Below are positions 1 to 64,000 of a DNA stretch of 64,000 nucleotides, one piece after another. This stretch comes from a virus. Below the pieces are notes generated by a model. That model made no database searches. It was given only the letters and a program-made list of their open reading frames with translations, and had not been told where the DNA came from. Position 1 is the stretch's first letter; every line of letters begins with the position of its first letter. Location: positions 121,198 to 185,197 of IMG/VR virus record IMGVR_UViG_3300029787_005452; one strand, written 5' to 3'. The position numbers were made by a program, and so were the translations under genes.

Positions 1-568
1 TATAATCTAATCGTTTTGCTTTTATTAAAAATACATAATGACCTTGTAAAGGGTTAATTTGAGCTATATCTTGATCTAATTTTTCAGTTATTTCAAAATA
101 TTTCGGTTGTCTATCACTAGGTCTATCATCTCCATACTCACTTAACTGGAATACATCACCGGCCTTAGGTTCTATAACATTAAATTGCTTTTCATATACT
201 GAACTTAAAGTAAAGAAGTTATCATAGAATGAAGATATATGAATATAAGCAGTTACCTCATCATCACTTTCAAAACCAAATTTAGAAAGCTGTATTGCAT
301 TTTCATTTAAAGTTACTGCTAAAATAATTTCTCTTGGTTGAGCAAATATTTTAGTGGTTTCTTCTCCGTAAAAATTATCAGCACTTAATAAGTTGTATGT
401 ATTAACAAAGTAATTTACTTTAGTTCCGTATAAATTTATTTGCTCTCTCCAATAATTAGAAAAAAGAGTACGTTCATTCGATTGTATAGACTTATCTGTG
501 AATCTAAAACAAGTTTCATCAGTCTGTACAATTCCTGGAAAATCACAATTATAATTAGGTTGACTCAT
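1..568 (-). CDS. gp14: Neck protein (T4 gp14-like), C-terminus runs off the window
   Basis: Not in the ORF track; translated by hand from ATG 568 (ATGA overlap with the TGA of 565..906): MSQPNYNCDFPG...WREQINLYGTKVNYF...NFYGEETTKIF...LSKFGFESDDE...EPKAGDVFQL...YFEITE, which has the gp14 pattern. Confidence 0.75.
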   Translation of the reverse strand, partial: MSQPNYNCDFPGIVQTDETCFRFTDKSIQSNERTLFSNYWREQINLYGTKVNYFVNTYNLLSADNFYGEETTKIFAQPREIILAVTLNENAIQLSKFGFESDDEVTAYIHISSFYDNFFTLSSVYEKQFNVIEPKAGDVFQLSEYGDDRPSDRQPKYFEITEKLDQDIAQINPLQGHYVFLIKAKRLDY

Positions 569-906
569 TTTTCAATAACGAATTTTTTTAATTTTTCATC
601 AAAATATAACTTAATACCAGTACTACCCAATTTTTTTACTTCACCTTTGAAAGGTATTACATTATATTCTTTTCTTATATATTCAAGATCAGGGGTACCG
701 CAAACTTTTTTACCTGAGCCTTGTCTTAAAAGTTCAATATTTGAATTTTTAGTTGGGTCTGTTTTAACATAATCAGGTACTATGTTTTGATGAATTCTCA
801 TATAATGGGGATCACCAGCACCTGGTATAGCCCTTCTATGTCTATGATTTATTCCAGGTTTAGCCCCCTGATATTTATTTTCATAAAATTTGCAAAATCT
901 TAACAT
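565..906 (-). CDS. Hypothetical late protein, 113 aa
   Basis: ORF track; TAAATA at 912-917 lies 5 nt before the ATG; no recognisable domain. Confidence 0.6.
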   Translation of the reverse strand: MLRFCKFYENKYQGAKPGINHRHRRAIPGAGDPHYMRIHQNIVPDYVKTDPTKNSNIELLRQGSGKKVCGTPDLEYIRKEYNVIPFKGEVKKLGSTGIKLYFDEKLKKFVIEK

Positions 907-920
907 AATTATATTTAAGC

Positions 921-952
921 AAAAAAAAGCGCAACCAAATTAATGGTTACGC
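921..952 (-). terminator. Rho-independent terminator
   Basis: Minus strand GCGTAACCA-ttaatt-TGGTTGCGC (9 bp with one G-U) followed by a T8 run, downstream of 976..1866. Confidence 0.8.
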
Positions 953-975
953 AATTTAAATTGAAATCTAATCTT

Positions 976-1866
976 TTATTGTATGAAATCTGCCCCAGCT
1001 TGTAATGCTACTTTATTTGCTTTACTTTGGAGCTTGCCTTTAGCATCAGCTAATGGTTTTGGTTCTGCTTCAACATACTTCTTAGTTGAATCGGATGCTT
1101 TACCACTTTTTGGTTTAACCTTACCAACTTTATTATTACCACCGTGTGTTAAACCTGAATCCTTTTGATTAACCAATGCGTGACCCATTTCTTCAGCATC
1201 TACTGCTTCTTTATGTGTATCGTCTTCGTCTTCGTCTTCTCCATCTTCTTCAGCTTCTTCAAAGCTTTCAAATCCATTTTCTTCCATTTCAGCAGAATAA
1301 TCTTCTTCACCATCTGCATCATCATCATCACCATCTTCTTCTTCGCCCATTGCTGCTTGCAGCATGTCGCAAAGTGACTTGGCCATATCACGATCTAACG
1401 TAATTGTAACTTCGTCTGATTCGGTGTCTGCTACTTCGGTATCAATACCAAGTGCATCCAATTCTTGTGTTTCTTGATCTGAGTGCATTTCTTCACCCAT
1501 AACGTTTTCAAAGAGTTTGTCAAAAGTTGATTTCATATTATTATTTATACTCTCTTTTACCTTTTTCTCTAGTTTTTTATTTTTTTTGTTATATTCTTGT
1601 GAAGAATATATCTCACTATTATATAATTCATCTTCTACACCGTTATGTTTAGGGTCTATAACGTTGCTATATATTTCCCCCTTATCAGCATTTTCTGGAC
1701 CAGAACTATTATCATTAGCAAAGCCATGTTTAACGTCGTTAGGTTTCACCGGCGGTTTACCTACTTTTGTTCCCATTTTAGCTGCTTTTACACCTGGTGC
1801 GTTTTCAGATAGAATGCTATTATTATATGTATTCCATATTTCGGTTAGAGTATTTGATCTAGACAT
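976..1866 (-). CDS. Highly acidic low-complexity late protein (possible head core/internal protein)
   Basis: Start moved to ATG 1866 (MSRSNTLTE), 5 nt after TATAAATA (1872-1879); long D/E tracts; own terminator. Confidence 0.6.
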   Translation of the reverse strand: MSRSNTLTEIWNTYNNSILSENAPGVKAAKMGTKVGKPPVKPNDVKHGFANDNSSGPENADKGEIYSNVIDPKHNGVEDELYNSEIYSSQEYNKKNKKLEKKVKESINNNMKSTFDKLFENVMGEEMHSDQETQELDALGIDTEVADTESDEVTITLDRDMAKSLCDMLQAAMGEEEDGDDDDADGEEDYSAEMEENGFESFEEAEEDGEDEDEDDTHKEAVDAEEMGHALVNQKDSGLTHGGNNKVGKVKPKSGKASDSTKKYVEAEPKPLADAKGKLQSKANKVALQAGADFIQ

Positions 1867-1884
1867 GTAAATATTTATAGCAAA
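1867..1884. promoter_or_regulatory. Overlapping bidirectional T4-type late promoter
   Basis: GTAAATATTTATAG gives TAAATA on the + strand (terminase) and TATAAATA on the - strand within an 18-nt divergent gap. Confidence 0.65.
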
Positions 1885-3570
1885 ATGCCTAAAGATAAAC
1901 AAAATTATATGAACAACCCAAATCTCCCTACAACTGGGGCTGAATTTGAATATACTCCAGCAATGGTAAAAGAGTTAAAAAAATGTGAAAAAAATATTTT
2001 ACATTTTGCTGAAAAGTTTTTTTACATTATATCATTAGATGAAGGTAAGAAGACTATCAACTTACATTATTGTCAAAAAAGAGCTTTACGTAAAATGAGA
2101 GATAATAGATTTTTTATATTATTAGCTTCTAGACAGATTGGTAAGACCACAATGATGACGATATATGCTTTATGGGTTGCATGCTTTAATAATGACCAGC
2201 GCATACTTATTGTAGCTAATAAGGAAGGTACTGCTTTAGAAATAATGAGTAGAATTAGACTAGCATATGAAGAATTACCAAATTGGTTGAAACCCGGTGT
2301 AAAAGAATATGGTAAAACATCTATTGTATTAGCTAACGGTACGAGAATAGGTATATCTACTACTACCGGTACAGCTGCTCGTGGTCAATCAGTTAACTGT
2401 TTAATACTTGATGAGTTGGCGTTTATTGAACCTCATTTAGTGGAAGATTTCTGGAAATCAGTATACCCTATTGTTTCATCGTCTAAAAAATCAAAAATCT
2501 TTATAGCATCTACCGCTAATGGTACTGATAACCTATTTTATAAATTATATTCAGGCGCTGAATCAGATGAAAACGGGTGGGCTTCAGATAAAATTTTATG
2601 GAATGAAATACCTGGTAGAAATGAAAGATGGAAGCAAGAAACTATTAATAGCATTGGTAGTTTTGAAGCTTTTCAGCAAGAATTTAACTGTGAATTTATT
2701 TCTAATAGTGAAAGTTCATTGGATGATGAGCTTTTTCAAAAATTAAAGAGTAAAACCAATGAACCGGCATTTGTATTTGATGACGGTAAATATCTTTTAT
2801 GGGATGAACCTAAAGAAGATAGAATATATGTAGTAAGTGTAGATACTAGTGAGGGTCTAGGTAAAGATGCTTCAGTTGTACAAGTTTTAGATTATACTGA
2901 TCTTACCCATATTAATCAAGTTGCAGTTTATCATAATAATGAAATATCTCCATATAATTTTACTGAAAAGGTTTATGAAATATTGCAACATTGGGGTAAC
3001 CCTTTAGTTTGCGTTGAAAGAAATAATAGTGGTGGTCAAATAGTTGATATTTTAAAAAATACCCATGATTATGAAAATATAGTTTCATGGGGCGGTGCAA
3101 TAGCAAATAGAAAAAAACAACAATTAGGTATAATATCTCATACTAATACTAAATATAAAGCAGTAACTAACATGAGGTATTGGATAAATGAGCTTGAGTC
3201 AGTTCAAATAAATGATTCAAGGACTATTAAAGAATTAAAAAACTATGTAAAGGCACCAAACGGTACATGGAATGCAAAGAAAGGTTATCATGATGATTTA
3301 GTCACCTCTCTCATGTGGAACCTTATTATATTATTAGATGATATAGTTGAACAGTATTTTGAAGTAATAAAAAGAGACACAAATAATAGACCATTAGAGT
3401 TGCAACAAATGGATTTTGGTATTAAATATTTTATGAACCCGACTTCTATTTATACAAATGAAAAATCAGGTTCACCCAATACATTACCAGTTATTATAGG
3501 CAACGCTTCAAATACAGATAGTGAAATAGATTATTTACAAAATCAAGGTTTTAAAATATGGCAGCAATAA
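1885..3570 (+). CDS. gp17: Terminase large subunit
   Basis: Walker A region SRQIGKTT, Walker B LILDELAF, motif ARGQS, nuclease acidic residues VSVDTSEG and HDDLV; 561 aa, no intein. Confidence 0.95.
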   Translation: MPKDKQNYMNNPNLPTTGAEFEYTPAMVKELKKCEKNILHFAEKFFYIISLDEGKKTINLHYCQKRALRKMRDNRFFILLASRQIGKTTMMTIYALWVACFNNDQRILIVANKEGTALEIMSRIRLAYEELPNWLKPGVKEYGKTSIVLANGTRIGISTTTGTAARGQSVNCLILDELAFIEPHLVEDFWKSVYPIVSSSKKSKIFIASTANGTDNLFYKLYSGAESDENGWASDKILWNEIPGRNERWKQETINSIGSFEAFQQEFNCEFISNSESSLDDELFQKLKSKTNEPAFVFDDGKYLLWDEPKEDRIYVVSVDTSEGLGKDASVVQVLDYTDLTHINQVAVYHNNEISPYNFTEKVYEILQHWGNPLVCVERNNSGGQIVDILKNTHDYENIVSWGGAIANRKKQQLGIISHTNTKYKAVTNMRYWINELESVQINDSRTIKELKNYVKAPNGTWNAKKGYHDDLVTSLMWNLIILLDDIVEQYFEVIKRDTNNRPLELQQMDFGIKYFMNPTSIYTNEKSGSPNTLPVIIGNASNTDSEIDYLQNQGFKIWQQ

Positions 3571-4172
3571 ATCAATCACAGTTTAATAAAAGTAGATTAG
3601 ATAAGTTTTTACTTATATTAAATTTACCCCCTGTTCTTAAAGACATAAGTAAAAAAGATCTTGGAAGTAGAGATAATAAAGTTGTTATAGAAAATAGCTT
3701 ACAATTTTCAGTATACGGTGCTGTTGTACCATCTGTTCAAGTACCTGCTGAAGATCTTTTCTACGGGGGACAATCACTTAAAGTATCTAAACATACTAGA
3801 CCGGTTTATGAAAACGTAACGGTAAATTTTACTGTAGATAATGAATTTAATAATTATTGGGTATTATATAAATGGTTAGATTTACTTAATGATGAAGAAT
3901 TATCTAAATTTAACGGTAAAGATGTAGCTAATACAGTTAAAATGGAGCCAGTAAATAATAGAAATGGTAAAAGTTTAAGTCCGCAATCATTATATCAAGC
4001 TGATATAACTTTATTAGCATTAGACGAGTTTGATAAAAGTAAAGTAAAATTCATTTATACGAAAGCTTTTCCTATTAGTTTAGGAGGGCTTAATTTTAAT
4101 TATAGGACCGCAGGTGAAATTGAAACTACCTTTGAATTTGCGTTTTCTCAATTAAAAGTTGAACTGCTTTAG
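3558..4172 (+). CDS. gp3: Tail completion / tube terminator (T4 gp3-like)
   Basis: VPSVQVP...YENVTVNFTVDNEFNNYWVLYKWL...ITLLALD...AFPISLGGLNF matches the gp3/gp19-fold pattern. Confidence 0.7.
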   Translation: MAAINQSQFNKSRLDKFLLILNLPPVLKDISKKDLGSRDNKVVIENSLQFSVYGAVVPSVQVPAEDLFYGGQSLKVSKHTRPVYENVTVNFTVDNEFNNYWVLYKWLDLLNDEELSKFNGKDVANTVKMEPVNNRNGKSLSPQSLYQADITLLALDEFDKSKVKFIYTKAFPISLGGLNFNYRTAGEIETTFEFAFSQLKVELL

Positions 4173-4216
4173 TCTATATTTATAATTTCATTTAAAAAAA
4201 ATAGCATTAAAACCAT

Positions 4217-4222
4217 TAAATA
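4217..4222 (+). promoter_or_regulatory. Late promoter TAAATA (representative of about 30 copies)
   Basis: TAAATA-N5-ATG of the tail sheath gene; the same spacing recurs before most virion genes (see findings). Confidence 0.75.
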
Positions 4223-4227
4223 ATTGT

Positions 4228-6627
4228 ATGCGTACGATACAATCTCCAGGGGTAGAAATAAAAGAAGTCGATTTAAGTTTGAGACCTGTTTTTCCAACAG
4301 GTACAAACATTATGGTTGCTGGTTATTCTGATAAAGGTCCAACAGACGAAGTTATTCAAGTAACAAGTCAGAGTGAATTTGAACAGATTTATGGGGTTCC
4401 ATCTACTCCAGCAGAAAGATATTTTTACCATACGGTAAGACCATTATTTCAATCTCCAGCTAACATTTTAACGTATAGATTACCATATGGTTCAGAATCC
4501 GGTAACGGTTTTGGTAACGATTACGGGGTTTTAGCCTATCCAGTAAGTGCTATTAATATTGGTAATACAATAACAGAAGGAGATGACATTCCATATGGTG
4601 GGGGCCTTAGAACATTGAATCAATCACCATCAGGGGTAATGTATACACTTGGTAGACCAAAACATTTCTCCTTAACACAAAAGCAATATAATCAGATTTT
4701 ACAAAAAGATGGTTTTGATTTTAGTAATATCGGTACCAAAGCAGAAGAATTATCTTCATTTGAAACTTTAGGTAAAGCAGGTTTATTAGTCCTTAATAAA
4801 GGACAAACTACAATTGATGAAAAATTCCAAGGTTTTTATATCGGGGCAGTTGATAACACTAATCTTAACCCAGCAACAGACTTTGACGGTATTTTAAATA
4901 CAAAAACAATTGGGCAATCAGCTGAAGTTACGACAAATTACCTCTCGTTACCATCAACTAGATTAGACTTTACTCTATCGTCAATATCTGACAATAATAC
5001 AAGTACTTTTGGTCAAGAAGATGATAGTGTTTCAGAAATAATGGAAAATCTTAGTAAATTTGATATTGCTACTAATGATTTTGATGATACAGTTTCGTTA
5101 GGGTTATTTAAACTAAGACAATCACCATTCTCACCTGATACAATTAAATTAAATTATGTATTAAGTGAATCTTATGTTGGTTCATTTGATAGCTTTAGAC
5201 AAATTAATACATCTGATGGTGGTGCCCCGGTAAGCTTTTATTTGGATACAAAAGAAAATGATTCACCAAATGTGCAGATCTTAACTAATAAGTATGTATC
5301 ACATGCAGAAGATGGTGGTACTTGGTTAGATATTAATGGTAAACCTTCTAATAAAGTAAGATTTACATCAACCAAATTTGCAACAGATACAAGTAGTATT
5401 AAGAATATAGAGACGTTATCAGCTTCATACGGGGCAACAACATTAGCTCAGGCAGCAGCGTTATCAGCTTCGTTGTTTCAAACAACGAATCAGCTTGGTG
5501 CCGCAGATAGTTTATTCCCACTAGGTTCATATGCAAGTCAAGATTCTAAAACCAAGGATCTTGGTAGTATACCTGCAAAACTTGATAGATTATTCGATAC
5601 AGTCGAAAATATTGACTTATTTGATATCGACTTAACCTTAGATGGTGGTATTAGTACTATTAATGCAGTTTCTGAATTCTTAGAAAGAACAGGTCAAGGT
5701 AAGTATTTTGATGATACAGCACCGATTTCAGCTTTCGACGGTTTCTATACATCAGACATTGTTAATAATTTAACAACTGAAGCAAAAGCATTCAGAAGTG
5801 ATTGGAAAACAATCTTTGATAGGTTTGCAGAATTTGCAGAGAAACGTAGAAAAGATCATATGTTTGTAGCGGACTTACCGAAACCAATTTTTATACAAGG
5901 TAAGAGTTTCTTAACATTAGATGATCCTAATAAAAACTTCTCACTCAATGTGCTTAAGCCAATCCAAGCTCATACTAGTATTGTTAATACAAGTTATGCA
6001 GCAACTTATGCGCAGTGGGCACAAGTTTATGATTCATATTTAGATGATCAATGTTATGTACCGTTTTCAGGGTTTGCCGGTGCAGCAATGGCTAATACAG
6101 ATGCTAATTTCCAACCTTGGTTTGCACCAGCTGGATTTACTAGAGGGGTTGTAACTGGTGTTAACGATCTTGCATTATATCCTAAGCAGAAGCAAAGAGA
6201 TCAACTTTATAAGATATCGACTAACCCAGTAGCATTCTTCCCAGGAGAAGGATTTGTAATATTTGGTCAGAAAACGTTACTCAAGAAACCAAGTGCATTT
6301 GATAGAATTAATGTAAGACGTTTATTCTTAAATCTAGAAAAAGCTACTAGACAAACAGTTAAGTATTTTGTTTTTGAACCTAATACATTATTAACTCGTA
6401 CGAGAGTGTTAAATACATTAACACCTATTTTTGATAATGCTAAAAATACTGAAGGGGTTTACGATTTCTTAGTAGTTTGTGATGAAAGAAATAATACACC
6501 AACAGTAATTGATCAGAACGAGCTTATTGTTGATATATATCTCAAACCAGTAAGAGCTGCAGAATTTATTTTAGTTAATTTCTACGCAACCAAGACTGGA
6601 GCTGATTTCAATGAATTGGTTGGTTAA
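4228..6627 (+). CDS. gp18: Contractile tail sheath protein
   Basis: N-terminal SPGVEIKEVDLS, C-terminal PWFAPAGFTRG, FGQKTL, RINVRRLF, VDIYLKPVRAAEFILVNF; 799 aa with an internal insertion. Confidence 0.95.
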   Translation: MRTIQSPGVEIKEVDLSLRPVFPTGTNIMVAGYSDKGPTDEVIQVTSQSEFEQIYGVPSTPAERYFYHTVRPLFQSPANILTYRLPYGSESGNGFGNDYGVLAYPVSAINIGNTITEGDDIPYGGGLRTLNQSPSGVMYTLGRPKHFSLTQKQYNQILQKDGFDFSNIGTKAEELSSFETLGKAGLLVLNKGQTTIDEKFQGFYIGAVDNTNLNPATDFDGILNTKTIGQSAEVTTNYLSLPSTRLDFTLSSISDNNTSTFGQEDDSVSEIMENLSKFDIATNDFDDTVSLGLFKLRQSPFSPDTIKLNYVLSESYVGSFDSFRQINTSDGGAPVSFYLDTKENDSPNVQILTNKYVSHAEDGGTWLDINGKPSNKVRFTSTKFATDTSSIKNIETLSASYGATTLAQAAALSASLFQTTNQLGAADSLFPLGSYASQDSKTKDLGSIPAKLDRLFDTVENIDLFDIDLTLDGGISTINAVSEFLERTGQGKYFDDTAPISAFDGFYTSDIVNNLTTEAKAFRSDWKTIFDRFAEFAEKRRKDHMFVADLPKPIFIQGKSFLTLDDPNKNFSLNVLKPIQAHTSIVNTSYAATYAQWAQVYDSYLDDQCYVPFSGFAGAAMANTDANFQPWFAPAGFTRGVVTGVNDLALYPKQKQRDQLYKISTNPVAFFPGEGFVIFGQKTLLKKPSAFDRINVRRLFLNLEKATRQTVKYFVFEPNTLLTRTRVLNTLTPIFDNAKNTEGVYDFLVVCDERNNTPTVIDQNELIVDIYLKPVRAAEFILVNFYATKTGADFNELVG

Positions 6628-6652
6628 ACATTTATAGTTCATAAATATTATT

Positions 6653-7273
6653 ATGCCAGATACTAAATTAACAGATTTAGAGATAGTAACTCAACCTAAG
6701 GATGGAGACATATTATATATTGTCGATATTAATCAAGATGCGTCTAAACAAATAACCTATAATAACCTAGTAGGTACTAAAATAGATTCTTTAAGTGCAT
6801 CATTTGATACTCTTAATGTAAATTTGACTGCAGATATAGGTTCTAATACCACTAACATTACAACTGCTCAGAATGATATACTTGAAAATTCAACTGATAT
6901 AAATACACTTAGTTCTGATACTTTAACTTTATCAGCTGATGTAGCTAATCTTAGCGCTAATGTCTTTACAAAAGACCCAACTATTAGTGGTGTAGATAAT
7001 GGTAATACTTTTAGCTTTGGTACTGCAATGACAATTAATTCTGCTGCACCTGTAACACAGCATGTTACTACATTTAATACACAAATAGGAGATGTTGGCG
7101 TGGTAGGTTTAAGTGCTGAAGGAGGTTTAAGTGGCTTAGAAACCAATTTTTATCCAATGAGTGCTAATAAATGTGAACTAATTATAAGTACAAGAGTAAA
7201 CGATGATAGAACTATTACAATTCCAGCAAATACAGTATTTACATATTTTCTAGTTAGATCTGTTATTCAATAA
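6653..7273 (+). CDS. Virion accessory protein with fibre-type N-terminal module
   Basis: Own late promoter (6642-6647); N-terminus MPDTKLTDL...DILYIVD...SKQIT resembles four other fibre N-termini; short coiled-coil-like middle. Confidence 0.55.
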   Translation: MPDTKLTDLEIVTQPKDGDILYIVDINQDASKQITYNNLVGTKIDSLSASFDTLNVNLTADIGSNTTNITTAQNDILENSTDINTLSSDTLTLSADVANLSANVFTKDPTISGVDNGNTFSFGTAMTINSAAPVTQHVTTFNTQIGDVGVVGLSAEGGLSGLETNFYPMSANKCELIISTRVNDDRTITIPANTVFTYFLVRSVIQ

Positions 7274-7295
7274 ACTATAAAGATTAAATAATTAT

Positions 7296-7841
7296 ATGGC
7301 AGACACAACACAAACAATTCAAGGTTTTTATACACAAGCACAAGCTAAGGATTTTGCTAGAAATAATCTATTTAGAGTCTTAAATATCAATTTTGGAGGT
7401 GGTACTGAAGTATCATTTGATGAATCAGATTTAGTTTATGCTACAACAGCTACATTACCAGGTAAAACAATTGGTAATGTAGCAGTACCTTACATGGGTT
7501 TAAATTTTAATGTACCTGGTACAGTTACATATGATGGTAGCGACGCTTATACATTACAGTTTCGATCTGATGAATCTCATAACTTAAGAGAAAAATTCTT
7601 ACAAGTTCAAGCAGATACTTTTGACGATGAAGATAGTACAGGTAACTATTTTATGCCAACAGCTGATGCGGTTATTGATTTAGTTCTTTTAAATAAGGAA
7701 TTAGATAGAGTAGCGCAATATCAATTAGTAGGTTGTTCTATTCGGAATGTAGGTCCTCAATCATATGATTCTACTGGTGCAGGTGATGTCGTAACATTTG
7801 ATACAACAGTTGCTTACCATTACTTCAGAAAGACAGCATAA
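7296..7841 (+). CDS. gp19: Tail tube protein
   Basis: DFARNNLFRV, ATLPGKTIGNVAVPYMG, position after the sheath, late promoter 7285-7290, strong terminator after. Confidence 0.85.
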   Translation: MADTTQTIQGFYTQAQAKDFARNNLFRVLNINFGGGTEVSFDESDLVYATTATLPGKTIGNVAVPYMGLNFNVPGTVTYDGSDAYTLQFRSDESHNLREKFLQVQADTFDDEDSTGNYFMPTADAVIDLVLLNKELDRVAQYQLVGCSIRNVGPQSYDSTGAGDVVTFDTTVAYHYFRKTA

Positions 7842-7864
7842 CACATATAAAAACATCTAAATCT

Positions 7865-7890
7865 AAAAGCTCTCTTTGAGAGCTTTTTTT
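7865..7890 (+). terminator. Rho-independent terminator
   Basis: AAAAGCTCTC-TTT-GAGAGCTTTT followed by further Ts. Confidence 0.9.
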
Positions 7891-7906
7891 ATGCATAAAT
7901 ATTATT

Positions 7907-8758
7907 ATGCCAGGTATTTTAAATTCTATAAACAATGCTGTTCAAAGTATTGGTAATAAAGCAAATAGTCTTATAGGTGGCTCATTAGCTCAACCTGGTT
8001 TAAGTTTATTTGGTACTAATTTACCATTCACACCTTTAATTAGCTTTAGAGATAGATTTTTAAATAGTTTAGATCAGTGGAATACATCTATACCTTTAAA
8101 CACTCAGTTTATTGTTTTAATAGATAATTTTCCATTAGGTTTAACTACTAACGTTTTACAAAATTTAGAACCAATTGTACAACGCACTGGTTTTGATATA
8201 AATTTACCCAAAGCAACTTTAACTAATTATAAAAATCAAGCTATAGTAGGTTGTATTTTTACTAATGGGTTTAATATAGGTGATGATAGTTTAGAAGCAG
8301 ATTCAGCTAAAATTGAAAATAATAGGGGATTCATACAAGGAACTATATTAAAAAATAGGTCAGATTTCGCGTCAAATAAATTTACCCTTAGCCTTAGGGA
8401 AACTAACTCATCATTTGTAGATTTTGTAATAAGGCCTTGGGTTATAATGGCATCTCATTTTGGTATGGTAGCTAGAGATAAATCTAATCCTGCAGAGTTA
8501 TTAAAAGACCCTAAAGTTAATTTAACAGTGGTCCAATATACAAGAAGTGATAAAGGTCTGTCACAGATACCAAGAAAAACTTGGAGATTTTATAACTGCG
8601 TACCTACATCAGTAAGTACAAGAGATTATCAATATGGTGAAGCAGAAGACGTAAAAAACTTTGATACAACATGGGTATACGATAGATATGAAATTAGTAG
8701 TAACTTATATATGAATGTAGGTGAGCTTATTAAAGCTATTAATCCGTTCCCTTTCTAA
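7907..8758 (+). CDS. gp54: Baseplate tail-tube initiator (gp54-like, gp19 fold)
   Basis: Tube-fold C-terminus (RKTWRFYNCVPTSV...FDTTWVYDRY); follows gp19. Confidence 0.55.
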   Translation: MPGILNSINNAVQSIGNKANSLIGGSLAQPGLSLFGTNLPFTPLISFRDRFLNSLDQWNTSIPLNTQFIVLIDNFPLGLTTNVLQNLEPIVQRTGFDINLPKATLTNYKNQAIVGCIFTNGFNIGDDSLEADSAKIENNRGFIQGTILKNRSDFASNKFTLSLRETNSSFVDFVIRPWVIMASHFGMVARDKSNPAELLKDPKVNLTVVQYTRSDKGLSQIPRKTWRFYNCVPTSVSTRDYQYGEAEDVKNFDTTWVYDRYEISSNLYMNVGELIKAINPFPF

Positions 8759-8759
8759 A

Positions 8760-9515
8760 ATGAATCAATATTTCTATGAAAGTTATGAAATAACAGAGTT
8801 AAGTTATTTTGAATATAAAAATTTGGTAAAGAATCTTTTCACCGATGACCCATGGGTATTAAATCAAGTTTTTAATAATACTATTAATAATTCAGTTAAA
8901 GGTAATAAAGAAATAGATATTTTTGATAAAGTAAAAATACTTTTATTTTTAAGATCGTTAACTTTAGGGGAAGATTTTGATATAACTTTTAAAGAAAAAA
9001 ATTATAAAATGAATATTAATTCAATTGTGAATAATATATCGATTAACAGTAACGAAATAGTTTCAGATAGGGTAACTTTTAAAAAATCAAATAGTTTTTA
9101 TGTTGAAAATTTATTAAATGAAGTAATTATATCAATTGAAAAAATAGTTTTGGATAACGGTGAAATAAATTTTTCTAAATTAACTAACGAACAAAAAAAT
9201 ATTATATTTAACGAAATTTCAGATTCTAACATATCTCATATAGTAAATAGTATCGCTGATAATTTAAAACAAGATAATCTTAATTTATTTGATATGAATT
9301 TTAATTTACATAATGGAGATATTTTATATTTTTTAAAAAATATATTCAAAACTGATTTAAATAGTTTATACGATTTAGAATATACGTTAATAAAAAATTT
9401 AAATTTGAATACTGTAGATTTTCAAAATTATTCTTTAAGTGAAATGAAAATTTTGTTAAACAAACTAAAAGATGAATATAAAGATAATAAGCAGAGTGGT
9501 GTTCCTGTTAAATAA
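8760..9515 (+). CDS. Baseplate hub assembly protein (gp26-like with gp51-like C-terminus)
   Basis: Probable start ATG 8760; KILLFLRSLTLGE resembles gp26; LYDLEYTLIKNLNL...YSLSEMKILL resembles gp51. Confidence 0.5.
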   Translation: MNQYFYESYEITELSYFEYKNLVKNLFTDDPWVLNQVFNNTINNSVKGNKEIDIFDKVKILLFLRSLTLGEDFDITFKEKNYKMNINSIVNNISINSNEIVSDRVTFKKSNSFYVENLLNEVIISIEKIVLDNGEINFSKLTNEQKNIIFNEISDSNISHIVNSIADNLKQDNLNLFDMNFNLHNGDILYFLKNIFKTDLNSLYDLEYTLIKNLNLNTVDFQNYSLSEMKILLNKLKDEYKDNKQSGVPVK

Positions 9516-9530
9516 ATGTAAATATTTCAA

Positions 9531-10265
9531 ATGGAAAATTTTAATGATATTTTAAATCAAGTAAAAAGTCTCAAAAAAGAGATTACTTTTTATTCACCAA
9601 TAAACGATAAAGAACTAAATATTTACCCTTTAAGTCTTAAGCAACAAAAAGATATATTAGAAAATACCTTTTCAACAACTTTATCATTGTTATATTTTAA
9701 CAATTGCATTTATAATATTATTAAAGAAAATTTTTCTGGAAATATTAAAGATTTAGATACTATTGATAGGGTATCAATTTCATTATCTTTGAGAAATAAG
9801 ATTTCAAGTTTATATAAATCAGAAGACGTAGAGGTTAACTTGTCTGATATTATAGAAAAAAATAAAAATAAAGCAACTTTTAAATCTGAAAATGTTACTA
9901 GTAATGAATTTACTTTTAGACTAAAAAAACCAAATTTAGAATTAGATAATAAAATTAATAATATTGTCTTAAGAAAATATAAAAATGAAAAAATTACTGA
10001 AGATAATGTGAATAACGTTATTAGTGATTTATACATATATGAATTAGTTAAGTTTATTGATGTATTAGAATTTGGTGAGAATATAATTAAAGTAGAAGAA
10101 AATATTAATAATACAGTAAAAATTTTAAATGAAATTGATTCAAATAATTTTAATAAGGTATTTGATTATATTAATAAACTCAGAGAAATAGAAACTTCTC
10201 TAACTAAAATACCTAATTCAGATGATAGTATTTCTATTACCCCGGACTTCTTTATAGTTCGTTAG
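9531..10265 (+). CDS. Baseplate hub assembly protein (second gp26-like)
   Basis: FYSPINDKELNIYPLSLKQQKDIL, LDTIDRVSISLSLR and terminal PDFF follow the gp26 pattern. Confidence 0.55.
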   Translation: MENFNDILNQVKSLKKEITFYSPINDKELNIYPLSLKQQKDILENTFSTTLSLLYFNNCIYNIIKENFSGNIKDLDTIDRVSISLSLRNKISSLYKSEDVEVNLSDIIEKNKNKATFKSENVTSNEFTFRLKKPNLELDNKINNIVLRKYKNEKITEDNVNNVISDLYIYELVKFIDVLEFGENIIKVEENINNTVKILNEIDSNNFNKVFDYINKLREIETSLTKIPNSDDSISITPDFFIVR

Positions 10266-10283
10266 GGTAATTAAATATTATTG

Positions 10284-12110
10284 ATGAACCCAAAAGTCGA
10301 CCACGCAAAAATATTATCCCTATTATCAGGGGTTTCAGATAAGTTAACGGATAGGGTCCTAGCTTTAGAGGATGCTGTTAGTAATACTATTGGAATGAGT
10401 ACTAATAGTATTAAAGCTCAACCTGAAAGTATAGTGGAAAAAGCTGAACCTGTTATTATAGCTGATATAGGTAAAGAAGCTAAAAAAGATTTTAGAGATG
10501 TTTTAACAACCCCGGAATCCAAAGAAGCAGCAGGAGGCGAAGGCGATGGTGGTGTAATGGCTTATGTCAAAAAACTAATAGGTCCTGCATTAATTATTCT
10601 TGGTAGTTTAGGAGCTTTAGTCGGTGGTCTATTTGCTGGAGGTGGTACTGGGATGCAAGACGCTCTCCAAGCTATAGGTAAAGGAGGATTAGCACTTGGG
10701 TTAAAATTAGCAGCAAAAACAGCAGGTACATTGTTAAAACCGGTACTAGGGAAATTACCATTAATAGGTGCATTAATTAGCTTTGGATTTGCTTATTCAG
10801 CATTTAAAAACGATGATTTTGTTGGGGGTTTATTTGACTTAGCCAGTGGTTTGGCTGGGTTACTTTACTTTGTACCAGGTGGTCAAGCATTTGCATTTCC
10901 TTTACAAATGGGTATTGACACTTTAAGTGCTATGTTAAGTCTTAGTACAACGCAAGAAGAAGGCGAAACACTGGGACAAGCTAAATTAAGGACATTAAAA
11001 GAGTTTATGGGTCCAATTTTCGGAATAATTAAAAAAGTACAACCTATGAGAATGTTTTTTGCAATAGGGGAAGGTATTCAAGAAATTTTTAAAGGTAATA
11101 TTGTTTCAGGTTTAACTAAAATAGCAACTTCAAATCCCATTTTTGATATTATAAATTTATTTAATAATGTATTTTTAGGTGGAGATGGCGGTTCAGTTGA
11201 TGATATGGCATCAGGTATGAGTGATAAAATTAGTTCTACTATCGGAGGAGCTAAAGAATTTATATCTACTTTGATCGAACCTATTAAAGATAAATACCCT
11301 ATGAAAAATTTTATAGGTATAGGTGAAGGTATAAGTAAAGTTTTTAAGGGTAATTTTAAAGAAGGTTTAATTCAAATTGGTGAAAACGGTCTGCCTGGAT
11401 TAAAAGCTATAGCTAATTTCTTTTTCGGTAGTACTGATGCTGAGACTGGAGAGAAAAAAGATGCTGGTTATAAAAAAGTTTTAGGTACTCTAGGTGGATT
11501 TTTTGGTTCTATTAAAGATAAAATGTTGATGAAACTTTTAAATTTATTTCCTGAGAAATTTGGTATTAGAAATAAAATTGCTGGTTTATTGGGTATAGAC
11601 TTAGGTCCAGTTGAAGACGAAAATATGGAAGCTGCTAAAACTGCCGAAACCGAAAGAGCTGAAAATGTGGCTGATATTGAAAGTAATTCAGAACCTGGAT
11701 CTGCAGATATAGCTGAAGATATGGCTGCAGAATCAGCAGAAATAGAAAAGAAAGTTAGAACAGGAAGAAGAGGAAGAAGAAGAGGAGGACCAGTAAGAAA
11801 AAATGAACCATATATGGTAGGAGAAGCCGGGCCTGAATTATTTGTACCTACTAATAATGGAAGTGTAGTTGATAATACTTCAACTGAAAATTTAAAAAAT
11901 ATTTTAGATAAAAATACATTTGTAGATGTAACAAATATGAATATGAAAATTAGCAATCTTCAATTTGCTGAACTAAAAAAGAATAATATGTTATTGCAAG
12001 CTATATTAGAAAAATCTAATAGTGGTAATACTGTTATTAATAATAAGAGTAGCAGTGTTGTTAATAATCAAAGTAGATCAGGTTTTAGAGATATGCAATT
12101 TGCTGTTTAA
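10284..12110 (+). CDS. Tape measure / baseplate hub protein (gp29-like)
   Basis: Gly/Ala-rich hydrophobic helices (LGKLPLIGALISFGFA) and GGPV...YMVGEAGPELFVP motif typical of tape-measure proteins; ATG 10284 lies 6 nt after TAAATA. Confidence 0.7.
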   Translation: MNPKVDHAKILSLLSGVSDKLTDRVLALEDAVSNTIGMSTNSIKAQPESIVEKAEPVIIADIGKEAKKDFRDVLTTPESKEAAGGEGDGGVMAYVKKLIGPALIILGSLGALVGGLFAGGGTGMQDALQAIGKGGLALGLKLAAKTAGTLLKPVLGKLPLIGALISFGFAYSAFKNDDFVGGLFDLASGLAGLLYFVPGGQAFAFPLQMGIDTLSAMLSLSTTQEEGETLGQAKLRTLKEFMGPIFGIIKKVQPMRMFFAIGEGIQEIFKGNIVSGLTKIATSNPIFDIINLFNNVFLGGDGGSVDDMASGMSDKISSTIGGAKEFISTLIEPIKDKYPMKNFIGIGEGISKVFKGNFKEGLIQIGENGLPGLKAIANFFFGSTDAETGEKKDAGYKKVLGTLGGFFGSIKDKMLMKLLNLFPEKFGIRNKIAGLLGIDLGPVEDENMEAAKTAETERAENVADIESNSEPGSADIAEDMAAESAEIEKKVRTGRRGRRRGGPVRKNEPYMVGEAGPELFVPTNNGSVVDNTSTENLKNILDKNTFVDVTNMNMKISNLQFAELKKNNMLLQAILEKSNSGNTVINNKSSSVVNNQSRSGFRDMQFAV

Positions 12111-12125
12111 TACTAAATATTATAA

Positions 12126-13433
12126 ATGGCTAATAATTTATGGAGTTTAAAATTTGGTAAAGACAATACTATACCAGTTCTTATAAGAGCTGGAACTAAT
12201 ACCAACTCTGCTAATTTAAATTTACAAAATAACGAAGTTTATAGTAAATTAAATGGAGGAGATACACCATATATTCCTATTGATGTAAGGGAAGATTTTC
12301 AATGGACGAAGAGTCCTAAAAGCTCTAGATTAGATGTTCCTTCATTATCTCTTAAAGAAAAACGTATTATTAAAAACAGTACAGTCACTAATCTAGCTTA
12401 TTCAGTAAATGCAACAGCGGATTTAGCTAAAACTTTGTCAGATAAGATTTCTCAAGGGGATTTTATATTTTTTAATGAAGATGCTATTAAAGAAGGTTCA
12501 ATATTAGAAAGTACAACAAATTTAGTGAAGGGGGGCGCATCTACTATTTCAGATACTTTAGAAGCTACCCAGTCTTTAATTAACGAAAAATTATTAGGCA
12601 CGCAAACATTTAAGAGTAGTGTTTTACAACCGTATAATGGGTTATATAGTATCGAAAGTACAGGTTTTCAATATATTCTACCATTTTTAAACAGTGAATA
12701 TAGGAGTATGACTACTGCTATGGGAGAAGATCAAGAAAATATAATTAGTAATATAGCAGGAGCTGCTGCTGACGCAGCTTCACAAGTTGCTGGTACCGTA
12801 TTTGCCCTAAGACCTGGTGTTTATATAGAAGAATCAAGACAATTTCAAATGTCTCAAGATGGTAGATCAGTAAATATAGTTTTACCCTTATTAAATACAG
12901 GTAGTTATGAGGATATATTGCAAAACTGGCAGCTAATATTTGGATTAACTTACCAGAACAGACCTGGTAGGATAACTAAAAATTTAGTTGATATACCTGT
13001 TATATATGAAGCTATAGTAGAAGATATACTTTTTATGCCTTATGCTTATATTTCAGAGTTATCAGTTAATTTTTTAGGTAATAGACGTACAATGGAAATA
13101 ACAGTACCAGTAGAAGGTAGCGATAGTTCAAATAATTTAACATTAAATGCAACTATACCCGATGCTTATGAATTGAATTTAACGTTAAAAGGTTTAAATG
13201 AAGAAACGAGAAACTTTATATATGAAAGTATAAACCCGGGTGTAGTAAGAGCATCAGAAACTGGTGGAGACGTAACTCCTAGCGAAGCACCTATACCAGA
13301 TGATAGTAATACAAAAGCAGGTCCTACTAATTTTAGTTCTAGAAGTAACCCTGGAAGAAGATCAGTTAGAAATAAACCAACAGATCCTACTCCTAGACCG
13401 AAACCTAAAAAAATTAAAAGGAGGAATAACTAA
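12126..13433 (+). CDS. Baseplate tail-tube cap (gp48-like)
   Basis: Position between tape measure and gp53; tube-fold signature PVIYEAIV...YAYISELSVNF. Confidence 0.5.
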   Translation: MANNLWSLKFGKDNTIPVLIRAGTNTNSANLNLQNNEVYSKLNGGDTPYIPIDVREDFQWTKSPKSSRLDVPSLSLKEKRIIKNSTVTNLAYSVNATADLAKTLSDKISQGDFIFFNEDAIKEGSILESTTNLVKGGASTISDTLEATQSLINEKLLGTQTFKSSVLQPYNGLYSIESTGFQYILPFLNSEYRSMTTAMGEDQENIISNIAGAAADAASQVAGTVFALRPGVYIEESRQFQMSQDGRSVNIVLPLLNTGSYEDILQNWQLIFGLTYQNRPGRITKNLVDIPVIYEAIVEDILFMPYAYISELSVNFLGNRRTMEITVPVEGSDSSNNLTLNATIPDAYELNLTLKGLNEETRNFIYESINPGVVRASETGGDVTPSEAPIPDDSNTKAGPTNFSSRSNPGRRSVRNKPTDPTPRPKPKKIKRRNN

Positions 13434-13816
13434 TGGAAGGAAAATTTCAAAATAACATTAATGAGTTACCAGAACTAGAAACGTATAGGTATGAAAATAT
13501 ATTTAAAGTTTACGAGACTAAAGATTTAGGCATATCAGGCAATGAAAACTTTTTTATGTATAATATAGTTAAAAAAATACATATACCTGATAATCTTGAT
13601 AATTCATTTTTTGATTTTTTTACTTTAAATAAAAATCTACCTTTAACTACAATATCATACCAGATTTATAGTACGACTTATCTTTGGTGGCTTATTATGT
13701 TGGTAAACAAGATATTAAACCCGTATAAAAACTTACCAGTGGGTCAAAAAATTAGATATATAAAGCCTGAGTATGTAAAAATAGTTATAGATGCAATCAC
13801 TAAACAGCTACAATGA
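13433..13816 (+). CDS. gp53: Baseplate wedge protein, LysM-like
   Basis: LTTISYQIYSTTYLWWLIMLVNKILNP...GQKIRY; TAATG coupling with an AGGAGG upstream. Confidence 0.8.
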   Translation: MEGKFQNNINELPELETYRYENIFKVYETKDLGISGNENFFMYNIVKKIHIPDNLDNSFFDFFTLNKNLPLTTISYQIYSTTYLWWLIMLVNKILNPYKNLPVGQKIRYIKPEYVKIVIDAITKQLQ

Positions 13817-15381
13817 GATACAAATTTTTAGAGGGATTTATATATGATGATAAGAAAAAGTTTTTATATGTAGTAGATCAACAAAACTATATTTTTAAAA
13901 CTTTATTATTTAACCCCGATAGCAATGTATCGGTTCTAGCAAAGTCGTCTATTAGAAATATCACTATCACAGATAACATAATGAACCCCTTTACAAAGGG
14001 GTCGTTAACCATTTTAAATAATGGTGAATCGTTAGAAAGGTTAGCTACCCCTAAAAACGTTAAAGAGTTTGATGCTAATTCCGACCTACTAAAAGGATAT
14101 ACATATAGAGGAGATGGACGAGATTTATTTTATTTGGAAATTGTACCGGTAGAAAATGTTGATGAAAGTTTTGGTAAACTAGGCAATAAATTTAACGACA
14201 CTTTTTCCTTAAAAAATGTCTTTGCATTAGTTAATGATGAGCAATTATTTGATGGTACTGATGAATTGAAAAGATTTGATTTCATAGATTTTGATGAAAA
14301 ATTATTAAAAGAAAAAAATATATTTTTCTCTACAACAAAATTACTAAAAACTGATACCCCTATAGAATTATTATCTAATACAGGTAGGGAGGTACCTACT
14401 GGCGAGTGTTTAAAATTAATTTTAAAAGATGGGTTGTTTCAAAATGATATAAATGAAATAATAAAAACTGAAAACGGAGAAACCCCTGATTTTGACTCCG
14501 GAGCTAGTAAAATATTCTATACTTCACCTTCTAGTAATACTGCTTATGAAGATTTAATGTATATTTACGATAAACATACTACCGATAAAACTGGTCAAGA
14601 TTTTTCATTTCTAAAAAAGAGGTACTATGATGGGCAGTATGAACTAAAAAGTGTAAAAGAAAAATTTGATGAAGCTTTTAATAAAAGCGACGATACTGCT
14701 GGTAAATTAAATATGGAAAAACTTGTTATAACAGGTGGCGCTGGTACCGGTGAAAATGTAGTTCAAAGTAGTAAAAAATCTCCATCTACTATTGCATATT
14801 TCGGAGAAAAGGGAAATGTTATTGATTATAAATTTTTTAATGTTAATGCAAATATTAGCAGCAAAAAAAATAATACTAAAATTGTACATTCATATAGCCC
14901 CGGCGATAAGGCATTTAATTTAGAGCAAAAAGATAGTAATATAATTTCAGCTAAAAATACTTTTGATGAAAATTATGTAAGTAACATGAAAGGTTATAAT
15001 AATTCCCCTTCACCAAGTGTAGTATTAAATTCATCTAAAACTACTAATTTATCTTACGAAAATGTCTTTTCTTTATATAGTGGGGATGAATTTATTAGAA
15101 AATCCAGCGGAATTAATAAACTATTGAAAAACTTATTATTAACTAATATTGGTGTAGAGCTTACATTGAAAGGTCAAATGTTTAGAAAAGCTGGTAATTT
15201 TTTTACTTTAGATAGAAGTGAAAATTATGTTGAAAATAATTTTGATGATAAACTATTAGGTATATATTTTATAGTAGAAGTTACTCACACTTTTAACAGT
15301 GATAACACATACAATAATAAAATATTTGCAGTAAAAACATATAACTTTAAAGATTTAAAATATAAGGAAAATATACTATGA
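13813..15381 (+). CDS. Baseplate hub protein (gp27-like)
   Basis: ITITDNIMNPFTKGSLTI at the N-terminus and LTLKGQMFRKAG...LLGIYFIVEVTHTF at the C-terminus. Confidence 0.65.
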   Translation: MRYKFLEGFIYDDKKKFLYVVDQQNYIFKTLLFNPDSNVSVLAKSSIRNITITDNIMNPFTKGSLTILNNGESLERLATPKNVKEFDANSDLLKGYTYRGDGRDLFYLEIVPVENVDESFGKLGNKFNDTFSLKNVFALVNDEQLFDGTDELKRFDFIDFDEKLLKEKNIFFSTTKLLKTDTPIELLSNTGREVPTGECLKLILKDGLFQNDINEIIKTENGETPDFDSGASKIFYTSPSSNTAYEDLMYIYDKHTTDKTGQDFSFLKKRYYDGQYELKSVKEKFDEAFNKSDDTAGKLNMEKLVITGGAGTGENVVQSSKKSPSTIAYFGEKGNVIDYKFFNVNANISSKKNNTKIVHSYSPGDKAFNLEQKDSNIISAKNTFDENYVSNMKGYNNSPSPSVVLNSSKTTNLSYENVFSLYSGDEFIRKSSGINKLLKNLLLTNIGVELTLKGQMFRKAGNFFTLDRSENYVENNFDDKLLGIYFIVEVTHTFNSDNTYNNKIFAVKTYNFKDLKYKENIL

Positions 15382-16238
15382 GTTACGAATTATCATTATT
15401 ACCAAGTTACCTTGATACAGTTATTTTACAGAAAACTGATTATTATAAAAATAATACTAATTTATTAGAATTATTTGATGATTTTATTGATATGTTGAAA
15501 CTTAATATAGATTATGAAAAAGGTAAATCTTCGGGTGATTTTATTAAAGATATATCTGGTATATATGAAAAATTAAACAATAATAAATTTATTATAGATG
15601 GTTATGAAATAGATATTCAAAATAAAAATTATTATATCGAAAAATATCAATCATTAGCATCTAATTTTAAAAATGTAATAGAAAAAATATTAGGTAATAA
15701 AAATATTTACTTTAAAAAATTATCTGATGATGTTGGGACTTTATTAGATACAAATACAATATTTGATGATTCTATATGCCCATTTTTCGATATATTTTAT
15801 AATGAATCTAAAAATATTCCCACAAATATACCCAATACCGTTTTTAATAAGGTATCATTGCAGAATAAAAAACTTCAAAAAAACTTTTCATTATTAAATG
15901 ATGCAGTATTAAAAAATAATTTAAAAGATATAGCAAATTATACAGAAACCACAATTACTAAAACTTCACACGGAAGCAATTTAGTAACAGATTATGACTA
16001 TTATGAAAGATTATTATCATTTTCAGAAGAAATAAGACAATCAATTTTTATTGATTTAACTGCAGATTTAGGTGAATACATATACTTTTTAAAAAATTTA
16101 AATATTAGAAATCAAAGTAATAATGAAGCAATATTATTGCAATTTAAAAGTACTTTAGAGGGTGTAGAAGAAAATTTGGATATATTAAAAAATCAAATAG
16201 TAAGTAAAGCCTATAAAGATAATACTATTTTAAATTAA
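15378..16238 (+). CDS. Hypothetical protein, coupled to the hub gene
   Basis: ATGA overlap; 286 aa; no recognised motif. Confidence 0.55.
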   Translation: MSYELSLLPSYLDTVILQKTDYYKNNTNLLELFDDFIDMLKLNIDYEKGKSSGDFIKDISGIYEKLNNNKFIIDGYEIDIQNKNYYIEKYQSLASNFKNVIEKILGNKNIYFKKLSDDVGTLLDTNTIFDDSICPFFDIFYNESKNIPTNIPNTVFNKVSLQNKKLQKNFSLLNDAVLKNNLKDIANYTETTITKTSHGSNLVTDYDYYERLLSFSEEIRQSIFIDLTADLGEYIYFLKNLNIRNQSNNEAILLQFKSTLEGVEENLDILKNQIVSKAYKDNTILN

Positions 16239-16684
16239 TTATCTATTTCTATTACCTTAGCATCATCTATAAGTTGCTTTAGTAATTCTTCTCTATTAAT
16301 AGTTAACCCTAAACGTTTTTCATTTTCTTGAGCTAGCTCTTTTTTACTATCAATATCCATTTGTTTTATTTCTTTTCTGCTATCATTTTGTTTATTGGAT
16401 ATTAATATTTTATTTAAGCTTTCAATAGCTGATGCTGATGCACCTACCAATTTACTTAAAGCTTCGACATCTCTAGCATCAGGAGCCGATGTAATAAATT
16501 GCTTTACATCTTCTACATAATCTACACTATCTTTAATTAGCTTACCTGAGTATTTTAATAAAAAATCTTCTAACTTATCTTTATCTAAGTTAAATTCATT
16601 TTTTTCCACTTCTTTGGCAGCTAAATTAGTCCCTTTTAATTGAGAAAGTAAATCATCTACAACTATATCAACATCATCATCCAT
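16235..16684 (-). CDS. Terminase small subunit (gp16-like)
   Basis: SAPDARDVEALSKLVGASASAIESLNKI and INREELLKQL parallel the gp16 helical motifs; late promoter upstream. Confidence 0.55.
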   Translation of the reverse strand: MDDDVDIVVDDLLSQLKGTNLAAKEVEKNEFNLDKDKLEDFLLKYSGKLIKDSVDYVEDVKQFITSAPDARDVEALSKLVGASASAIESLNKILISNKQNDSRKEIKQMDIDSKKELAQENEKRLGLTINREELLKQLIDDAKVIEIDN

Positions 16685-16706
16685 ATAAAAATATTTATTA
16701 ATAAAG

Positions 16707-16734
16707 TTGAATAACTAAACTAATACAGTATAAT
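16707..16734 (+). promoter_or_regulatory. Sigma70-type promoter
   Basis: TTGAAT-N16-TATAAT-N6-ATG of dUTPase. Confidence 0.7.
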
Positions 16735-16740
16735 AGTTAT

Positions 16741-17202
16741 ATGGATAATGTTAAAATTAAATTTATAAAGACGCATGAAGATGCTATTTTACCTACCAAA
16801 GCACACGATGGTGATAATTGTTTTGACTTATATGCGGTAGAAGATACTGAAGTACCAGGAAGTAGTTCATGGATAGGAGATGTAAAAATTGGTAATGCAA
16901 TAGTGCCTGTTGGTATTACAGTAGCAGATATTACAACAGGGTTCGGCTTTGTATTAAGACCTAAATCAGGGTTAGGTTTTAAAGCAGGTTTACAACCTCA
17001 TTTAGGTGAAATAGATAATGGATATCGTGGAGACTGTGCGGTAAAAATGTATAATTTTTCTAGTAAAGACTATACTTTTAAGAAAGGTGATAAAGTAGCT
17101 CAAATTAAGATAGAAAAAATTTATGATACATCTGTTGAATGGACCGGTAAGTTAACAAAAGCTGAACGAGGGGATGCAGGTTTCGGTTCATCTGGTAAAT
17201 AG
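16741..17202 (+). CDS. dut: dUTPase (trimeric type)
   Basis: Motifs FDLYA, RPKSGLG, GEIDNGYRG, KVAQ, RGDAGFGSSG. Confidence 0.95.
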   Translation: MDNVKIKFIKTHEDAILPTKAHDGDNCFDLYAVEDTEVPGSSSWIGDVKIGNAIVPVGITVADITTGFGFVLRPKSGLGFKAGLQPHLGEIDNGYRGDCAVKMYNFSSKDYTFKKGDKVAQIKIEKIYDTSVEWTGKLTKAERGDAGFGSSGK

Positions 17203-17217
17203 GAACTTTGATATAAT
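17202..17217 (+). promoter_or_regulatory. GGAAC-class promoter
   Basis: GGAACT-ttga-TATAAT-N5-ATG(17223). Confidence 0.65.
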
Positions 17218-17222
17218 AGATT

Positions 17223-17330
17223 ATGGGGAAAGTAACAAGACAAAAGATAACCGAAAGAAAAGTAGGTAATGCGAAGGTGAGAAAGACGGTAACTGTAACA
17301 GTTACAAAGCCATCAAAAAGAAAAAAATAA
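17223..17330 (+). CDS. 35-aa very basic peptide
   Basis: Below the ORF-track cutoff: MGKVTRQKITERKVGNAKVRKTVTVTVTKPSKRKK; has a promoter and a TAATG coupling to the clamp loader. Confidence 0.65.
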   Translation: MGKVTRQKITERKVGNAKVRKTVTVTVTKPSKRKK

Positions 17331-18244
17331 TGTTTAATAACTTATACGTAGAAAAGTATAGACCTAAAACGTTATCAGATTTGGTATTATCTGACAGTAA
17401 TAGAAAGTATTTTGAATCTATTACTGAAGAAATACCAAATCTGCTTTTTGTTGGTACCCCAGGGTTAGGTAAAACTACATTAGCTAGAATATTAGTAAAT
17501 GATATATTAGAGTGTCAATATCTGTATATCAATGCTTCAGATGAAAATGGTATAGATACCATACGCTCCAAGGTAGTTGGCTTTAGTCAGACTAAGTCTC
17601 TCGATGGGAAACATAAAGTAGTCATATTAGATGAGGCTGATGGTATCACCATTGACGGGCAGCGCGCACTACGTAATACGATGGAGGAATATAGTAGTAT
17701 GACTCGGTTTATTTTAACTGCTAATTATAAGCATAAAATTATACCTGCTGTTCAAAGTAGAACTCAATTCTTTGATTTGACACCCCCGTTTGACGATGTA
17801 GTTAAGCGTGTTATTGATATTGTAAAGCAGGAAGGTATTAAGATTGAAACTGATCAAAAACCTAATTTTGTAAATGTTATTAAGCAAAGTTATCCTGATA
17901 TTCGTAAGGTACTAAATAGTATTCAAAAAGCTACTATAGGTAATATCTTTACGGTAGATCATAGCGTTGATAGTAAAGAGATAGTTAACGTTATACACAA
18001 GCATATTGTATCTAAAGATTCTTTAAAGCTAAGAAAGTATCTAATTGAAAACGAAAACGAGTTTCAAGGTGATTACCATAACTTAATGAAGCAATATTTA
18101 AATTATGTTTATACTTCTAGTTTAGATGACAATAAAAAACGTCAATATATAGTGACTATTTCAGATCACATGTATAAAGACGTATTTGTATTAGATAAAG
18201 AAATTAATGCTTTTGCATGCTGGGTTAATCTTGAGAAGATTTAA
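17330..18244 (+). CDS. gp44: Sliding-clamp loader large subunit (RFC-like)
   Basis: YVEKYRPKTL, GTPGLGKTT, INASDENG, VILDEADG, QSR sensor motif. Confidence 0.95.
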   Translation: MFNNLYVEKYRPKTLSDLVLSDSNRKYFESITEEIPNLLFVGTPGLGKTTLARILVNDILECQYLYINASDENGIDTIRSKVVGFSQTKSLDGKHKVVILDEADGITIDGQRALRNTMEEYSSMTRFILTANYKHKIIPAVQSRTQFFDLTPPFDDVVKRVIDIVKQEGIKIETDQKPNFVNVIKQSYPDIRKVLNSIQKATIGNIFTVDHSVDSKEIVNVIHKHIVSKDSLKLRKYLIENENEFQGDYHNLMKQYLNYVYTSSLDDNKKRQYIVTISDHMYKDVFVLDKEINAFACWVNLEKI

Positions 18245-18822
18245 CCATTAATTGGCATATACTGAGAAGTATAATTTTCATTAACTGCAGGTGATTTAGT
18301 CGCTGGGGATGAAGGGATCTTAGTATTCTGGGTTGGGTTAGACATTTCAGTCTTTTTTAAACTATCACCTTGCTGGGTCATTGTTTGCTGTTGTTCTTCA
18401 TTTTCTTCAGCTTCAACTGGATCAATTTGAACTTTATTATCATATTTTTGCGAACCCGGTACAGGGTGTCTATTAATACCTAAATCAATAGGCTCTAACA
18501 TGTCACTTGTAACTGTAACTTGACCTTGAGTATCTGATAACCCGTTAGCTAATTCCCTAGCAACTGTGATATAGAAAAAATTTCCTCTATTATCACTATT
18601 ATTAGGGGCATCCGTAGGGTATTCAGTAGATACATTTTTTATAAGATAATTACTGTCTGAATCAAAATAATCGTCGATATATTTTTGCTGTTCTTTATTT
18701 TGATTTTTGTAACCTTCTTTGGATTTATAATTACTAGCTAATTTTACCAATCCCCCAGTTTGAAATCCACTATTCATCTTAGCAGATATCTGCTCTATTA
18801 AATTTAAGAATTTTTTTGCCAT
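18241..18822 (-). CDS. Hypothetical late protein
   Basis: TATAAATA (18828-18835) lies 5 nt before the ATG. Confidence 0.6.
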   Translation of the reverse strand: MAKKFLNLIEQISAKMNSGFQTGGLVKLASNYKSKEGYKNQNKEQQKYIDDYFDSDSNYLIKNVSTEYPTDAPNNSDNRGNFFYITVARELANGLSDTQGQVTVTSDMLEPIDLGINRHPVPGSQKYDNKVQIDPVEAEENEEQQQTMTQQGDSLKKTEMSNPTQNTKIPSSPATKSPAVNENYTSQYMPING

Positions 18823-18871
18823 AATAATATTTATATTTAATCAACTAACTATCTATAATTAAATATTTAAA

Positions 18872-19348
18872 ATGGCTAAATTAAATTTAGATATATTAAA
18901 AGGTTCAAATAAACCAGATGAAAAAATCTTTAGTGATTTAAGATTAGATCTTGTTATAGGTGAATTGAAAAGGAATGAAGCTTTACCCAATAAACAAAAT
19001 GTTGATATAGAATCGTCAGATAATTTAGCTGCAATAAGAAACTCTATTATAAGTATAATTACTACATCTCCAGGGGAAAAAATTCTAAACCCGACATTTG
19101 GTCTTAATTTTGGAGATTTATTATTTCTACCTGTTTCTAAAGTACGTGCGCAAAATATAGGTGAAATAATAGTTAATGGTGTAGAAAAATTTGAACCACG
19201 TATAACTATTACGAGCCTAAATGTTACAGCTAATATATCTGAACAAGAATATAATATTGATATAGTATATATTGTACCAAGATTCCCGAACCAAAGTCTT
19301 AATTTAACTGGTTCAATTAACAAATCAGATTTTACATTTTTTAATTAA
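18872..19348 (+). CDS. gp25: Baseplate wedge protein
   Basis: AIRNSIISIITTSPGEKILNPTFG...EKFEPRI. Confidence 0.9.
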   Translation: MAKLNLDILKGSNKPDEKIFSDLRLDLVIGELKRNEALPNKQNVDIESSDNLAAIRNSIISIITTSPGEKILNPTFGLNFGDLLFLPVSKVRAQNIGEIIVNGVEKFEPRITITSLNVTANISEQEYNIDIVYIVPRFPNQSLNLTGSINKSDFTFFN

Positions 19349-19356
19349 ATATTTTT

Positions 19357-21189
19357 ATGGCAAACGAAAACCTCACAGATTTCACTCTTTCTAAAAAAAG
19401 TTATGCTTCATTTGACGCATTAACGTTAAAACAGCTAATAAAAGATAGGTTAAACGAAGAAGGAGTATTTACCGATCAAATATTTGAAGGTAGTAATATA
19501 TCTTCAATTATTGATATAATTGCTTATTCATACCATACTTTACTATTTTATCTCAATCAATCATCAAATGAAACTTTATTTAATGAAGCTTCTATATATG
19601 AAAATATGAATAGAATAGTTAAACTTATAGATTACAAACCTATAGGTTATCAGACATCATTATTACCGTTTAAAGTTTCAGCAAATGCAAATATTGATAG
19701 AAATTTATACACATTAAAAAGATATTCATTTTTTATAGTTAATGGAACTTATTTTTCATTTAAAAATGATATAACTTTTAATAAAACTTTAACAATAGAT
19801 GAAGAATTAAAATCATTTTCAGAGGATAATTTACTTTTACAGGGTAGGTATTTTGAATACCCACCACAAAGGGCTATAGGGGAAGATTTTGAAATATTTA
19901 CCCTTCTTGTTAAAGATAATATTAATAATGAACCTATCAATATAGAAGATAGTTCAATAGACGTATATGTGTTTGATGTTAAAAATGGTCAATACACTTA
20001 TTATACTGAAACAAATAATCTATTTTTAGAAAACCCCACTTCACCGGTTTATGAAAAAAGATTAAATGAAAATGGTTTTTATGAAATTAAATTTGGTAAT
20101 GGGGTCTTTGGTAAAAAAGTTGCACCTGGTGATCAAGTTTATATATATTATCTAAAAAGTGACGGTGAAAATGGGGTAATAGAAGCTAATGCATTAAATG
20201 GTAAAACTATAAATTATTTTACATCAGTTCAATTTGAAAGCATTGGTAAAGATATATATAAAGATAAAAACTACGAATTTTTAACACCTGATAAATTACA
20301 AGACTTAGCATTTACCAATACGATTGAATCAACCTTTCCTAAAGAAAAAGAAAGCGTTGAAGAAATACAAGTAAATGCGCCGAAATTATTTACTGCGCAA
20401 GATAGACTTGTAACTAATGATGATTTCAATAGTTTTATTACAAAGAATTTTTCAAATATATTAGATTCATATAACGTTGTAAATAACAAAACATTCATAC
20501 AAAGATATATTCAATATTTTTATGATTTAGGTCTTGATACCCCTAATGAAGATCCTAGATTTTTATTTAACCAAGTTAAATTTTCATCATCAGCTGAATT
20601 AAACAATATATACCTTTTTGCTGTACCAAAAATTCGAAATGTAGATGAAAATAACACTTTATCTTTCTTAACGTTATCTCAAAAAAATTCTATTATAAAT
20701 TCTTTAGAAGATAAGAAATTAGTTACAATGGAAATAATTCCACAAGACCCTGTTTATATGGGGTTCAATTTAGGTCTAGAAAAAAACAATACTGAAAAAA
20801 TAAGTACAGATTTTATAGATGATACTTTCCTTGTACTAAAAAGAAAAATTTCAGAAAGAGTAAGTGAAGAAAGTCTAAAACAGCAAACAGATTTAATTTT
20901 TAAAAATTACTTTAAATCTTTAAAACTAGGTGACACAATAAGTTTAAATGAATTAAAAGTTTCAATACTAAGTTTAGATGGTATTGATCGTATTTTTACC
21001 CGAAGAATAAATCCATTAGATGGTACAACTTTAAATGAAACCCCAAATATATCATTAGTAGGGTTTAATGCTATATATTCTGATTTAGATATAAAAATTT
21101 ATTCAAATGATACAGAATTGGACTTTTTCAAATATCCATTCTTATTTAACGGTAACATACGAAATAATATAATAGTAGAAGATGCCTGA
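19357..21189 (+). CDS. gp6: Baseplate wedge protein
   Basis: FEGSNISSIIDIIAY, IKFGNGVFGK, ESVEEIQVNAP...QDRLVTNDDF. Confidence 0.9.
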   Translation: MANENLTDFTLSKKSYASFDALTLKQLIKDRLNEEGVFTDQIFEGSNISSIIDIIAYSYHTLLFYLNQSSNETLFNEASIYENMNRIVKLIDYKPIGYQTSLLPFKVSANANIDRNLYTLKRYSFFIVNGTYFSFKNDITFNKTLTIDEELKSFSEDNLLLQGRYFEYPPQRAIGEDFEIFTLLVKDNINNEPINIEDSSIDVYVFDVKNGQYTYYTETNNLFLENPTSPVYEKRLNENGFYEIKFGNGVFGKKVAPGDQVYIYYLKSDGENGVIEANALNGKTINYFTSVQFESIGKDIYKDKNYEFLTPDKLQDLAFTNTIESTFPKEKESVEEIQVNAPKLFTAQDRLVTNDDFNSFITKNFSNILDSYNVVNNKTFIQRYIQYFYDLGLDTPNEDPRFLFNQVKFSSSAELNNIYLFAVPKIRNVDENNTLSFLTLSQKNSIINSLEDKKLVTMEIIPQDPVYMGFNLGLEKNNTEKISTDFIDDTFLVLKRKISERVSEESLKQQTDLIFKNYFKSLKLGDTISLNELKVSILSLDGIDRIFTRRINPLDGTTLNETPNISLVGFNAIYSDLDIKIYSNDTELDFFKYPFLFNGNIRNNIIVEDA

Positions 21190-22174
21190 TATTAAATACA
21201 ATTTTGACAAAAGTTATGATAATTTATCGAAAATTAGCGTACCAATAAAAGTTTTAGATCATTCATTTAGACGATTTTTAGATAATGTAAAACTATCAGC
21301 ATATGCGGATTTTACTTCAATTAAAGTTGCTCCAGACTTTGATAATGCTGACCTTTCGGTAAGTGATAATAATTACTTTATTGATTTTGGAGATGGTACT
21401 AAATCAACTGAATTAACAGCATCCCACACTTATAAATATCCAGGCTCTTACAATTTAACTTTAGTTGTAACTGATAGTGCTAATAATATTTTTAAAAGTT
21501 CAGATAGCAAATTAGTTGAAGTTACTAACTTAATACCAGATAGTATATTTTTAAATTATCTATCAGCAACTGATGTTGAGCAACATTATTCAGCTTTTAG
21601 CGTAGACCCTATATTTTTAACTCGATACAACTCTAAAAGTATGTCACAATTATTATCTACTAATAATTATAAAATAGACTTATCAGTCGAGGGTAATAGA
21701 ATGGCTTTTGTTACCGAAGATCAATATAATAGTAATAAAAATTTTCATCTTGAAGGCTGTAGTTTTTTTGCAAATACTAGGGGTAAAGATTTTAAGGTAA
21801 TTGATGGAGTTGAAACTAATAGTGTTAATATATTTGCTGGTATTAGTGGTGGTGAAATAATTATTAAAACTGAAAAAGCAGATGATATCTCTAATATATT
21901 TGTTGGTACATCTGGCTTTGGTACTTTTTACTATTATGAAGATATATTAGAATTCGATGCAGATAGTGACATAAATAGTATTTTTATCAACGTACCAGTA
22001 GACCCACCACCGTTCGAATTTGTACCAGACCCTGAGATTGTTCGTTTACCACCAGAAGTCGTTTCCCTACCGGTTGATCCTACATCAGATGACGATGGCC
22101 GTGTCCTTTTAGTAGATTCTGAAAACGAGTTTGTGGTAGATGATTCAGGAGATAATATAGAAATTAATGAATAA
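21182..22174 (+). CDS. PKD-domain virion protein
   Basis: YFIDFGDGT...ASHTYKYPGSYNLTLVVTD is the PKD signature; Pro-rich tail. Confidence 0.75.
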   Translation: MPDIKYNFDKSYDNLSKISVPIKVLDHSFRRFLDNVKLSAYADFTSIKVAPDFDNADLSVSDNNYFIDFGDGTKSTELTASHTYKYPGSYNLTLVVTDSANNIFKSSDSKLVEVTNLIPDSIFLNYLSATDVEQHYSAFSVDPIFLTRYNSKSMSQLLSTNNYKIDLSVEGNRMAFVTEDQYNSNKNFHLEGCSFFANTRGKDFKVIDGVETNSVNIFAGISGGEIIIKTEKADDISNIFVGTSGFGTFYYYEDILEFDADSDINSIFINVPVDPPPFEFVPDPEIVRLPPEVVSLPVDPTSDDDGRVLLVDSENEFVVDDSGDNIEINE

Positions 22175-22225
22175 TATTATTATATAGAATCTTGATATAA
22201 TATATTTTTGCTATATAATAACAAT

Positions 22226-22732
22226 ATGGCTTCAGATAGAGTTAGTAAAGAAGTAAGTGAATTATGCCCTATACCATCTCATACGTGGTATTGGAAACCA
22301 GCGTCAGTGATACTCGAGCGACCAACAGTTAAGAGTAATCTTGATAAAGTAGCGTTAAATGAACCGTTAATGGAAAATCTTAAAAAGGAGTCAATTAAAA
22401 ATCCTTTTTTATGCCTTTCAAACTGGTGGCCTTTAGTTGGTAGTCAGAGACTAAGAGCTATTAGGGAGATAAGAGAAAACGATAAAGATTATGATCCACT
22501 TCTACAATTAGCTGTCTTTGATAAGCCATATGAAAATGTATGGCATTTATGGGGTGATAAAAAATTTAGATCTAAAGCTTCTGCTATACAGTATCAACTA
22601 TGGGAACTAGTATTTAAGAGTCAGTGGCATTCTGTACCATTAACTGAAGATGGTATTGATATGAAATATTACGAAACGCTCGGTGACCAGCTATCGGGGT
22701 GGAGCGAGGTAACTAATCCTTCGGAAACTTAG
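22226..22732 (+). CDS. ParB/Srx-like N-terminal domain protein
   Basis: ENLKKESIKNPFL...LVGSQRLRAI resembles the ParB-N GxxRxxA motif; ATG 22226 lies 6 nt after TATAAT. Confidence 0.4.
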   Translation: MASDRVSKEVSELCPIPSHTWYWKPASVILERPTVKSNLDKVALNEPLMENLKKESIKNPFLCLSNWWPLVGSQRLRAIREIRENDKDYDPLLQLAVFDKPYENVWHLWGDKKFRSKASAIQYQLWELVFKSQWHSVPLTEDGIDMKYYETLGDQLSGWSEVTNPSET

Positions 22733-22964
22733 CTTTAATAGCTTTTCTATGATCTATCTTAACTTGATCACCTTTAAGATCAATATCAATATTATACTGG
22801 GTGGATAAGGTGTCAATTATTGTAGATAAAATATCATATATATGCCCAATGTCTGCATCGGATGCTTCAGGGTAATGCAATTCTCTTTTCGCATAATAAG
22901 GAAGATTATCAAAATTACCCGATATTGCACCCCAGTCGGTGTTTTGTTTATTTTTGAATGACAT
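22713..22964 (-). CDS. Hypothetical protein
   Basis: ORF track; TAAATA 9 nt upstream. Confidence 0.5.
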   Translation of the reverse strand: MSFKNKQNTDWGAISGNFDNLPYYAKRELHYPEASDADIGHIYDILSTIIDTLSTQYNIDIDLKGDQVKIDHRKAIKAKFPKD

Positions 22965-22979
22965 ATGTTTAATTATTTA

Positions 22980-24602
22980 TTAATAAGCGTTGTAGCTGAA
23001 TGGCCAGTAATCATTTGCAGAGGTTGTATCTAATAAGCTTTGCATACTTCTATTTGTATTGGTAAGAGTTCCGGAAGCGTTTATTATTAATCTCATATCA
23101 GTTGATGCTTTAATTTTTATACCTATTGTATCAGATTCGGCAAAGGCTTGGTATGGACCCCCGGCTACTGAATTTCTAATAGCAAAGTAAGGGTATACAT
23201 GAATATATCTATTTGTGTTGAATAAATTTGCTGGAGATATAAGATTAACATTAGCTAATGTATAATCGACTTTGGCTACTGGAAACACCGGGTTTGAGAT
23301 TTGGAAGAAGGTCCCCTGGCCACTTCCTTGAACATTCACAAAATCAGTTAAAGAATCTGACGGAGTCGCTAAAAATCCTATATTGCATAATCCATTTATA
23401 GCAGCAAGGTTTTGTATATTTGTATAATCAACTTCAAATGTAATGTTATATAATCTTATACCGGTAACTGCAGATGGTCCTGACACATGGTCAAGTAAAT
23501 CGATGGTAAACATTGAAGCAGCAGCGCGCCGAGCTATAAAATCTCCTACTGTATATTCACCAGCAAAAGGGGCTATTGTGTTACCAACACCTATTACCGA
23601 TGAGTATACATCACCCGTTCCTCTAGAATATGTACCAATTGCTTTTTCAGTAGTAGCCCCGGAATAAGTTATATCACCAGTCGGAGTATAATTAGCTGTT
23701 GATGGTACACTTTTAATAGCTAATTTACCATCTTGAATAGATAGGGTATCATCATCAACAACTACTTCTAATTCACCGGTATCAGAGTTAGATGTTAATG
23801 CTTTGCCGTCAGAAAATTTTATCATATTACCGGTGATAATATCATCTCTTGCAACTAAAGTATTAGCTATAATAGTACCTGTGTTACCTTCTAGATAAAA
23901 TCCTTGTGTACCGAGAACTATTACCCCTGTACCTGAATTATATGAACCATCAAAGTTTTTACTCTGTATTGAACCAGTAATAATAGCATTAGAAGATATA
24001 GATTGAGCGGTAATAATATTTGATGCTATCATTGATTCAGATGCTATAGTACCATTAGATATTTTATCAGCTGTAATTGCATTAGCTGCTAGGGTATCAG
24101 CTGTAATTGCATTAGCTGCTAGGGTATCAGTTGTAATACTATTCGCTGCTATTTGATCGGCTGTAATTACATTCGCTGCTATTTGATCAGCTGTAATTAT
24201 ATTGGCTGCTAGGGTATCAGTTGTAATACTATTCGCTGCTATTTGATCAACTGTAATACTATTTGATGCTATGCTATCACTTGTAATATTATTTGCTGCT
24301 ATTTCATCAGCTGTAATTGCATTAGAAGCAATATCATTACTTGTAATTGCATTTGCTGCTATCTTGTCAGCTGTAACACTATTGGCTTGTAGGTGTCTAG
24401 AGGCAATTGCCAAGTCAGCGATCTTATCTTCTACAATTGCATTTTTGTTAATCTCACCAGTGTTTATAGAATTTTCATGAATAAAATCATCTACCGAGAC
24501 TGAACGGGTTTTATTGATGCCTGATTTAACTACTAGCAATTTATCAGACCCATCAATTTGCCTTGTTATCTGAACATCTTGTATTTGTTTAACGTTTGCC
24601 AT
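22980..24602 (-). CDS. Tail fibre-like protein with 10-aa repeats
   Basis: (S/A)IT(A/T)DxIAAN repeats; shared fibre N-terminal module; late promoter. Confidence 0.7.
   Translation of the reverse strand: MANVKQIQDVQITRQIDGSDKLLVVKSGINKTRSVSVDDFIHENSINTGEINKNAIVEDKIADLAIASRHLQANSVTADKIAANAITSNDIASNAITADEIAANNITSDSIASNSITVDQIAANSITTDTLAANIITADQIAANVITADQIAANSITTDTLAANAITADTLAANAITADKISNGTIASESMIASNIITAQSISSNAIITGSIQSKNFDGSYNSGTGVIVLGTQGFYLEGNTGTIIANTLVARDDIITGNMIKFSDGKALTSNSDTGELEVVVDDDTLSIQDGKLAIKSVPSTANYTPTGDITYSGATTEKAIGTYSRGTGDVYSSVIGVGNTIAPFAGEYTVGDFIARRAAASMFTIDLLDHVSGPSAVTGIRLYNITFEVDYTNIQNLAAINGLCNIGFLATPSDSLTDFVNVQGSGQGTFFQISNPVFPVAKVDYTLANVNLISPANLFNTNRYIHVYPYFAIRNSVAGGPYQAFAESDTIGIKIKASTDMRLIINASGTLTNTNRSMQSLLDTTSANDYWPFSYNAY
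24066..24395. repeat. 30-bp coding tandem repeat, about 11 copies
   Basis: Unit ATCAGCTGTAATTGCATTAGCTGCTAGGGT and variants, in frame within the fibre gene. Confidence 0.9.
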
Positions 24603-24647
24603 TTAAATTATTTAATCGTTATTTACTCCGATTAATTAAATAATTTT

Positions 24648-26213
24648 ATGCCATTTGCAGGTAACAGAACTATTTTTGCTAATTTTAATTTAAAAGGTCT
24701 ACAAGACCCTGAGTCTAATTATTATAATTACAATGAAGATCAATTTAATGTACTAAATAATGTTTCTGAGTCATTAACTTTAAGGGTTGATAAATCTCAT
24801 ACTCCTTTTTCTTTATCATTTACAACGAATGGAGTAGATGGTATAGGTTTTAGTGATGATACTTTCAGTTTAAATAAGTTCTATTTTCAAAATCAAAAAA
24901 TTTATTTTACCATCCGGGTTAAAAGTATATTTAATACACCAATAAAATATCTACCTAAGTTAGTAATAGGTACTAACAATAATCAATTATCTTTAAGTGC
25001 TACTAGTAATGGTAAATATGTAGATACCTTTTTTTACAGTAATACAATTATTATAGATGATAAAGCAGGTGGATATTTTAAAGGTTATATTATTTTAGAT
25101 AAACCATATGATAATGTAAAACTAACAGGTGAAGTAAAAACTACTGTAGAAAATGTTAATGAATTTGCAACTAATGCTGGTAACGGGGTCGTGACTGGAG
25201 ATTCTTCACTATTTAACGTTTACCCGATTAAGGGTAAAAATATATATAGAAAAATAAATGAAGATAATGATCAGAAAGAAAATTACAAAAAATTGATATT
25301 TCAAAATATTTTAACTGATAAGAATAATTTCTTTGATAATTTTCTAGGGACAATGGTAGGAGATATTAGCGGAGATCCAAATAATTTAGGTACTAAAATT
25401 TATGAAAAGATTAGCAATATGCCTTCAAATATTGCAGATGTAAATTATAGCAATGTTAGATCTTTAATAAGTATGCTAGAATCTACTGATATAGATGTAG
25501 AAAAATACTTTATAAGTATACCACCTAGCCTTCAAAGAATTGTAGATAATCTATCTGTACCAGCTTCATTGCAAATTGGGTCAATTAATAATTTTAATGA
25601 AAATTTTGATAGTAAAGGCTATGAAAATTCTAAAATTTATGGTACTAATAAAGGAGCAGAGTTAGACTTTAACACAACTGAATTAAAAACTGGCCCCGAC
25701 TCAAAACCTATAGTAGCATATGAAAAATTTAGCGAAAACTATACATTACTAGATACTAATTTATTAAGTACTAATGATTTTCGATATAATAATATTAATT
25801 CAAATACATATAGTCTATCTGACTATAATAGGTCATGGGGTTGGAATTTATTAGTACCTCAAGATATATTTGATAATAGAAACCCTATTGCTTTTGAAAC
25901 AAATACATTTAGCAATAAAGGGGTAAGTTTAAGCAGTTCAAGATTTAAATTACAAGATAATATTTGGAGATTATTAGACCAAAAATTTGATACGATCAAA
26001 GGTGATCCAAATAATATTAAAAATTTCTATAAATTTTATGAATATATAGAAGGTGTAGATGGGTCTTACGAGCAAAAATTTATAGATTATAATAACCCAG
26101 CTACGAAGTTTGAAACTATAACAGCATATAGTCAATTTGAAGATGAAGGTGGTTTAATAGATCAGTTTGTTATGCAAAATATATATACTGGTTTATCTCT
26201 TTTATCTTCATAA
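24648..26213 (+). CDS. Hypothetical virion/baseplate-peripheral protein
   Basis: 521 aa, late promoter 24637-24642, structural context. Confidence 0.5.
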   Translation: MPFAGNRTIFANFNLKGLQDPESNYYNYNEDQFNVLNNVSESLTLRVDKSHTPFSLSFTTNGVDGIGFSDDTFSLNKFYFQNQKIYFTIRVKSIFNTPIKYLPKLVIGTNNNQLSLSATSNGKYVDTFFYSNTIIIDDKAGGYFKGYIILDKPYDNVKLTGEVKTTVENVNEFATNAGNGVVTGDSSLFNVYPIKGKNIYRKINEDNDQKENYKKLIFQNILTDKNNFFDNFLGTMVGDISGDPNNLGTKIYEKISNMPSNIADVNYSNVRSLISMLESTDIDVEKYFISIPPSLQRIVDNLSVPASLQIGSINNFNENFDSKGYENSKIYGTNKGAELDFNTTELKTGPDSKPIVAYEKFSENYTLLDTNLLSTNDFRYNNINSNTYSLSDYNRSWGWNLLVPQDIFDNRNPIAFETNTFSNKGVSLSSSRFKLQDNIWRLLDQKFDTIKGDPNNIKNFYKFYEYIEGVDGSYEQKFIDYNNPATKFETITAYSQFEDEGGLIDQFVMQNIYTGLSLLSS

Positions 26214-26221
26214 ATTATAGT

Positions 26222-27031
26222 ATGTTTACGGTAGGTATTGCTACTTATGATGATTATTCAGGTCTTTATTATACTATACAATCGATCCGTTTATTTCACC
26301 CATTAGTTACTGAAGTTGTTGTAATCGATAATAACCCCGAATCAAATGATGGTAAATTAAATGAAAAATTGTGTAACCATAAAAGTAATTTAAAGATACA
26401 ATATATAAAATATACAGAAAAGAAGACTTCATTTTGTAAAGAAGAAGCTTTTAAATATGCATCCAATGAATACGTTGTTATTTGTGATAGTCATATTTTA
26501 TTCCTTCCTAATGCTTTTGAAAAATTGAAAAAGTTTTACGAAAATGGTCATAAAAAATATGATTTTGTCCAAGGCCCATTAATTTATGATGATGGTAAAA
26601 CTATTAGCACCCATTTAGATTCAGAATGGGGTTCTAATTTTTATGGTAAATGGCAAACTAAAATAACTAATGATGAATGGTTTGAAATTGAAGCGCAAGG
26701 TATGGGAGTATTTTCATGTAAAAAAAATGAATGGTTAGGTTTTAATAAGTTATTTACAGGTTTTGGAGGGGAAGAACACTATATACATGAAAAGTACAGG
26801 CAAGCAGGGGGTAGATGTATATGTGTCAATGATTTTAGATGGATGCATAGATTTGATAGACCAGAAGGGGCACCTTTTCCTAATATTTTAGAAGATAGAT
26901 TTAGAAATTATATCATTGGTCGAATAGAATTAAATTTAGAATATCAAGATGTTATATTTGCATTTTCTGATAAATTACATGCATTTTCAATGCATAAAAT
27001 AATACAAGAGGTAAAAATGTGCATTGCATAA
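26222..27031 (+). CDS. Glycosyltransferase family 2
   Basis: FTVGIATYD...VVVIDN...VVICDSH (DxD-like)...FTGFGGEE. Confidence 0.85.
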   Translation: MFTVGIATYDDYSGLYYTIQSIRLFHPLVTEVVVIDNNPESNDGKLNEKLCNHKSNLKIQYIKYTEKKTSFCKEEAFKYASNEYVVICDSHILFLPNAFEKLKKFYENGHKKYDFVQGPLIYDDGKTISTHLDSEWGSNFYGKWQTKITNDEWFEIEAQGMGVFSCKKNEWLGFNKLFTGFGGEEHYIHEKYRQAGGRCICVNDFRWMHRFDRPEGAPFPNILEDRFRNYIIGRIELNLEYQDVIFAFSDKLHAFSMHKIIQEVKMCIA

Positions 27032-27052
27032 GTTTTAATATAAATACTTTAT

Positions 27053-28825
27053 ATGGCAGATGATTTAGATTTTTTCAATAAAGAGTTTGACTCGTTAAAC
27101 AGAAATGATATTTTCTATACTGAAACTCACCCTGTTTGTTCTAATAACTTTTTAGATTTCAATCAAGCCTTAATTGATGTTATAAATGAAAAAAATATTA
27201 CTTTAAGTGAATTAAGTGCTATACAAGGACCATTTGTAACATTTAATGAATTAGATGTAAATTTATTAGATAGGTCTGATTATATTGATTATACAAAAGA
27301 TGGGGAAAATAATTTAAAACTTCCTTTTGACAATCAATTAGTTGCTAAAACTATCGGAACTGATTATTACTATTTATCAACTGATAGCCAATATAATTCA
27401 GTATCCGGTATAATGTTTGAAGCAACTAATAAAGTTAATAATTTACTTAATATTAATCACCCTACTACGCTATCTATTTCAACGTCTTCACAAGTATTTG
27501 AAAGAGATATATCTTATTATTTTAGACCTACTGATTTTTCAGTATTAAAAATGCAAGGTGAATTTGATTTTGTTAAAAAAGATAATTTAAAAGATAATAA
27601 CGTTTATATGTTTCCAGATCCTAATAATTATGGTAGCGTTAGTTGGTTAGGTAAATCTCCAAGACCTAGCCCTTTTGATTTTATTTTAAAAGAAGACATT
27701 TACAAAAATAAATCTTCTTCATTCGGTGTAAAAAATACAAAAAGTACAAATAAAAATCAAAATTTTTATTCATATGATACATTAGAACAAAAACGATATA
27801 AGCCTAATTATTTAAGTTCATTTCCAACTAAATACCCTGAAAAATTTAATAATGGTATTATTGAAAATGTTAACTACGATATATATGGTAATGAATTTAT
27901 TGAATACATTAACACAAAAAGTGTTATTGAAAATAAAAATAATGATTCTTATATACAAGACAGAACCATTTTTACAGGTAGTAATACTATAGTAGATCAA
28001 GAAAATGTTAATGGTACAATTGAAACTAAAAAAGATTTTTTAACTAATAAACTTTCCGTTAAAAACGTTTTTACTTTTAATTTATCTTCCAATAAGTTTG
28101 AACCTATTAGTGCTGCTTTTAATGACGTATTTAAAAAATACAATTATGATGAAAAGCTATATGACGAACTTAACAACTCTATTATTAATATAAATTTATA
28201 TGAGGATGTTTTTTCAATTACCACACCATCATATAATGTAATTGATAGTTATGTTTATAATGGTGAATTTATACAAGATGATTTCCACCCATTAATATTA
28301 GAATACGGTTCAGATGATTCTTTCTTTAATAAAGTATCTAATGATTATTTGATCGGTAGCAAAATTTATAAAGTTGAGACATCATTGCTACCTCAAGCAT
28401 CTGCAACAAATGATATTTTAATTTATGAAATATACAACTATGATATAACTACAAATAAAATAGACAAAATATTAGATAAAAATAAAAAAAGTAATAATGC
28501 AACGTATTATGATAATTTTAATTTTGATTTGCCAGTCAAACCAAAATATATTAAAAATATAAATATTACATATAGTTCTAAACTTGAGGTATTTAATATA
28601 ACTACTCAGATAAATGACCTATGTGATAATTTTTATATAAACAGTGTATTATATAAAGTTATAGATGATGTATTTTATTTTTATGAAAATGATTTTTACC
28701 AACCTGATAACTTTTTTGCCACTACTAATTTTTATTTATCAGGGGACTTTACTAGAGCTTATACATTTGCATCTTTAAGCGGGTCCCCAACTCAAGATAA
28801 ACTTAACGGAATTTTATACTTATAA
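27053..28825 (+). CDS. Hypothetical virion protein
   Basis: 590 aa, TATAAATA-N6-ATG. Confidence 0.5.
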   Translation: MADDLDFFNKEFDSLNRNDIFYTETHPVCSNNFLDFNQALIDVINEKNITLSELSAIQGPFVTFNELDVNLLDRSDYIDYTKDGENNLKLPFDNQLVAKTIGTDYYYLSTDSQYNSVSGIMFEATNKVNNLLNINHPTTLSISTSSQVFERDISYYFRPTDFSVLKMQGEFDFVKKDNLKDNNVYMFPDPNNYGSVSWLGKSPRPSPFDFILKEDIYKNKSSSFGVKNTKSTNKNQNFYSYDTLEQKRYKPNYLSSFPTKYPEKFNNGIIENVNYDIYGNEFIEYINTKSVIENKNNDSYIQDRTIFTGSNTIVDQENVNGTIETKKDFLTNKLSVKNVFTFNLSSNKFEPISAAFNDVFKKYNYDEKLYDELNNSIININLYEDVFSITTPSYNVIDSYVYNGEFIQDDFHPLILEYGSDDSFFNKVSNDYLIGSKIYKVETSLLPQASATNDILIYEIYNYDITTNKIDKILDKNKKSNNATYYDNFNFDLPVKPKYIKNINITYSSKLEVFNITTQINDLCDNFYINSVLYKVIDDVFYFYENDFYQPDNFFATTNFYLSGDFTRAYTFASLSGSPTQDKLNGILYL

Positions 28826-29457
28826 TGGAATTTAATAAAACAGTTAAAATAGAAAGCGACTTTCCTTTTGTAAGTGAATCAAGCGTTAAAATATTTTCAG
28901 TTTCAGACATTACTACTGTTACTTTTGATATAAACGGGGTAGCTAAATATCAAGGTTCTAACTATAATTTAGGTATTTTGAAAACTATAGCTCATTACGG
29001 TGATAATGAAATAGAGATTATACCTAGTCAGTTGAACCCCACTACGCTAGGTTTTGAACCAGTCAGTTCATTTGATCATACTTATCATGTAGATACAGAA
29101 GATAGTAACCTATTAGGAAAACTTGAATTTAAATATAAAAATGGTGAGACACATACTGTATTTTTATCAGTATTTACATCTCAAAGTAATAATATAGATT
29201 TAGAGCTTTATACAGCCAATAATCAATCATTTTTTAGCAATGGTGAAGTAAGAGAATTAATAAACTTTACTAATCATGAAAATACCTTATATAGTATGGC
29301 ATATACACCTACCCCTCTGTATAAATTTGATGATAAAACTGGTAGTATAGAATTCTTTACTTTAACAGGTGCAGGTAATTTCTTAGCAACTGAAGATGGT
29401 ACCCCTATACTGTTGAAAGGATTTAGCTACAATGACCTATTTATAAATGTAACTTAA
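28825..29457 (+). CDS. Hypothetical virion protein
   Basis: TAATG coupling; C-terminal FLATEDGTPILL motif. Confidence 0.5.
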   Translation: MEFNKTVKIESDFPFVSESSVKIFSVSDITTVTFDINGVAKYQGSNYNLGILKTIAHYGDNEIEIIPSQLNPTTLGFEPVSSFDHTYHVDTEDSNLLGKLEFKYKNGETHTVFLSVFTSQSNNIDLELYTANNQSFFSNGEVRELINFTNHENTLYSMAYTPTPLYKFDDKTGSIEFFTLTGAGNFLATEDGTPILLKGFSYNDLFINVT

Positions 29458-30080
29458 ACTAATTTTACGTTAAAACAAATAGTAATTCTTAATTCATCTG
29501 ATTCGTTCTTTTTTACTCTGTGATAAGTTTCACTGGGAAAAACAATTAGATCATCTTGAATTACTTCAGGGGTATATTCTTCTTCCAAATAATCTACATT
29601 TTTATATTTTGCATTCTTTTTAGTGTAGTATCTATTCAACACTCTTCTATTATTACAAAATGTTACTGAGTTATGTAATTTAGGGTCAAATTTAAAAAAA
29701 TGAATACATGAAAAATTTTTTTCATGAGCACCATTTGCATGTTGATGAATTGTAGCTTCTTTACCTTTATCATAAGCATTATACCATATCTCATCTATTT
29801 TTACTTTATAATCAATACTTAAATTTTCTTTATTATAATCATTTAAATTTTTTTCATATATAGGTATTATTTTTTCATAATTTATTTTTTTTAAACCTTC
29901 TAAATCGGTAGTAGTTCTATTTTCATCAGTATTAACTCCCCACCAGGTACAATTATTATTTTTTAAATTATAATTATAGATAATATCATTTAAAATTTCA
30001 TCTCTAACCAACTTAAAGTCATCCTTTAAATTTTTTTTTAAGAAAAATGGACTAAAAAAATTTATTTTTTTAAAGCTCAT
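29454..30080 (-). CDS. 2OG-Fe(II) oxygenase (TIGR02466-like)
   Basis: WYNAY...HQH...FSCIHF...DLIVFPSETYHRV...RITICFNV; start placed at MSFKK (30080), overlapping the upstream stop. Confidence 0.8.
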   Translation of the reverse strand: MSFKKINFFSPFFLKKNLKDDFKLVRDEILNDIIYNYNLKNNNCTWWGVNTDENRTTTDLEGLKKINYEKIIPIYEKNLNDYNKENLSIDYKVKIDEIWYNAYDKGKEATIHQHANGAHEKNFSCIHFFKFDPKLHNSVTFCNNRRVLNRYYTKKNAKYKNVDYLEEEYTPEVIQDDLIVFPSETYHRVKKNESDELRITICFNVKLV

Positions 30081-30489
30081 ATAGGTTATCATAATCATTC
30101 TGCGTGAATGATGTATCATATAAATCTTCAAAAAATGCAGAAGCTCCTTCGTAATACGTTATTACTTCTTCAGCTGATAAACTATTTTTAAATAAATTAT
30201 ATCTTTTACTTATTATATTAAATCTTGTACCTAAATTACTTTCAATAAGAGGTATATAGGTATTTTTCAATTCAGATCCTGATAAACTTAATATATTATT
30301 ATTAGCGTCTTTAAATTCTATTTCATCATTAATATTTGATATCATTTTTAATCTTACTAATGAAGCATCATCAACATCAAAAGGAATACTATCAATCGTT
30401 AAGGGTGAATTTTCAAAAATACCTTTTAATTCACGCAAGTTTTCATTATCTAAATAAATTGTTTCTATTAATTTAATATCTATATTCAT
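30070..30489 (-). CDS. Fibre-associated protein (possible assembly chaperone)
   Basis: Third gene of the DUF1983 fibre cluster; no firm motif. Confidence 0.45.
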   Translation of the reverse strand: MNIDIKLIETIYLDNENLRELKGIFENSPLTIDSIPFDVDDASLVRLKMISNINDEIEFKDANNNILSLSGSELKNTYIPLIESNLGTRFNIISKRYNLFKNSLSAEEVITYYEGASAFFEDLYDTSFTQNDYDNLYEL

Positions 30490-30493
30490 TTTA

Positions 30494-30925
30494 TTAAAGA
30501 GCAGTAATGCTGTAGGTGGTTGACGATAAATTATTATATAATGAATTACTAAATTCTAATGTATATACACCGGCTGTATCAGTTGTAAAGGTTAATATTC
30601 CATCATCGATCGATGGGGCACTTTCAATAATATTGCTATTATATTCTAATTCAAATTGTGTATTAACCGGTATCGATGAAAATGATATGCTATTTGATGA
30701 GCTTATTTCATAAGATAGGGTATTATATTGTATTGGTAAAGTTTGTAATTCTTTAATTTCTGAACTTGATAAAACAAAATAACTATTTCTTATATCTACC
30801 TGTAAGGTTCCTATATCATATAATGATACTGTATCAGAACTATACAATGAAATATCTTCTTCATGTATAGTTCTTAAGGCATTTATACTTCCATCGCTTA
30901 TATTATATTCTATATATCTTTTCAT
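30494..30925 (-). CDS. Fibre-associated protein
   Basis: Directly downstream of the fibre; C-terminal Ig-like DGILTFTTDTAGVYTLEF. Confidence 0.45.
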   Translation of the reverse strand: MKRYIEYNISDGSINALRTIHEEDISLYSSDTVSLYDIGTLQVDIRNSYFVLSSSEIKELQTLPIQYNTLSYEISSSNSISFSSIPVNTQFELEYNSNIIESAPSIDDGILTFTTDTAGVYTLEFSNSLYNNLSSTTYSITAL

Positions 30926-30933
30926 TATTTTAT

Positions 30934-32943
30934 TTATCTCTTATTTTGCCTAACTTCAATAAACGGGTCAGTAATTGTTATTGTTTGAGTTGATGGTGAA
31001 ATTGATTGCACATTACCCATACATCTCAAAAGTGTACATGTAGTCGTCGTTATATTACCTCCGGAGGTGCTTTTACCAAAGGTAAAAGACGCACTACATC
31101 TATCAATAGTAATATTACCGTAGTTACGAATAAATCTGGCCTGTAATTTATATGTAACACTACCTGTACCTGGATTATCATCAAAAAAGGTCGATGTATT
31201 AGTTGCCGGTAATACTGTACTGCCTCTTAATACACGTACTTGAGCCTCATATGAAAAAGTCGCCGAGTTCATACGGCACATATTCGTACCATTTCTACCA
31301 CTTACATTGTCACATCTTACCGCAGTCCTTGCAGTTTTTAGTAAAGTACCTCCGTATCCAATCGATACTGCAGTCGGGCATCCTAATGATACTATCGTTG
31401 CTGTAGCTAAATTTACATATTCTCCAAGAGGTGTGGTATCCGTCTTGGAAGTCATTGAGCCTACGGAAAAACGCTTATCATTTCCGGCGCTTGCTGAACA
31501 TGAACTAATTGCCTGTTCACCTATTTGTAAAGTGTCAACTGAAAGGTCTTTAATACATGCACCGCACATTCTTACGCAGTTATTAATTACTGAAAAAGGC
31601 GACCCACAATTACTGTTAGTTTGGTCAGCAAGTATAAAACAATCAGCTTGTATTATAAAATCAGAACTACCACCGCTAGAATTAAGGCAAAAACCAGAAA
31701 CAATATTATTAGTATTTAATTGAACACCATATTTAGCTTTAATACATGTAATATCACTATTAGCATTAGTTATTAGACTGCAAACTGATGTTATACTACC
31801 AGTGCCGCTACCGTTAATTGTATTTACATTAGTTGTTAACGTTGAAATACTACTTGCTTGCCCGGTAATACAACCATCAATACAGCTAATACAACTATCT
31901 AAAGTAGTCTTATCAGTTTGTAGCTGTGTAATATTGCTATCAGCAGTAGATGCTTGAGATTGAAGAGTAGCTATAGCTGAACCTTGACTACTAACGTCTA
32001 TATTAGTAATTTGTGTTTGTAAATTTGCTGTAAGAGTTTGTAAAGAAGTAACTTTAGAAGATTCAGTAGCAATAGATGATGCTAATGATTCTATTACGCT
32101 AGAATTTGCTTTGCCTGATAAGGTACCATTAATAGTTGTGATTTCATTATTAATGGAAGTAACACTACTTGCAGCTCCTTCTGCTACGCCTTCAGTTACA
32201 GTAATCCTACTTTCTAACCCATTAACACATTCTGCAGTCGCTGTAGCATTAACTCTTCCATCTAAAGTACTGATACGTCCATCTATAGTGCAAATACTAG
32301 TACCGTTATTACATATATCGGTCTCATTTTTAGTAATTCTTTGATTTAAACAATCAACTGCTATAGCATTACCACATACATCCAAAGCATTTATTTGACT
32401 TTGTATATCAACAATTTTATTAGATTCAGTTTCTACACAACTATCTAAAGAATTTACTTGACTAAGTAGGTTATCTACACTAGATGCTGATGCTTTTAAA
32501 AGAAGATCACCGTTTATCGTATCAACGCATGAGCTTAAAGTGGTAAATCTGGTCCTAACGTTATTAATTGCATTACTATTATTTTCTACCGTATTTCTTA
32601 ATATATCAATCTCAGTAATACATGATCTTACATCTACACAGCCACTTAAATCAGTTAAACAGCTATATATATTAGTTATATTACTTTGTAAATTAGTTAT
32701 ATCAGTATCATTGCATTCAATTGAAGCACATAATGAAACAGTGTCCGTAATACATTGGGTTATTGTAGCACTTTGTTGCTCAACGATCGTTTCAAAATTA
32801 TTCGTCCGATTAGTTGTTTCCTGTAAAAAAGTACTAGCTTTTATCTTAAAAGTATTATCATTTATCGATATTGGTATAAAACCATTCGGTACATCAATTG
32901 TATCTTCTTTATTAATTAACTCTGAAATAGAAATACCTGCCAT
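30934..32943 (-). CDS. Cys-rich coiled-coil tail fibre with DUF1983 (host-specificity J-like) domain
   Basis: Heptad coiled coil, then KYGVQLN...VSGF...SDFIIQAD.F...PFSV...IKDLSVDTL; 31 Cys in 669 aa. Confidence 0.75.
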   Translation of the reverse strand: MAGISISELINKEDTIDVPNGFIPISINDNTFKIKASTFLQETTNRTNNFETIVEQQSATITQCITDTVSLCASIECNDTDITNLQSNITNIYSCLTDLSGCVDVRSCITEIDILRNTVENNSNAINNVRTRFTTLSSCVDTINGDLLLKASASSVDNLLSQVNSLDSCVETESNKIVDIQSQINALDVCGNAIAVDCLNQRITKNETDICNNGTSICTIDGRISTLDGRVNATATAECVNGLESRITVTEGVAEGAASSVTSINNEITTINGTLSGKANSSVIESLASSIATESSKVTSLQTLTANLQTQITNIDVSSQGSAIATLQSQASTADSNITQLQTDKTTLDSCISCIDGCITGQASSISTLTTNVNTINGSGTGSITSVCSLITNANSDITCIKAKYGVQLNTNNIVSGFCLNSSGGSSDFIIQADCFILADQTNSNCGSPFSVINNCVRMCGACIKDLSVDTLQIGEQAISSCSASAGNDKRFSVGSMTSKTDTTPLGEYVNLATATIVSLGCPTAVSIGYGGTLLKTARTAVRCDNVSGRNGTNMCRMNSATFSYEAQVRVLRGSTVLPATNTSTFFDDNPGTGSVTYKLQARFIRNYGNITIDRCSASFTFGKSTSGGNITTTTCTLLRCMGNVQSISPSTQTITITDPFIEVRQNKR

Positions 32944-32985
32944 AATTATATTTATTTAATCGATACTTTACACTAAATATTTTAA

Positions 32986-35900
32986 ATGCCTATCAATAAG
33001 AAATCATTTAAAACCTTAGAACCTATTTTCTTTGAAACTCCTGATAAAGATACTGAAATAGTTAAAGACACCATTTCTACATCTCAAGGTCTAACTCTTA
33101 ACAAATACAAAATATTTGAAAATTTAAACGACTTAAAAGTTAAAAACTTTAGTGTAAACGTTCTTACAGATGAAGTCGATTATAATGATTTTTATAAATA
33201 CGATTTAGATAAAAACTTTCAATTACTAGATTACAATACATCTATTGGATTCAATGCGTTAAATAATTTATCTGCTAGTTCGTTCTTAAGTTTTGATAGA
33301 TCTAAAAATTTTAATAGTTCTCTTACAAATATAGATTTTTATGGAGGCGCGGATAATCAATCATTTGTATTAGATTTTATTGATGATAAATTATGCACTA
33401 TAAAAGGAGTAGATAATGGTATAATTAAATTTCTTACTGTTTTAGAAGAAGAATCTAATGATTTAAAATTTACATCTCTTACAAATAACTACATATCAAC
33501 CAGTTCATTTATGTTTGAATATGATTTAGATAAAACTAATTTGTTTATTACCCTTTTTAAAACCTTGACAGGTGGAGGGTTTAAAGTATTAGCCCCGTTA
33601 AGTGGGTCTATATCATTACAAACCCCTAGTAACGATACCGTAGGAGCTGGAACTATAAAAATATCTGAACAACAGCCTACTATAACAAAAGATAATTTAA
33701 ATAGTTTTATTTTTTATGATAAAGAACATAATATTAGCAATGAAACTTTAAAAAATCAAAAAAATAATTTTATTGGTTGGTACCCGTATGAAATTACAGC
33801 TTTAAGTGGTGATGTCAGTGAAGGGCAATCTCAAAGATTTATAAATGTTATAGATTTTATGAATCTTAGAAATCAAGTTTCTAATGATAATTTTATAAAC
33901 CCTACATTACCGTTATCGGGTAACAAAGTAAGTCAAAAAAAATATAGCTCTCTTTTAAACGTTGATAATAAAGAATTTGAAAATGAAGAAATGTTATTGG
34001 GGTATAATTTCTTTACTAAAGAATATAACTTTTTACCAGATAAATATACTAAATTTACTTTACCTGATAGTTTATTCCCGTATAGAAGGTTAAATATAAA
34101 TGATAGTAATTTATCAAAAGCTGGTGCCTATGCTGGAAATTCACCTTATTTTAGTGATAAAGTATTTAAACTTCTTGATGCTAATAAAAATAAAAATAGA
34201 GGGGCTGGTGATTTAGTTAATATTATCTTACTAGAAGATAAAGGGTTCTTATTACTGCAAAATGGGTTTAAATTGGGTAATGAAGATTATAATGACCCCG
34301 GTGATACCGATAACAACGGTTCATTGCTTTGTTCATGGTTAAGTGGTAATAGTAATGAAGAAGGTATTTGGTTTGATAGGTATTATAACCCTCAAAAAGT
34401 ATCATATTTAACAGCTATAACAGGGGTCGAAGAACAAGCATTTGAAAAGCAATCCCAAGCCAAAAGATATTTTAAACAAAATGGTATTGATTCAGTTTTT
34501 TACGATATAAAGAGTAATTTAGTCTTTGAGCCTCGGGCTACTTATTTTTACCAAAGAATAGGAGAAAAATATATCAATAAAATTATAGACGGTATTGATG
34601 GTAAATTGATAAAAGATACATTTAATTTAAAACTATCCGGTCAAGAATTATTTAATGAACCTGAATTAGTGTTTGATAAAAAAGCATACGATATTACAGA
34701 TTTTGACTTATTCAACTTGAAAGACTTTAATATAAGTTTTGATTTAAAATTAGATACTTTAAAATCTTTAGACTCTTATCAAATATTTGGTAATTTATAT
34801 CAAGATGGGTTCGCATTGAAGAATAATTTTTATTTTACTCCATTCATATTTATACCTCAAGGAAATAAATTAATAATATATGACAAGGATTTTAATTTAT
34901 TAACTGAAAATACATATTCTAGTATAAGCGCTATTAAAGATGTCTTGTACCTGGAACAACATAATAATATAGTAATTGTCGGTAATGATAAAATTATTAA
35001 AACAAGCTTTACTGGAGAATTGTTAGATCAAAGATTATTAAATACATCTATATTAGGGGACTCTACTATTAATTCAATTATTAGTTCATATGATAATAGA
35101 TATTTTTATGATTATAATAGAGTATTATTTTTAACTAGAGGGGATGATCAAATTAAAAGTTTAGATTTAAATAATTTATCTCTATCATCTTCAAAAAATG
35201 AACGTTTATCATCTGGTTCATCAATAATTCAAAATGCTTCAGGTGATTTTGTACCATTAACAGGTTTTAGGGGAAAATATTTAAACAATGATACAGGTGT
35301 AGCTTTAACCGATAGAAATACTATTCTCTTTCAAAATATAGAGAATTCTACAACGTTAGGTAATTTATCTACGAATAGACATGTTTATGATATTAACACT
35401 TATGATGAAAAATTATATATTCAAAGTTTCACTACTAACCCTGCCAGTTCAGGTTTTATACATGTGTTTTCATCTGAAAGAGATTTATTAAGTACTATTA
35501 ATTTATCTACTTCAGCAGTTTCAGGAGCGAGTTTAGATTTTGTTAATGATGATGGTAAAATAAAAGTACTATCATTTGGTAAAAGTTCTAGCGGTAATTT
35601 AATTGTAGATAAAATTGATGTTGAAGACCCCTATAAATCTGAAAATACTAGAACATATTCTTTACCCTTAACTACAAATAATATTAGTTTTGATAATGGG
35701 CAACACCCTACATATTATTTCAACCCTGTTAATTTCCAAAGTATATATTTTAAGCACAAAGAAAGGCAAAACAAATTACATTTTGTTGTTAGTTTAGATA
35801 CATTTTTTGATTCTTCTTTAAATAAAACTAAATGGAATACTGCTGGTTATACTTATACAAATCCACAAACAGCTTTAAGCGGGTGGGGTACATCATTTTT

Positions 35901-36492
35901 AACTACTAGTATTGATAATTTGTTGAGTAAAGAATCTTTTATAGAATTAAAAGATTTAAAGCTTAAAAATGATATGTCTTTTAATTTTAAATTAAATGAT
36001 GGCTTAATAGAAGTATTTTTAAACGGTAATTTAGCTGGAATTATAAACTTTACACCTAATAGATCAGCCCTTAATAGACTAATTTTTCCAGATATTTTTT
36101 ATAATACACCTAATATCAAGAATAATCCAATTAATAAATTAATTACTACAGATGAATACTACGGTAAGGGTGGCACTATTAGTAATTTTAAATTATATAA
36201 TAATATATTAGAAGATAATTTTATAGACTTTTTACATTTAAAAGATAAAAAAATAGATAATATTAATTTTGATATAACTACTGGTACAAGGAGTAATGTT
36301 GAAGAAATGAATAATATATATAATGTTAATTTACCAGGTATAAAAAATAATAACTTAAAAATTTATATTAAAAATGCTAATTTATCTAAAACTGATAGAG
36401 AAAAATTTGAAAAGTTTTTGAACAATAAATTAAAAAGAGTTTTACCTTCTAATATAGATACAATTGAGTACGACTTTGATATAAACATATAA
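32986..36492 (+). CDS. Large virion protein with LamG/concanavalin A-like and propeller-like segments
   Basis: IEVFLNGNLAG...ISNFKLYNNIL LamG-type end; 1168 aa; late promoter. Confidence 0.5.
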   Translation: MPINKKSFKTLEPIFFETPDKDTEIVKDTISTSQGLTLNKYKIFENLNDLKVKNFSVNVLTDEVDYNDFYKYDLDKNFQLLDYNTSIGFNALNNLSASSFLSFDRSKNFNSSLTNIDFYGGADNQSFVLDFIDDKLCTIKGVDNGIIKFLTVLEEESNDLKFTSLTNNYISTSSFMFEYDLDKTNLFITLFKTLTGGGFKVLAPLSGSISLQTPSNDTVGAGTIKISEQQPTITKDNLNSFIFYDKEHNISNETLKNQKNNFIGWYPYEITALSGDVSEGQSQRFINVIDFMNLRNQVSNDNFINPTLPLSGNKVSQKKYSSLLNVDNKEFENEEMLLGYNFFTKEYNFLPDKYTKFTLPDSLFPYRRLNINDSNLSKAGAYAGNSPYFSDKVFKLLDANKNKNRGAGDLVNIILLEDKGFLLLQNGFKLGNEDYNDPGDTDNNGSLLCSWLSGNSNEEGIWFDRYYNPQKVSYLTAITGVEEQAFEKQSQAKRYFKQNGIDSVFYDIKSNLVFEPRATYFYQRIGEKYINKIIDGIDGKLIKDTFNLKLSGQELFNEPELVFDKKAYDITDFDLFNLKDFNISFDLKLDTLKSLDSYQIFGNLYQDGFALKNNFYFTPFIFIPQGNKLIIYDKDFNLLTENTYSSISAIKDVLYLEQHNNIVIVGNDKIIKTSFTGELLDQRLLNTSILGDSTINSIISSYDNRYFYDYNRVLFLTRGDDQIKSLDLNNLSLSSSKNERLSSGSSIIQNASGDFVPLTGFRGKYLNNDTGVALTDRNTILFQNIENSTTLGNLSTNRHVYDINTYDEKLYIQSFTTNPASSGFIHVFSSERDLLSTINLSTSAVSGASLDFVNDDGKIKVLSFGKSSSGNLIVDKIDVEDPYKSENTRTYSLPLTTNNISFDNGQHPTYYFNPVNFQSIYFKHKERQNKLHFVVSLDTFFDSSLNKTKWNTAGYTYTNPQTALSGWGTSFLTTSIDNLLSKESFIELKDLKLKNDMSFNFKLNDGLIEVFLNGNLAGIINFTPNRSALNRLIFPDIFYNTPNIKNNPINKLITTDEYYGKGGTISNFKLYNNILEDNFIDFLHLKDKKIDNINFDITTGTRSNVEEMNNIYNVNLPGIKNNNLKIYIKNANLSKTDREKFEKFLNNKLKRVLPSNIDTIEYDFDINI

Positions 36493-36493
36493 A

Positions 36494-38386
36494 ATGAAAA
36501 ATAAAAATACAATTTACGAAACAACAGTTAGTGAAAAGGTAGGTTTTACCTCAGGTAATGAATTTGCTTTAACAGGTAGCAATTATATTGGTTATTATAA
36601 TATTCTTGATAATAAAGCTTATGCAGGAAAATTTAATAGAGATGTACTTTTACAGCCATATGGTACTATTGAAACAAGAATTATTTTAAATAAAGATTTA
36701 AACTTCGATAGAGTAGTTGAAGATGGAATTTTATTACCTTTTGAATTAAATGAAATTTTATTTCAACCTAATGAAATAGTTAATAAAAATACTCTTAATT
36801 TAAAACTTACTCAATTATTTGATAATTTTACTGAAATATTTAGATATGGAAAATTTCCGAGTCCTAAGATACCAGTACAATTTACCGGATTTGCTCTTTT
36901 ATCATCAGATGGTCCTGCTGCTGGTTATAGTAATACGTACATTAAATGGGTACCAACAAATACTGAATTGGTATCAGCAGCAATAGAAACTGCATCATTT
37001 GGGAATTATAATGAAACATTTAATGGTACGGATGATATTAATCTTGATATATTAAAGAATAAATTTGCAGATAAGTATACTATATTTTTATCTGCAAAAG
37101 ATACTATCTTTTCATTTGAAGTGGATGACCCGGGTATAGGCGAACAACATACAACGTTTAATTTTATTGCAAGTGCTAATGCAGTAGGCGATTATAAAAG
37201 TTTATCATTTAATAAAATTTCTAACACAGCAAATAATAGTAGAAATACTTTATTTGTAGCTGATTCTGGTAATAATACTATTACAAAGTTAGATGTTACA
37301 AATATAGTTAATTTGGATAGAACTGGTATTAGAGATTTTAAATATATCGAACAAATTGGAGGATCTGGAAGCAATGAAACGAATTTTCAAAATTTAGAAA
37401 AAATTATATACGGAGGAGATTTTATATATACATATGATGCGGGTGAAAAAGTTATAAAACAATTTACTGAAGATTTAGTTTTTATTAAAAAATATGTAAA
37501 TAATAAATTATTCGAAAATAATAAATTTGTAAATTTTGCTTATAATATTTTTAATAGAAATTTGTATATATTATTTGCTAATAAAAAAATAGTCGTGGTT
37601 GAAACTGAATATTTTCAAACAATAGATGAATATACTCTGGATCAAAATAATTTTAATGATGAAAAATTAGAAAAAATAATCTTTTCTGAAAATAATTCTA
37701 ACATATACTATATACAATCCAATTTCGGAGTTTATAAATATCTTTTAAGCCGTAAAAATAAATTAATAGCTGAATGGCAATTGCTAAAAAATGTAGCTTT
37801 TTCACCTACATGGGAACAAACTAATTCTATATATAACTTTAATCTAGATAATTGGGAAGGGTTTATGCAAGGACCTGATAACTTTAATTATATTGATATA
37901 GATGTTTTACCTTCTGATAACAACTTTGATAAATTAGTGTTTATGTCTAAAAGGAATATATTAGAATATTCAGAAAATGAAGAATTTTTAACATTATTCA
38001 GTAAAGATTCACCTGACCTATATAACCTTAATGAAATATTATTTGAATTCGAATACTTTAATTCAATAACTTTAAATACAGCATTGTATAAGTTATTATA
38101 CAATCATAATTTACTATCAAATAGAATATCTAAAAAGGTCTCTTTAAAATTTGATAGAGGTAGAAAAATATTTAATGATATATCACATTTGAACCCTGAA
38201 AAAAAATTAGAAATGACCTTATCTGGTACTGAAAATTTTTATGCTGGTGTTAATGAAACGATGTCCACATTAGTTTTTAACCGAATATTAAAAAGTTTTT
38301 ACGACTATCAAATAGATATATTAAAACTATTACAGGTAGAAACTATTAATTTAAAAAATCCGCCTTTATCTACTATCACCTTTTAA
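36494..38386 (+). CDS. Virion protein with NHL-like beta-propeller
   Basis: LFVADSGNNTITKLD, IYTYDAGEKVIKQF. Confidence 0.5.
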   Translation: MKNKNTIYETTVSEKVGFTSGNEFALTGSNYIGYYNILDNKAYAGKFNRDVLLQPYGTIETRIILNKDLNFDRVVEDGILLPFELNEILFQPNEIVNKNTLNLKLTQLFDNFTEIFRYGKFPSPKIPVQFTGFALLSSDGPAAGYSNTYIKWVPTNTELVSAAIETASFGNYNETFNGTDDINLDILKNKFADKYTIFLSAKDTIFSFEVDDPGIGEQHTTFNFIASANAVGDYKSLSFNKISNTANNSRNTLFVADSGNNTITKLDVTNIVNLDRTGIRDFKYIEQIGGSGSNETNFQNLEKIIYGGDFIYTYDAGEKVIKQFTEDLVFIKKYVNNKLFENNKFVNFAYNIFNRNLYILFANKKIVVVETEYFQTIDEYTLDQNNFNDEKLEKIIFSENNSNIYYIQSNFGVYKYLLSRKNKLIAEWQLLKNVAFSPTWEQTNSIYNFNLDNWEGFMQGPDNFNYIDIDVLPSDNNFDKLVFMSKRNILEYSENEEFLTLFSKDSPDLYNLNEILFEFEYFNSITLNTALYKLLYNHNLLSNRISKKVSLKFDRGRKIFNDISHLNPEKKLEMTLSGTENFYAGVNETMSTLVFNRILKSFYDYQIDILKLLQVETINLKNPPLSTITF

Positions 38387-38399
38387 TTAAATAATTTAT

Positions 38400-39095
38400 A
38401 TGGCAGGACAAGATCTAACAGGTAATCAAATATCGACAACATATAAGTCATTATTAAAAACTACTGATAATAATGAATTTCCAGCCTCTGGTAAAGTCAG
38501 AATAACAGATGGTAAGGGTAATGATTCATCTCTATTCATTGCAAAAAATACTGGAGGGGCTTCAGTTTGTGGTAACTTTAGTGCAACTGGTGACGCGTCA
38601 GCAGCTAATTTAATAGCTACTACTAAAGGTACATTCGCTAATATTGAAACTACTGGAGCCGCTACTATAGGCGGCGCCGCTACTATAGCAAGTAATTTAG
38701 GTGTAAGCGGTACAACAACTTTAGCAAATGTAAATGCTGTTGCTGGTACTTTTTCTGGTAATATTATCGCATCTGGGTCCGTAACTGCTGGTGGTGATGT
38801 TATAGCTTTTTCTTCATCAGATAAAAAACTAAAAGATAATTTAAATAAAATTAACGATTCAGAGAATATTATAAATGGTTTAACAGGTTATACATTCGAC
38901 TGGAATGATAAATCAGATAGAGAAGGTTCTGATATAGGAGTAATTGCTCAAGATGTTGAAAAGGTATTACCAACTATTGTTAATCAAAGAGATGATGGTT
39001 ACCTGGCGGTAGATTATATTAAATTGATTCCAGTGTTAATCGAAGAAGTTAAAAGATTAAATTCAGAAATAAACGAACTAAAAAATAAAAATTAA
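38400..39095 (+). CDS. Short fibre with Peptidase_S74 intramolecular chaperone
   Basis: SSDKKLKDNL...GYTFDWN...IGVIAQDVEKVLP...LAVDYIKLIPVLIEEVK; predicted cleavage before D141. Confidence 0.85.
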   Translation: MAGQDLTGNQISTTYKSLLKTTDNNEFPASGKVRITDGKGNDSSLFIAKNTGGASVCGNFSATGDASAANLIATTKGTFANIETTGAATIGGAATIASNLGVSGTTTLANVNAVAGTFSGNIIASGSVTAGGDVIAFSSSDKKLKDNLNKINDSENIINGLTGYTFDWNDKSDREGSDIGVIAQDVEKVLPTIVNQRDDGYLAVDYIKLIPVLIEEVKRLNSEINELKNKN

Positions 39096-39104
39096 ATAAT
39101 ATAT

Positions 39105-39986
39105 ATGGCAACTTTACAAGATCAGAATATTCAAGATACCTATTTCGGTTTAATTAAAACTGAAAATAACTGTTTACTTACCCATCAATCCGGTAGAATA
39201 AATTTAACCGATGGTCATGGTACTTGTTCATCTTTAAGTATCGGTAAGCAGTCTGATACAGCTGGAATTGCAGTTTGCGGCGCTTTAACTACAACAGGTA
39301 ATGCGAGTATAAATGGAGCAATTGACGCAACTGGATTAATATGTACAACGGGTAAAATTTGTGCTAATGGTTGCATCGATACTGATGAAAATGTGGTCGC
39401 TTCAAATGGTATATTTGCTAATAATATATCAATTGGTAAAGATTCATTTGGGTGTTGTTTAACAAATCCAGGGGAAACTATTCAAGTATCAGAAAATAAT
39501 AGTTTAAGATTAGTTTTTGGTGGGTCGGAAAAAAGCAAATTACAAAATAATGGAGATTTTTGTGCTACAGGTAAAGCTACTTTTGGTGGTATTTGTTCTA
39601 CTGCTGCTGTTGCTATTAACGGAGATATAACGGCTTGTAACGCTTCGTTTGCCGGTAATTTAGATACCACCGGAGTAATTAGAGCTACTGGAGATGTTAT
39701 AGCTTTCTATTCTTCGGATAAAAAACTAAAAGATAATTTAAATAAAATTGAATCTAATAATGTAATTGACAATATAGATAGTTATGAATTTAATTGGAAT
39801 TCAAAATCAGATAGAGAAGGTAAAGGTTATGGTTTTATTGCTCAAGAAGTTCAAGAGGTATTACCTCACGTAGTTAAAGAGAGTAGTAATGGTTATTTAG
39901 GGGTAGATTATATTCAGTTTATACCTCTACTTGTAAAAGAAATTAAAGATCTTAAGACTAGAGTCAACGAATTAGAAAATAATTAA
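39105..39986 (+). CDS. Short Cys-rich fibre with Peptidase_S74 chaperone (paralog of 38400)
   Basis: Same N-terminal and chaperone motifs; predicted cleavage before D205; 11 Cys. Confidence 0.85.
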   Translation: MATLQDQNIQDTYFGLIKTENNCLLTHQSGRINLTDGHGTCSSLSIGKQSDTAGIAVCGALTTTGNASINGAIDATGLICTTGKICANGCIDTDENVVASNGIFANNISIGKDSFGCCLTNPGETIQVSENNSLRLVFGGSEKSKLQNNGDFCATGKATFGGICSTAAVAINGDITACNASFAGNLDTTGVIRATGDVIAFYSSDKKLKDNLNKIESNNVIDNIDSYEFNWNSKSDREGKGYGFIAQEVQEVLPHVVKESSNGYLGVDYIQFIPLLVKEIKDLKTRVNELENN

Positions 39987-42900
39987 TAAACGTTAGCTGA
40001 ATACGTTATATCTTTTACTGGTAAATTTTGTTCACCACTGTAAGTAAGACCTATTTTTACACCTCTTGGTACTGATGCTAAATCTATATTAGTCTCATAA
40101 CTAACCAAATTAGTATACTTATCAGAAAAATTATCCTTAATATCAAAAAATACCCTATTTAAATGTTCTTTAAATCTTACCCTATATACTTTTATTGGTG
40201 AGTTGTATTTGAAAATTTTATCATTAAAGGTAGTCGATGATAGAAAATTATATTGTGATTCAGTTGTACTTAATCTTGTAGATATGGAAAATGGTCTCGG
40301 ATTTAAATAGCCTCGGTTACCTGAATCTTTAAATAAATTTCTTAATCCATAAAAACCAGCAAAATCAAAAGCAATACTCATTATATGACCTGACATAGCT
40401 GATAGACTTGTATCATTGGTCGCTAATAACCCTAATCCAGGACCAGGTTCACCACCTACATTATCTAATGGTTGCTCACCTTGCACTAAGAATACTGAAA
40501 AACCACTACCTTGAATTATATCAAACTCACCAATAATATTGATACCGTCATCAGTAGTTATTTCAACACCACTACCAGGTACAGTTAATAAATTTACTGC
40601 ATCTCTATTAGTTTGCAATGATATGCAAATATCTTTTGCTGGGTTAATTAATTCTTTTAACACAATACGGTTGCAAGACTCATCATCTGTAGGTTCAGCT
40701 GATAACGATGTAACCGGTACAGTTAAAGATTTACCTAAAATTACATCTAATGTATGGTCAGGATTTATTCCTTCAGATGGTATATATTGGTCAGGTAAAT
40801 TTAATGTAAAAGTTTGTTCTTTATTAACTTGTAGAACATCAATAGATATGGTATCAATTACGGAAGTTATAAAATTATTCGATGATGGAAATATATCATT
40901 GTTTTCATCTATATTAACAAAATTTAAATTTACATCTACAGGTTGAGGTATTATATTAGTTGATAATCTAACGTTAAACGTCTCACCTTCAAATGCTGAT
41001 AATCTATCAGCTGATAATTTAAATTCATTAGTGAATTGAAACTCTCCAAAGGCTAAAGAATTTTGAGTTCCATCACCACCTGCAATATTACTTGCTACAA
41101 ATGATTGACCCCAATTACCTGAGCTAAGACTTAATTGTTCAATTGATGAAAAGTCACTAAAATCGACACCTGTTAACTGAAAGTATCTTACTGTTTGACC
41201 GGCATTAGATCGAGTTATTATACCAGGGGCTCCTGCAGATGAAAATTGTAATGAAGTACCGTTTGATGTAGCACTACTAATTGCTTCTAAAGCCCAACTT
41301 GATAATTTAAAAGTATCTGATCCAGTTAGCTGAGTATATGATAATTTACCACTGCTATTTATAAATGAAATTGCAGGTTTATTATTATTAGGGTTAACTT
41401 GTAAAGATAATTCTTCATTAGTATCAACTTCATGTAACCTTATATTACCCCAGCTAGATAATTTAAATGAATCCGACCCTGTTAATTGAGTATAGTAAAA
41501 ATAATCATTATCATCGTCCATATGTGCAATTGCAGGTTCATTAGTAGATAAAAATTGTAAAGAAGAAAATTTACCTACAGCTCCATCACTTGATTTCGGT
41601 ACTGTTATTCTACCCCAGCTATCTAAACTTGTAACATCACTACCGGTTAACTGAGTAAATTTTAAATTATCATTTGCCTTATAAGATATTGATGGTTTAG
41701 AATCATTTGAAATTGCTAAAGATATACCCGGTGAGGCACCCTCTACTGTATCTTCTAAAATTAAACTACCCCAATTGGATATGTCATAAAAATTAGTACC
41801 GGTAAGCTCTATATATTTTAAATCGTCATCGGTTTGGTTAAGATAAGCTATTGCTGGTCTATTATTAATAAGCTCTAAAGAAGTAAATTCTCCAGTATCA
41901 TTTATAGAGTCTAGAGTTAAAATACCCCAATTCGATTGTGAAGGGGTACCATCAAAATCTGCACCAGTTAATTGAGCATATTTTAAATCTCCTAAAACAT
42001 TATCATGATATGATATGCCAGGTATACTACCCGATAAAAACTTTAATGATGAAAACTTACCGGTAACATTAGCATCATCTACAGTATAAACACCAAAACT
42101 ATTTGCACTACTAAAATCTGTACCTGTTAGCTCAGCATATTTTAGAGCATCAGAAGTATCATCAAAGAAACTCATTCCTACTTTATCAGCTATAGGATAT
42201 GTTCTAGGGTCTTTTAAAGGTAGAAAATCTAAAACTATAGGGTCAGGAGCGCTAACTGCCTGGATATAAGTAGTAACGTTTCCTGTTATAAGTGTATCAG
42301 AATTTTCTAATAATGAATGATTACCCCAATTACCCGAACCTGTTAACGCAAAATAATCAGATCCAGTTAATTGAATAACGTTTAGAGTATCATTCATACC
42401 TGATATATAAGATATAACTGGTGAACATGGATAAAAACTATTCTCTGGTTGAAAATTAAAATTACAATAAGATGCAGATACCCCTAAGTTAGTATTTTTC
42501 CAATGATTAATATTGTGGATACTATCCCCAGTCAAACTAAAATAGTTTAAATTGTTATTACCATCATAATAAACTATTGCAGGTTTGCTATCTTTGGTAG
42601 AAAAATTTAATTTAGGCTTATTAACTCCTGATAAGTTTTCAAAGGTTACAAATACAAGGTGGTCTCTATTTTCATAATTTGAACCTGTAAGCTGTACATA
42701 TGATAGTGTATTGTAATATTCATTCCCAGTAAATTTACCCTTACTAGAAGCAATTGCTACTTTACCTGCTGAATTAAAATCAATGCTAGTATGAATAGGG
42801 TTTTCAAGGCCTGAATCAGATGATAATATTCCAGTTTTGGTGTAAGGACCTCTTATATCAACTCCAGTTAGTTGATAATAGAACAATTCACCACCATATA

Positions 42901-43495
42901 TAGATACTATACCTGGTTTGTCATTTCCTTTAGAAAGAGCTATATCGCATGTATATTGATCGAAAACGTAACCGTCTGCTTCCCCTATAGGTCCAGAATA
43001 AATCCATTGATTAGTATTATGTATATCTGACCCAGTTAATTCAATTAATGAAATAAAACTATCATCTACATTTTTTATTATTGGTTTTCCTCCAGTTAAA
43101 TGTAATAATTTTGTACTTTTAAATGTGTCAAAACTAATATTATTTAAAAAAGCAAAAGAGTAATGGTTTTTATTAATTAAATCTGAACCTGTTAATATGG
43201 TATATACTGAACCTGATAAAGTATTATTGAATAAAAAACTTGGTTTACCTGAATAAGTTACTTCATTATCTTCAATATTAAATTTGGGTGCTGAGGAAGA
43301 ACTGTAACTGGGTATATTAAAGCTAACTAAAGGAGTTGGATATGACTGGCCACTAACATTTGGAATAGTATCTATAAAATCAAATTTATTAAAATCCATT
43401 TCACTATAATTTGATATAGATTCAAAAGCTGAACCAGCTGTATTTAAAGTTAATTGTAGATACTTATTACCCTGAGTTGTACCGAACGTATACAT
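39983..43495 (-). CDS. Adhesin-like virion protein: beta-propeller repeats, Calx-beta-like segment, L-type lectin-like C-terminus
   Basis: About ten PAIAY...DLKYAQLTG...SWG blades; SAFEGETFNVRL; GSGFSVFL...GPGLGL...SIAFDF. Confidence 0.6.
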   Translation of the reverse strand: MYTFGTTQGNKYLQLTLNTAGSAFESISNYSEMDFNKFDFIDTIPNVSGQSYPTPLVSFNIPSYSSSSAPKFNIEDNEVTYSGKPSFLFNNTLSGSVYTILTGSDLINKNHYSFAFLNNISFDTFKSTKLLHLTGGKPIIKNVDDSFISLIELTGSDIHNTNQWIYSGPIGEADGYVFDQYTCDIALSKGNDKPGIVSIYGGELFYYQLTGVDIRGPYTKTGILSSDSGLENPIHTSIDFNSAGKVAIASSKGKFTGNEYYNTLSYVQLTGSNYENRDHLVFVTFENLSGVNKPKLNFSTKDSKPAIVYYDGNNNLNYFSLTGDSIHNINHWKNTNLGVSASYCNFNFQPENSFYPCSPVISYISGMNDTLNVIQLTGSDYFALTGSGNWGNHSLLENSDTLITGNVTTYIQAVSAPDPIVLDFLPLKDPRTYPIADKVGMSFFDDTSDALKYAELTGTDFSSANSFGVYTVDDANVTGKFSSLKFLSGSIPGISYHDNVLGDLKYAQLTGADFDGTPSQSNWGILTLDSINDTGEFTSLELINNRPAIAYLNQTDDDLKYIELTGTNFYDISNWGSLILEDTVEGASPGISLAISNDSKPSISYKANDNLKFTQLTGSDVTSLDSWGRITVPKSSDGAVGKFSSLQFLSTNEPAIAHMDDDNDYFYYTQLTGSDSFKLSSWGNIRLHEVDTNEELSLQVNPNNNKPAISFINSSGKLSYTQLTGSDTFKLSSWALEAISSATSNGTSLQFSSAGAPGIITRSNAGQTVRYFQLTGVDFSDFSSIEQLSLSSGNWGQSFVASNIAGGDGTQNSLAFGEFQFTNEFKLSADRLSAFEGETFNVRLSTNIIPQPVDVNLNFVNIDENNDIFPSSNNFITSVIDTISIDVLQVNKEQTFTLNLPDQYIPSEGINPDHTLDVILGKSLTVPVTSLSAEPTDDESCNRIVLKELINPAKDICISLQTNRDAVNLLTVPGSGVEITTDDGINIIGEFDIIQGSGFSVFLVQGEQPLDNVGGEPGPGLGLLATNDTSLSAMSGHIMSIAFDFAGFYGLRNLFKDSGNRGYLNPRPFSISTRLSTTESQYNFLSSTTFNDKIFKYNSPIKVYRVRFKEHLNRVFFDIKDNFSDKYTNLVSYETNIDLASVPRGVKIGLTYSGEQNLPVKDITYSANVY

Positions 43496-43539
43496 TAAAA
43501 ATATTTATTACTTTATTGGCATTATCAAATACATAAAAG

Positions 43540-43568
43540 TTGATTAGTTACTATCTATAGTATATAAT
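43540..43568 (+). promoter_or_regulatory. Sigma70-type promoter
   Basis: TTGATT-N17-TATAAT-N7-ATG(43576). Confidence 0.75.
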
Positions 43569-43575
43569 ATAGCAT

Positions 43576-43773
43576 ATGAGTAAATATAATACTATACGAG
43601 AGCAATTGCGTGTGGAAGTAGATAAAAAACAACAAGGTACAGTTGATACAGTTTTAAGAGATATAGAACGAAAACATATGCAAGATGAATTTTGTGATCA
43701 GTATGTTAAATTACAAGACGTAGGCTTTAGCCCGTATGATTGTCTAATAGCATTTATGAAAGGAAATAAATAA
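43576..43773 (+). CDS. Hypothetical protein, 65 aa
   Basis: Promoter-proximal; TAATG-coupled to guaC. Confidence 0.65.
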   Translation: MSKYNTIREQLRVEVDKKQQGTVDTVLRDIERKHMQDEFCDQYVKLQDVGFSPYDCLIAFMKGNK

Positions 43774-44795
43774 TGAATACATTTTATAGTTACAAAGATA
43801 TAGTATTGCAACCTGCGTACTCTGAAATTAAATCAAGATCATCTTTAGATGCATCAGTAAAGTTCTTAGGTAAAACATTTGAAAGTGCTGCTATACCAGC
43901 TAATATGAAATGTACTATCGATTTTAAGAAGGCGAGAGAGTTGAGTGAAGCTGGTTACTTTTATGTACTGCATAGATTCTATGATTACGATGAAATCCTA
44001 GATTGGATGATTAAAAACAAAGATATGAAAACTATTTCAATATCTGTTGGTGTGAATAAAAAAGATCGAGATTTTATTGATAAGATTGCAGTAAAAGGTG
44101 TAGGTGTAGATTTCATTACTATTGATGTAGCTCACGGTCATCATATATTAGTGAGAGATATGATAACCTATATCAAAGATAGATTAAGCGTAAAAATTAT
44201 TGCTGGTAATGTTGGTACTTTCGCTGCTGCTCAAGACTTATATGAATGGGGTGCAGATGCAGTAAAGGTAGGTTTATCAATGGGTAAAAGCTGTACCACA
44301 TATAACTGCACCGGGGTAGGTACCCCTATGTTCTCTACTGTAGAAACTATAGCTAAACAAAAGTATATTAAATGGATGCCTAATGATGAAACTGATTGGC
44401 AAAAAGGTAATTATAAAAATATTTCTATACCAGTTATAGCTGATGGTCAAATACGAGAGGTAGGAGATGTATGTAAAGCATTAGTAGCAGGAGCTAATAT
44501 GGTAATGATTGGTAGTGAGTTTGCAAAGTGTGAAGATAGCCCTGCTGATATTATAGGGGGGCCTGCAATAGGTAATACTAACAAGAAAGTTTTTTACGGT
44601 AGCGCATCATCTACAAATAAAGGACATGAAGGTTACGTGGAAGGTCAAACAGTATATATGGATATGAGAAATGAAACATATTTACAATACTTTGATAGAA
44701 TCAATCAAGGTGTGCAAAGTTGTATGAGTTATGCAGGGGTTAGTAAAATAACTTTATTATCTGATATGGAGTTTTATATACATACGAATAATTAA
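43773..44795 (+). CDS. guaC: GMP reductase-like (IMPDH/GMPR family)
   Basis: YKDIVLQP...IPANM...YVLHRF...ITIDVAHGH...IAGNVGT...ADAVKVG...SCTT...YGSAS; lacks the CBS subdomain. Confidence 0.85.
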   Translation: MNTFYSYKDIVLQPAYSEIKSRSSLDASVKFLGKTFESAAIPANMKCTIDFKKARELSEAGYFYVLHRFYDYDEILDWMIKNKDMKTISISVGVNKKDRDFIDKIAVKGVGVDFITIDVAHGHHILVRDMITYIKDRLSVKIIAGNVGTFAAAQDLYEWGADAVKVGLSMGKSCTTYNCTGVGTPMFSTVETIAKQKYIKWMPNDETDWQKGNYKNISIPVIADGQIREVGDVCKALVAGANMVMIGSEFAKCEDSPADIIGGPAIGNTNKKVFYGSASSTNKGHEGYVEGQTVYMDMRNETYLQYFDRINQGVQSCMSYAGVSKITLLSDMEFYIHTNN

Positions 44796-44799
44796 TTAA

Positions 44800-45720
44800 A
44801 TGCCGACTAAAGATAATTATGTAATTTTTAACCCTGAAGGAGGGTTAGGTAAAATTATTGCTGCAACTGCTTTAATTGAACCTATAAAAGAAAAATATCC
44901 TGATCATAAAATAATTGTATTAACACCATGGGCTGAAGTATTTGTAAATAATCCTCATGTTTATAGAGTTTTTCGATCAGGTGTTACACCCTATTTTTAT
45001 AGAGACTATCTTGAAGGAAGAGAGAGTGTCGTATTAAAAGGTGAACCTTATTTCAATACACCTCACTTATACAGTAAACAGCATTTAATTAAATCTTGGT
45101 GTGAGCTTCACGATTTAACTTTTAAAGATACACTTAGACCTCAGATATTTTTTAATGTTGCTGAAAAGACATATTATAGTTCCAATATACAAGCAACTGA
45201 TAAGCCTATTTTGATAATGCAAACTAATGGTGGTCCTTATGATGATGGTCGTTCTTATGCATGGACAAGAGATTTACCTCATGAGCAGTCTCAAATTTTA
45301 GTTAATGAATTATCCAAACTATATAAGATTTATCACGTAACTCGTAAAAATGGTCCTCAATTAGCTGGTGTAGATAGAGTAGAAGACGTACCTAATAAGA
45401 GAATTTTAATATCATTATTACTTAAATCAGAAAAAAGACTTTTAATTGATAGCTGTTTGCAGCATGCTGCTGCTGCATTAAACCTACCATCTACTGTATG
45501 TTGGGTCGGTACTAATCCGAAAGTATTCGGATATAAAATACATAAAAATATACTACCAGTTAAAGAAAAACAAGATATTGGAGGCTGTCATATGATTGAT
45601 AGTTTATTCTTTGATCACGATTTTAATGGACCAGAGCATGAATATCCATATGACGATTTCAATATATTTAACTTACAAAATATTTATGATAGTATAACAA
45701 ATGAAAAAAATAATATTTAA
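44800..45720 (+). CDS. GT-B glycosyltransferase, GT9/heptosyltransferase-like
   Basis: GGLGKIIAATALIEPIKEKYP...VFVNNP and IDSCLQHAAAALNLPSTVCW. Confidence 0.75.
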   Translation: MPTKDNYVIFNPEGGLGKIIAATALIEPIKEKYPDHKIIVLTPWAEVFVNNPHVYRVFRSGVTPYFYRDYLEGRESVVLKGEPYFNTPHLYSKQHLIKSWCELHDLTFKDTLRPQIFFNVAEKTYYSSNIQATDKPILIMQTNGGPYDDGRSYAWTRDLPHEQSQILVNELSKLYKIYHVTRKNGPQLAGVDRVEDVPNKRILISLLLKSEKRLLIDSCLQHAAAALNLPSTVCWVGTNPKVFGYKIHKNILPVKEKQDIGGCHMIDSLFFDHDFNGPEHEYPYDDFNIFNLQNIYDSITNEKNNI

Positions 45721-46528
45721 CTCGTCAATGCCTAGAGCTTGTAGTACTTTACTACAAAATATATTTGCTCAAAACCCTAATTTTTATGCAACCCCAACTG
45801 ACGGTGCTATTGAACTATTAGATGGGGCAAGACAAAGATTTACTGATAGTGTTGAATTTAAAGCTTCGGTTGATCAAGACTTATCTTTATCATCATGGCG
45901 TAATTTTTGTAAAGGTGGTTTAATAAGTTATTGCAATACTTTAACTGATAAACCTAATATAGTTTTAAAAGGTAGAGGGTGGAAAGGTAATATAAACTGG
46001 ATGGAAAACTTTTTAAATGAAGAGCCTAAAATATTTTGCTGTGTTAGAAATTTAAAAAGTATAATAGCTTCATTTGAAAAACTGCATAGAAAAAATCCTG
46101 ATAAAACTTCTCAGTGGTTGATTAATCATGAAGCTAGAGGTACTACAGTCTTTAAAAGAGTTGATATGTATTTAAAAAATATACCAGTTAGTATAAGTCT
46201 AGATAGGATTCAAGAAATTTTAGAAATGGGTAATGAAAGTAAAATAAGATTTATAAGAGCAGAAAATCTTACTTCCAATCCTCAAGAAATAATGAATCAA
46301 GTATATGATATATTAGGTGAGGAAAGATACCAGCATAATTTTAATAATATAGAACAAATAACGAAAGAAAACGACGTTATCCATGCATTAGATAATGATC
46401 TGCATACAATTAAAAATAAGGTAGAACCTTTAGTAGATGATTATGCTGAAATATTAGGTAAAGATGCATGTGATATGATCGATAGAGATTACGCTTGGTA
46501 TCAAAAATACTTTGGTTATATAGATTAA
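45701..46528 (+). CDS. Sulfotransferase family protein
   Basis: PAPS-binding-type SSMPRACSTLL, CCVRNLKSIIAS, IRAENLTSNPQEIMNQVYDIL. Confidence 0.8.
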   Translation: MKKIIFNSSMPRACSTLLQNIFAQNPNFYATPTDGAIELLDGARQRFTDSVEFKASVDQDLSLSSWRNFCKGGLISYCNTLTDKPNIVLKGRGWKGNINWMENFLNEEPKIFCCVRNLKSIIASFEKLHRKNPDKTSQWLINHEARGTTVFKRVDMYLKNIPVSISLDRIQEILEMGNESKIRFIRAENLTSNPQEIMNQVYDILGEERYQHNFNNIEQITKENDVIHALDNDLHTIKNKVEPLVDDYAEILGKDACDMIDRDYAWYQKYFGYID

Positions 46529-46536
46529 AATAGGTA

Positions 46537-46701
46537 TTATAAACCTACCCTACCTCTTAGATTGTTCCAATTTTGATCTATTTGAGCATCTGTTAAAAAA
46601 GAATCATAAGCATGAAAAGCCCATACTTTTATGCTTGAGTCATTAGTTTGTCCTGACCCAGTCGGAGCTCCAATTTTAAATGGTTCAGTATTGTTTAATA
46701 A
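46537..46701 (-). pseudogene. Orphan C-terminal fragment of a LamG/concanavalin A-like domain
   Basis: Start-less frame LLNNTEPFKIG...IKVWAFHAYDSFLTDAQIDQNWNNLRGRVGL* begins 1 nt after the fibre stop codon. Confidence 0.65.
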
Positions 46702-46702
46702 A

Positions 46703-49700
46703 TTATAATATTGTTTGCAACCAAGCTGCTACTCTACCACTAGTCATAGCAGTATCACCATCTTTATTAGTTCTAAAGTTAATTATATCATTTTCATCAA
46801 ATGTAATATTTGAAGATGTAACATCAGTTACTTGAGATTTTTTAGCATCAGTATCAGCTAACCCACTAGTTATTATACCTTTTGCGCCAGTTGCAACACC
46901 ATTTTTGTATACCTCTATCTCAATGTCATCAGCCATTGTACCACTGTTTATTTCTGCATTAACAGATATTTTTAATAGCTTAGATTTAAATGCTATTGGT
47001 ATACCATGTGCTGCTGGTGTTAAATCTCCATTACCGAAGGACCATTCGTGGCTACCGTCAGTTAAATCTTCTGCTTCCTCAGCCCATATAGAATATATTG
47101 AACCGTATACTGCTGATAAAGATAAAATCGAACCAGTAGCTGATAAATTACCTTGCACACTAACATTTTCAGAATATAAAGTATTAGGTTGACTACCTGA
47201 TAAAGCATTACCAACAATAAATGATTTATCAGCTGCTACTGATAGTTCATTATGACTGCCTCCTAATATACCACTATCATTTGAATTTATTATATTCTTC
47301 ATACCACCGCCTATAAACGTTGCAGAACCTGATGCGGTATTTGAAAATCCACCGCCTATAAACGATGCAGCACTTAGAGAGCAATTAGCTTGACCTCCAC
47401 CTATAAATGAATTAATAGATTTATTACAAATTTTATTATAAGTACCCCCTGCAATTGCTGATCTGGTTGCACCTGTAAAAATTTGATTTTCATTTCCTCC
47501 TGCAATAACACTTGTATTTCCTCTTGCTTTATTTAGACGACCACCACCTACGGTAGAATACTCACCAATAGCTAAACCATAATATCCACCTGCAACAGTA
47601 GTCGCGCATGCACATGCATGATTTTGATAGCCTCCTCCAACAGTTGAATATTCCGCTGCAGTCCGGTTTGAATTGCCTCCTCCAATAGTATTTTCATCAC
47701 CTGCAGCACAGTTAAAATTACCCCCACCAATAGTTGAACGATTACCGGAGGAACAATTTTTAAACCCCCCTCCAATAGTAGCATAAGCTCCGGTAATTAA
47801 ATTTTTATAACCACCGGCTATAGTTGTATTAGTTCCTTTTGCTTCATTAATAAAACCTCCCCCAACAAATGAACGACCACCTGAAGCTTTAGAGCTAAAA
47901 CCACCAACTAATGTTGAATATTCACCTGAAGTTAAGTTTTTAGTACCACCTGCTATAGTATTTACTTTACCAGAAGCTTCGTTAAGTGTACCACCACCTA
48001 TAAATGATGCTGAACCTGAAGCAGTATTACTAAATCCTCCACCGATAACATCACCTGAACTTAAAGTACTATTTAAATTACCTCCTCCGATAAAAGCACA
48101 AGTTGATTTATTTAAAACTTCATTATTTTTACCACCCGCAATTGATGAAAAATTACTATTACGGAAAACAAAATTTTGATTACCACTACCTACAAAAGAA
48201 TAATCGCCGAGAGCTTTGTTTAGTAAACCACCGACTATAACTGATTTTTCTGAGAGTGCTAGATTATTTACACCACTACCTACGAATGAATAACCTCCAC
48301 ATGCACAATTCTGATAACCTCCTGCAATACTACCTCCTGTACCGTTTACGCAATGCCTAGTACCACCACCTATAAATGTATAATCTTGAGATGACTTATT
48401 TAACGTACCTCCAGCAATTGTAGCATACATACCATTAACACAATTAGTGTGACCTCCACCCACGGTGTTGTATTGACCTAAATTGCAATTAGCAAATCCA
48501 CCGGCAATGGTTCCAAATTCATCATTAACATGATTCCTACCTCCTCCACCTATAGTTGAACACGCTCCTTTAGCACAATGACACATACCTCCCCCAACAA
48601 ATGATCTTATACCTTCAGCTTTAGAACTAAAGCCTCCTACTACTGTTGAATAATTACCTGAAGCATCATTTTTAGAACCTCCACCTATAATTGATGCTTT
48701 ACCTGAAGCAGTATTAAATAAACCACCGCCAATAACTGATCCTGAACCTGATGTAGTATTACTAAATCCTCCTGCAATAACCTCTAATGCACTTAAAGAT
48801 ATATTACTTTTACCTCCAAGTACTGAAGAACATCCACCTTGGCTACAAACTTTATTAATTGAACCTAAAACTACACTGTACGTACCATGTGCTTGACCAC
48901 CAGTACCAACAAATGAATTACCCCCTATTGCACAAGCAGCGAAACCAGAACCTACAAAACTTTGATTTCCTATTGCTTTATTAAGTCCCCCGGAGCCAAC
49001 AAATGAATAATTACCTACTGCACAGTTAGTGGTACCTCCAGCAACAACACTGTTATTTCCAGTAGCTTTGTTCGTATTACCACCAGCAACAGTAGACGAG
49101 TTACCAGTAGCAAAATTAGAAGTTCCTCCACCTACAGCAGCAGTACTACAAGATGTATTATTAGCACCTCCAGCTACTACTGAGTTTGCAGCAGCAGCAA
49201 CATTATTTTGACCACCACCAATAAATGAATTTTGACCATTTGCTCTATTATTAAAACCACCTGCAACAGTCGAAGCTAAAGTTCCTGCAGCACTATTATT
49301 GCAACCACCTCCCACAACACCAAAATTTTCAAGAGTAGTATTACTTAAACCACCAGTTACAGTAGATGCTAAACCTGAGGATTGGTTAAATACACCTGCT
49401 CCAATGAATGCTCCTGAACCTGATGAAGTATTGGTAAGACCTCCTACAACAGCTCCATGTGCACTTAAAGATATGTTATTTTGACCTGTACCTATAAATG
49501 AATAGCTACCAGGAGCTTCGATTGTATTATTTTTACCACCAAGTATACCTGAATTAGTAGCTTTAGCACAATTTTTAAATTGACTGGTACTATGACCTCC
49601 ACCGACGACAGTTGAAAAAGCTCCTGTAGCATAATTATAACCTCCTCCAACGACAATTGAATTGCCACCAGAAGCTTTATTGACAAAGCCTCCAACTACT

Positions 49701-51589
49701 ACAGAACAAGTACCAACAGCACAACTATTAAAACCACCTCCTACAGTTGAACATGCGCCGGAAGCCTTATTTACATAACCACCAACGACAACTGAATGAT
49801 TACCAACAGCACAACTATTAAAACCACCTCCTATAAATGAACATACGCCGCAAGCTTTACTCAGGACACCGCCGACTGCAACTGAAAAATTACCTATTGA
49901 TTGTACCTGGTAACCGCCTCCGACAAAGCTACAATTACCACTAGCTGTATTACAATTCCCTCCTCCTATAGCTGAATTATTAGCAGTTGCTTTATTATTA
50001 ACACCTCCTCCTATTCTAGATTGATCACCACTTGCGCAATTGCCAATACCTCCTCCAACTGAAGCCCAATTAGCAACTGCTGAAACTCCTTCTCCAAAAG
50101 CAGTACTCGCAACTCCAGTTGATTTAGATAAAGAACCTCCAGCTATTGAATAATTGCCTGTTGCGCAATTATTGTTACCACCTACGATGCTTGCACAATT
50201 ACCTGATGCTGTATTGCATAAACCACCAGCTACGGTAGATTTTTTACCAGAAGCGATATTTTGAGAACCTCCTCCTATAAACGATGCTGAGCCTGATGCT
50301 GTGTTACTATAACCCCCTCCAACAACTGAATGTATACCTGAGGCAGAACTACCTTTATTATAACCTCCACCACCTCCAACAGTTGAAAAAGCTCCTGTAG
50401 CATAATTACTTTGACCTCCACCAACAAATGAAGAACCACCAATTGCTCGATTATTATTACCAGCACCAACAAATGAAACATTCCCTGAAGCTCTATTACC
50501 ACTACCTCCTCCTACAGTAGCACCGGGTACGGTGGCGCAATTATAGTATCCTCCTCCTACTACTGAGTATGAACCGGTAGCACAATTATTTAAACCTCCT
50601 CCTATTACTGAGTCAGTACTGGTAATTTTATTTAAACAACCACCACCTATAAAAGAACCACCCGCAGCACTATTACCTACACCTCCAATAATTTTATTTG
50701 CTGATAAACTTACTGCTGATAAACCATTTACAACAATTGGTATTCCTCCAGGTCCAACTAACCCAGTGGTAAATATATCTCCAGTTGCAGATATATTACC
50801 TACTACAGTAAGCTTTTCATTAGCAGATAAAGTACCTATTCCTATACGACCCATATCATCAATTACAACATCATCTCCATTTACGTCTATAAAGTGTGCT
50901 ATTGGTTGGCTTCCATTTTGCTGTACATATAAAGCAGGTCCTGTACCATCATTAGTAACACTTAAAGAAGAAGTAGTTGTTGTAACTGTGTTAAAGATTA
51001 CTTCATCCCCTAATACTGATAAGTTTTGAGTAACGAGAAAATCAGTAACTTCAATTGTAGGTGAAGAAAATTTACTCATTACCGATAAATTATCTACATA
51101 AGTAAAATCTGGAATTGCAGTTTGTACACCTGAACCTCCTATTATAACTGTACCACTATGGCTTATTGTATTAGAGCAACCACCAATCATAACACTATTA
51201 CAATTATCAGGATCACAATTATCAATTAAATTGCTATTACCACCAATAATAACTGAATTTTCAGCACAATTAAAATTATTAACACCTCCAGCAACTAGTG
51301 AATTACTTTTTTCCACTCTATTCAAATTGCCACCTACAATAGTACCATACGTACCAGATGCATAATTAGACGACCCTCCAATGACAGAAGCTTGGGTACC
51401 CGGGTTTTGATTGGAATGTGGGTTGGTAAGTATTGTACTAGCTGATAAATCCGCCATGTTTAGTGTACCTAACACTGCAGTAGATAGTGAAGTTTTTCTT
51501 GTTGTTCCGTTCTCAACTATCGGTATTACTTGAGAACCGTTTTGAGATAATGAACAAGTAAGGTTAGAAATTTTAATACCAGTGGACAT
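46703..51589 (-). CDS. Giant fibre with YadA-head-like 14-aa repeats
   Basis: Dozens of S(F/T/V)(I/V)GGGxxNxAxG repeats; GRIGIGT...KLTVVGNISA neck; about 40 Cys; distinct C-terminal globular domain. Confidence 0.8.
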   Translation of the reverse strand: MSTGIKISNLTCSLSQNGSQVIPIVENGTTRKTSLSTAVLGTLNMADLSASTILTNPHSNQNPGTQASVIGGSSNYASGTYGTIVGGNLNRVEKSNSLVAGGVNNFNCAENSVIIGGNSNLIDNCDPDNCNSVMIGGCSNTISHSGTVIIGGSGVQTAIPDFTYVDNLSVMSKFSSPTIEVTDFLVTQNLSVLGDEVIFNTVTTTTSSLSVTNDGTGPALYVQQNGSQPIAHFIDVNGDDVVIDDMGRIGIGTLSANEKLTVVGNISATGDIFTTGLVGPGGIPIVVNGLSAVSLSANKIIGGVGNSAAGGSFIGGGCLNKITSTDSVIGGGLNNCATGSYSVVGGGYYNCATVPGATVGGGSGNRASGNVSFVGAGNNNRAIGGSSFVGGGQSNYATGAFSTVGGGGGYNKGSSASGIHSVVGGGYSNTASGSASFIGGGSQNIASGKKSTVAGGLCNTASGNCASIVGGNNNCATGNYSIAGGSLSKSTGVASTAFGEGVSAVANWASVGGGIGNCASGDQSRIGGGVNNKATANNSAIGGGNCNTASGNCSFVGGGYQVQSIGNFSVAVGGVLSKACGVCSFIGGGFNSCAVGNHSVVVGGYVNKASGACSTVGGGFNSCAVGTCSVVVGGFVNKASGGNSIVVGGGYNYATGAFSTVVGGGHSTSQFKNCAKATNSGILGGKNNTIEAPGSYSFIGTGQNNISLSAHGAVVGGLTNTSSGSGAFIGAGVFNQSSGLASTVTGGLSNTTLENFGVVGGGCNNSAAGTLASTVAGGFNNRANGQNSFIGGGQNNVAAAANSVVAGGANNTSCSTAAVGGGTSNFATGNSSTVAGGNTNKATGNNSVVAGGTTNCAVGNYSFVGSGGLNKAIGNQSFVGSGFAACAIGGNSFVGTGGQAHGTYSVVLGSINKVCSQGGCSSVLGGKSNISLSALEVIAGGFSNTTSGSGSVIGGGLFNTASGKASIIGGGSKNDASGNYSTVVGGFSSKAEGIRSFVGGGMCHCAKGACSTIGGGGRNHVNDEFGTIAGGFANCNLGQYNTVGGGHTNCVNGMYATIAGGTLNKSSQDYTFIGGGTRHCVNGTGGSIAGGYQNCACGGYSFVGSGVNNLALSEKSVIVGGLLNKALGDYSFVGSGNQNFVFRNSNFSSIAGGKNNEVLNKSTCAFIGGGNLNSTLSSGDVIGGGFSNTASGSASFIGGGTLNEASGKVNTIAGGTKNLTSGEYSTLVGGFSSKASGGRSFVGGGFINEAKGTNTTIAGGYKNLITGAYATIGGGFKNCSSGNRSTIGGGNFNCAAGDENTIGGGNSNRTAAEYSTVGGGYQNHACACATTVAGGYYGLAIGEYSTVGGGRLNKARGNTSVIAGGNENQIFTGATRSAIAGGTYNKICNKSINSFIGGGQANCSLSAASFIGGGFSNTASGSATFIGGGMKNIINSNDSGILGGSHNELSVAADKSFIVGNALSGSQPNTLYSENVSVQGNLSATGSILSLSAVYGSIYSIWAEEAEDLTDGSHEWSFGNGDLTPAAHGIPIAFKSKLLKISVNAEINSGTMADDIEIEVYKNGVATGAKGIITSGLADTDAKKSQVTDVTSSNITFDENDIINFRTNKDGDTAMTSGRVAAWLQTIL

Positions 51590-51598
51590 ATTAATTAT

Positions 51599-51841
51599 TT
51601 ATTCATCATACACATCTATTATCTGGGGTACACATGCAAGAATGGTTAATATATTCTTTTCAATTTCTTTTTGAAAAATAATCTCTAAGGATAGCCAATT
51701 ATTTTTAAGAATTTTTATAATTTCGTCCAAATAATCTTTACGCACCTCTAAGAGAACACTTTCTCTCTCGTAATCAATATAAATAACATCAGTAAATTCA
51801 TCTAATCTAGATTTTATATCGACAAATATATCATCTTCCAT
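51599..51841 (-). CDS. Hypothetical protein, 80 aa
   Basis: TAAATA-N5-ATG. Confidence 0.55.
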   Translation of the reverse strand: MEDDIFVDIKSRLDEFTDVIYIDYERESVLLEVRKDYLDEIIKILKNNWLSLEIIFQKEIEKNILTILACVPQIIDVYDE

Positions 51842-51852
51842 ATAACTATTTA

Positions 51853-51868
51853 GGAACTGTTATATAAT
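51853..51868 (+). promoter_or_regulatory. GGAAC-class promoter
   Basis: GGAACT-gtta-TATAAT-N5-ATG(51874). Confidence 0.7.
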
Positions 51869-51873
51869 AATAT

Positions 51874-52290
51874 ATGGCTCGAAAGAAAAAACTGTTTAAT
51901 TATAAATTTATTGATTGTGAAAAATCTTTTTCTTCTTCGATAGTTGTGACTTGTACGCAAACTAAAGAGAAGGTAAGAATGTATCATAAGCAATTAGCTA
52001 GATTAATTGAAAATAAATATCGCAATAACTATAGTGTATTCAAAGCTACTTATATCAAAAAAGGTAACAAGCCAGAAGAAAATAATAGAGATGAATATGG
52101 AGAATATAATACTGCTCCGGAAGGTTATAGACAATTTTTAGTTTCACAATACCTATTTACTAAAAGAGATAAATCATTAGATGATTCTACTCGTTCAGGT
52201 AAGCTAAGCTTTTTAAGTGAATGCTATATGAAAAGATATAAAAATAGTTTAGATGAGGTAGTTAAATTAGCGGAACAGTCATATAATTAA
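51874..52290 (+). CDS. Hypothetical basic protein
   Basis: ORF track; promoter upstream. Confidence 0.65.
   Translation: MARKKKLFNYKFIDCEKSFSSSIVVTCTQTKEKVRMYHKQLARLIENKYRNNYSVFKATYIKKGNKPEENNRDEYGEYNTAPEGYRQFLVSQYLFTKRDKSLDDSTRSGKLSFLSECYMKRYKNSLDEVVKLAEQSYN
52272..52287 (+). promoter_or_regulatory. GGAAC-class promoter inside the upstream CDS end
   Basis: GGAACA-gtca-TATAAT-N6-ATG(52294). Confidence 0.65.
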
Positions 52291-52293
52291 AGA

Positions 52294-52470
52294 ATGAGAA
52301 AATTCCTTTATGAACTAGGAGCAGCAGCAACCGTTGTATTCGGAATAATTCCTATGTGTATTGTTGCCGGAGTTTATTCTGCATACCTTACAATAATAGA
52401 AACAGCTAAAATCTTTCCTTTACAAATATATACGCTATTTGAGATATGGTACAGAAATAAGGAACAGTGA
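52294..52470 (+). CDS. 58-aa membrane peptide
   Basis: Below the track cutoff: MRKFLYELGAAATVVFGIIPMCIVAGVYSAYLTII...NKEQ; own promoter. Confidence 0.6.
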   Translation: MRKFLYELGAAATVVFGIIPMCIVAGVYSAYLTIIETAKIFPLQIYTLFEIWYRNKEQ

Positions 52471-52476
52471 TATAAT
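52461..52476 (+). promoter_or_regulatory. GGAAC-class promoter
   Basis: GGAACA-gtga-TATAAT-N6-ATG(52483), overlapping the upstream TGA. Confidence 0.7.
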
Positions 52477-52482
52477 AATAGC

Positions 52483-53388
52483 ATGAACCTAAATTATACA
52501 AATACTAACTTCAAGACAGTAAGTGATATCGAGATACCCGATATCTTCTACCGCAGATATAAAAGCGGTATTTCAGTAATGGATGAACTATTCGGTGAAG
52601 GTATACTTCCTGGTAGTTCAGTAACGATGTGTGCAGCAGCTGGCTGTGGTAAAACTACTCTTCTTCTTCAGTTACTAGAAGGTTTGAGCAAGAATGGTTA
52701 TAACGTTGGTTATTCTTCTGGTGAAGAAAATACCTATCAGTTGGCTTTTACTTGCAATCGTATCGGTGTTAAAAAGGTAGCAGTTGCTAATATGACTGAT
52801 ATTGATGAGCTTGTCGATGCGATGGATGATCTAGATGCTCTTGTAGTAGATAGCTTTCAGGCTCTAACTACTAAGAAGAAGATGAATAGTAGAGCTCTTG
52901 AAAAGTATGCTGTAAGTAAGCTTACTAGAGCTGCAAAAGATAAAGAGTGTACTGTATTCTTTATCATGCATCTTACTAAAGATGGTAAGTTAAAGGGTGG
53001 TACTATTGTACCTCATACCGTTGATGTTAATATGAATATCGAAATTGATGGAGATATCGATGATAATGCTCGTAAGATCTTCTTTACTAAGAATCGTTTT
53101 GGTCCTTTAAATGAGTTAACTCTATTTATCGGAGCTCATGGTTATGATTTTAATACTCCTGTGGTAGTTGAGACCGAAACTAAAGCTAAAAGTAAGAAGA
53201 GTAAGAAGAAAGAAGAGCTTGAGAAAATTTTAGATATGAAAGAGCCGCCTCTAATAAATTGCGATCGAGTAATGGGTACCTTAGGTATTGATTATATGAG
53301 AGCTAGTTACTTACTTAGAGACTTAGTCAATAATAGTAAGATGGCCAAGTACGGTAAAGGTAAGACTGCTATCTATAAGTTAATTTAG
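52483..53388 (+). CDS. radA: RadA/Sms-like RecA-family ATPase
   Basis: SGISVMDELFGEG, AAAGCGKTTLLLQ, SGEE, LVVDSFQ, TKNRFG; no zinc finger or Lon domain. Confidence 0.75.
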   Translation: MNLNYTNTNFKTVSDIEIPDIFYRRYKSGISVMDELFGEGILPGSSVTMCAAAGCGKTTLLLQLLEGLSKNGYNVGYSSGEENTYQLAFTCNRIGVKKVAVANMTDIDELVDAMDDLDALVVDSFQALTTKKKMNSRALEKYAVSKLTRAAKDKECTVFFIMHLTKDGKLKGGTIVPHTVDVNMNIEIDGDIDDNARKIFFTKNRFGPLNELTLFIGAHGYDFNTPVVVETETKAKSKKSKKKEELEKILDMKEPPLINCDRVMGTLGIDYMRASYLLRDLVNNSKMAKYGKGKTAIYKLI

Positions 53389-53424
53389 GTTCATGCTGAC
53401 CTAGGCAAGTCTATAAACTGCCTA
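53387..53424. terminator. Two small hairpins between convergent genes
   Basis: AGGTTCA/TGACCT and TAGGCA-A-GT/ACTGCCTA; no U tract. Confidence 0.35.
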
Positions 53425-55353
53425 ATCTAATTGAACGGCTGAAAGTTGATAGCCTTCTCTACCTAAAGCTTCCATTCCATCTATTATACGATCATGGAAA
53501 CCTTTTGTACTATAAGCAGGACCTAAGCCTTGGCTTTCATATAATTTCTTAAACCCAAAGTGACTTGGATCGAGATACTGAGCAGAGAACGATTGAGAAG
53601 GAGACAAGAAACTAGTACTAAGGAAAGTAATTGATAAAAGTAATTCATTATTATGTACAATAAATGATGGACTGCTACTATCACCATTGGCTAGCTTCAT
53701 CTGCGGAAAGCCTAATTTTTTATTTTCAAATATTGAAGAAACACCCATAAGAGATGTATAACCTACTGCAACACTACCACTACCTGACAATGGAGCTCCG
53801 TTGGATGGGAATATTGTCGAACCTAATGCAGCAAATTCATCCCCGTCACTGTATGAAAAACTGCCAGTAAACTCAGGATTTCTTAATTTACCTAAACTGT
53901 AGTTACCTGCTTGAGTAAGGGTTGGAAATCTTTTAGGTCTTTGAACTTCATTATCAAATAAGGGTAATTTATAAGTTTTAACTTTACCTCCGGCGTCCGG
54001 TCGACCGGCTTCAGCAGTTATATCATTACTTAACTTAATTAAGTTAGCATCATTTCCTAAATTAAGTTCTCCCACCACTGTAGCAGAAACAATTTTATTT
54101 TCAGTAGTTAAAAATCTAGCAGTAGAACCAGGGTTAGTAGCACCTCCAAAATGCGTATTAGAAAGACCAAACTTACCATTTATTAAAGTTATATTATTAT
54201 CACCTCTTAAAGATATACCTGTAAGGTCATATATATCTCTATATGGATATAAATACCATGCTGTATTATAATTAGCAGAGTTTGTATTTCTATCATTAAC
54301 GTACCTATATTTGGTTCTTATTGCTTCATTAGTTGCGTTATCTAATGCATCACTATAATGCAAATTAGCATCGGGTCTAAAAAATTCTTCTTGATAAAAT
54401 AAACTCTGTGACGGAAATCTTAATGATCCTCTATACTCAGGAGTATCTTCTAACATAACTCCTGATAATGTTTGATATTCATCTAAAGGATTAGAAAGAG
54501 ATGATACTGTAGTCCATACTGTATGTATGCTATTAGCTCTTGATTCTTCATAAGGAGCTGCACTTATATCAATAACATAACTTTTTGTACTAGTATAAAG
54601 ACCTTCTATATCAGTTCTATTTGTAGAGAAAGTTATTGTATAAGTATCGTTTGCTGATAAATCATTGATAGGAACAGTCATTCGCCTGCTTGTTTGTGAT
54701 AAGTTTGCTTGCTCTAAAGTATCAAAAGATTTAAAATTTGTTTCAATATTAAAGTTATCACCAACATTAAAATTTACAAAATCTCCTAATAATCTTCCAT
54801 TCTCATGTATTGCAGATATTTCAATAGTAAAAGAAGTCGTATCGAAACTTCCGGTAAATCCAGTCGTATCTGTAGATAAATTTACCTGTAAATTACTAAA
54901 GTCGTAAGAAGTTAATACAACTGATTGGGTCTCTATATCACTATTATAATTAAAAAACTTTCTATCAAAAGTTAACTCTCCCACATCATTAATAGTATCG
55001 TTAAAATTAATACTTTTTTGTATAAACGTGTTATTAATAAAATATAAACTATCAAAAAGATAATCTGTAGATGTAATAAATCTATATTTACTATAAAATT
55101 CTAATAAAGGGTAATCTATAAATTTTCTTGCGTTAATAAAATCTAATTGATTCCCATTTGCCCCTAATTCATCTCCAGTTGCAACATAATTATTATCTAT
55201 ACTCAAAAAATTAAAAGTAAAGTCAGGTACAGTTAAAGATGGAGTTCCGATTTTAAGTGGAATTGAGCTACCTAATAAAATTTTATTTCTTTGTTGAGAG
55301 TTATATAAATTCCTAGCCCTCTTTAAGTCGTTAAATGTTGGAGGGTTACTCAT
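53422..55353 (-). CDS. Virion-type protein with C-terminal trypsin-like (S1) serine protease domain
   Basis: TLINGKFGLSNTHF (His), NDANLIKL (Asp) and GDSSSP (Ser) in the correct order. Confidence 0.65.
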   Translation of the reverse strand: MSNPPTFNDLKRARNLYNSQQRNKILLGSSIPLKIGTPSLTVPDFTFNFLSIDNNYVATGDELGANGNQLDFINARKFIDYPLLEFYSKYRFITSTDYLFDSLYFINNTFIQKSINFNDTINDVGELTFDRKFFNYNSDIETQSVVLTSYDFSNLQVNLSTDTTGFTGSFDTTSFTIEISAIHENGRLLGDFVNFNVGDNFNIETNFKSFDTLEQANLSQTSRRMTVPINDLSANDTYTITFSTNRTDIEGLYTSTKSYVIDISAAPYEESRANSIHTVWTTVSSLSNPLDEYQTLSGVMLEDTPEYRGSLRFPSQSLFYQEEFFRPDANLHYSDALDNATNEAIRTKYRYVNDRNTNSANYNTAWYLYPYRDIYDLTGISLRGDNNITLINGKFGLSNTHFGGATNPGSTARFLTTENKIVSATVVGELNLGNDANLIKLSNDITAEAGRPDAGGKVKTYKLPLFDNEVQRPKRFPTLTQAGNYSLGKLRNPEFTGSFSYSDGDEFAALGSTIFPSNGAPLSGSGSVAVGYTSLMGVSSIFENKKLGFPQMKLANGDSSSPSFIVHNNELLLSITFLSTSFLSPSQSFSAQYLDPSHFGFKKLYESQGLGPAYSTKGFHDRIIDGMEALGREGYQLSAVQLD

Positions 55354-55354
55354 T

Positions 55355-56326
55355 TTATGAAAGACCTGTTATAATACCATCTGTAATAACCATTGATTTA
55401 TCACCTGCGTTACTTGATATTGTAACTGTTCCTGTAAAACCATTACCTGCATGTATGGAGCATGTTGCGCTTAATTTATTAACGAATGTTGTACAATCAC
55501 CACACCCTTTTATACCAGTTCCTATTATAAAAGAATTATTACCAGATAAACCATTATTTAATCCTCCTAAAATACCACCGTTACTTCCGGATAAAATAGA
55601 ATTACTACTTCCTCCAACGATAATATTTCTTTCTCCTGAAGTTATATTATTACCTAGACCTGTACCTATAAAACTACAACTTGAGCTTAAAACTTGATTA
55701 AACGACCCGGCACCAATAAATGAATCACCTGACCGTCTTATGATATTAATCATCCCTGAGCCAATAACTGTTCCAGTATTATCACAACTAAAATTTGTAC
55801 CAGCTAAAATAATATTGCAACTAGATGCAATATTAGATTGTAAAATGGAAGCACTATCCCCTCCTAATATTATATTATTTTTATTACCTGGAGTGTTTAT
55901 AGTATTAGAAAGACCCCCCAATAAAGATCCACAACCAGCACATATTTTATTATTTTGCCCATTTAAAATTGTAGAAAATTTATTGTTATTATTACAACCT
56001 GCTATTAAATGACATCTTCCGCCTATAATTGTACCATAACCAATACTTAAATTATTATTATCTAAGCCGTTTAATACGGTATTAAATATACTACTAGTAG
56101 CGGAATTATTACAGCCTTGTACAACAACACCAAAGCTACTTAAAGCTTTATTGTTACACCCCGCTAAAACTATAGCTTGGGTCCCATTAGTTTCTGAATT
56201 TTCTCCTCCTCCTGATATTGCTGAAACAGGAAGACGTTTAGTCGTACCACATTGATTAACAGGAATAACTTCTGAACCTGATAATTTATCAGCTTCAGTT
56301 AAATTTAATAATGAAACGATTGCCAT
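55355..56326 (-). CDS. Short Cys-rich fibre with YadA-like repeats
   Basis: IxGGxxN repeats, shared N-terminal module, 13 Cys in 323 aa, late promoter 56332-56337. Confidence 0.75.
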   Translation of the reverse strand: MAIVSLLNLTEADKLSGSEVIPVNQCGTTKRLPVSAISGGGENSETNGTQAIVLAGCNNKALSSFGVVVQGCNNSATSSIFNTVLNGLDNNNLSIGYGTIIGGRCHLIAGCNNNNKFSTILNGQNNKICAGCGSLLGGLSNTINTPGNKNNIILGGDSASILQSNIASSCNIILAGTNFSCDNTGTVIGSGMINIIRRSGDSFIGAGSFNQVLSSSCSFIGTGLGNNITSGERNIIVGGSSNSILSGSNGGILGGLNNGLSGNNSFIIGTGIKGCGDCTTFVNKLSATCSIHAGNGFTGTVTISSNAGDKSMVITDGIITGLS

Positions 56327-56338
56327 AATTATATTTAG

Positions 56339-56354
56339 GGAACTATGATATAAT
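56339..56354 (+). promoter_or_regulatory. GGAAC-class promoter
   Basis: GGAACT-atga-TATAAT-N6-ATG(56361). Confidence 0.7.
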
Positions 56355-56360
56355 TAACAT

Positions 56361-56597
56361 ATGTTAACTGAAGAAAATTTAATGGATGCAAGGTATCATA
56401 TAATCCTCTTGCAAGAGAAGCAAGAAAAGATTTTTCAAGAGCTTTTAGATGAAATAAAAGATAAACATAAAGAAATGTTTCCGGATTTTGAAAATGAATT
56501 AGTAGATTTTTGCTATAATAATATATATTATTCTGCAAAAGATATAAATAAATTCATAACTGAATTATATTCTAAGGAAATACTCCTTGAAATTTAA
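56361..56597 (+). CDS. Hypothetical protein, 78 aa
   Basis: ORF track; promoter upstream. Confidence 0.6.
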   Translation: MLTEENLMDARYHIILLQEKQEKIFQELLDEIKDKHKEMFPDFENELVDFCYNNIYYSAKDINKFITELYSKEILLEI

Positions 56598-56598
56598 A

Positions 56599-56614
56599 GG
56601 AACTACTATATAAT
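56599..56614 (+). promoter_or_regulatory. GGAAC-class promoter
   Basis: GGAACT-acta-TATAAT, 46 nt before the DUF932 ATG. Confidence 0.65.
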
Positions 56615-56660
56615 ATATGTATAAAGTTTATGAAAAGTAACAATAAAGTGTAATAAAAAA

Positions 56661-57662
56661 ATGCATAATATAACAGAAAGAGATGCTCAAGTAGGATTGA
56701 GCCAAGCATGGCACGGTTTAACCGATGTCGTTGATGAAATCGACGTTAGTGATAACGTCTTGACTAAATGGGATGTAGAGCGTAAGCCTCTTACATACGT
56801 TGATGTAGATGGTAATGAACAAGAGACAGGATATGGGATCTTAGTTGGTTCAGATGATGATAAAATTATCGGACGTCCTATGACCCCTTCTTATAAAGCT
56901 ATTAGTAATGAGAAGTTTTTAGATCTCGTTAGTGATGCTATGAATAAGCTACCTAAGGCTAAAATTGAATCTATTGGTTCAGTTTGTAATCGAGGTAAAG
57001 TATTCGTAACTGTAAGCTTGGATGGTAAGAGCAATTATAAAGTAGGTGATAGAGAGTTTAAAGACTATCTTAACTTTGGAAATGCTCATGATCAATCTTC
57101 TAAGCTCTGGATCAATAATACCAATACATGTACCGTATGTGATAATACGTTTACATATAACTTAAATGATAAGTCAGCCATGGTTGGTAGTGCTGTTCAT
57201 AGAGGTGATATTGAACTTAAACTTGCTGATCTATCTAATGTAGTGGATGACTTCTTAGGTACTCAAGCAGACTTCCGTCAGAAGTTTAATAGCCTTCTTA
57301 AGAAGAAGATTTCTGATAAGAAAGCCCAGTCATTATTTACTGGATTCTTAATGCGTAATAATCCTAAAGAAGGACTTAGTACACGCTGTTTAAATACAGT
57401 AGATAGCTTGAATACTTTGTTTAAGCGAGGTGCCGGTAACCGAGGTGAGAACTACGCAGATGCATTCTCAGCAGTAACTGACTATTATACGCATAATAGT
57501 ACCCGTGGTAAAGGTAAGAATCGTCTTAACCAATACGTATCATCTGAGTTTGGTTTAGGTCGTATGAATAAGCAAAGTTTCTGGACTGTTATTAATAACG
57601 ACGATCTTGCTAATCGTACTATAGAGAGAGGTACTAAACTTCTTTCTTTGGTAAATCAGTAA
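56661..57662 (+). CDS. DUF932 (LGT_TIGR03299-like) protein
   Basis: AWHGL, YKAISNEKFLD, GSVCNRGKVFV, YLNFGNAHD...TNTCTVCDNT, AFSAVTDYYTH. Confidence 0.8.
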   Translation: MHNITERDAQVGLSQAWHGLTDVVDEIDVSDNVLTKWDVERKPLTYVDVDGNEQETGYGILVGSDDDKIIGRPMTPSYKAISNEKFLDLVSDAMNKLPKAKIESIGSVCNRGKVFVTVSLDGKSNYKVGDREFKDYLNFGNAHDQSSKLWINNTNTCTVCDNTFTYNLNDKSAMVGSAVHRGDIELKLADLSNVVDDFLGTQADFRQKFNSLLKKKISDKKAQSLFTGFLMRNNPKEGLSTRCLNTVDSLNTLFKRGAGNRGENYADAFSAVTDYYTHNSTRGKGKNRLNQYVSSEFGLGRMNKQSFWTVINNDDLANRTIERGTKLLSLVNQ

Positions 57663-57683
57663 CCTATTGAAATAAATATAATT

Positions 57684-57878
57684 ATGCAATTCAAAGAAGT
57701 AAGTCAAGGATATACTTTCGTTCAAGAAGAAGGTGAAATGATTCATGCATACGATACAGTTGGGGATATTTCTGGTATACAGCCAGTATTTATTAGTCAG
57801 GTAAGTGTCGATAATCAAAAAGATTTTGAGGTAGAAATATCTTACATCTTAATGGATCACCTTGTAGTGGGTAGCTGA
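57684..57878 (+). CDS. Hypothetical protein, 64 aa
   Basis: ORF track; followed by a terminator. Confidence 0.55.
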   Translation: MQFKEVSQGYTFVQEEGEMIHAYDTVGDISGIQPVFISQVSVDNQKDFEVEISYILMDHLVVGS

Positions 57879-57891
57879 TAACTTTAAATCG

Positions 57892-57919
57892 AGGGTCTCG
57901 TGAAAGCGAGACCCTTTTT
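57892..57919 (+). terminator. Rho-independent terminator
   Basis: AGGGTCTCGT-GAAA-GCGAGACCCT followed by a T-rich tail (GNRA loop). Confidence 0.9.
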
Positions 57920-57929
57920 CTTTCTTATT

Positions 57930-58100
57930 ATGAAAATAACAGAACACATGACAACATCAATATTATTGAAATTAAAACTAATTAAAAAACAACTCGAAAA
58001 TAACGAAAAAGAAGAAGCTCTTTCCGGAGTTAATTCTATCTTAGATAACATAGATAGATTTGAAAGCAATGGACCCGATAGTAAAAGCAAAACTAAATAA
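57930..58100 (+). CDS. Small coiled-coil hypothetical protein
   Basis: Start moved to ATG 57930 (or 57948) because GTG 57900 lies inside the terminator. Confidence 0.45.
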   Translation: MKITEHMTTSILLKLKLIKKQLENNEKEEALSGVNSILDNIDRFESNGPDSKSKTK

Positions 58101-58238
58101 GTTTTTTATTAAAAATTTTTCTAAAGTATATGACTCTACCCCAGAACTAAAATCCGGGGGTAACGATTACTATTACACAACCAACAAGAGTAGCAATATT
58201 ATATGTTTAATTCCCTTAGGTAAAATATAAATAAATAT

Positions 58239-60215
58239 ATGCCTAATAGTTACAGTTTCAATAGTTATGGAGATGTACAAGTATTATTTTCTATAACTAA
58301 TAACCTTGATGATGTAAAGAAAGATTCTGTAAAACCATTTTCTTTTATCGAGTTTATAGATAATTCTAGACAAACTCAGAAAGATAACAACACTATAAAT
58401 TTATATAAAATTTATTTACAAAATTGGAATCAACTTAATAATAAATCTAATATTGAAAGCAGTAATATTGTTAAAGAACAATTTATAAATCTTTTTAAAG
58501 AAATAACATTAAAGTTCACATCTCCAGAAGAAAAAAGATATTTACAAAATATAGATTTTTCAAATGAAGAAAATATTTCTATTGCTGTACCTTTTTTCTC
58601 TAGCAAAATTAAAGAAATAATTTTATATTATCAAGAAAGACGTAAAACTCATACAAAAGATTTAAAAGAAATTAAATCAAAAGGTAATAAGACTAACGTG
58701 TCGAATTATATTAAAAGTAAATTACTTGATTTTTTTGAAAATAATGAGAGTGAAGATGTTGAAACAGTAGCGCAAAAATTATCTTCTATACAAAAGTTTG
58801 TTGAAGTAGATATAGAAGATAGTTACGATATATACAATGACTATTTTGATATAGACCCATCTAAGCCACCTGATTTTTATGCTGGAAGTGATACATTTAC
58901 ATTACCAAATATTAAATTTTTAGAAGAAATACCAAAGACTACTACAACTACAACTACTACACCAGAACCTTTACCTGTAATTGATCCATTACCTCCAGTA
59001 TTAGATTTTAAGTCTATTAGTATTACTAACGACGTAGTTGTAATTGCAGGTCAAGAAAACCTTCCCCCAGTCATAACTGAAGCAACTGAAGTGAATATAT
59101 TCTTTGATTCATCTGGCTCAATGAATTCTACATTAGCTCCTTTACAGACTATGAGAGATACTATACTAGATGCTGCCTTAATGCCATTCTATAATAATAA
59201 TAGAGCTCTTTATGAAGAAAAAGTTAACGTAATTGTAGATCCTTCTGAGCGGACCTTTTTAATGTTAGCTACTGCTAATACAAATCCTGCTGCTGATGTA
59301 TTAAATATTGTATTCCAAGATGAATCAACTCCATACGGGAATGAGTCGAGTTATTTAACCCCTACATCAACTTATTTATCTGATATAGTTGGAGCCAGAT
59401 CTAATCTTATTAATAGAACTAATAATAGATATGTTGTATTTCAAGTCGAAACCGACCCCTCTGGTTACTCACCGGCATTTGCGGCATTCTTAGCAGCAGT
59501 AGAAAATGGTACTGGTAGTTATGCTGGTAGTAATGGTTTAAGTCTAACCCCTTATAAAGAAAGAGTAAAATTTGCATTCAGTATTACTCCAGCATCAACA
59601 CCGATCTATTATGCTAACTTAATAGTTGGTGAAATGCAAAACTTTAATTTTGATATACCAGATCTACCGAATTTTATAATTGGACCTATTAACGATGTTG
59701 AAGTAAATGCAAGTATTGCAATAGGGCTTAATTTAAGTCAAAGTAATAATATTGAACTTAACGAGGCAGGTACAATATTTAAATTAATTGAAAATGAAAA
59801 TGATGTAACTGTTATCCAATCGACTAGTATAGGTATTAAAGAAATATCCAACAATAATAATATAAATGTTAACCAATCAACTACTTTCGGTGTTAATGAA
59901 ATATCCAATACAAATGGTATTAGTGTGTATTCATCAATTGATTCTACAAAACTTATATCCAATATAAATGGTATTAGTGTGTATTCATCAATTGATCTAG
60001 TAAATAACATATCCAATTCAAATAGTATTGGTGTTAATCAATCAATTGATCAAGTAAATAACATAGCTAATACAAATAGTATTAGTGTTAATCAATCAAT
60101 TGATCAAGTAAATAACATATCCAATTCAAATAGTATTGGTGTAAATTCATCAATTGATAATCTAGTAAATAACATAGCTAATTCAAATAGTATTAGTGTT
60201 AATGCTGCTGCTTAA
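58239..60215 (+). CDS. Virion protein with vWA (MIDAS) domain and C-terminal 18-aa repeats
   Basis: IFFDSSGSM (DxSxS), ERT, VFQDE; Thr/Pro linker; TATAAATA-N5-ATG. Confidence 0.7.
   Translation: MPNSYSFNSYGDVQVLFSITNNLDDVKKDSVKPFSFIEFIDNSRQTQKDNNTINLYKIYLQNWNQLNNKSNIESSNIVKEQFINLFKEITLKFTSPEEKRYLQNIDFSNEENISIAVPFFSSKIKEIILYYQERRKTHTKDLKEIKSKGNKTNVSNYIKSKLLDFFENNESEDVETVAQKLSSIQKFVEVDIEDSYDIYNDYFDIDPSKPPDFYAGSDTFTLPNIKFLEEIPKTTTTTTTTPEPLPVIDPLPPVLDFKSISITNDVVVIAGQENLPPVITEATEVNIFFDSSGSMNSTLAPLQTMRDTILDAALMPFYNNNRALYEEKVNVIVDPSERTFLMLATANTNPAADVLNIVFQDESTPYGNESSYLTPTSTYLSDIVGARSNLINRTNNRYVVFQVETDPSGYSPAFAAFLAAVENGTGSYAGSNGLSLTPYKERVKFAFSITPASTPIYYANLIVGEMQNFNFDIPDLPNFIIGPINDVEVNASIAIGLNLSQSNNIELNEAGTIFKLIENENDVTVIQSTSIGIKEISNNNNINVNQSTTFGVNEISNTNGISVYSSIDSTKLISNINGISVYSSIDLVNNISNSNSIGVNQSIDQVNNIANTNSISVNQSIDQVNNISNSNSIGVNSSIDNLVNNIANSNSISVNAAA
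59900..60205. repeat. About 54-bp coding tandem repeat, about 6 copies
   Basis: I(S/A)NxNSI(S/G)VNxSIDxVNN units, in frame. Confidence 0.85.
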
Positions 60216-60268
60216 AAATAAATAAAAAATTTTTATTGTATTACTTTTAAAGATTATTAAATAATTAT

Positions 60269-61180
60269 ATGTTCGAACTATTTTCAGAAGGCTATAGAGC
60301 TTTAATTAGAAACAATACAACCTCTCTTTCATCTGGTTTAAGCGCTGTTTTCTTAACTGATACAGCATCTAGCCCTACTAGTGAAAGTAATGCAAATATG
60401 ACTTATGTTAGAGCTAATACTGCTTCTAATTTACAGTTTACCTTTACTGATTTAGGATATGAAGATTCTGTATCAACTAGCGGAAGTACGAGTTATATAT
60501 ATTTAACATCTTCCGGATTAACAGTACCAGCTGGTACAGGCATTACTGCTAATACATTTGCTAATGATGTGGATCAATACGGTCATATAATTAGCGAGGT
60601 TGATGACTTAGTATATGGTTATTTCAGAGCTTCAGATACTTCTAAAACGTTTATGAATGCAGGTTTAACATTTACTTGGACTACCAACCGGATAGGTCAA
60701 TTAAGTATTGGTGATGAAAATTTATCAGGCTATGATGCATTTTATAAGACCGGTGTTGAATTAGATCTTTTAAATAAGGCTCGTATTGCGTTAGTAAGAA
60801 ACGTAGCAGGTTCAAATTCAAGTACTTTTCATGATACTATTGATGAAATGGTAAATCTAGGTCAAATAGGATCAGGTACAGTACCAGGTGCAGGTGATAA
60901 TAGTAGAGCTACAATAACAATGCTTACTTCCGGACACCAATTATCAGGTCTTAACTTTGGTTCTGGCACTAGTAAGTTTTTAACTGCTGGTGAAATGGTT
61001 ATACCAGCTGCTGGAACGCATACAAATGTAGTAATAATGCTTTATTCAGAATTAGGAGCTTTAAATGATGGTGGAGCTAATGCAATTCCATTGGCAATGT
61101 TCACTGATGATTTTAGCTTTACATTCTCAGAAAATGCGTTTGTGAAACCAACCACTAGTGGTATTATTGGATTTAGTTAA
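60269..61180 (+). CDS. Hypothetical virion protein
   Basis: TAAATA-N5-ATG; Ser/Thr/Gly-rich, beta-strand character. Confidence 0.55.
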   Translation: MFELFSEGYRALIRNNTTSLSSGLSAVFLTDTASSPTSESNANMTYVRANTASNLQFTFTDLGYEDSVSTSGSTSYIYLTSSGLTVPAGTGITANTFANDVDQYGHIISEVDDLVYGYFRASDTSKTFMNAGLTFTWTTNRIGQLSIGDENLSGYDAFYKTGVELDLLNKARIALVRNVAGSNSSTFHDTIDEMVNLGQIGSGTVPGAGDNSRATITMLTSGHQLSGLNFGSGTSKFLTAGEMVIPAAGTHTNVVIMLYSELGALNDGGANAIPLAMFTDDFSFTFSENAFVKPTTSGIIGFS

Positions 61181-61190
61181 AAATTAATTA

Positions 61191-61206
61191 GGAACATCGA
61201 TATAAT
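61191..61206 (+). promoter_or_regulatory. GGAAC-class promoter
   Basis: GGAACA-tcga-TATAAT-N6-GTG(61213). Confidence 0.7.
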
Positions 61207-61212
61207 AAAGAT

Positions 61213-61497
61213 GTGCCGAAGTTAAGTCAGGATCCAAAAAGAAAAAAATTTATCAAAAGTGATGAATATGATGTATGGAAATGTTTAGATTATAAGACGT
61301 TTTATATGACTGTTCGATTGCAGTCGACTGAAATGGATAAGAAACATAATCGAGACCCTAATAAGTTTACATTGTATATGAGTTCCTCTGAAATATTTTC
61401 AGATATTGATACAGCTGAGGAAGCTATGAAAAAAGGTTACAAAAGAGCTGATGAATTATTTGAAATGAGGTTGAAATCTAAACCTTATAAGTTATAA
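61213..61497 (+). CDS. Hypothetical protein, 94 aa
   Basis: GTG start at the predicted TSS. Confidence 0.55.
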   Translation: MPKLSQDPKRKKFIKSDEYDVWKCLDYKTFYMTVRLQSTEMDKKHNRDPNKFTLYMSSSEIFSDIDTAEEAMKKGYKRADELFEMRLKSKPYKL

Positions 61498-61498
61498 T
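61471..61498 (+). promoter_or_regulatory. Sigma70-type promoter
   Basis: TTGAAA-N16-TATAAT-N6-ATG(61505). Confidence 0.65.
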
Positions 61499-61504
61499 AT
61501 AATT

Positions 61505-61702
61505 ATGAAAGAGTATAAAGAAGGAGAATATATTACATATAATGTAAGATACCCAGGTAGTGAACCTATGGTTGCTTCTGGTAACGTCGTAAAGATGGTT
61601 AATGAAAATGGTAAAAAGCAATACTTAGTTGCTGAAGGTAACGGTGGTCAGAATATGACTTATGTGAATCCGGAAGATATTGTAACTTTAATAAACGGGT
61701 AG
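61505..61702 (+). CDS. Small SH3/KOW-like beta protein, hypothetical
   Basis: YKEGEYITY...GNVVKM...YLV...VNPEDI pattern. Confidence 0.5.
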   Translation: MKEYKEGEYITYNVRYPGSEPMVASGNVVKMVNENGKKQYLVAEGNGGQNMTYVNPEDIVTLING

Positions 61703-61704
61703 TT

Positions 61705-61875
61705 ATGAGTAAAAGAGCAAAACCTGGAGTAGATTTAAGAGCTCCTAACCCTACCCATACAAAACGAATGGGGCGTTCTTATGGACCATTAGTATATAAC
61801 GAGCATGTCGGTCATAAGGTAACACAAAAGATCGACAAAGCTATTAAAAATAATAGAAAGGATAAAGTTAATTAA
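61705..61875 (+). CDS. 56-aa basic hypothetical protein
   Basis: Below the cutoff: MSKRAKPGVDLRAPNP...NRKDKVN; starts 2 nt after the previous stop. Confidence 0.5.
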   Translation: MSKRAKPGVDLRAPNPTHTKRMGRSYGPLVYNEHVGHKVTQKIDKAIKNNRKDKVN

Positions 61876-62126
61876 TTAGCTGCAATATAATTTGATACTG
61901 CAGTTTGAAGACTAGCATTAGTCCATTCAGCAGGATTATCATAATTATCACCGCTAAGTTCATCTAAATCAATTTGACCAATATTGTCTATAAAAACTGA
62001 TACTCTCTTTTCACCAGGTATATCCACTATACGGCGAATTTCAATATCACCAGCAGCAAGTGAAACTGTTTGGGCTGGTTGAGTTGTTACTGTTTTTGAC
62101 GATGATAAAGTTACTTTTAAGCTCAT
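61872..62126 (-). CDS. Small late (virion?) protein
   Basis: TAAATA (62132-62137)-N5-ATG. Confidence 0.6.
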   Translation of the reverse strand: MSLKVTLSSSKTVTTQPAQTVSLAAGDIEIRRIVDIPGEKRVSVFIDNIGQIDLDELSGDNYDNPAEWTNASLQTAVSNYIAAN

Positions 62127-62143
62127 AGAAATATTTAATCAAA

Positions 62144-62359
62144 ATGAAAGAAAAAATTAAAAGAAAAATAATATTATTATTGATACCTACAATAGTAGTA
62201 GCAGGAATAATTAATGTTACCTATGGAATCTTTTTTGGAGTCCTTACTAATGTATTAATCAATGCATTTTGGAATAGTAAATTATTTCCCCCCAAGAAAA
62301 AAGAAGTAAAATCTGAAAGAGAGTTAATAGTTGAATGTGTATCTCCTCCTAATTTATAG
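62144..62359 (+). CDS. Small membrane protein
   Basis: Hydrophobic IILLLIPTIVVAGIINVTYGIFFGVL; stop codon abuts tRNA-Leu. Confidence 0.55.
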   Translation: MKEKIKRKIILLLIPTIVVAGIINVTYGIFFGVLTNVLINAFWNSKLFPPKKKEVKSERELIVECVSPPNL

Positions 62360-62446
62360 GCCGGAGTGGTGGAATAGGTAGACACTGCAGACTTAAAATC
62401 TGTTGCTCGTAAGAGCGTGCTGGTTCGAGTCCGGCCTTCGGTACCA
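62360..62446 (+). tRNA. trnL: tRNA-Leu (anticodon TAA)
   Basis: Acceptor GCCGGAG/CTTCGGT, anticodon arm GCAGA-CTTAAAA-TCTGT, long variable arm, GGTTCGAGTCC, A-CCA end. Confidence 0.95.
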
Positions 62447-62460
62447 TATTAAATATTATT

Positions 62461-62580
62461 ATGAAAAGATCATTTAATAGCAAACAAAGTAATGAACTTA
62501 CAACAACTGATAAGATTGTAATTGCAATATTTTCCATTCAAATTATAGCAGCAGGTATTTTATTCTTTTTGTTGATATAA
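62461..62580 (+). CDS. 39-aa membrane peptide
   Basis: MKRSFNSKQSNELTTTDKIVIAIFSIQIIAAGILFFLLI; TAAATA(62450-62455)-N5-ATG. Confidence 0.5.
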   Translation: MKRSFNSKQSNELTTTDKIVIAIFSIQIIAAGILFFLLI

Positions 62581-62604
62581 TATGTTATTTACATAAATTA
62601 TTAT

Positions 62605-62916
62605 ATGGATAAGAAAACTAAAACTGTAATAGAATATTTACTTCAGTCTGAAGACTATGTACGTTATGATGTAACTAAGCATAATAAATTACATTTTAAT
62701 ATTAGTCGTCTAATTAAAGATGAGATTAGAACTCACAAATGGATTGAATCCGGAAAAGGAAGAGATATAAGTTGGGAGTATGCAGTAGCTGAATGGATGG
62801 ATGAACACTATGATGAATTTATTAATATGTTAATACCGAGGAGTCGTATTATAAAATATCTAAAAAAGTATACTAAAAACTCTCTTGAATTCATTAAGTT
62901 TATAACTATTCCTTAA
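62605..62916 (+). CDS. DUF4032-C-terminal-like small protein
   Basis: EIRTHKWIESGKGRDISWEYAVAEW resembles the EIxxHKWxESEKxGxDIG..AxxDW motif. Confidence 0.55.
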   Translation: MDKKTKTVIEYLLQSEDYVRYDVTKHNKLHFNISRLIKDEIRTHKWIESGKGRDISWEYAVAEWMDEHYDEFINMLIPRSRIIKYLKKYTKNSLEFIKFITIP

Positions 62917-62929
62917 TTATAAAACGTTA

Positions 62930-64000
<1,071 letters not shown>

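Follow-up and report, generated by a model that had tools for sequence, protein, structure and literature searches.

Excess of LS[AG] in outer virion proteins

This locus raises the question of whether an ordered tripeptide, Leu-Ser-Ala/Gly (LS[AG]), marks serines for modification in the outer proteins of a virion, and what would read such a mark. The window, the whole stretch of 64,000 nucleotides analysed here, is part of the 185-kb genome of an uncultured marine T4-like phage. It encodes 59 LS[AG] where 17.6 are expected, so the excess seen by eye in the original prediction survives correction for composition. Across the whole genome, the two structural arms hold 88 copies, whereas 2000 within-protein shuffles average 26.3 and never exceed 44; the 90-kb non-structural block of replication and metabolism genes holds 14 against 14.0 expected. 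When the window region is counted on the whole-genome set of open reading frames, 51 non-enzyme proteins carry 61 copies (15.5 expected) and 11 enzymes carry none (1.6 expected). The earlier counts by eye all hold on recount, and there are indeed no copies in the terminase, clamp loader, dUTPase, GuaC-like, RadA-like, DUF932 and gp6 proteins, nor in the GT2, the GT9-like gene, the GT90, the sulfotransferase and both gp25-like proteins. The enrichment of outward-facing tail, baseplate and fibre proteins is confirmed, and because enzymes and inner virion proteins lack it, we regard the tripeptide as a real mark. The motif-bearing proteins of the window are:

4228..6627, forward strand: tail sheath (PHROG phrog_23); two LSA against 0.74 expected
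6653..7273, forward strand: small whisker-like fibre, 206 aa; five LS[AG] against 0.18 expected
10281..12110, forward strand: tape-measure-like tail protein (PHROG phrog_1538, weak); two copies
21182..22174, forward strand: unnamed clade-conserved protein after gp6; two copies
27053..28825, forward strand: unnamed clade-conserved protein of the baseplate module; three copies
30070..30489, reverse strand: small unnamed protein; two copies
30934..32943, reverse strand: Ig-like/PKD-like tail protein (PHROG phrog_2589, tail protein); two copies
32986..36492, forward strand: outer protein of 1168 aa, mostly beta, with a beta-propeller-like part; seven copies
36494..38386, forward strand: unnamed clade-conserved structural protein; two copies
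39983..43495, reverse strand: unnamed structural protein, 1170 aa; seven copies against 1.53 expected
46703..51589, reverse strand: giant Gly-rich fibre, 1628 aa; ten copies
53422..55353, reverse strand: unnamed protein, 643 aa; four copies
55355..56326, reverse strand: Gly-rich fibre, 323 aa; four copies
60269..61180, forward strand: unnamed Ser/Thr-rich protein, 303 aa; three copies

Two of the proteins named earlier as carriers call for comment. Of the two PKD-like proteins, the Ig-like one at 30934 carries the motif and the one at 22980 does not. No open reading frame could be confirmed as the protease; the likeliest candidate, and probably the protein meant, is the product of 53422..55353, which has no match in Pfam or PHROG. 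It ends in EGYQ-LSA-VQLD, a C-terminus similar to the one encoded at genome 28836-31025. In the sheath, the copies lie at residues 397 and 412, within an insertion that separates the conserved N- and C-terminal parts. Two of the three copies in the 27053 protein are at its C-terminus, and the orthologue in the relative G003 also closes with two LSG. Several copies in the giant fibre, whose matches to UspA1 and ice-binding repeats are weak and below threshold, sit in a recurring Gly-rich context, GG..N.[SC]-LSA.....GG.

Order and residue identity are both specific. LSA is the most over-represented tripeptide of the proteome (53 against 16.8 expected, p 1.6e-12) and LSG ranks fifth, while the five permutations of L, S and A stand at 0.8-1.4x expectation. 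I/V/F-S-[AG] reaches about 1.0-1.4x, so Leu is not replaceable by Ile, Val or Phe, and Ser is favoured over Thr at the second position. Eight proteins are individually significant for the excess, which is thus not owed to one or two repetitive proteins, and leaving out the two largest contributors still puts LSA at 2.6x. The flanks of the sites show neither an extended pattern nor a periodicity. An over-represented nucleotide word of late genes that happens to translate as LS[AG] could produce such a signal, and TTATCAG, the commonest encoding (24 of the 59 sites), does occur 109 times genome-wide against a Markov expectation of 67. However, the word's antisense occurrences are in line with a common codon triplet, NCT-GAT-AAN, the motif is encoded by 28 different 9-mers using both TCN and AGY serine codons (AGY at about background frequency), and the excess is found in genes of both strands and in one protein class only. 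This diversity of codon use places the signal at the peptide level, and a DNA- or RNA-level artefact is close to excluded.

The excess extends across the clade, at 3-5x in four relatives, against 1.2-1.7x overall in six other phages. In the S/T/G/N-rich proteins of every clade genome, L-S-[AG] stands at 3.2-4.7x, compared with 0.8-2.4x for I/V/F-S-[AG], 0.85-2.1x for L-T-[AG] and 0.6-1.0x for L-N-[AG]; in the same class of proteins, L-S-[AG] is at 1.4-1.5x in the outgroups HTVC008M and S-T4 and at 0.8-1.9x in three more phages. Other marine myophages have lineage-specific tripeptide excesses of their own at similar p-values, such as TLT in HTVC008M, and excesses of this kind are therefore not rare.

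Turnover and structural setting of the sites

The family of the 32986 protein gives the fullest view of how sites come and go. Its 67 orthologues hold 315 LS[AG] against 51 expected (6.3x), and LT[AG] is at 2.9x, indicating that Thr is partly accepted. In a 55-sequence alignment, 291 LS[AG] sites occupy 75 columns, or 54 column clusters, compared with 29 clusters for IS[AG], whose expectation is similar; LS[AG] is also found in more sequences per cluster (5.4 versus 1.9). Its density per 1000 aa is 10.6 in lineage-specific insertions and 3.4-4.3 in the core. Among distant orthologues, the position of LS[AG] is conserved no better than that of an average tripeptide, yet its density is maintained. 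An AF2 model of the protein (m78ad35a68ec6, pLDDT 73) has propeller-type Foldseek matches at low TM. In the predicted structure, 54% of the distinct LS[AG] columns fall in loops, 17.5% at strand C-ends and 14% in strand interiors, where 31% of all Leu are found. The models do not refute the exposure anticipated for these serines: most sites are placed in loops, in insertions specific to a lineage or where strands end, and not in strand interiors. Two recurrent contexts stand out: CSW-LSG, with LS[AG] at 452 in 35 of the 55 orthologues, and, in the insertion domains, 'DY[ST]-LSG-N.I.F', which reads like a hairpin turn.

The whisker-like 6653 protein presents another setting. Its AF2 model (mb5ebd104bd17, pLDDT 83) predicts a protein that starts at the N-terminus with an attachment domain, continues as a single long helix and ends in a beta sandwich, and a fold search with this model returned no significant match. 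Three of its five LS[AG] lie in the helix, confidently predicted over 68 residues (36-103), at a spacing of seven residues and in fibritin-like heptad positions, with Leu at d, Ser at e and the small residue at f. Were a glycan attached at position e of a coiled coil, it would crowd a trimer. Among homologues these helical sites take the form L-S-[T/A/S/G], with Thr or Ser most often third. In the G-LSG stretch, S160 is invariant in a 25-sequence alignment, and conservation is at least 90% at G158, L159 and G161.

Ordinary coiled-coil structure would explain the three helix copies of 6653, and part of the overall signal is structural, given these heptads, the Gly-rich fibre contexts and the well-conserved CSW-LSG. 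The same could hold throughout: Leu-Ser-small may simply end strands, start loops and fill coiled-coil d-e-f positions, an inherited habit of the lineage kept by ordinary purifying selection in fibrous and beta-rich outer proteins, with the serine neither read nor modified. GLSG159 of the 6653 family and CSW-LSG452 are conserved as structural residues would be, the hairpin-like context and the greater retention of LS[AG] per column cluster fit this account, and so do the generic excess in unrelated phages and the preference of other phages for tripeptides of their own. However, no one context covers the sites, which use loops, strand ends, helices and insertions alike. A strand or turn motif should also admit Ile and Val, whereas the enrichment is confined to Leu, and HTVC008M and S-T4 proteins of comparable composition lack it. 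Furthermore, positions change while density stays, and newly acquired insertions are the densest in the motif. We consider a purely structural habit nearly as likely as the reading that we tentatively prefer, namely a selected short linear motif that most likely serves as a serine-modification tag.

In the preferred reading, selection in this clade of marine T4-like, pelagimyophage-like phages would keep L-[S>T]-[A/G] dense on the exposed parts of outer virion proteins, and the motif would be placed wherever the fold tolerates a 'buried hydrophobic, exposed polar, small residue' arrangement: at coiled-coil d-e-f, where a strand-end Leu is followed by a Ser-Gly turn, in Gly-rich fibre contexts, and in insertions and surface loops. 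The reason would most likely be a phage-encoded enzyme that reads the exact tripeptide and modifies its serine. O-glycosylation is the leading candidate modification, and the partial acceptance of Thr counts in its favour since Ser and Thr are both acceptors there. The data establish the statistics and specificity of the excess, its confinement to one class of proteins, its reach through the clade, and the turnover and structural settings of its sites. From these we infer that something reads LS[AG] and, as further steps, that the reader would be a glycosyltransferase and which one it may be.

Candidate modifying enzymes

The window had been said to encode GT2, GT9-like and GT90 transferases and a sulfotransferase, which Pfam bears out for all except the weakly called GT9-like gene:

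26222..27031, forward strand: GT2 glycosyltransferase within the baseplate module (Pfam PF00535); no motif copies
44800..45720, forward strand: putative GT9-like transferase, a lead only; not present in the relative G001
45701..46528, forward strand: sulfotransferase (Pfam PF00685); among relatives, in G004 and G002 only
62930..63946, forward strand: GT90 transferase (Pfam PF05686)

The GT9-like gene has no match in Pfam or the PDB, and the lead comes from a neighbouring ESM Atlas cluster in which 26% of members carry PF01075. That these four genes build a glycan, possibly sulfated, on LS[AG] serines is suggested by their presence, by the location of the GT2 in the baseplate gene block and by a stretch of about 100 residues in the GT90 that is similar to POGLUT1, POGLUT2 and Rumi (PDB 9w47, POGLUT2, E 1.4e-9). 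Across relatives, however, none of the four co-varies with the motif. The GT2 is found in just 3 of 50 records holding LS[AG]-rich 32986 orthologues, and G001 has a GT2 of this type, yet the neighbouring 32986 orthologue there carries one copy only. G001 also has a 3.5x excess though it lacks the GT9-like gene, which like the sulfotransferase is patchy while the excess is present in every clade genome. A search of five relatives (G001-G005) gave no match to the GT90, and the POGLUT-type Cys-x-Ser-x-[PA]-Cys frame surrounds 0 of 102 LS[AG] sites. We therefore judge it very unlikely that the window's own enzymes are responsible. The predicted glycosylation of virion serines as a whole is partly supported: the enrichment and the mostly exposed sites speak in favour; the failure of the window enzymes to track the motif, and the structural character of the 6653 helix copies, speak against.

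If O-glycosylation is the modification, the enzyme would more probably be clade-conserved than one of these variable genes. By distribution, the best candidates would be two clade-core loci outside the window: a tandem GT2 pair (phrog_2456) at genome 51,675-53,209, and an RmlD-like sugar-nucleotide enzyme at 113,129-114,001. All eight clade records with a completeness of 50% or more carry the second of these transferases (52,442-53,209), and three outgroups lack it, a distribution that amounts to one phylogenetic contrast and is common to about 45 other clade-core genes. The pair has kinase- and nuclease-like neighbours, and no canonical late promoter was found upstream of it. It could act on DNA instead, because the clade also makes 7-deazaguanine (QueC, QueF). 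Cultured phages with 30%-identical transferases (HK542, Maravista, KpLz-2_45) have no LS[AG] excess, and the Che8 glycosyltransferases gp108-110 have no significant similarity to the clade-core GT2. The phage is rich in sugar genes, and the published role of pelagimyophage glycosyltransferases is host O-chain modification (PMC7029224).

The reader might also be something other than a glycosyltransferase, either an enzyme that alters the serine in another way (phosphorylation, acylation, or dehydration or crosslinking through the phage's radical-SAM or oxygenase genes) or a chaperone that binds Leu-Ser-small segments when outer proteins assemble. Such a reader would leave the same signature of selection, and a 2OG-Fe(II) oxygenase is encoded in the structural block (29454-30131). 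However, among relatives this oxygenase is confined to G004 and HTVC008M, the gene blocks at 42-51 kb and 81-88 kb are without orthologues in G001-G003, and no known enzyme or chaperone family of such specificity was identified; we hold this reading to be unlikely.

Comparison with known systems

The 6653 protein resembles the T4 fibritin (wac) whiskers in its N-terminal attachment domain, its C-terminal knob and its long helix, where Leu takes position d and small polar residues take e and f. It differs in that neither its sequence nor its fold matches fibritin, in a knob that is a beta sandwich and not a foldon, and in the position of its gene between the sheath and tube genes.

Among modification systems, we know of no short sequon for mycobacteriophage capsid glycosylation. 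PMC11256854, citing Freeman et al. 2023, describes virion glycosylation by phage-encoded glycosyltransferases in mycobacteriophages Che8 and Rita, with the glycans attached to the major capsid protein. If our reading is right, both cases involve a tailed phage whose own glycosyltransferases decorate virion proteins in the host cytoplasm; here, the mark is carried by the insertion in the sheath and by the whiskers, the fibres and the periphery of the baseplate.

The bacterial autotransporter heptosyltransferases of the GT9-like TibC/AAH family modify serines of the AIDA-I/TibA beta-helix repeats, recognising a structural strand-loop-strand element and not a fixed tripeptide. The shared feature would be O-modification, in the cytoplasm, of numerous turn serines in repetitive beta-structured surface proteins, together with the GT9-like lead in the window, but that call is weak and G001 retains the motif without having the gene. 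POGLUT1/Rumi, of family GT90, O-glucosylate EGF repeats at C-x-S-x-[P/A]-C. The window GT90 aligns to POGLUT1, POGLUT2 and Rumi, and these enzymes act on a serine that has a small residue two positions after it, but here the Cys frame and EGF repeats are absent and the GT90 is in no relative searched. The general O-glycosylation sequon of Bacteroidota, D-[S/T]-[A/I/L/V/M/T], is likewise a three-residue Ser/Thr signal in which the acceptor is followed by a small or aliphatic residue, and it occurs across many exported proteins; there, Asp is needed before the acceptor and the system acts in the periplasm, whereas here Leu precedes the acceptor and the proteins assemble in the cytoplasm. Finally, the major capsid protein of chlorovirus PBCV-1 is glycosylated by virus-encoded enzymes at atypical sequons, and although this virus belongs to eukaryotic algae and its capsid protein glycans are N-linked, it offers a parallel for virus-encoded glycosylation machinery with a non-canonical acceptor motif of its own.

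Phage affiliation and clade

The virus record is 185,197 bp long with 29.5% G+C, and the window is its final 64 kb. It groups with the T4-like phages on the evidence of its predicted terminase, sheath, tube, gp6-like and gp25-like proteins. The closest cultured relatives are Pelagibacter phage HTVC008M and the cyanomyoviruses, at merely ~35-44% protein identity, and the relatives in IMG/VR form a large clade in which sheath identity runs from 96% down to 49% and which includes complete genomes of 209-230 kb. The variable structural region, rich in sugar genes, matches how Zaragoza-Solas et al. (2020; PMC7029224) describe pelagimyophages, whose glycosyltransferases they take to modify the host O-chain. 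QueC and QueF are confirmed in the genome. In this genome, the gene blocks at 42-51 kb and 81-88 kb have no orthologues in the complete relatives G001-G003, and positions 42,159-51,700 form a genome-specific block of about twelve minus-strand genes (207-327 aa), nearly without orthologues in these same relatives.

An order-specific tripeptide excess in outer virion proteins

The original prediction held that the tripeptide Leu-Ser-Ala/Gly, here LS[AG], is enriched in peripheral virion proteins and missing from the enzymes. All of its counts were reproduced and the enrichment persists after correction for amino-acid composition, with 59 copies in the window versus 17.6 expected from per-protein composition, and 0 versus 1.6 expected in eleven recognisable enzymes. 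Across the whole genome, the two structural arms hold 88 copies, where 2000 within-protein shuffles averaged 26.3 and never exceeded 44, and the 90-kb replication and metabolism block holds 14 against 14.0 expected. When all tripeptides are ranked, LSA comes first (53 versus 16.8, p 1.6e-12) and LSG fifth.

The excess depends on residue order, as the five other permutations of L, S and A stand at 0.8-1.4-fold and those of L, S and G at 0.8-1.3-fold, so residue-rich patches are not its cause; the local composition of Ser/Gly/Ala-rich domains is thereby ruled out. Nor is it a nucleotide word, because the motif is encoded by 28 different 9-mers with AGY serine codons at about the background rate, and it draws on both serine codon families and on genes of both strands within a single protein class. 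One or two repetitive giant proteins do not account for it either, since LSA remains at 2.6-fold without the top two contributors and eight proteins are individually significant. Nucleotide and composition artefacts are thus excluded as causes.

In the S/T/G/N-rich proteins of this genome the first position is specific for Leu (Ile, Val or Phe before S-[AG] reaches 1.06-1.35-fold), and Thr is a weaker substitute at the Ser position. In the flanks, Ser is mildly favoured at -1 and +3 and hydrophobic residues are scarce at -1; neither a longer flanking pattern nor a periodicity was found around the motif. An N-x-S sequon hidden in N-L-S would cover just 8 of 102 sites.

Recurrence in relatives and absence from outgroups

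Because the motif had been picked by eye, independent replication matters. We sorted proteins of at least 150 aa by their S+T+G+N content, calling those with at least 30% rich, in three complete relatives of 209-230 kb (G001, G002 and G003) and in a close fragment holding only structural genes (G004). In the rich class LS[AG] reaches 2.5-7.8-fold across all four; in the poor class it stands at 0.9-1.3-fold in the complete genomes and at 2.6-fold in the structural genes of G004. The same classes give 0-2.1-fold in the outgroups HTVC008M, cyanophage S-T4 and an E. coli T4-like phage, the last with too few rich proteins to weigh. L-S-[AG] proper reaches 3.2-4.7-fold in all four clade genomes, versus 1.4-1.5-fold in HTVC008M and S-T4. 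Phages HK542, Maravista and KpLz-2_45 show 0.8-1.9-fold, and with HTVC008M and S-T4 in that same range a generic trait of S/T/G/N-rich phage proteins is ruled out. With clade genomes high and outgroups low, the excess is a property of the clade, standing over a generic background of ~1.2-1.7-fold. Its recurrence in G001-G004, together with 67 orthologues of 32986 (a 1168-aa, mostly beta outer protein with seven copies, named by its window start), answers the concern that it was a post-hoc choice.

Other tripeptides stand out elsewhere. HTVC008M, which lacks the LS[AG] excess, favours TLT (63 versus 25), ITL and TAD, and its S/T/G/N-rich proteins carry L-D-[AG] at 2.7-fold; the fibres of marine myophages may often carry tripeptide excesses peculiar to their lineage. 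G002 encodes two giant proteins, each with at least 35 copies of an A-D-W-D-S type repeat (ADW 59 versus 3.0 expected).

Turnover of sites in the 32986 family

The 67 distinct orthologues of 32986, at 21-92% identity, hold 315 LS[AG] versus 51 expected. In an alignment of 55 sequences, 291 sites fall in 75 columns and 54 clusters of adjacent columns, and IS[AG], with a similar expectation, gives 54 sites in 29 clusters. Variants within the family range from VS[AG] (2.1-fold), LT[AG] (2.9-fold) and LS[ST] (2.5-fold) to FS[AG] (0.9-fold), LN[AG] and LD[AG] (0.7-0.95-fold) and the permutations (0.4-0.95-fold). A few columns are well conserved, as with CSW-LSG at residue 452 (35 of 55 sequences), and many others hold a site in one sequence only. 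Site density is 10.6 per 1000 residues in lineage-specific insertions versus 3.4-4.3 in the shared core, and in pairwise comparison with G001-G003 the window's sites are kept at 10-22%, no better than average tripeptides (9-14%). Low retention and dense insertions together indicate that density is held while positions shift, with new surface material rich in the motif.

Structural settings of the motif

The 206-aa whisker-like protein 6653, with five copies, was modelled with AlphaFold2 from 25 homologues (pLDDT 83) as a small N-terminal beta domain and a C-terminal beta sandwich on either side of a helix at residues 36-103 (pLDDT 91-96) with the register L..(7)..L and V..(7)..V. Three copies lie in this helix, spaced seven residues apart; Leu occupies heptad position d, Ser e and the small residue f, and the a position that follows is Val. 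A serine at e would be only partly exposed in a trimer, and homologues have T, A, S or G as the third residue of these sites. Of the other two copies, the fourth closes a strand, while in the fifth, G-LSG at 158-161, the serine is invariant and the residues beside it are nearly so. A search for a fold match to the knob returned nothing significant. The protein (gene at 6653-7273) is only 70% identical to its G004 counterpart between a sheath and a tube that are 96% and 94% identical, making the gene a fast-evolving gene between two very conserved ones. In G003, a 312-aa protein (220182-221120) with seven LS[AG] versus 0.24 expected, arranged as 17-18-residue repeats with the pattern Y-LS[AG]-.ID.NFNLQTATDN, is probably another coiled-coil whisker. 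Two adjoining tail-module proteins at window 8721-9515 and 9531-10265 are rich in Leu and Ser with only 2.3% and 1.2% Ala+Gly, unusual for structural proteins, and one of them has a weak baseplate-hub match.

The model of 32986 (pLDDT 73) is mainly beta, with propeller-like blades. Four of its seven copies fall in loops, three of these being of low confidence, and a fifth in a short turn that joins strands, while the remaining two place Leu last or second-last in a strand, followed by S-G. Mapped onto this model, the distinct columns of the family lie in loops (54%), strand ends (17.5%), helices (14%) and strand interiors (14%), where 31% of all leucines lie in strand interiors. As judged from AF2 secondary structure only, the motif sites favour loops, strand ends and insertions and avoid strand interiors. 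Several copies in the giant fibre sit within recurring Gly-rich contexts, and in an insertion domain of some 32986 orthologues LSG recurs as DY[ST]-LSG-N.I.F, resembling a hairpin turn. At least four unrelated structural settings thus share the motif, each time with the predicted pattern of a buried hydrophobic, an exposed polar and a small residue. Two large unnamed proteins, at window 53422-55353 and genome 28836-31025, have near-identical C-termini (EGYQ-LSA-VQLD and EGYE-LSA-VEMV) and may be paralogues or share a C-terminal module.

This leaves a peptide motif that selection would maintain in the probably exposed parts of outer virion proteins. It could be purely a structural habit of the lineage, with the serine read by nothing, as the coiled-coil copies in 6653, the well-conserved motif stretches, the recurring fibre contexts and the favoured tripeptides of other marine myophages would suggest. 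We regard this as only slightly less probable than the serine-modification reading below. Against it stand the strict need for Leu at the first position, comparable outgroup proteins without the excess, the mixed structural contexts, the shifting of positions and the high density in new insertions. The same five features would be expected if a trans-acting factor reads LS[AG], and gene content would make a glycosyltransferase the first suspect. That the motif is a serine-modification tag, with glycosylation making up most of this reading, is suggested by sequence patterns and would have a chance somewhat short of even; a factor other than a glycosyltransferase as the reader is improbable.

Candidate enzymes

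The original prediction assigned the serines to transferases encoded in the window:

26222, GT2 (Pfam)
44800-45720, GT9-like candidate (Atlas lead only; no Pfam GT9 match)
45701, sulfotransferase (Pfam)
62930, GT90 (Pfam; aligns to POGLUT1, POGLUT2 and Rumi over ~100 residues)

That assignment fared badly, as co-occurrence with the motif across relatives fails for every one of them. The GT2 occurs in only 3 of 50 records holding 32986-family orthologues, and the GT2 of G001 adjoins an orthologue with a single LS[AG]. No GT90 was found in the five relatives searched, the sulfotransferase occurs in G004 and G002 only, and the GT9-like gene is absent from G001, whose S/T/G/N-rich proteins retain a 3.5-fold excess. 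Modification by these enzymes is thus very improbable.

Among 45 genes common to the clade and missing from the three outgroups are an RmlD-like enzyme and a tandem pair of GT2-like genes (phrog_2456):

genome 51,675-52,445, minus strand, first GT2-like gene
genome 52,442-53,209, minus strand, second GT2-like gene

Each of the eight clade records with a completeness of 50% or more has the second gene, which HTVC008M, S-T4 and the E. coli phage lack. As a single clade-versus-outgroup contrast, the distribution of the pair fits that of the motif. LS[AG] might then be the acceptor sequon of a clade-conserved phage O-glycosyltransferase system, made up of this pair and a deoxysugar enzyme, that would put a coat of sugars on outer tail, baseplate and fibres in a widespread group of marine pelagimyophage-like phages; in this full form the proposal is unlikely, if far from negligible. 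To our knowledge no O-glycosylation sequon has so far been defined for a tailed phage, and this one, if true, would be the first. The neighbours of the pair are kinase- and nuclease-like genes and the clade also makes 7-deazaguanine DNA, so its substrate could be DNA. Homologues at 30% identity occur in HK542, Maravista and a Klebsiella jumbo phage, all without an LS[AG] excess. The second gene's homologue makes up the N-terminal part of a 445-485-aa transferase in HK542, Maravista and Klebsiella phage KpLz-2_45. This transferase is directly followed in HK542 and KpLz-2_45 by a ~196-aa gene annotated as glucosyltransferase and, in Maravista, by a second transferase two genes on, which looks like a two-gene transferase cassette common to very different phages. 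No canonical TATAAATA late promoter precedes the pair, the sole copy facing the neighbouring plus-strand gene; a TATAAATA late-promoter-like box (genome 53,220-53,232) stands 5 bases ahead of the start codon ATG in a 104-aa plus-strand gene with two LS[AG].

Significance

Marine T4-like phages carry many glycosyltransferase genes without known targets, and a residue-specific tag limited to outer virion proteins across a clade provides a concrete and cheap hypothesis that a phage glycosylates its own particle, at which residues and by which enzyme. If true, a glycan coat on tails and fibres would matter for host recognition, for how stable the particles are in seawater and for how virome proteomics is read. 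Should the serines prove unmodified, the case is a caution: 3-6-fold lineage-specific tripeptide excesses in phage fibre proteins could arise without any reader, and should therefore not be called sequons on statistics alone.

Comparison with known systems

The POGLUT/Rumi sequon is a Cys-framed serine in an EGF repeat, and the sites of this phage lack such a frame: C-x-S-x-[P/A]-C occurs at 0 of 102, and any Cys within -3 to +6 at only eight. The autotransporter heptosyltransferase system needs a GT9-type enzyme wherever modified repeats occur, unlike this clade, where G001 has the motif excess without the GT9-like gene. The virion glycosyltransferases of phage Che8 are unrelated to the clade-core GT2 beyond the GT-A core, as pairwise BLASTP against gp108-110 returned E = 0.12, 5.1 and 0.011 over short GT-A-like stretches only; none of the three Che8 transferases compared corresponds to Maravista gene 99, which is 30% identical to the clade-core GT2. 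A further likeness is structural, in that the modelled 6653 has the fibritin-like pattern of a coiled-coil whisker, with a long heptad helix between an attachment domain and a terminal knob, and its helix copies share the heptad register of fibritin-type whiskers (Leu d, Ser e, small f).
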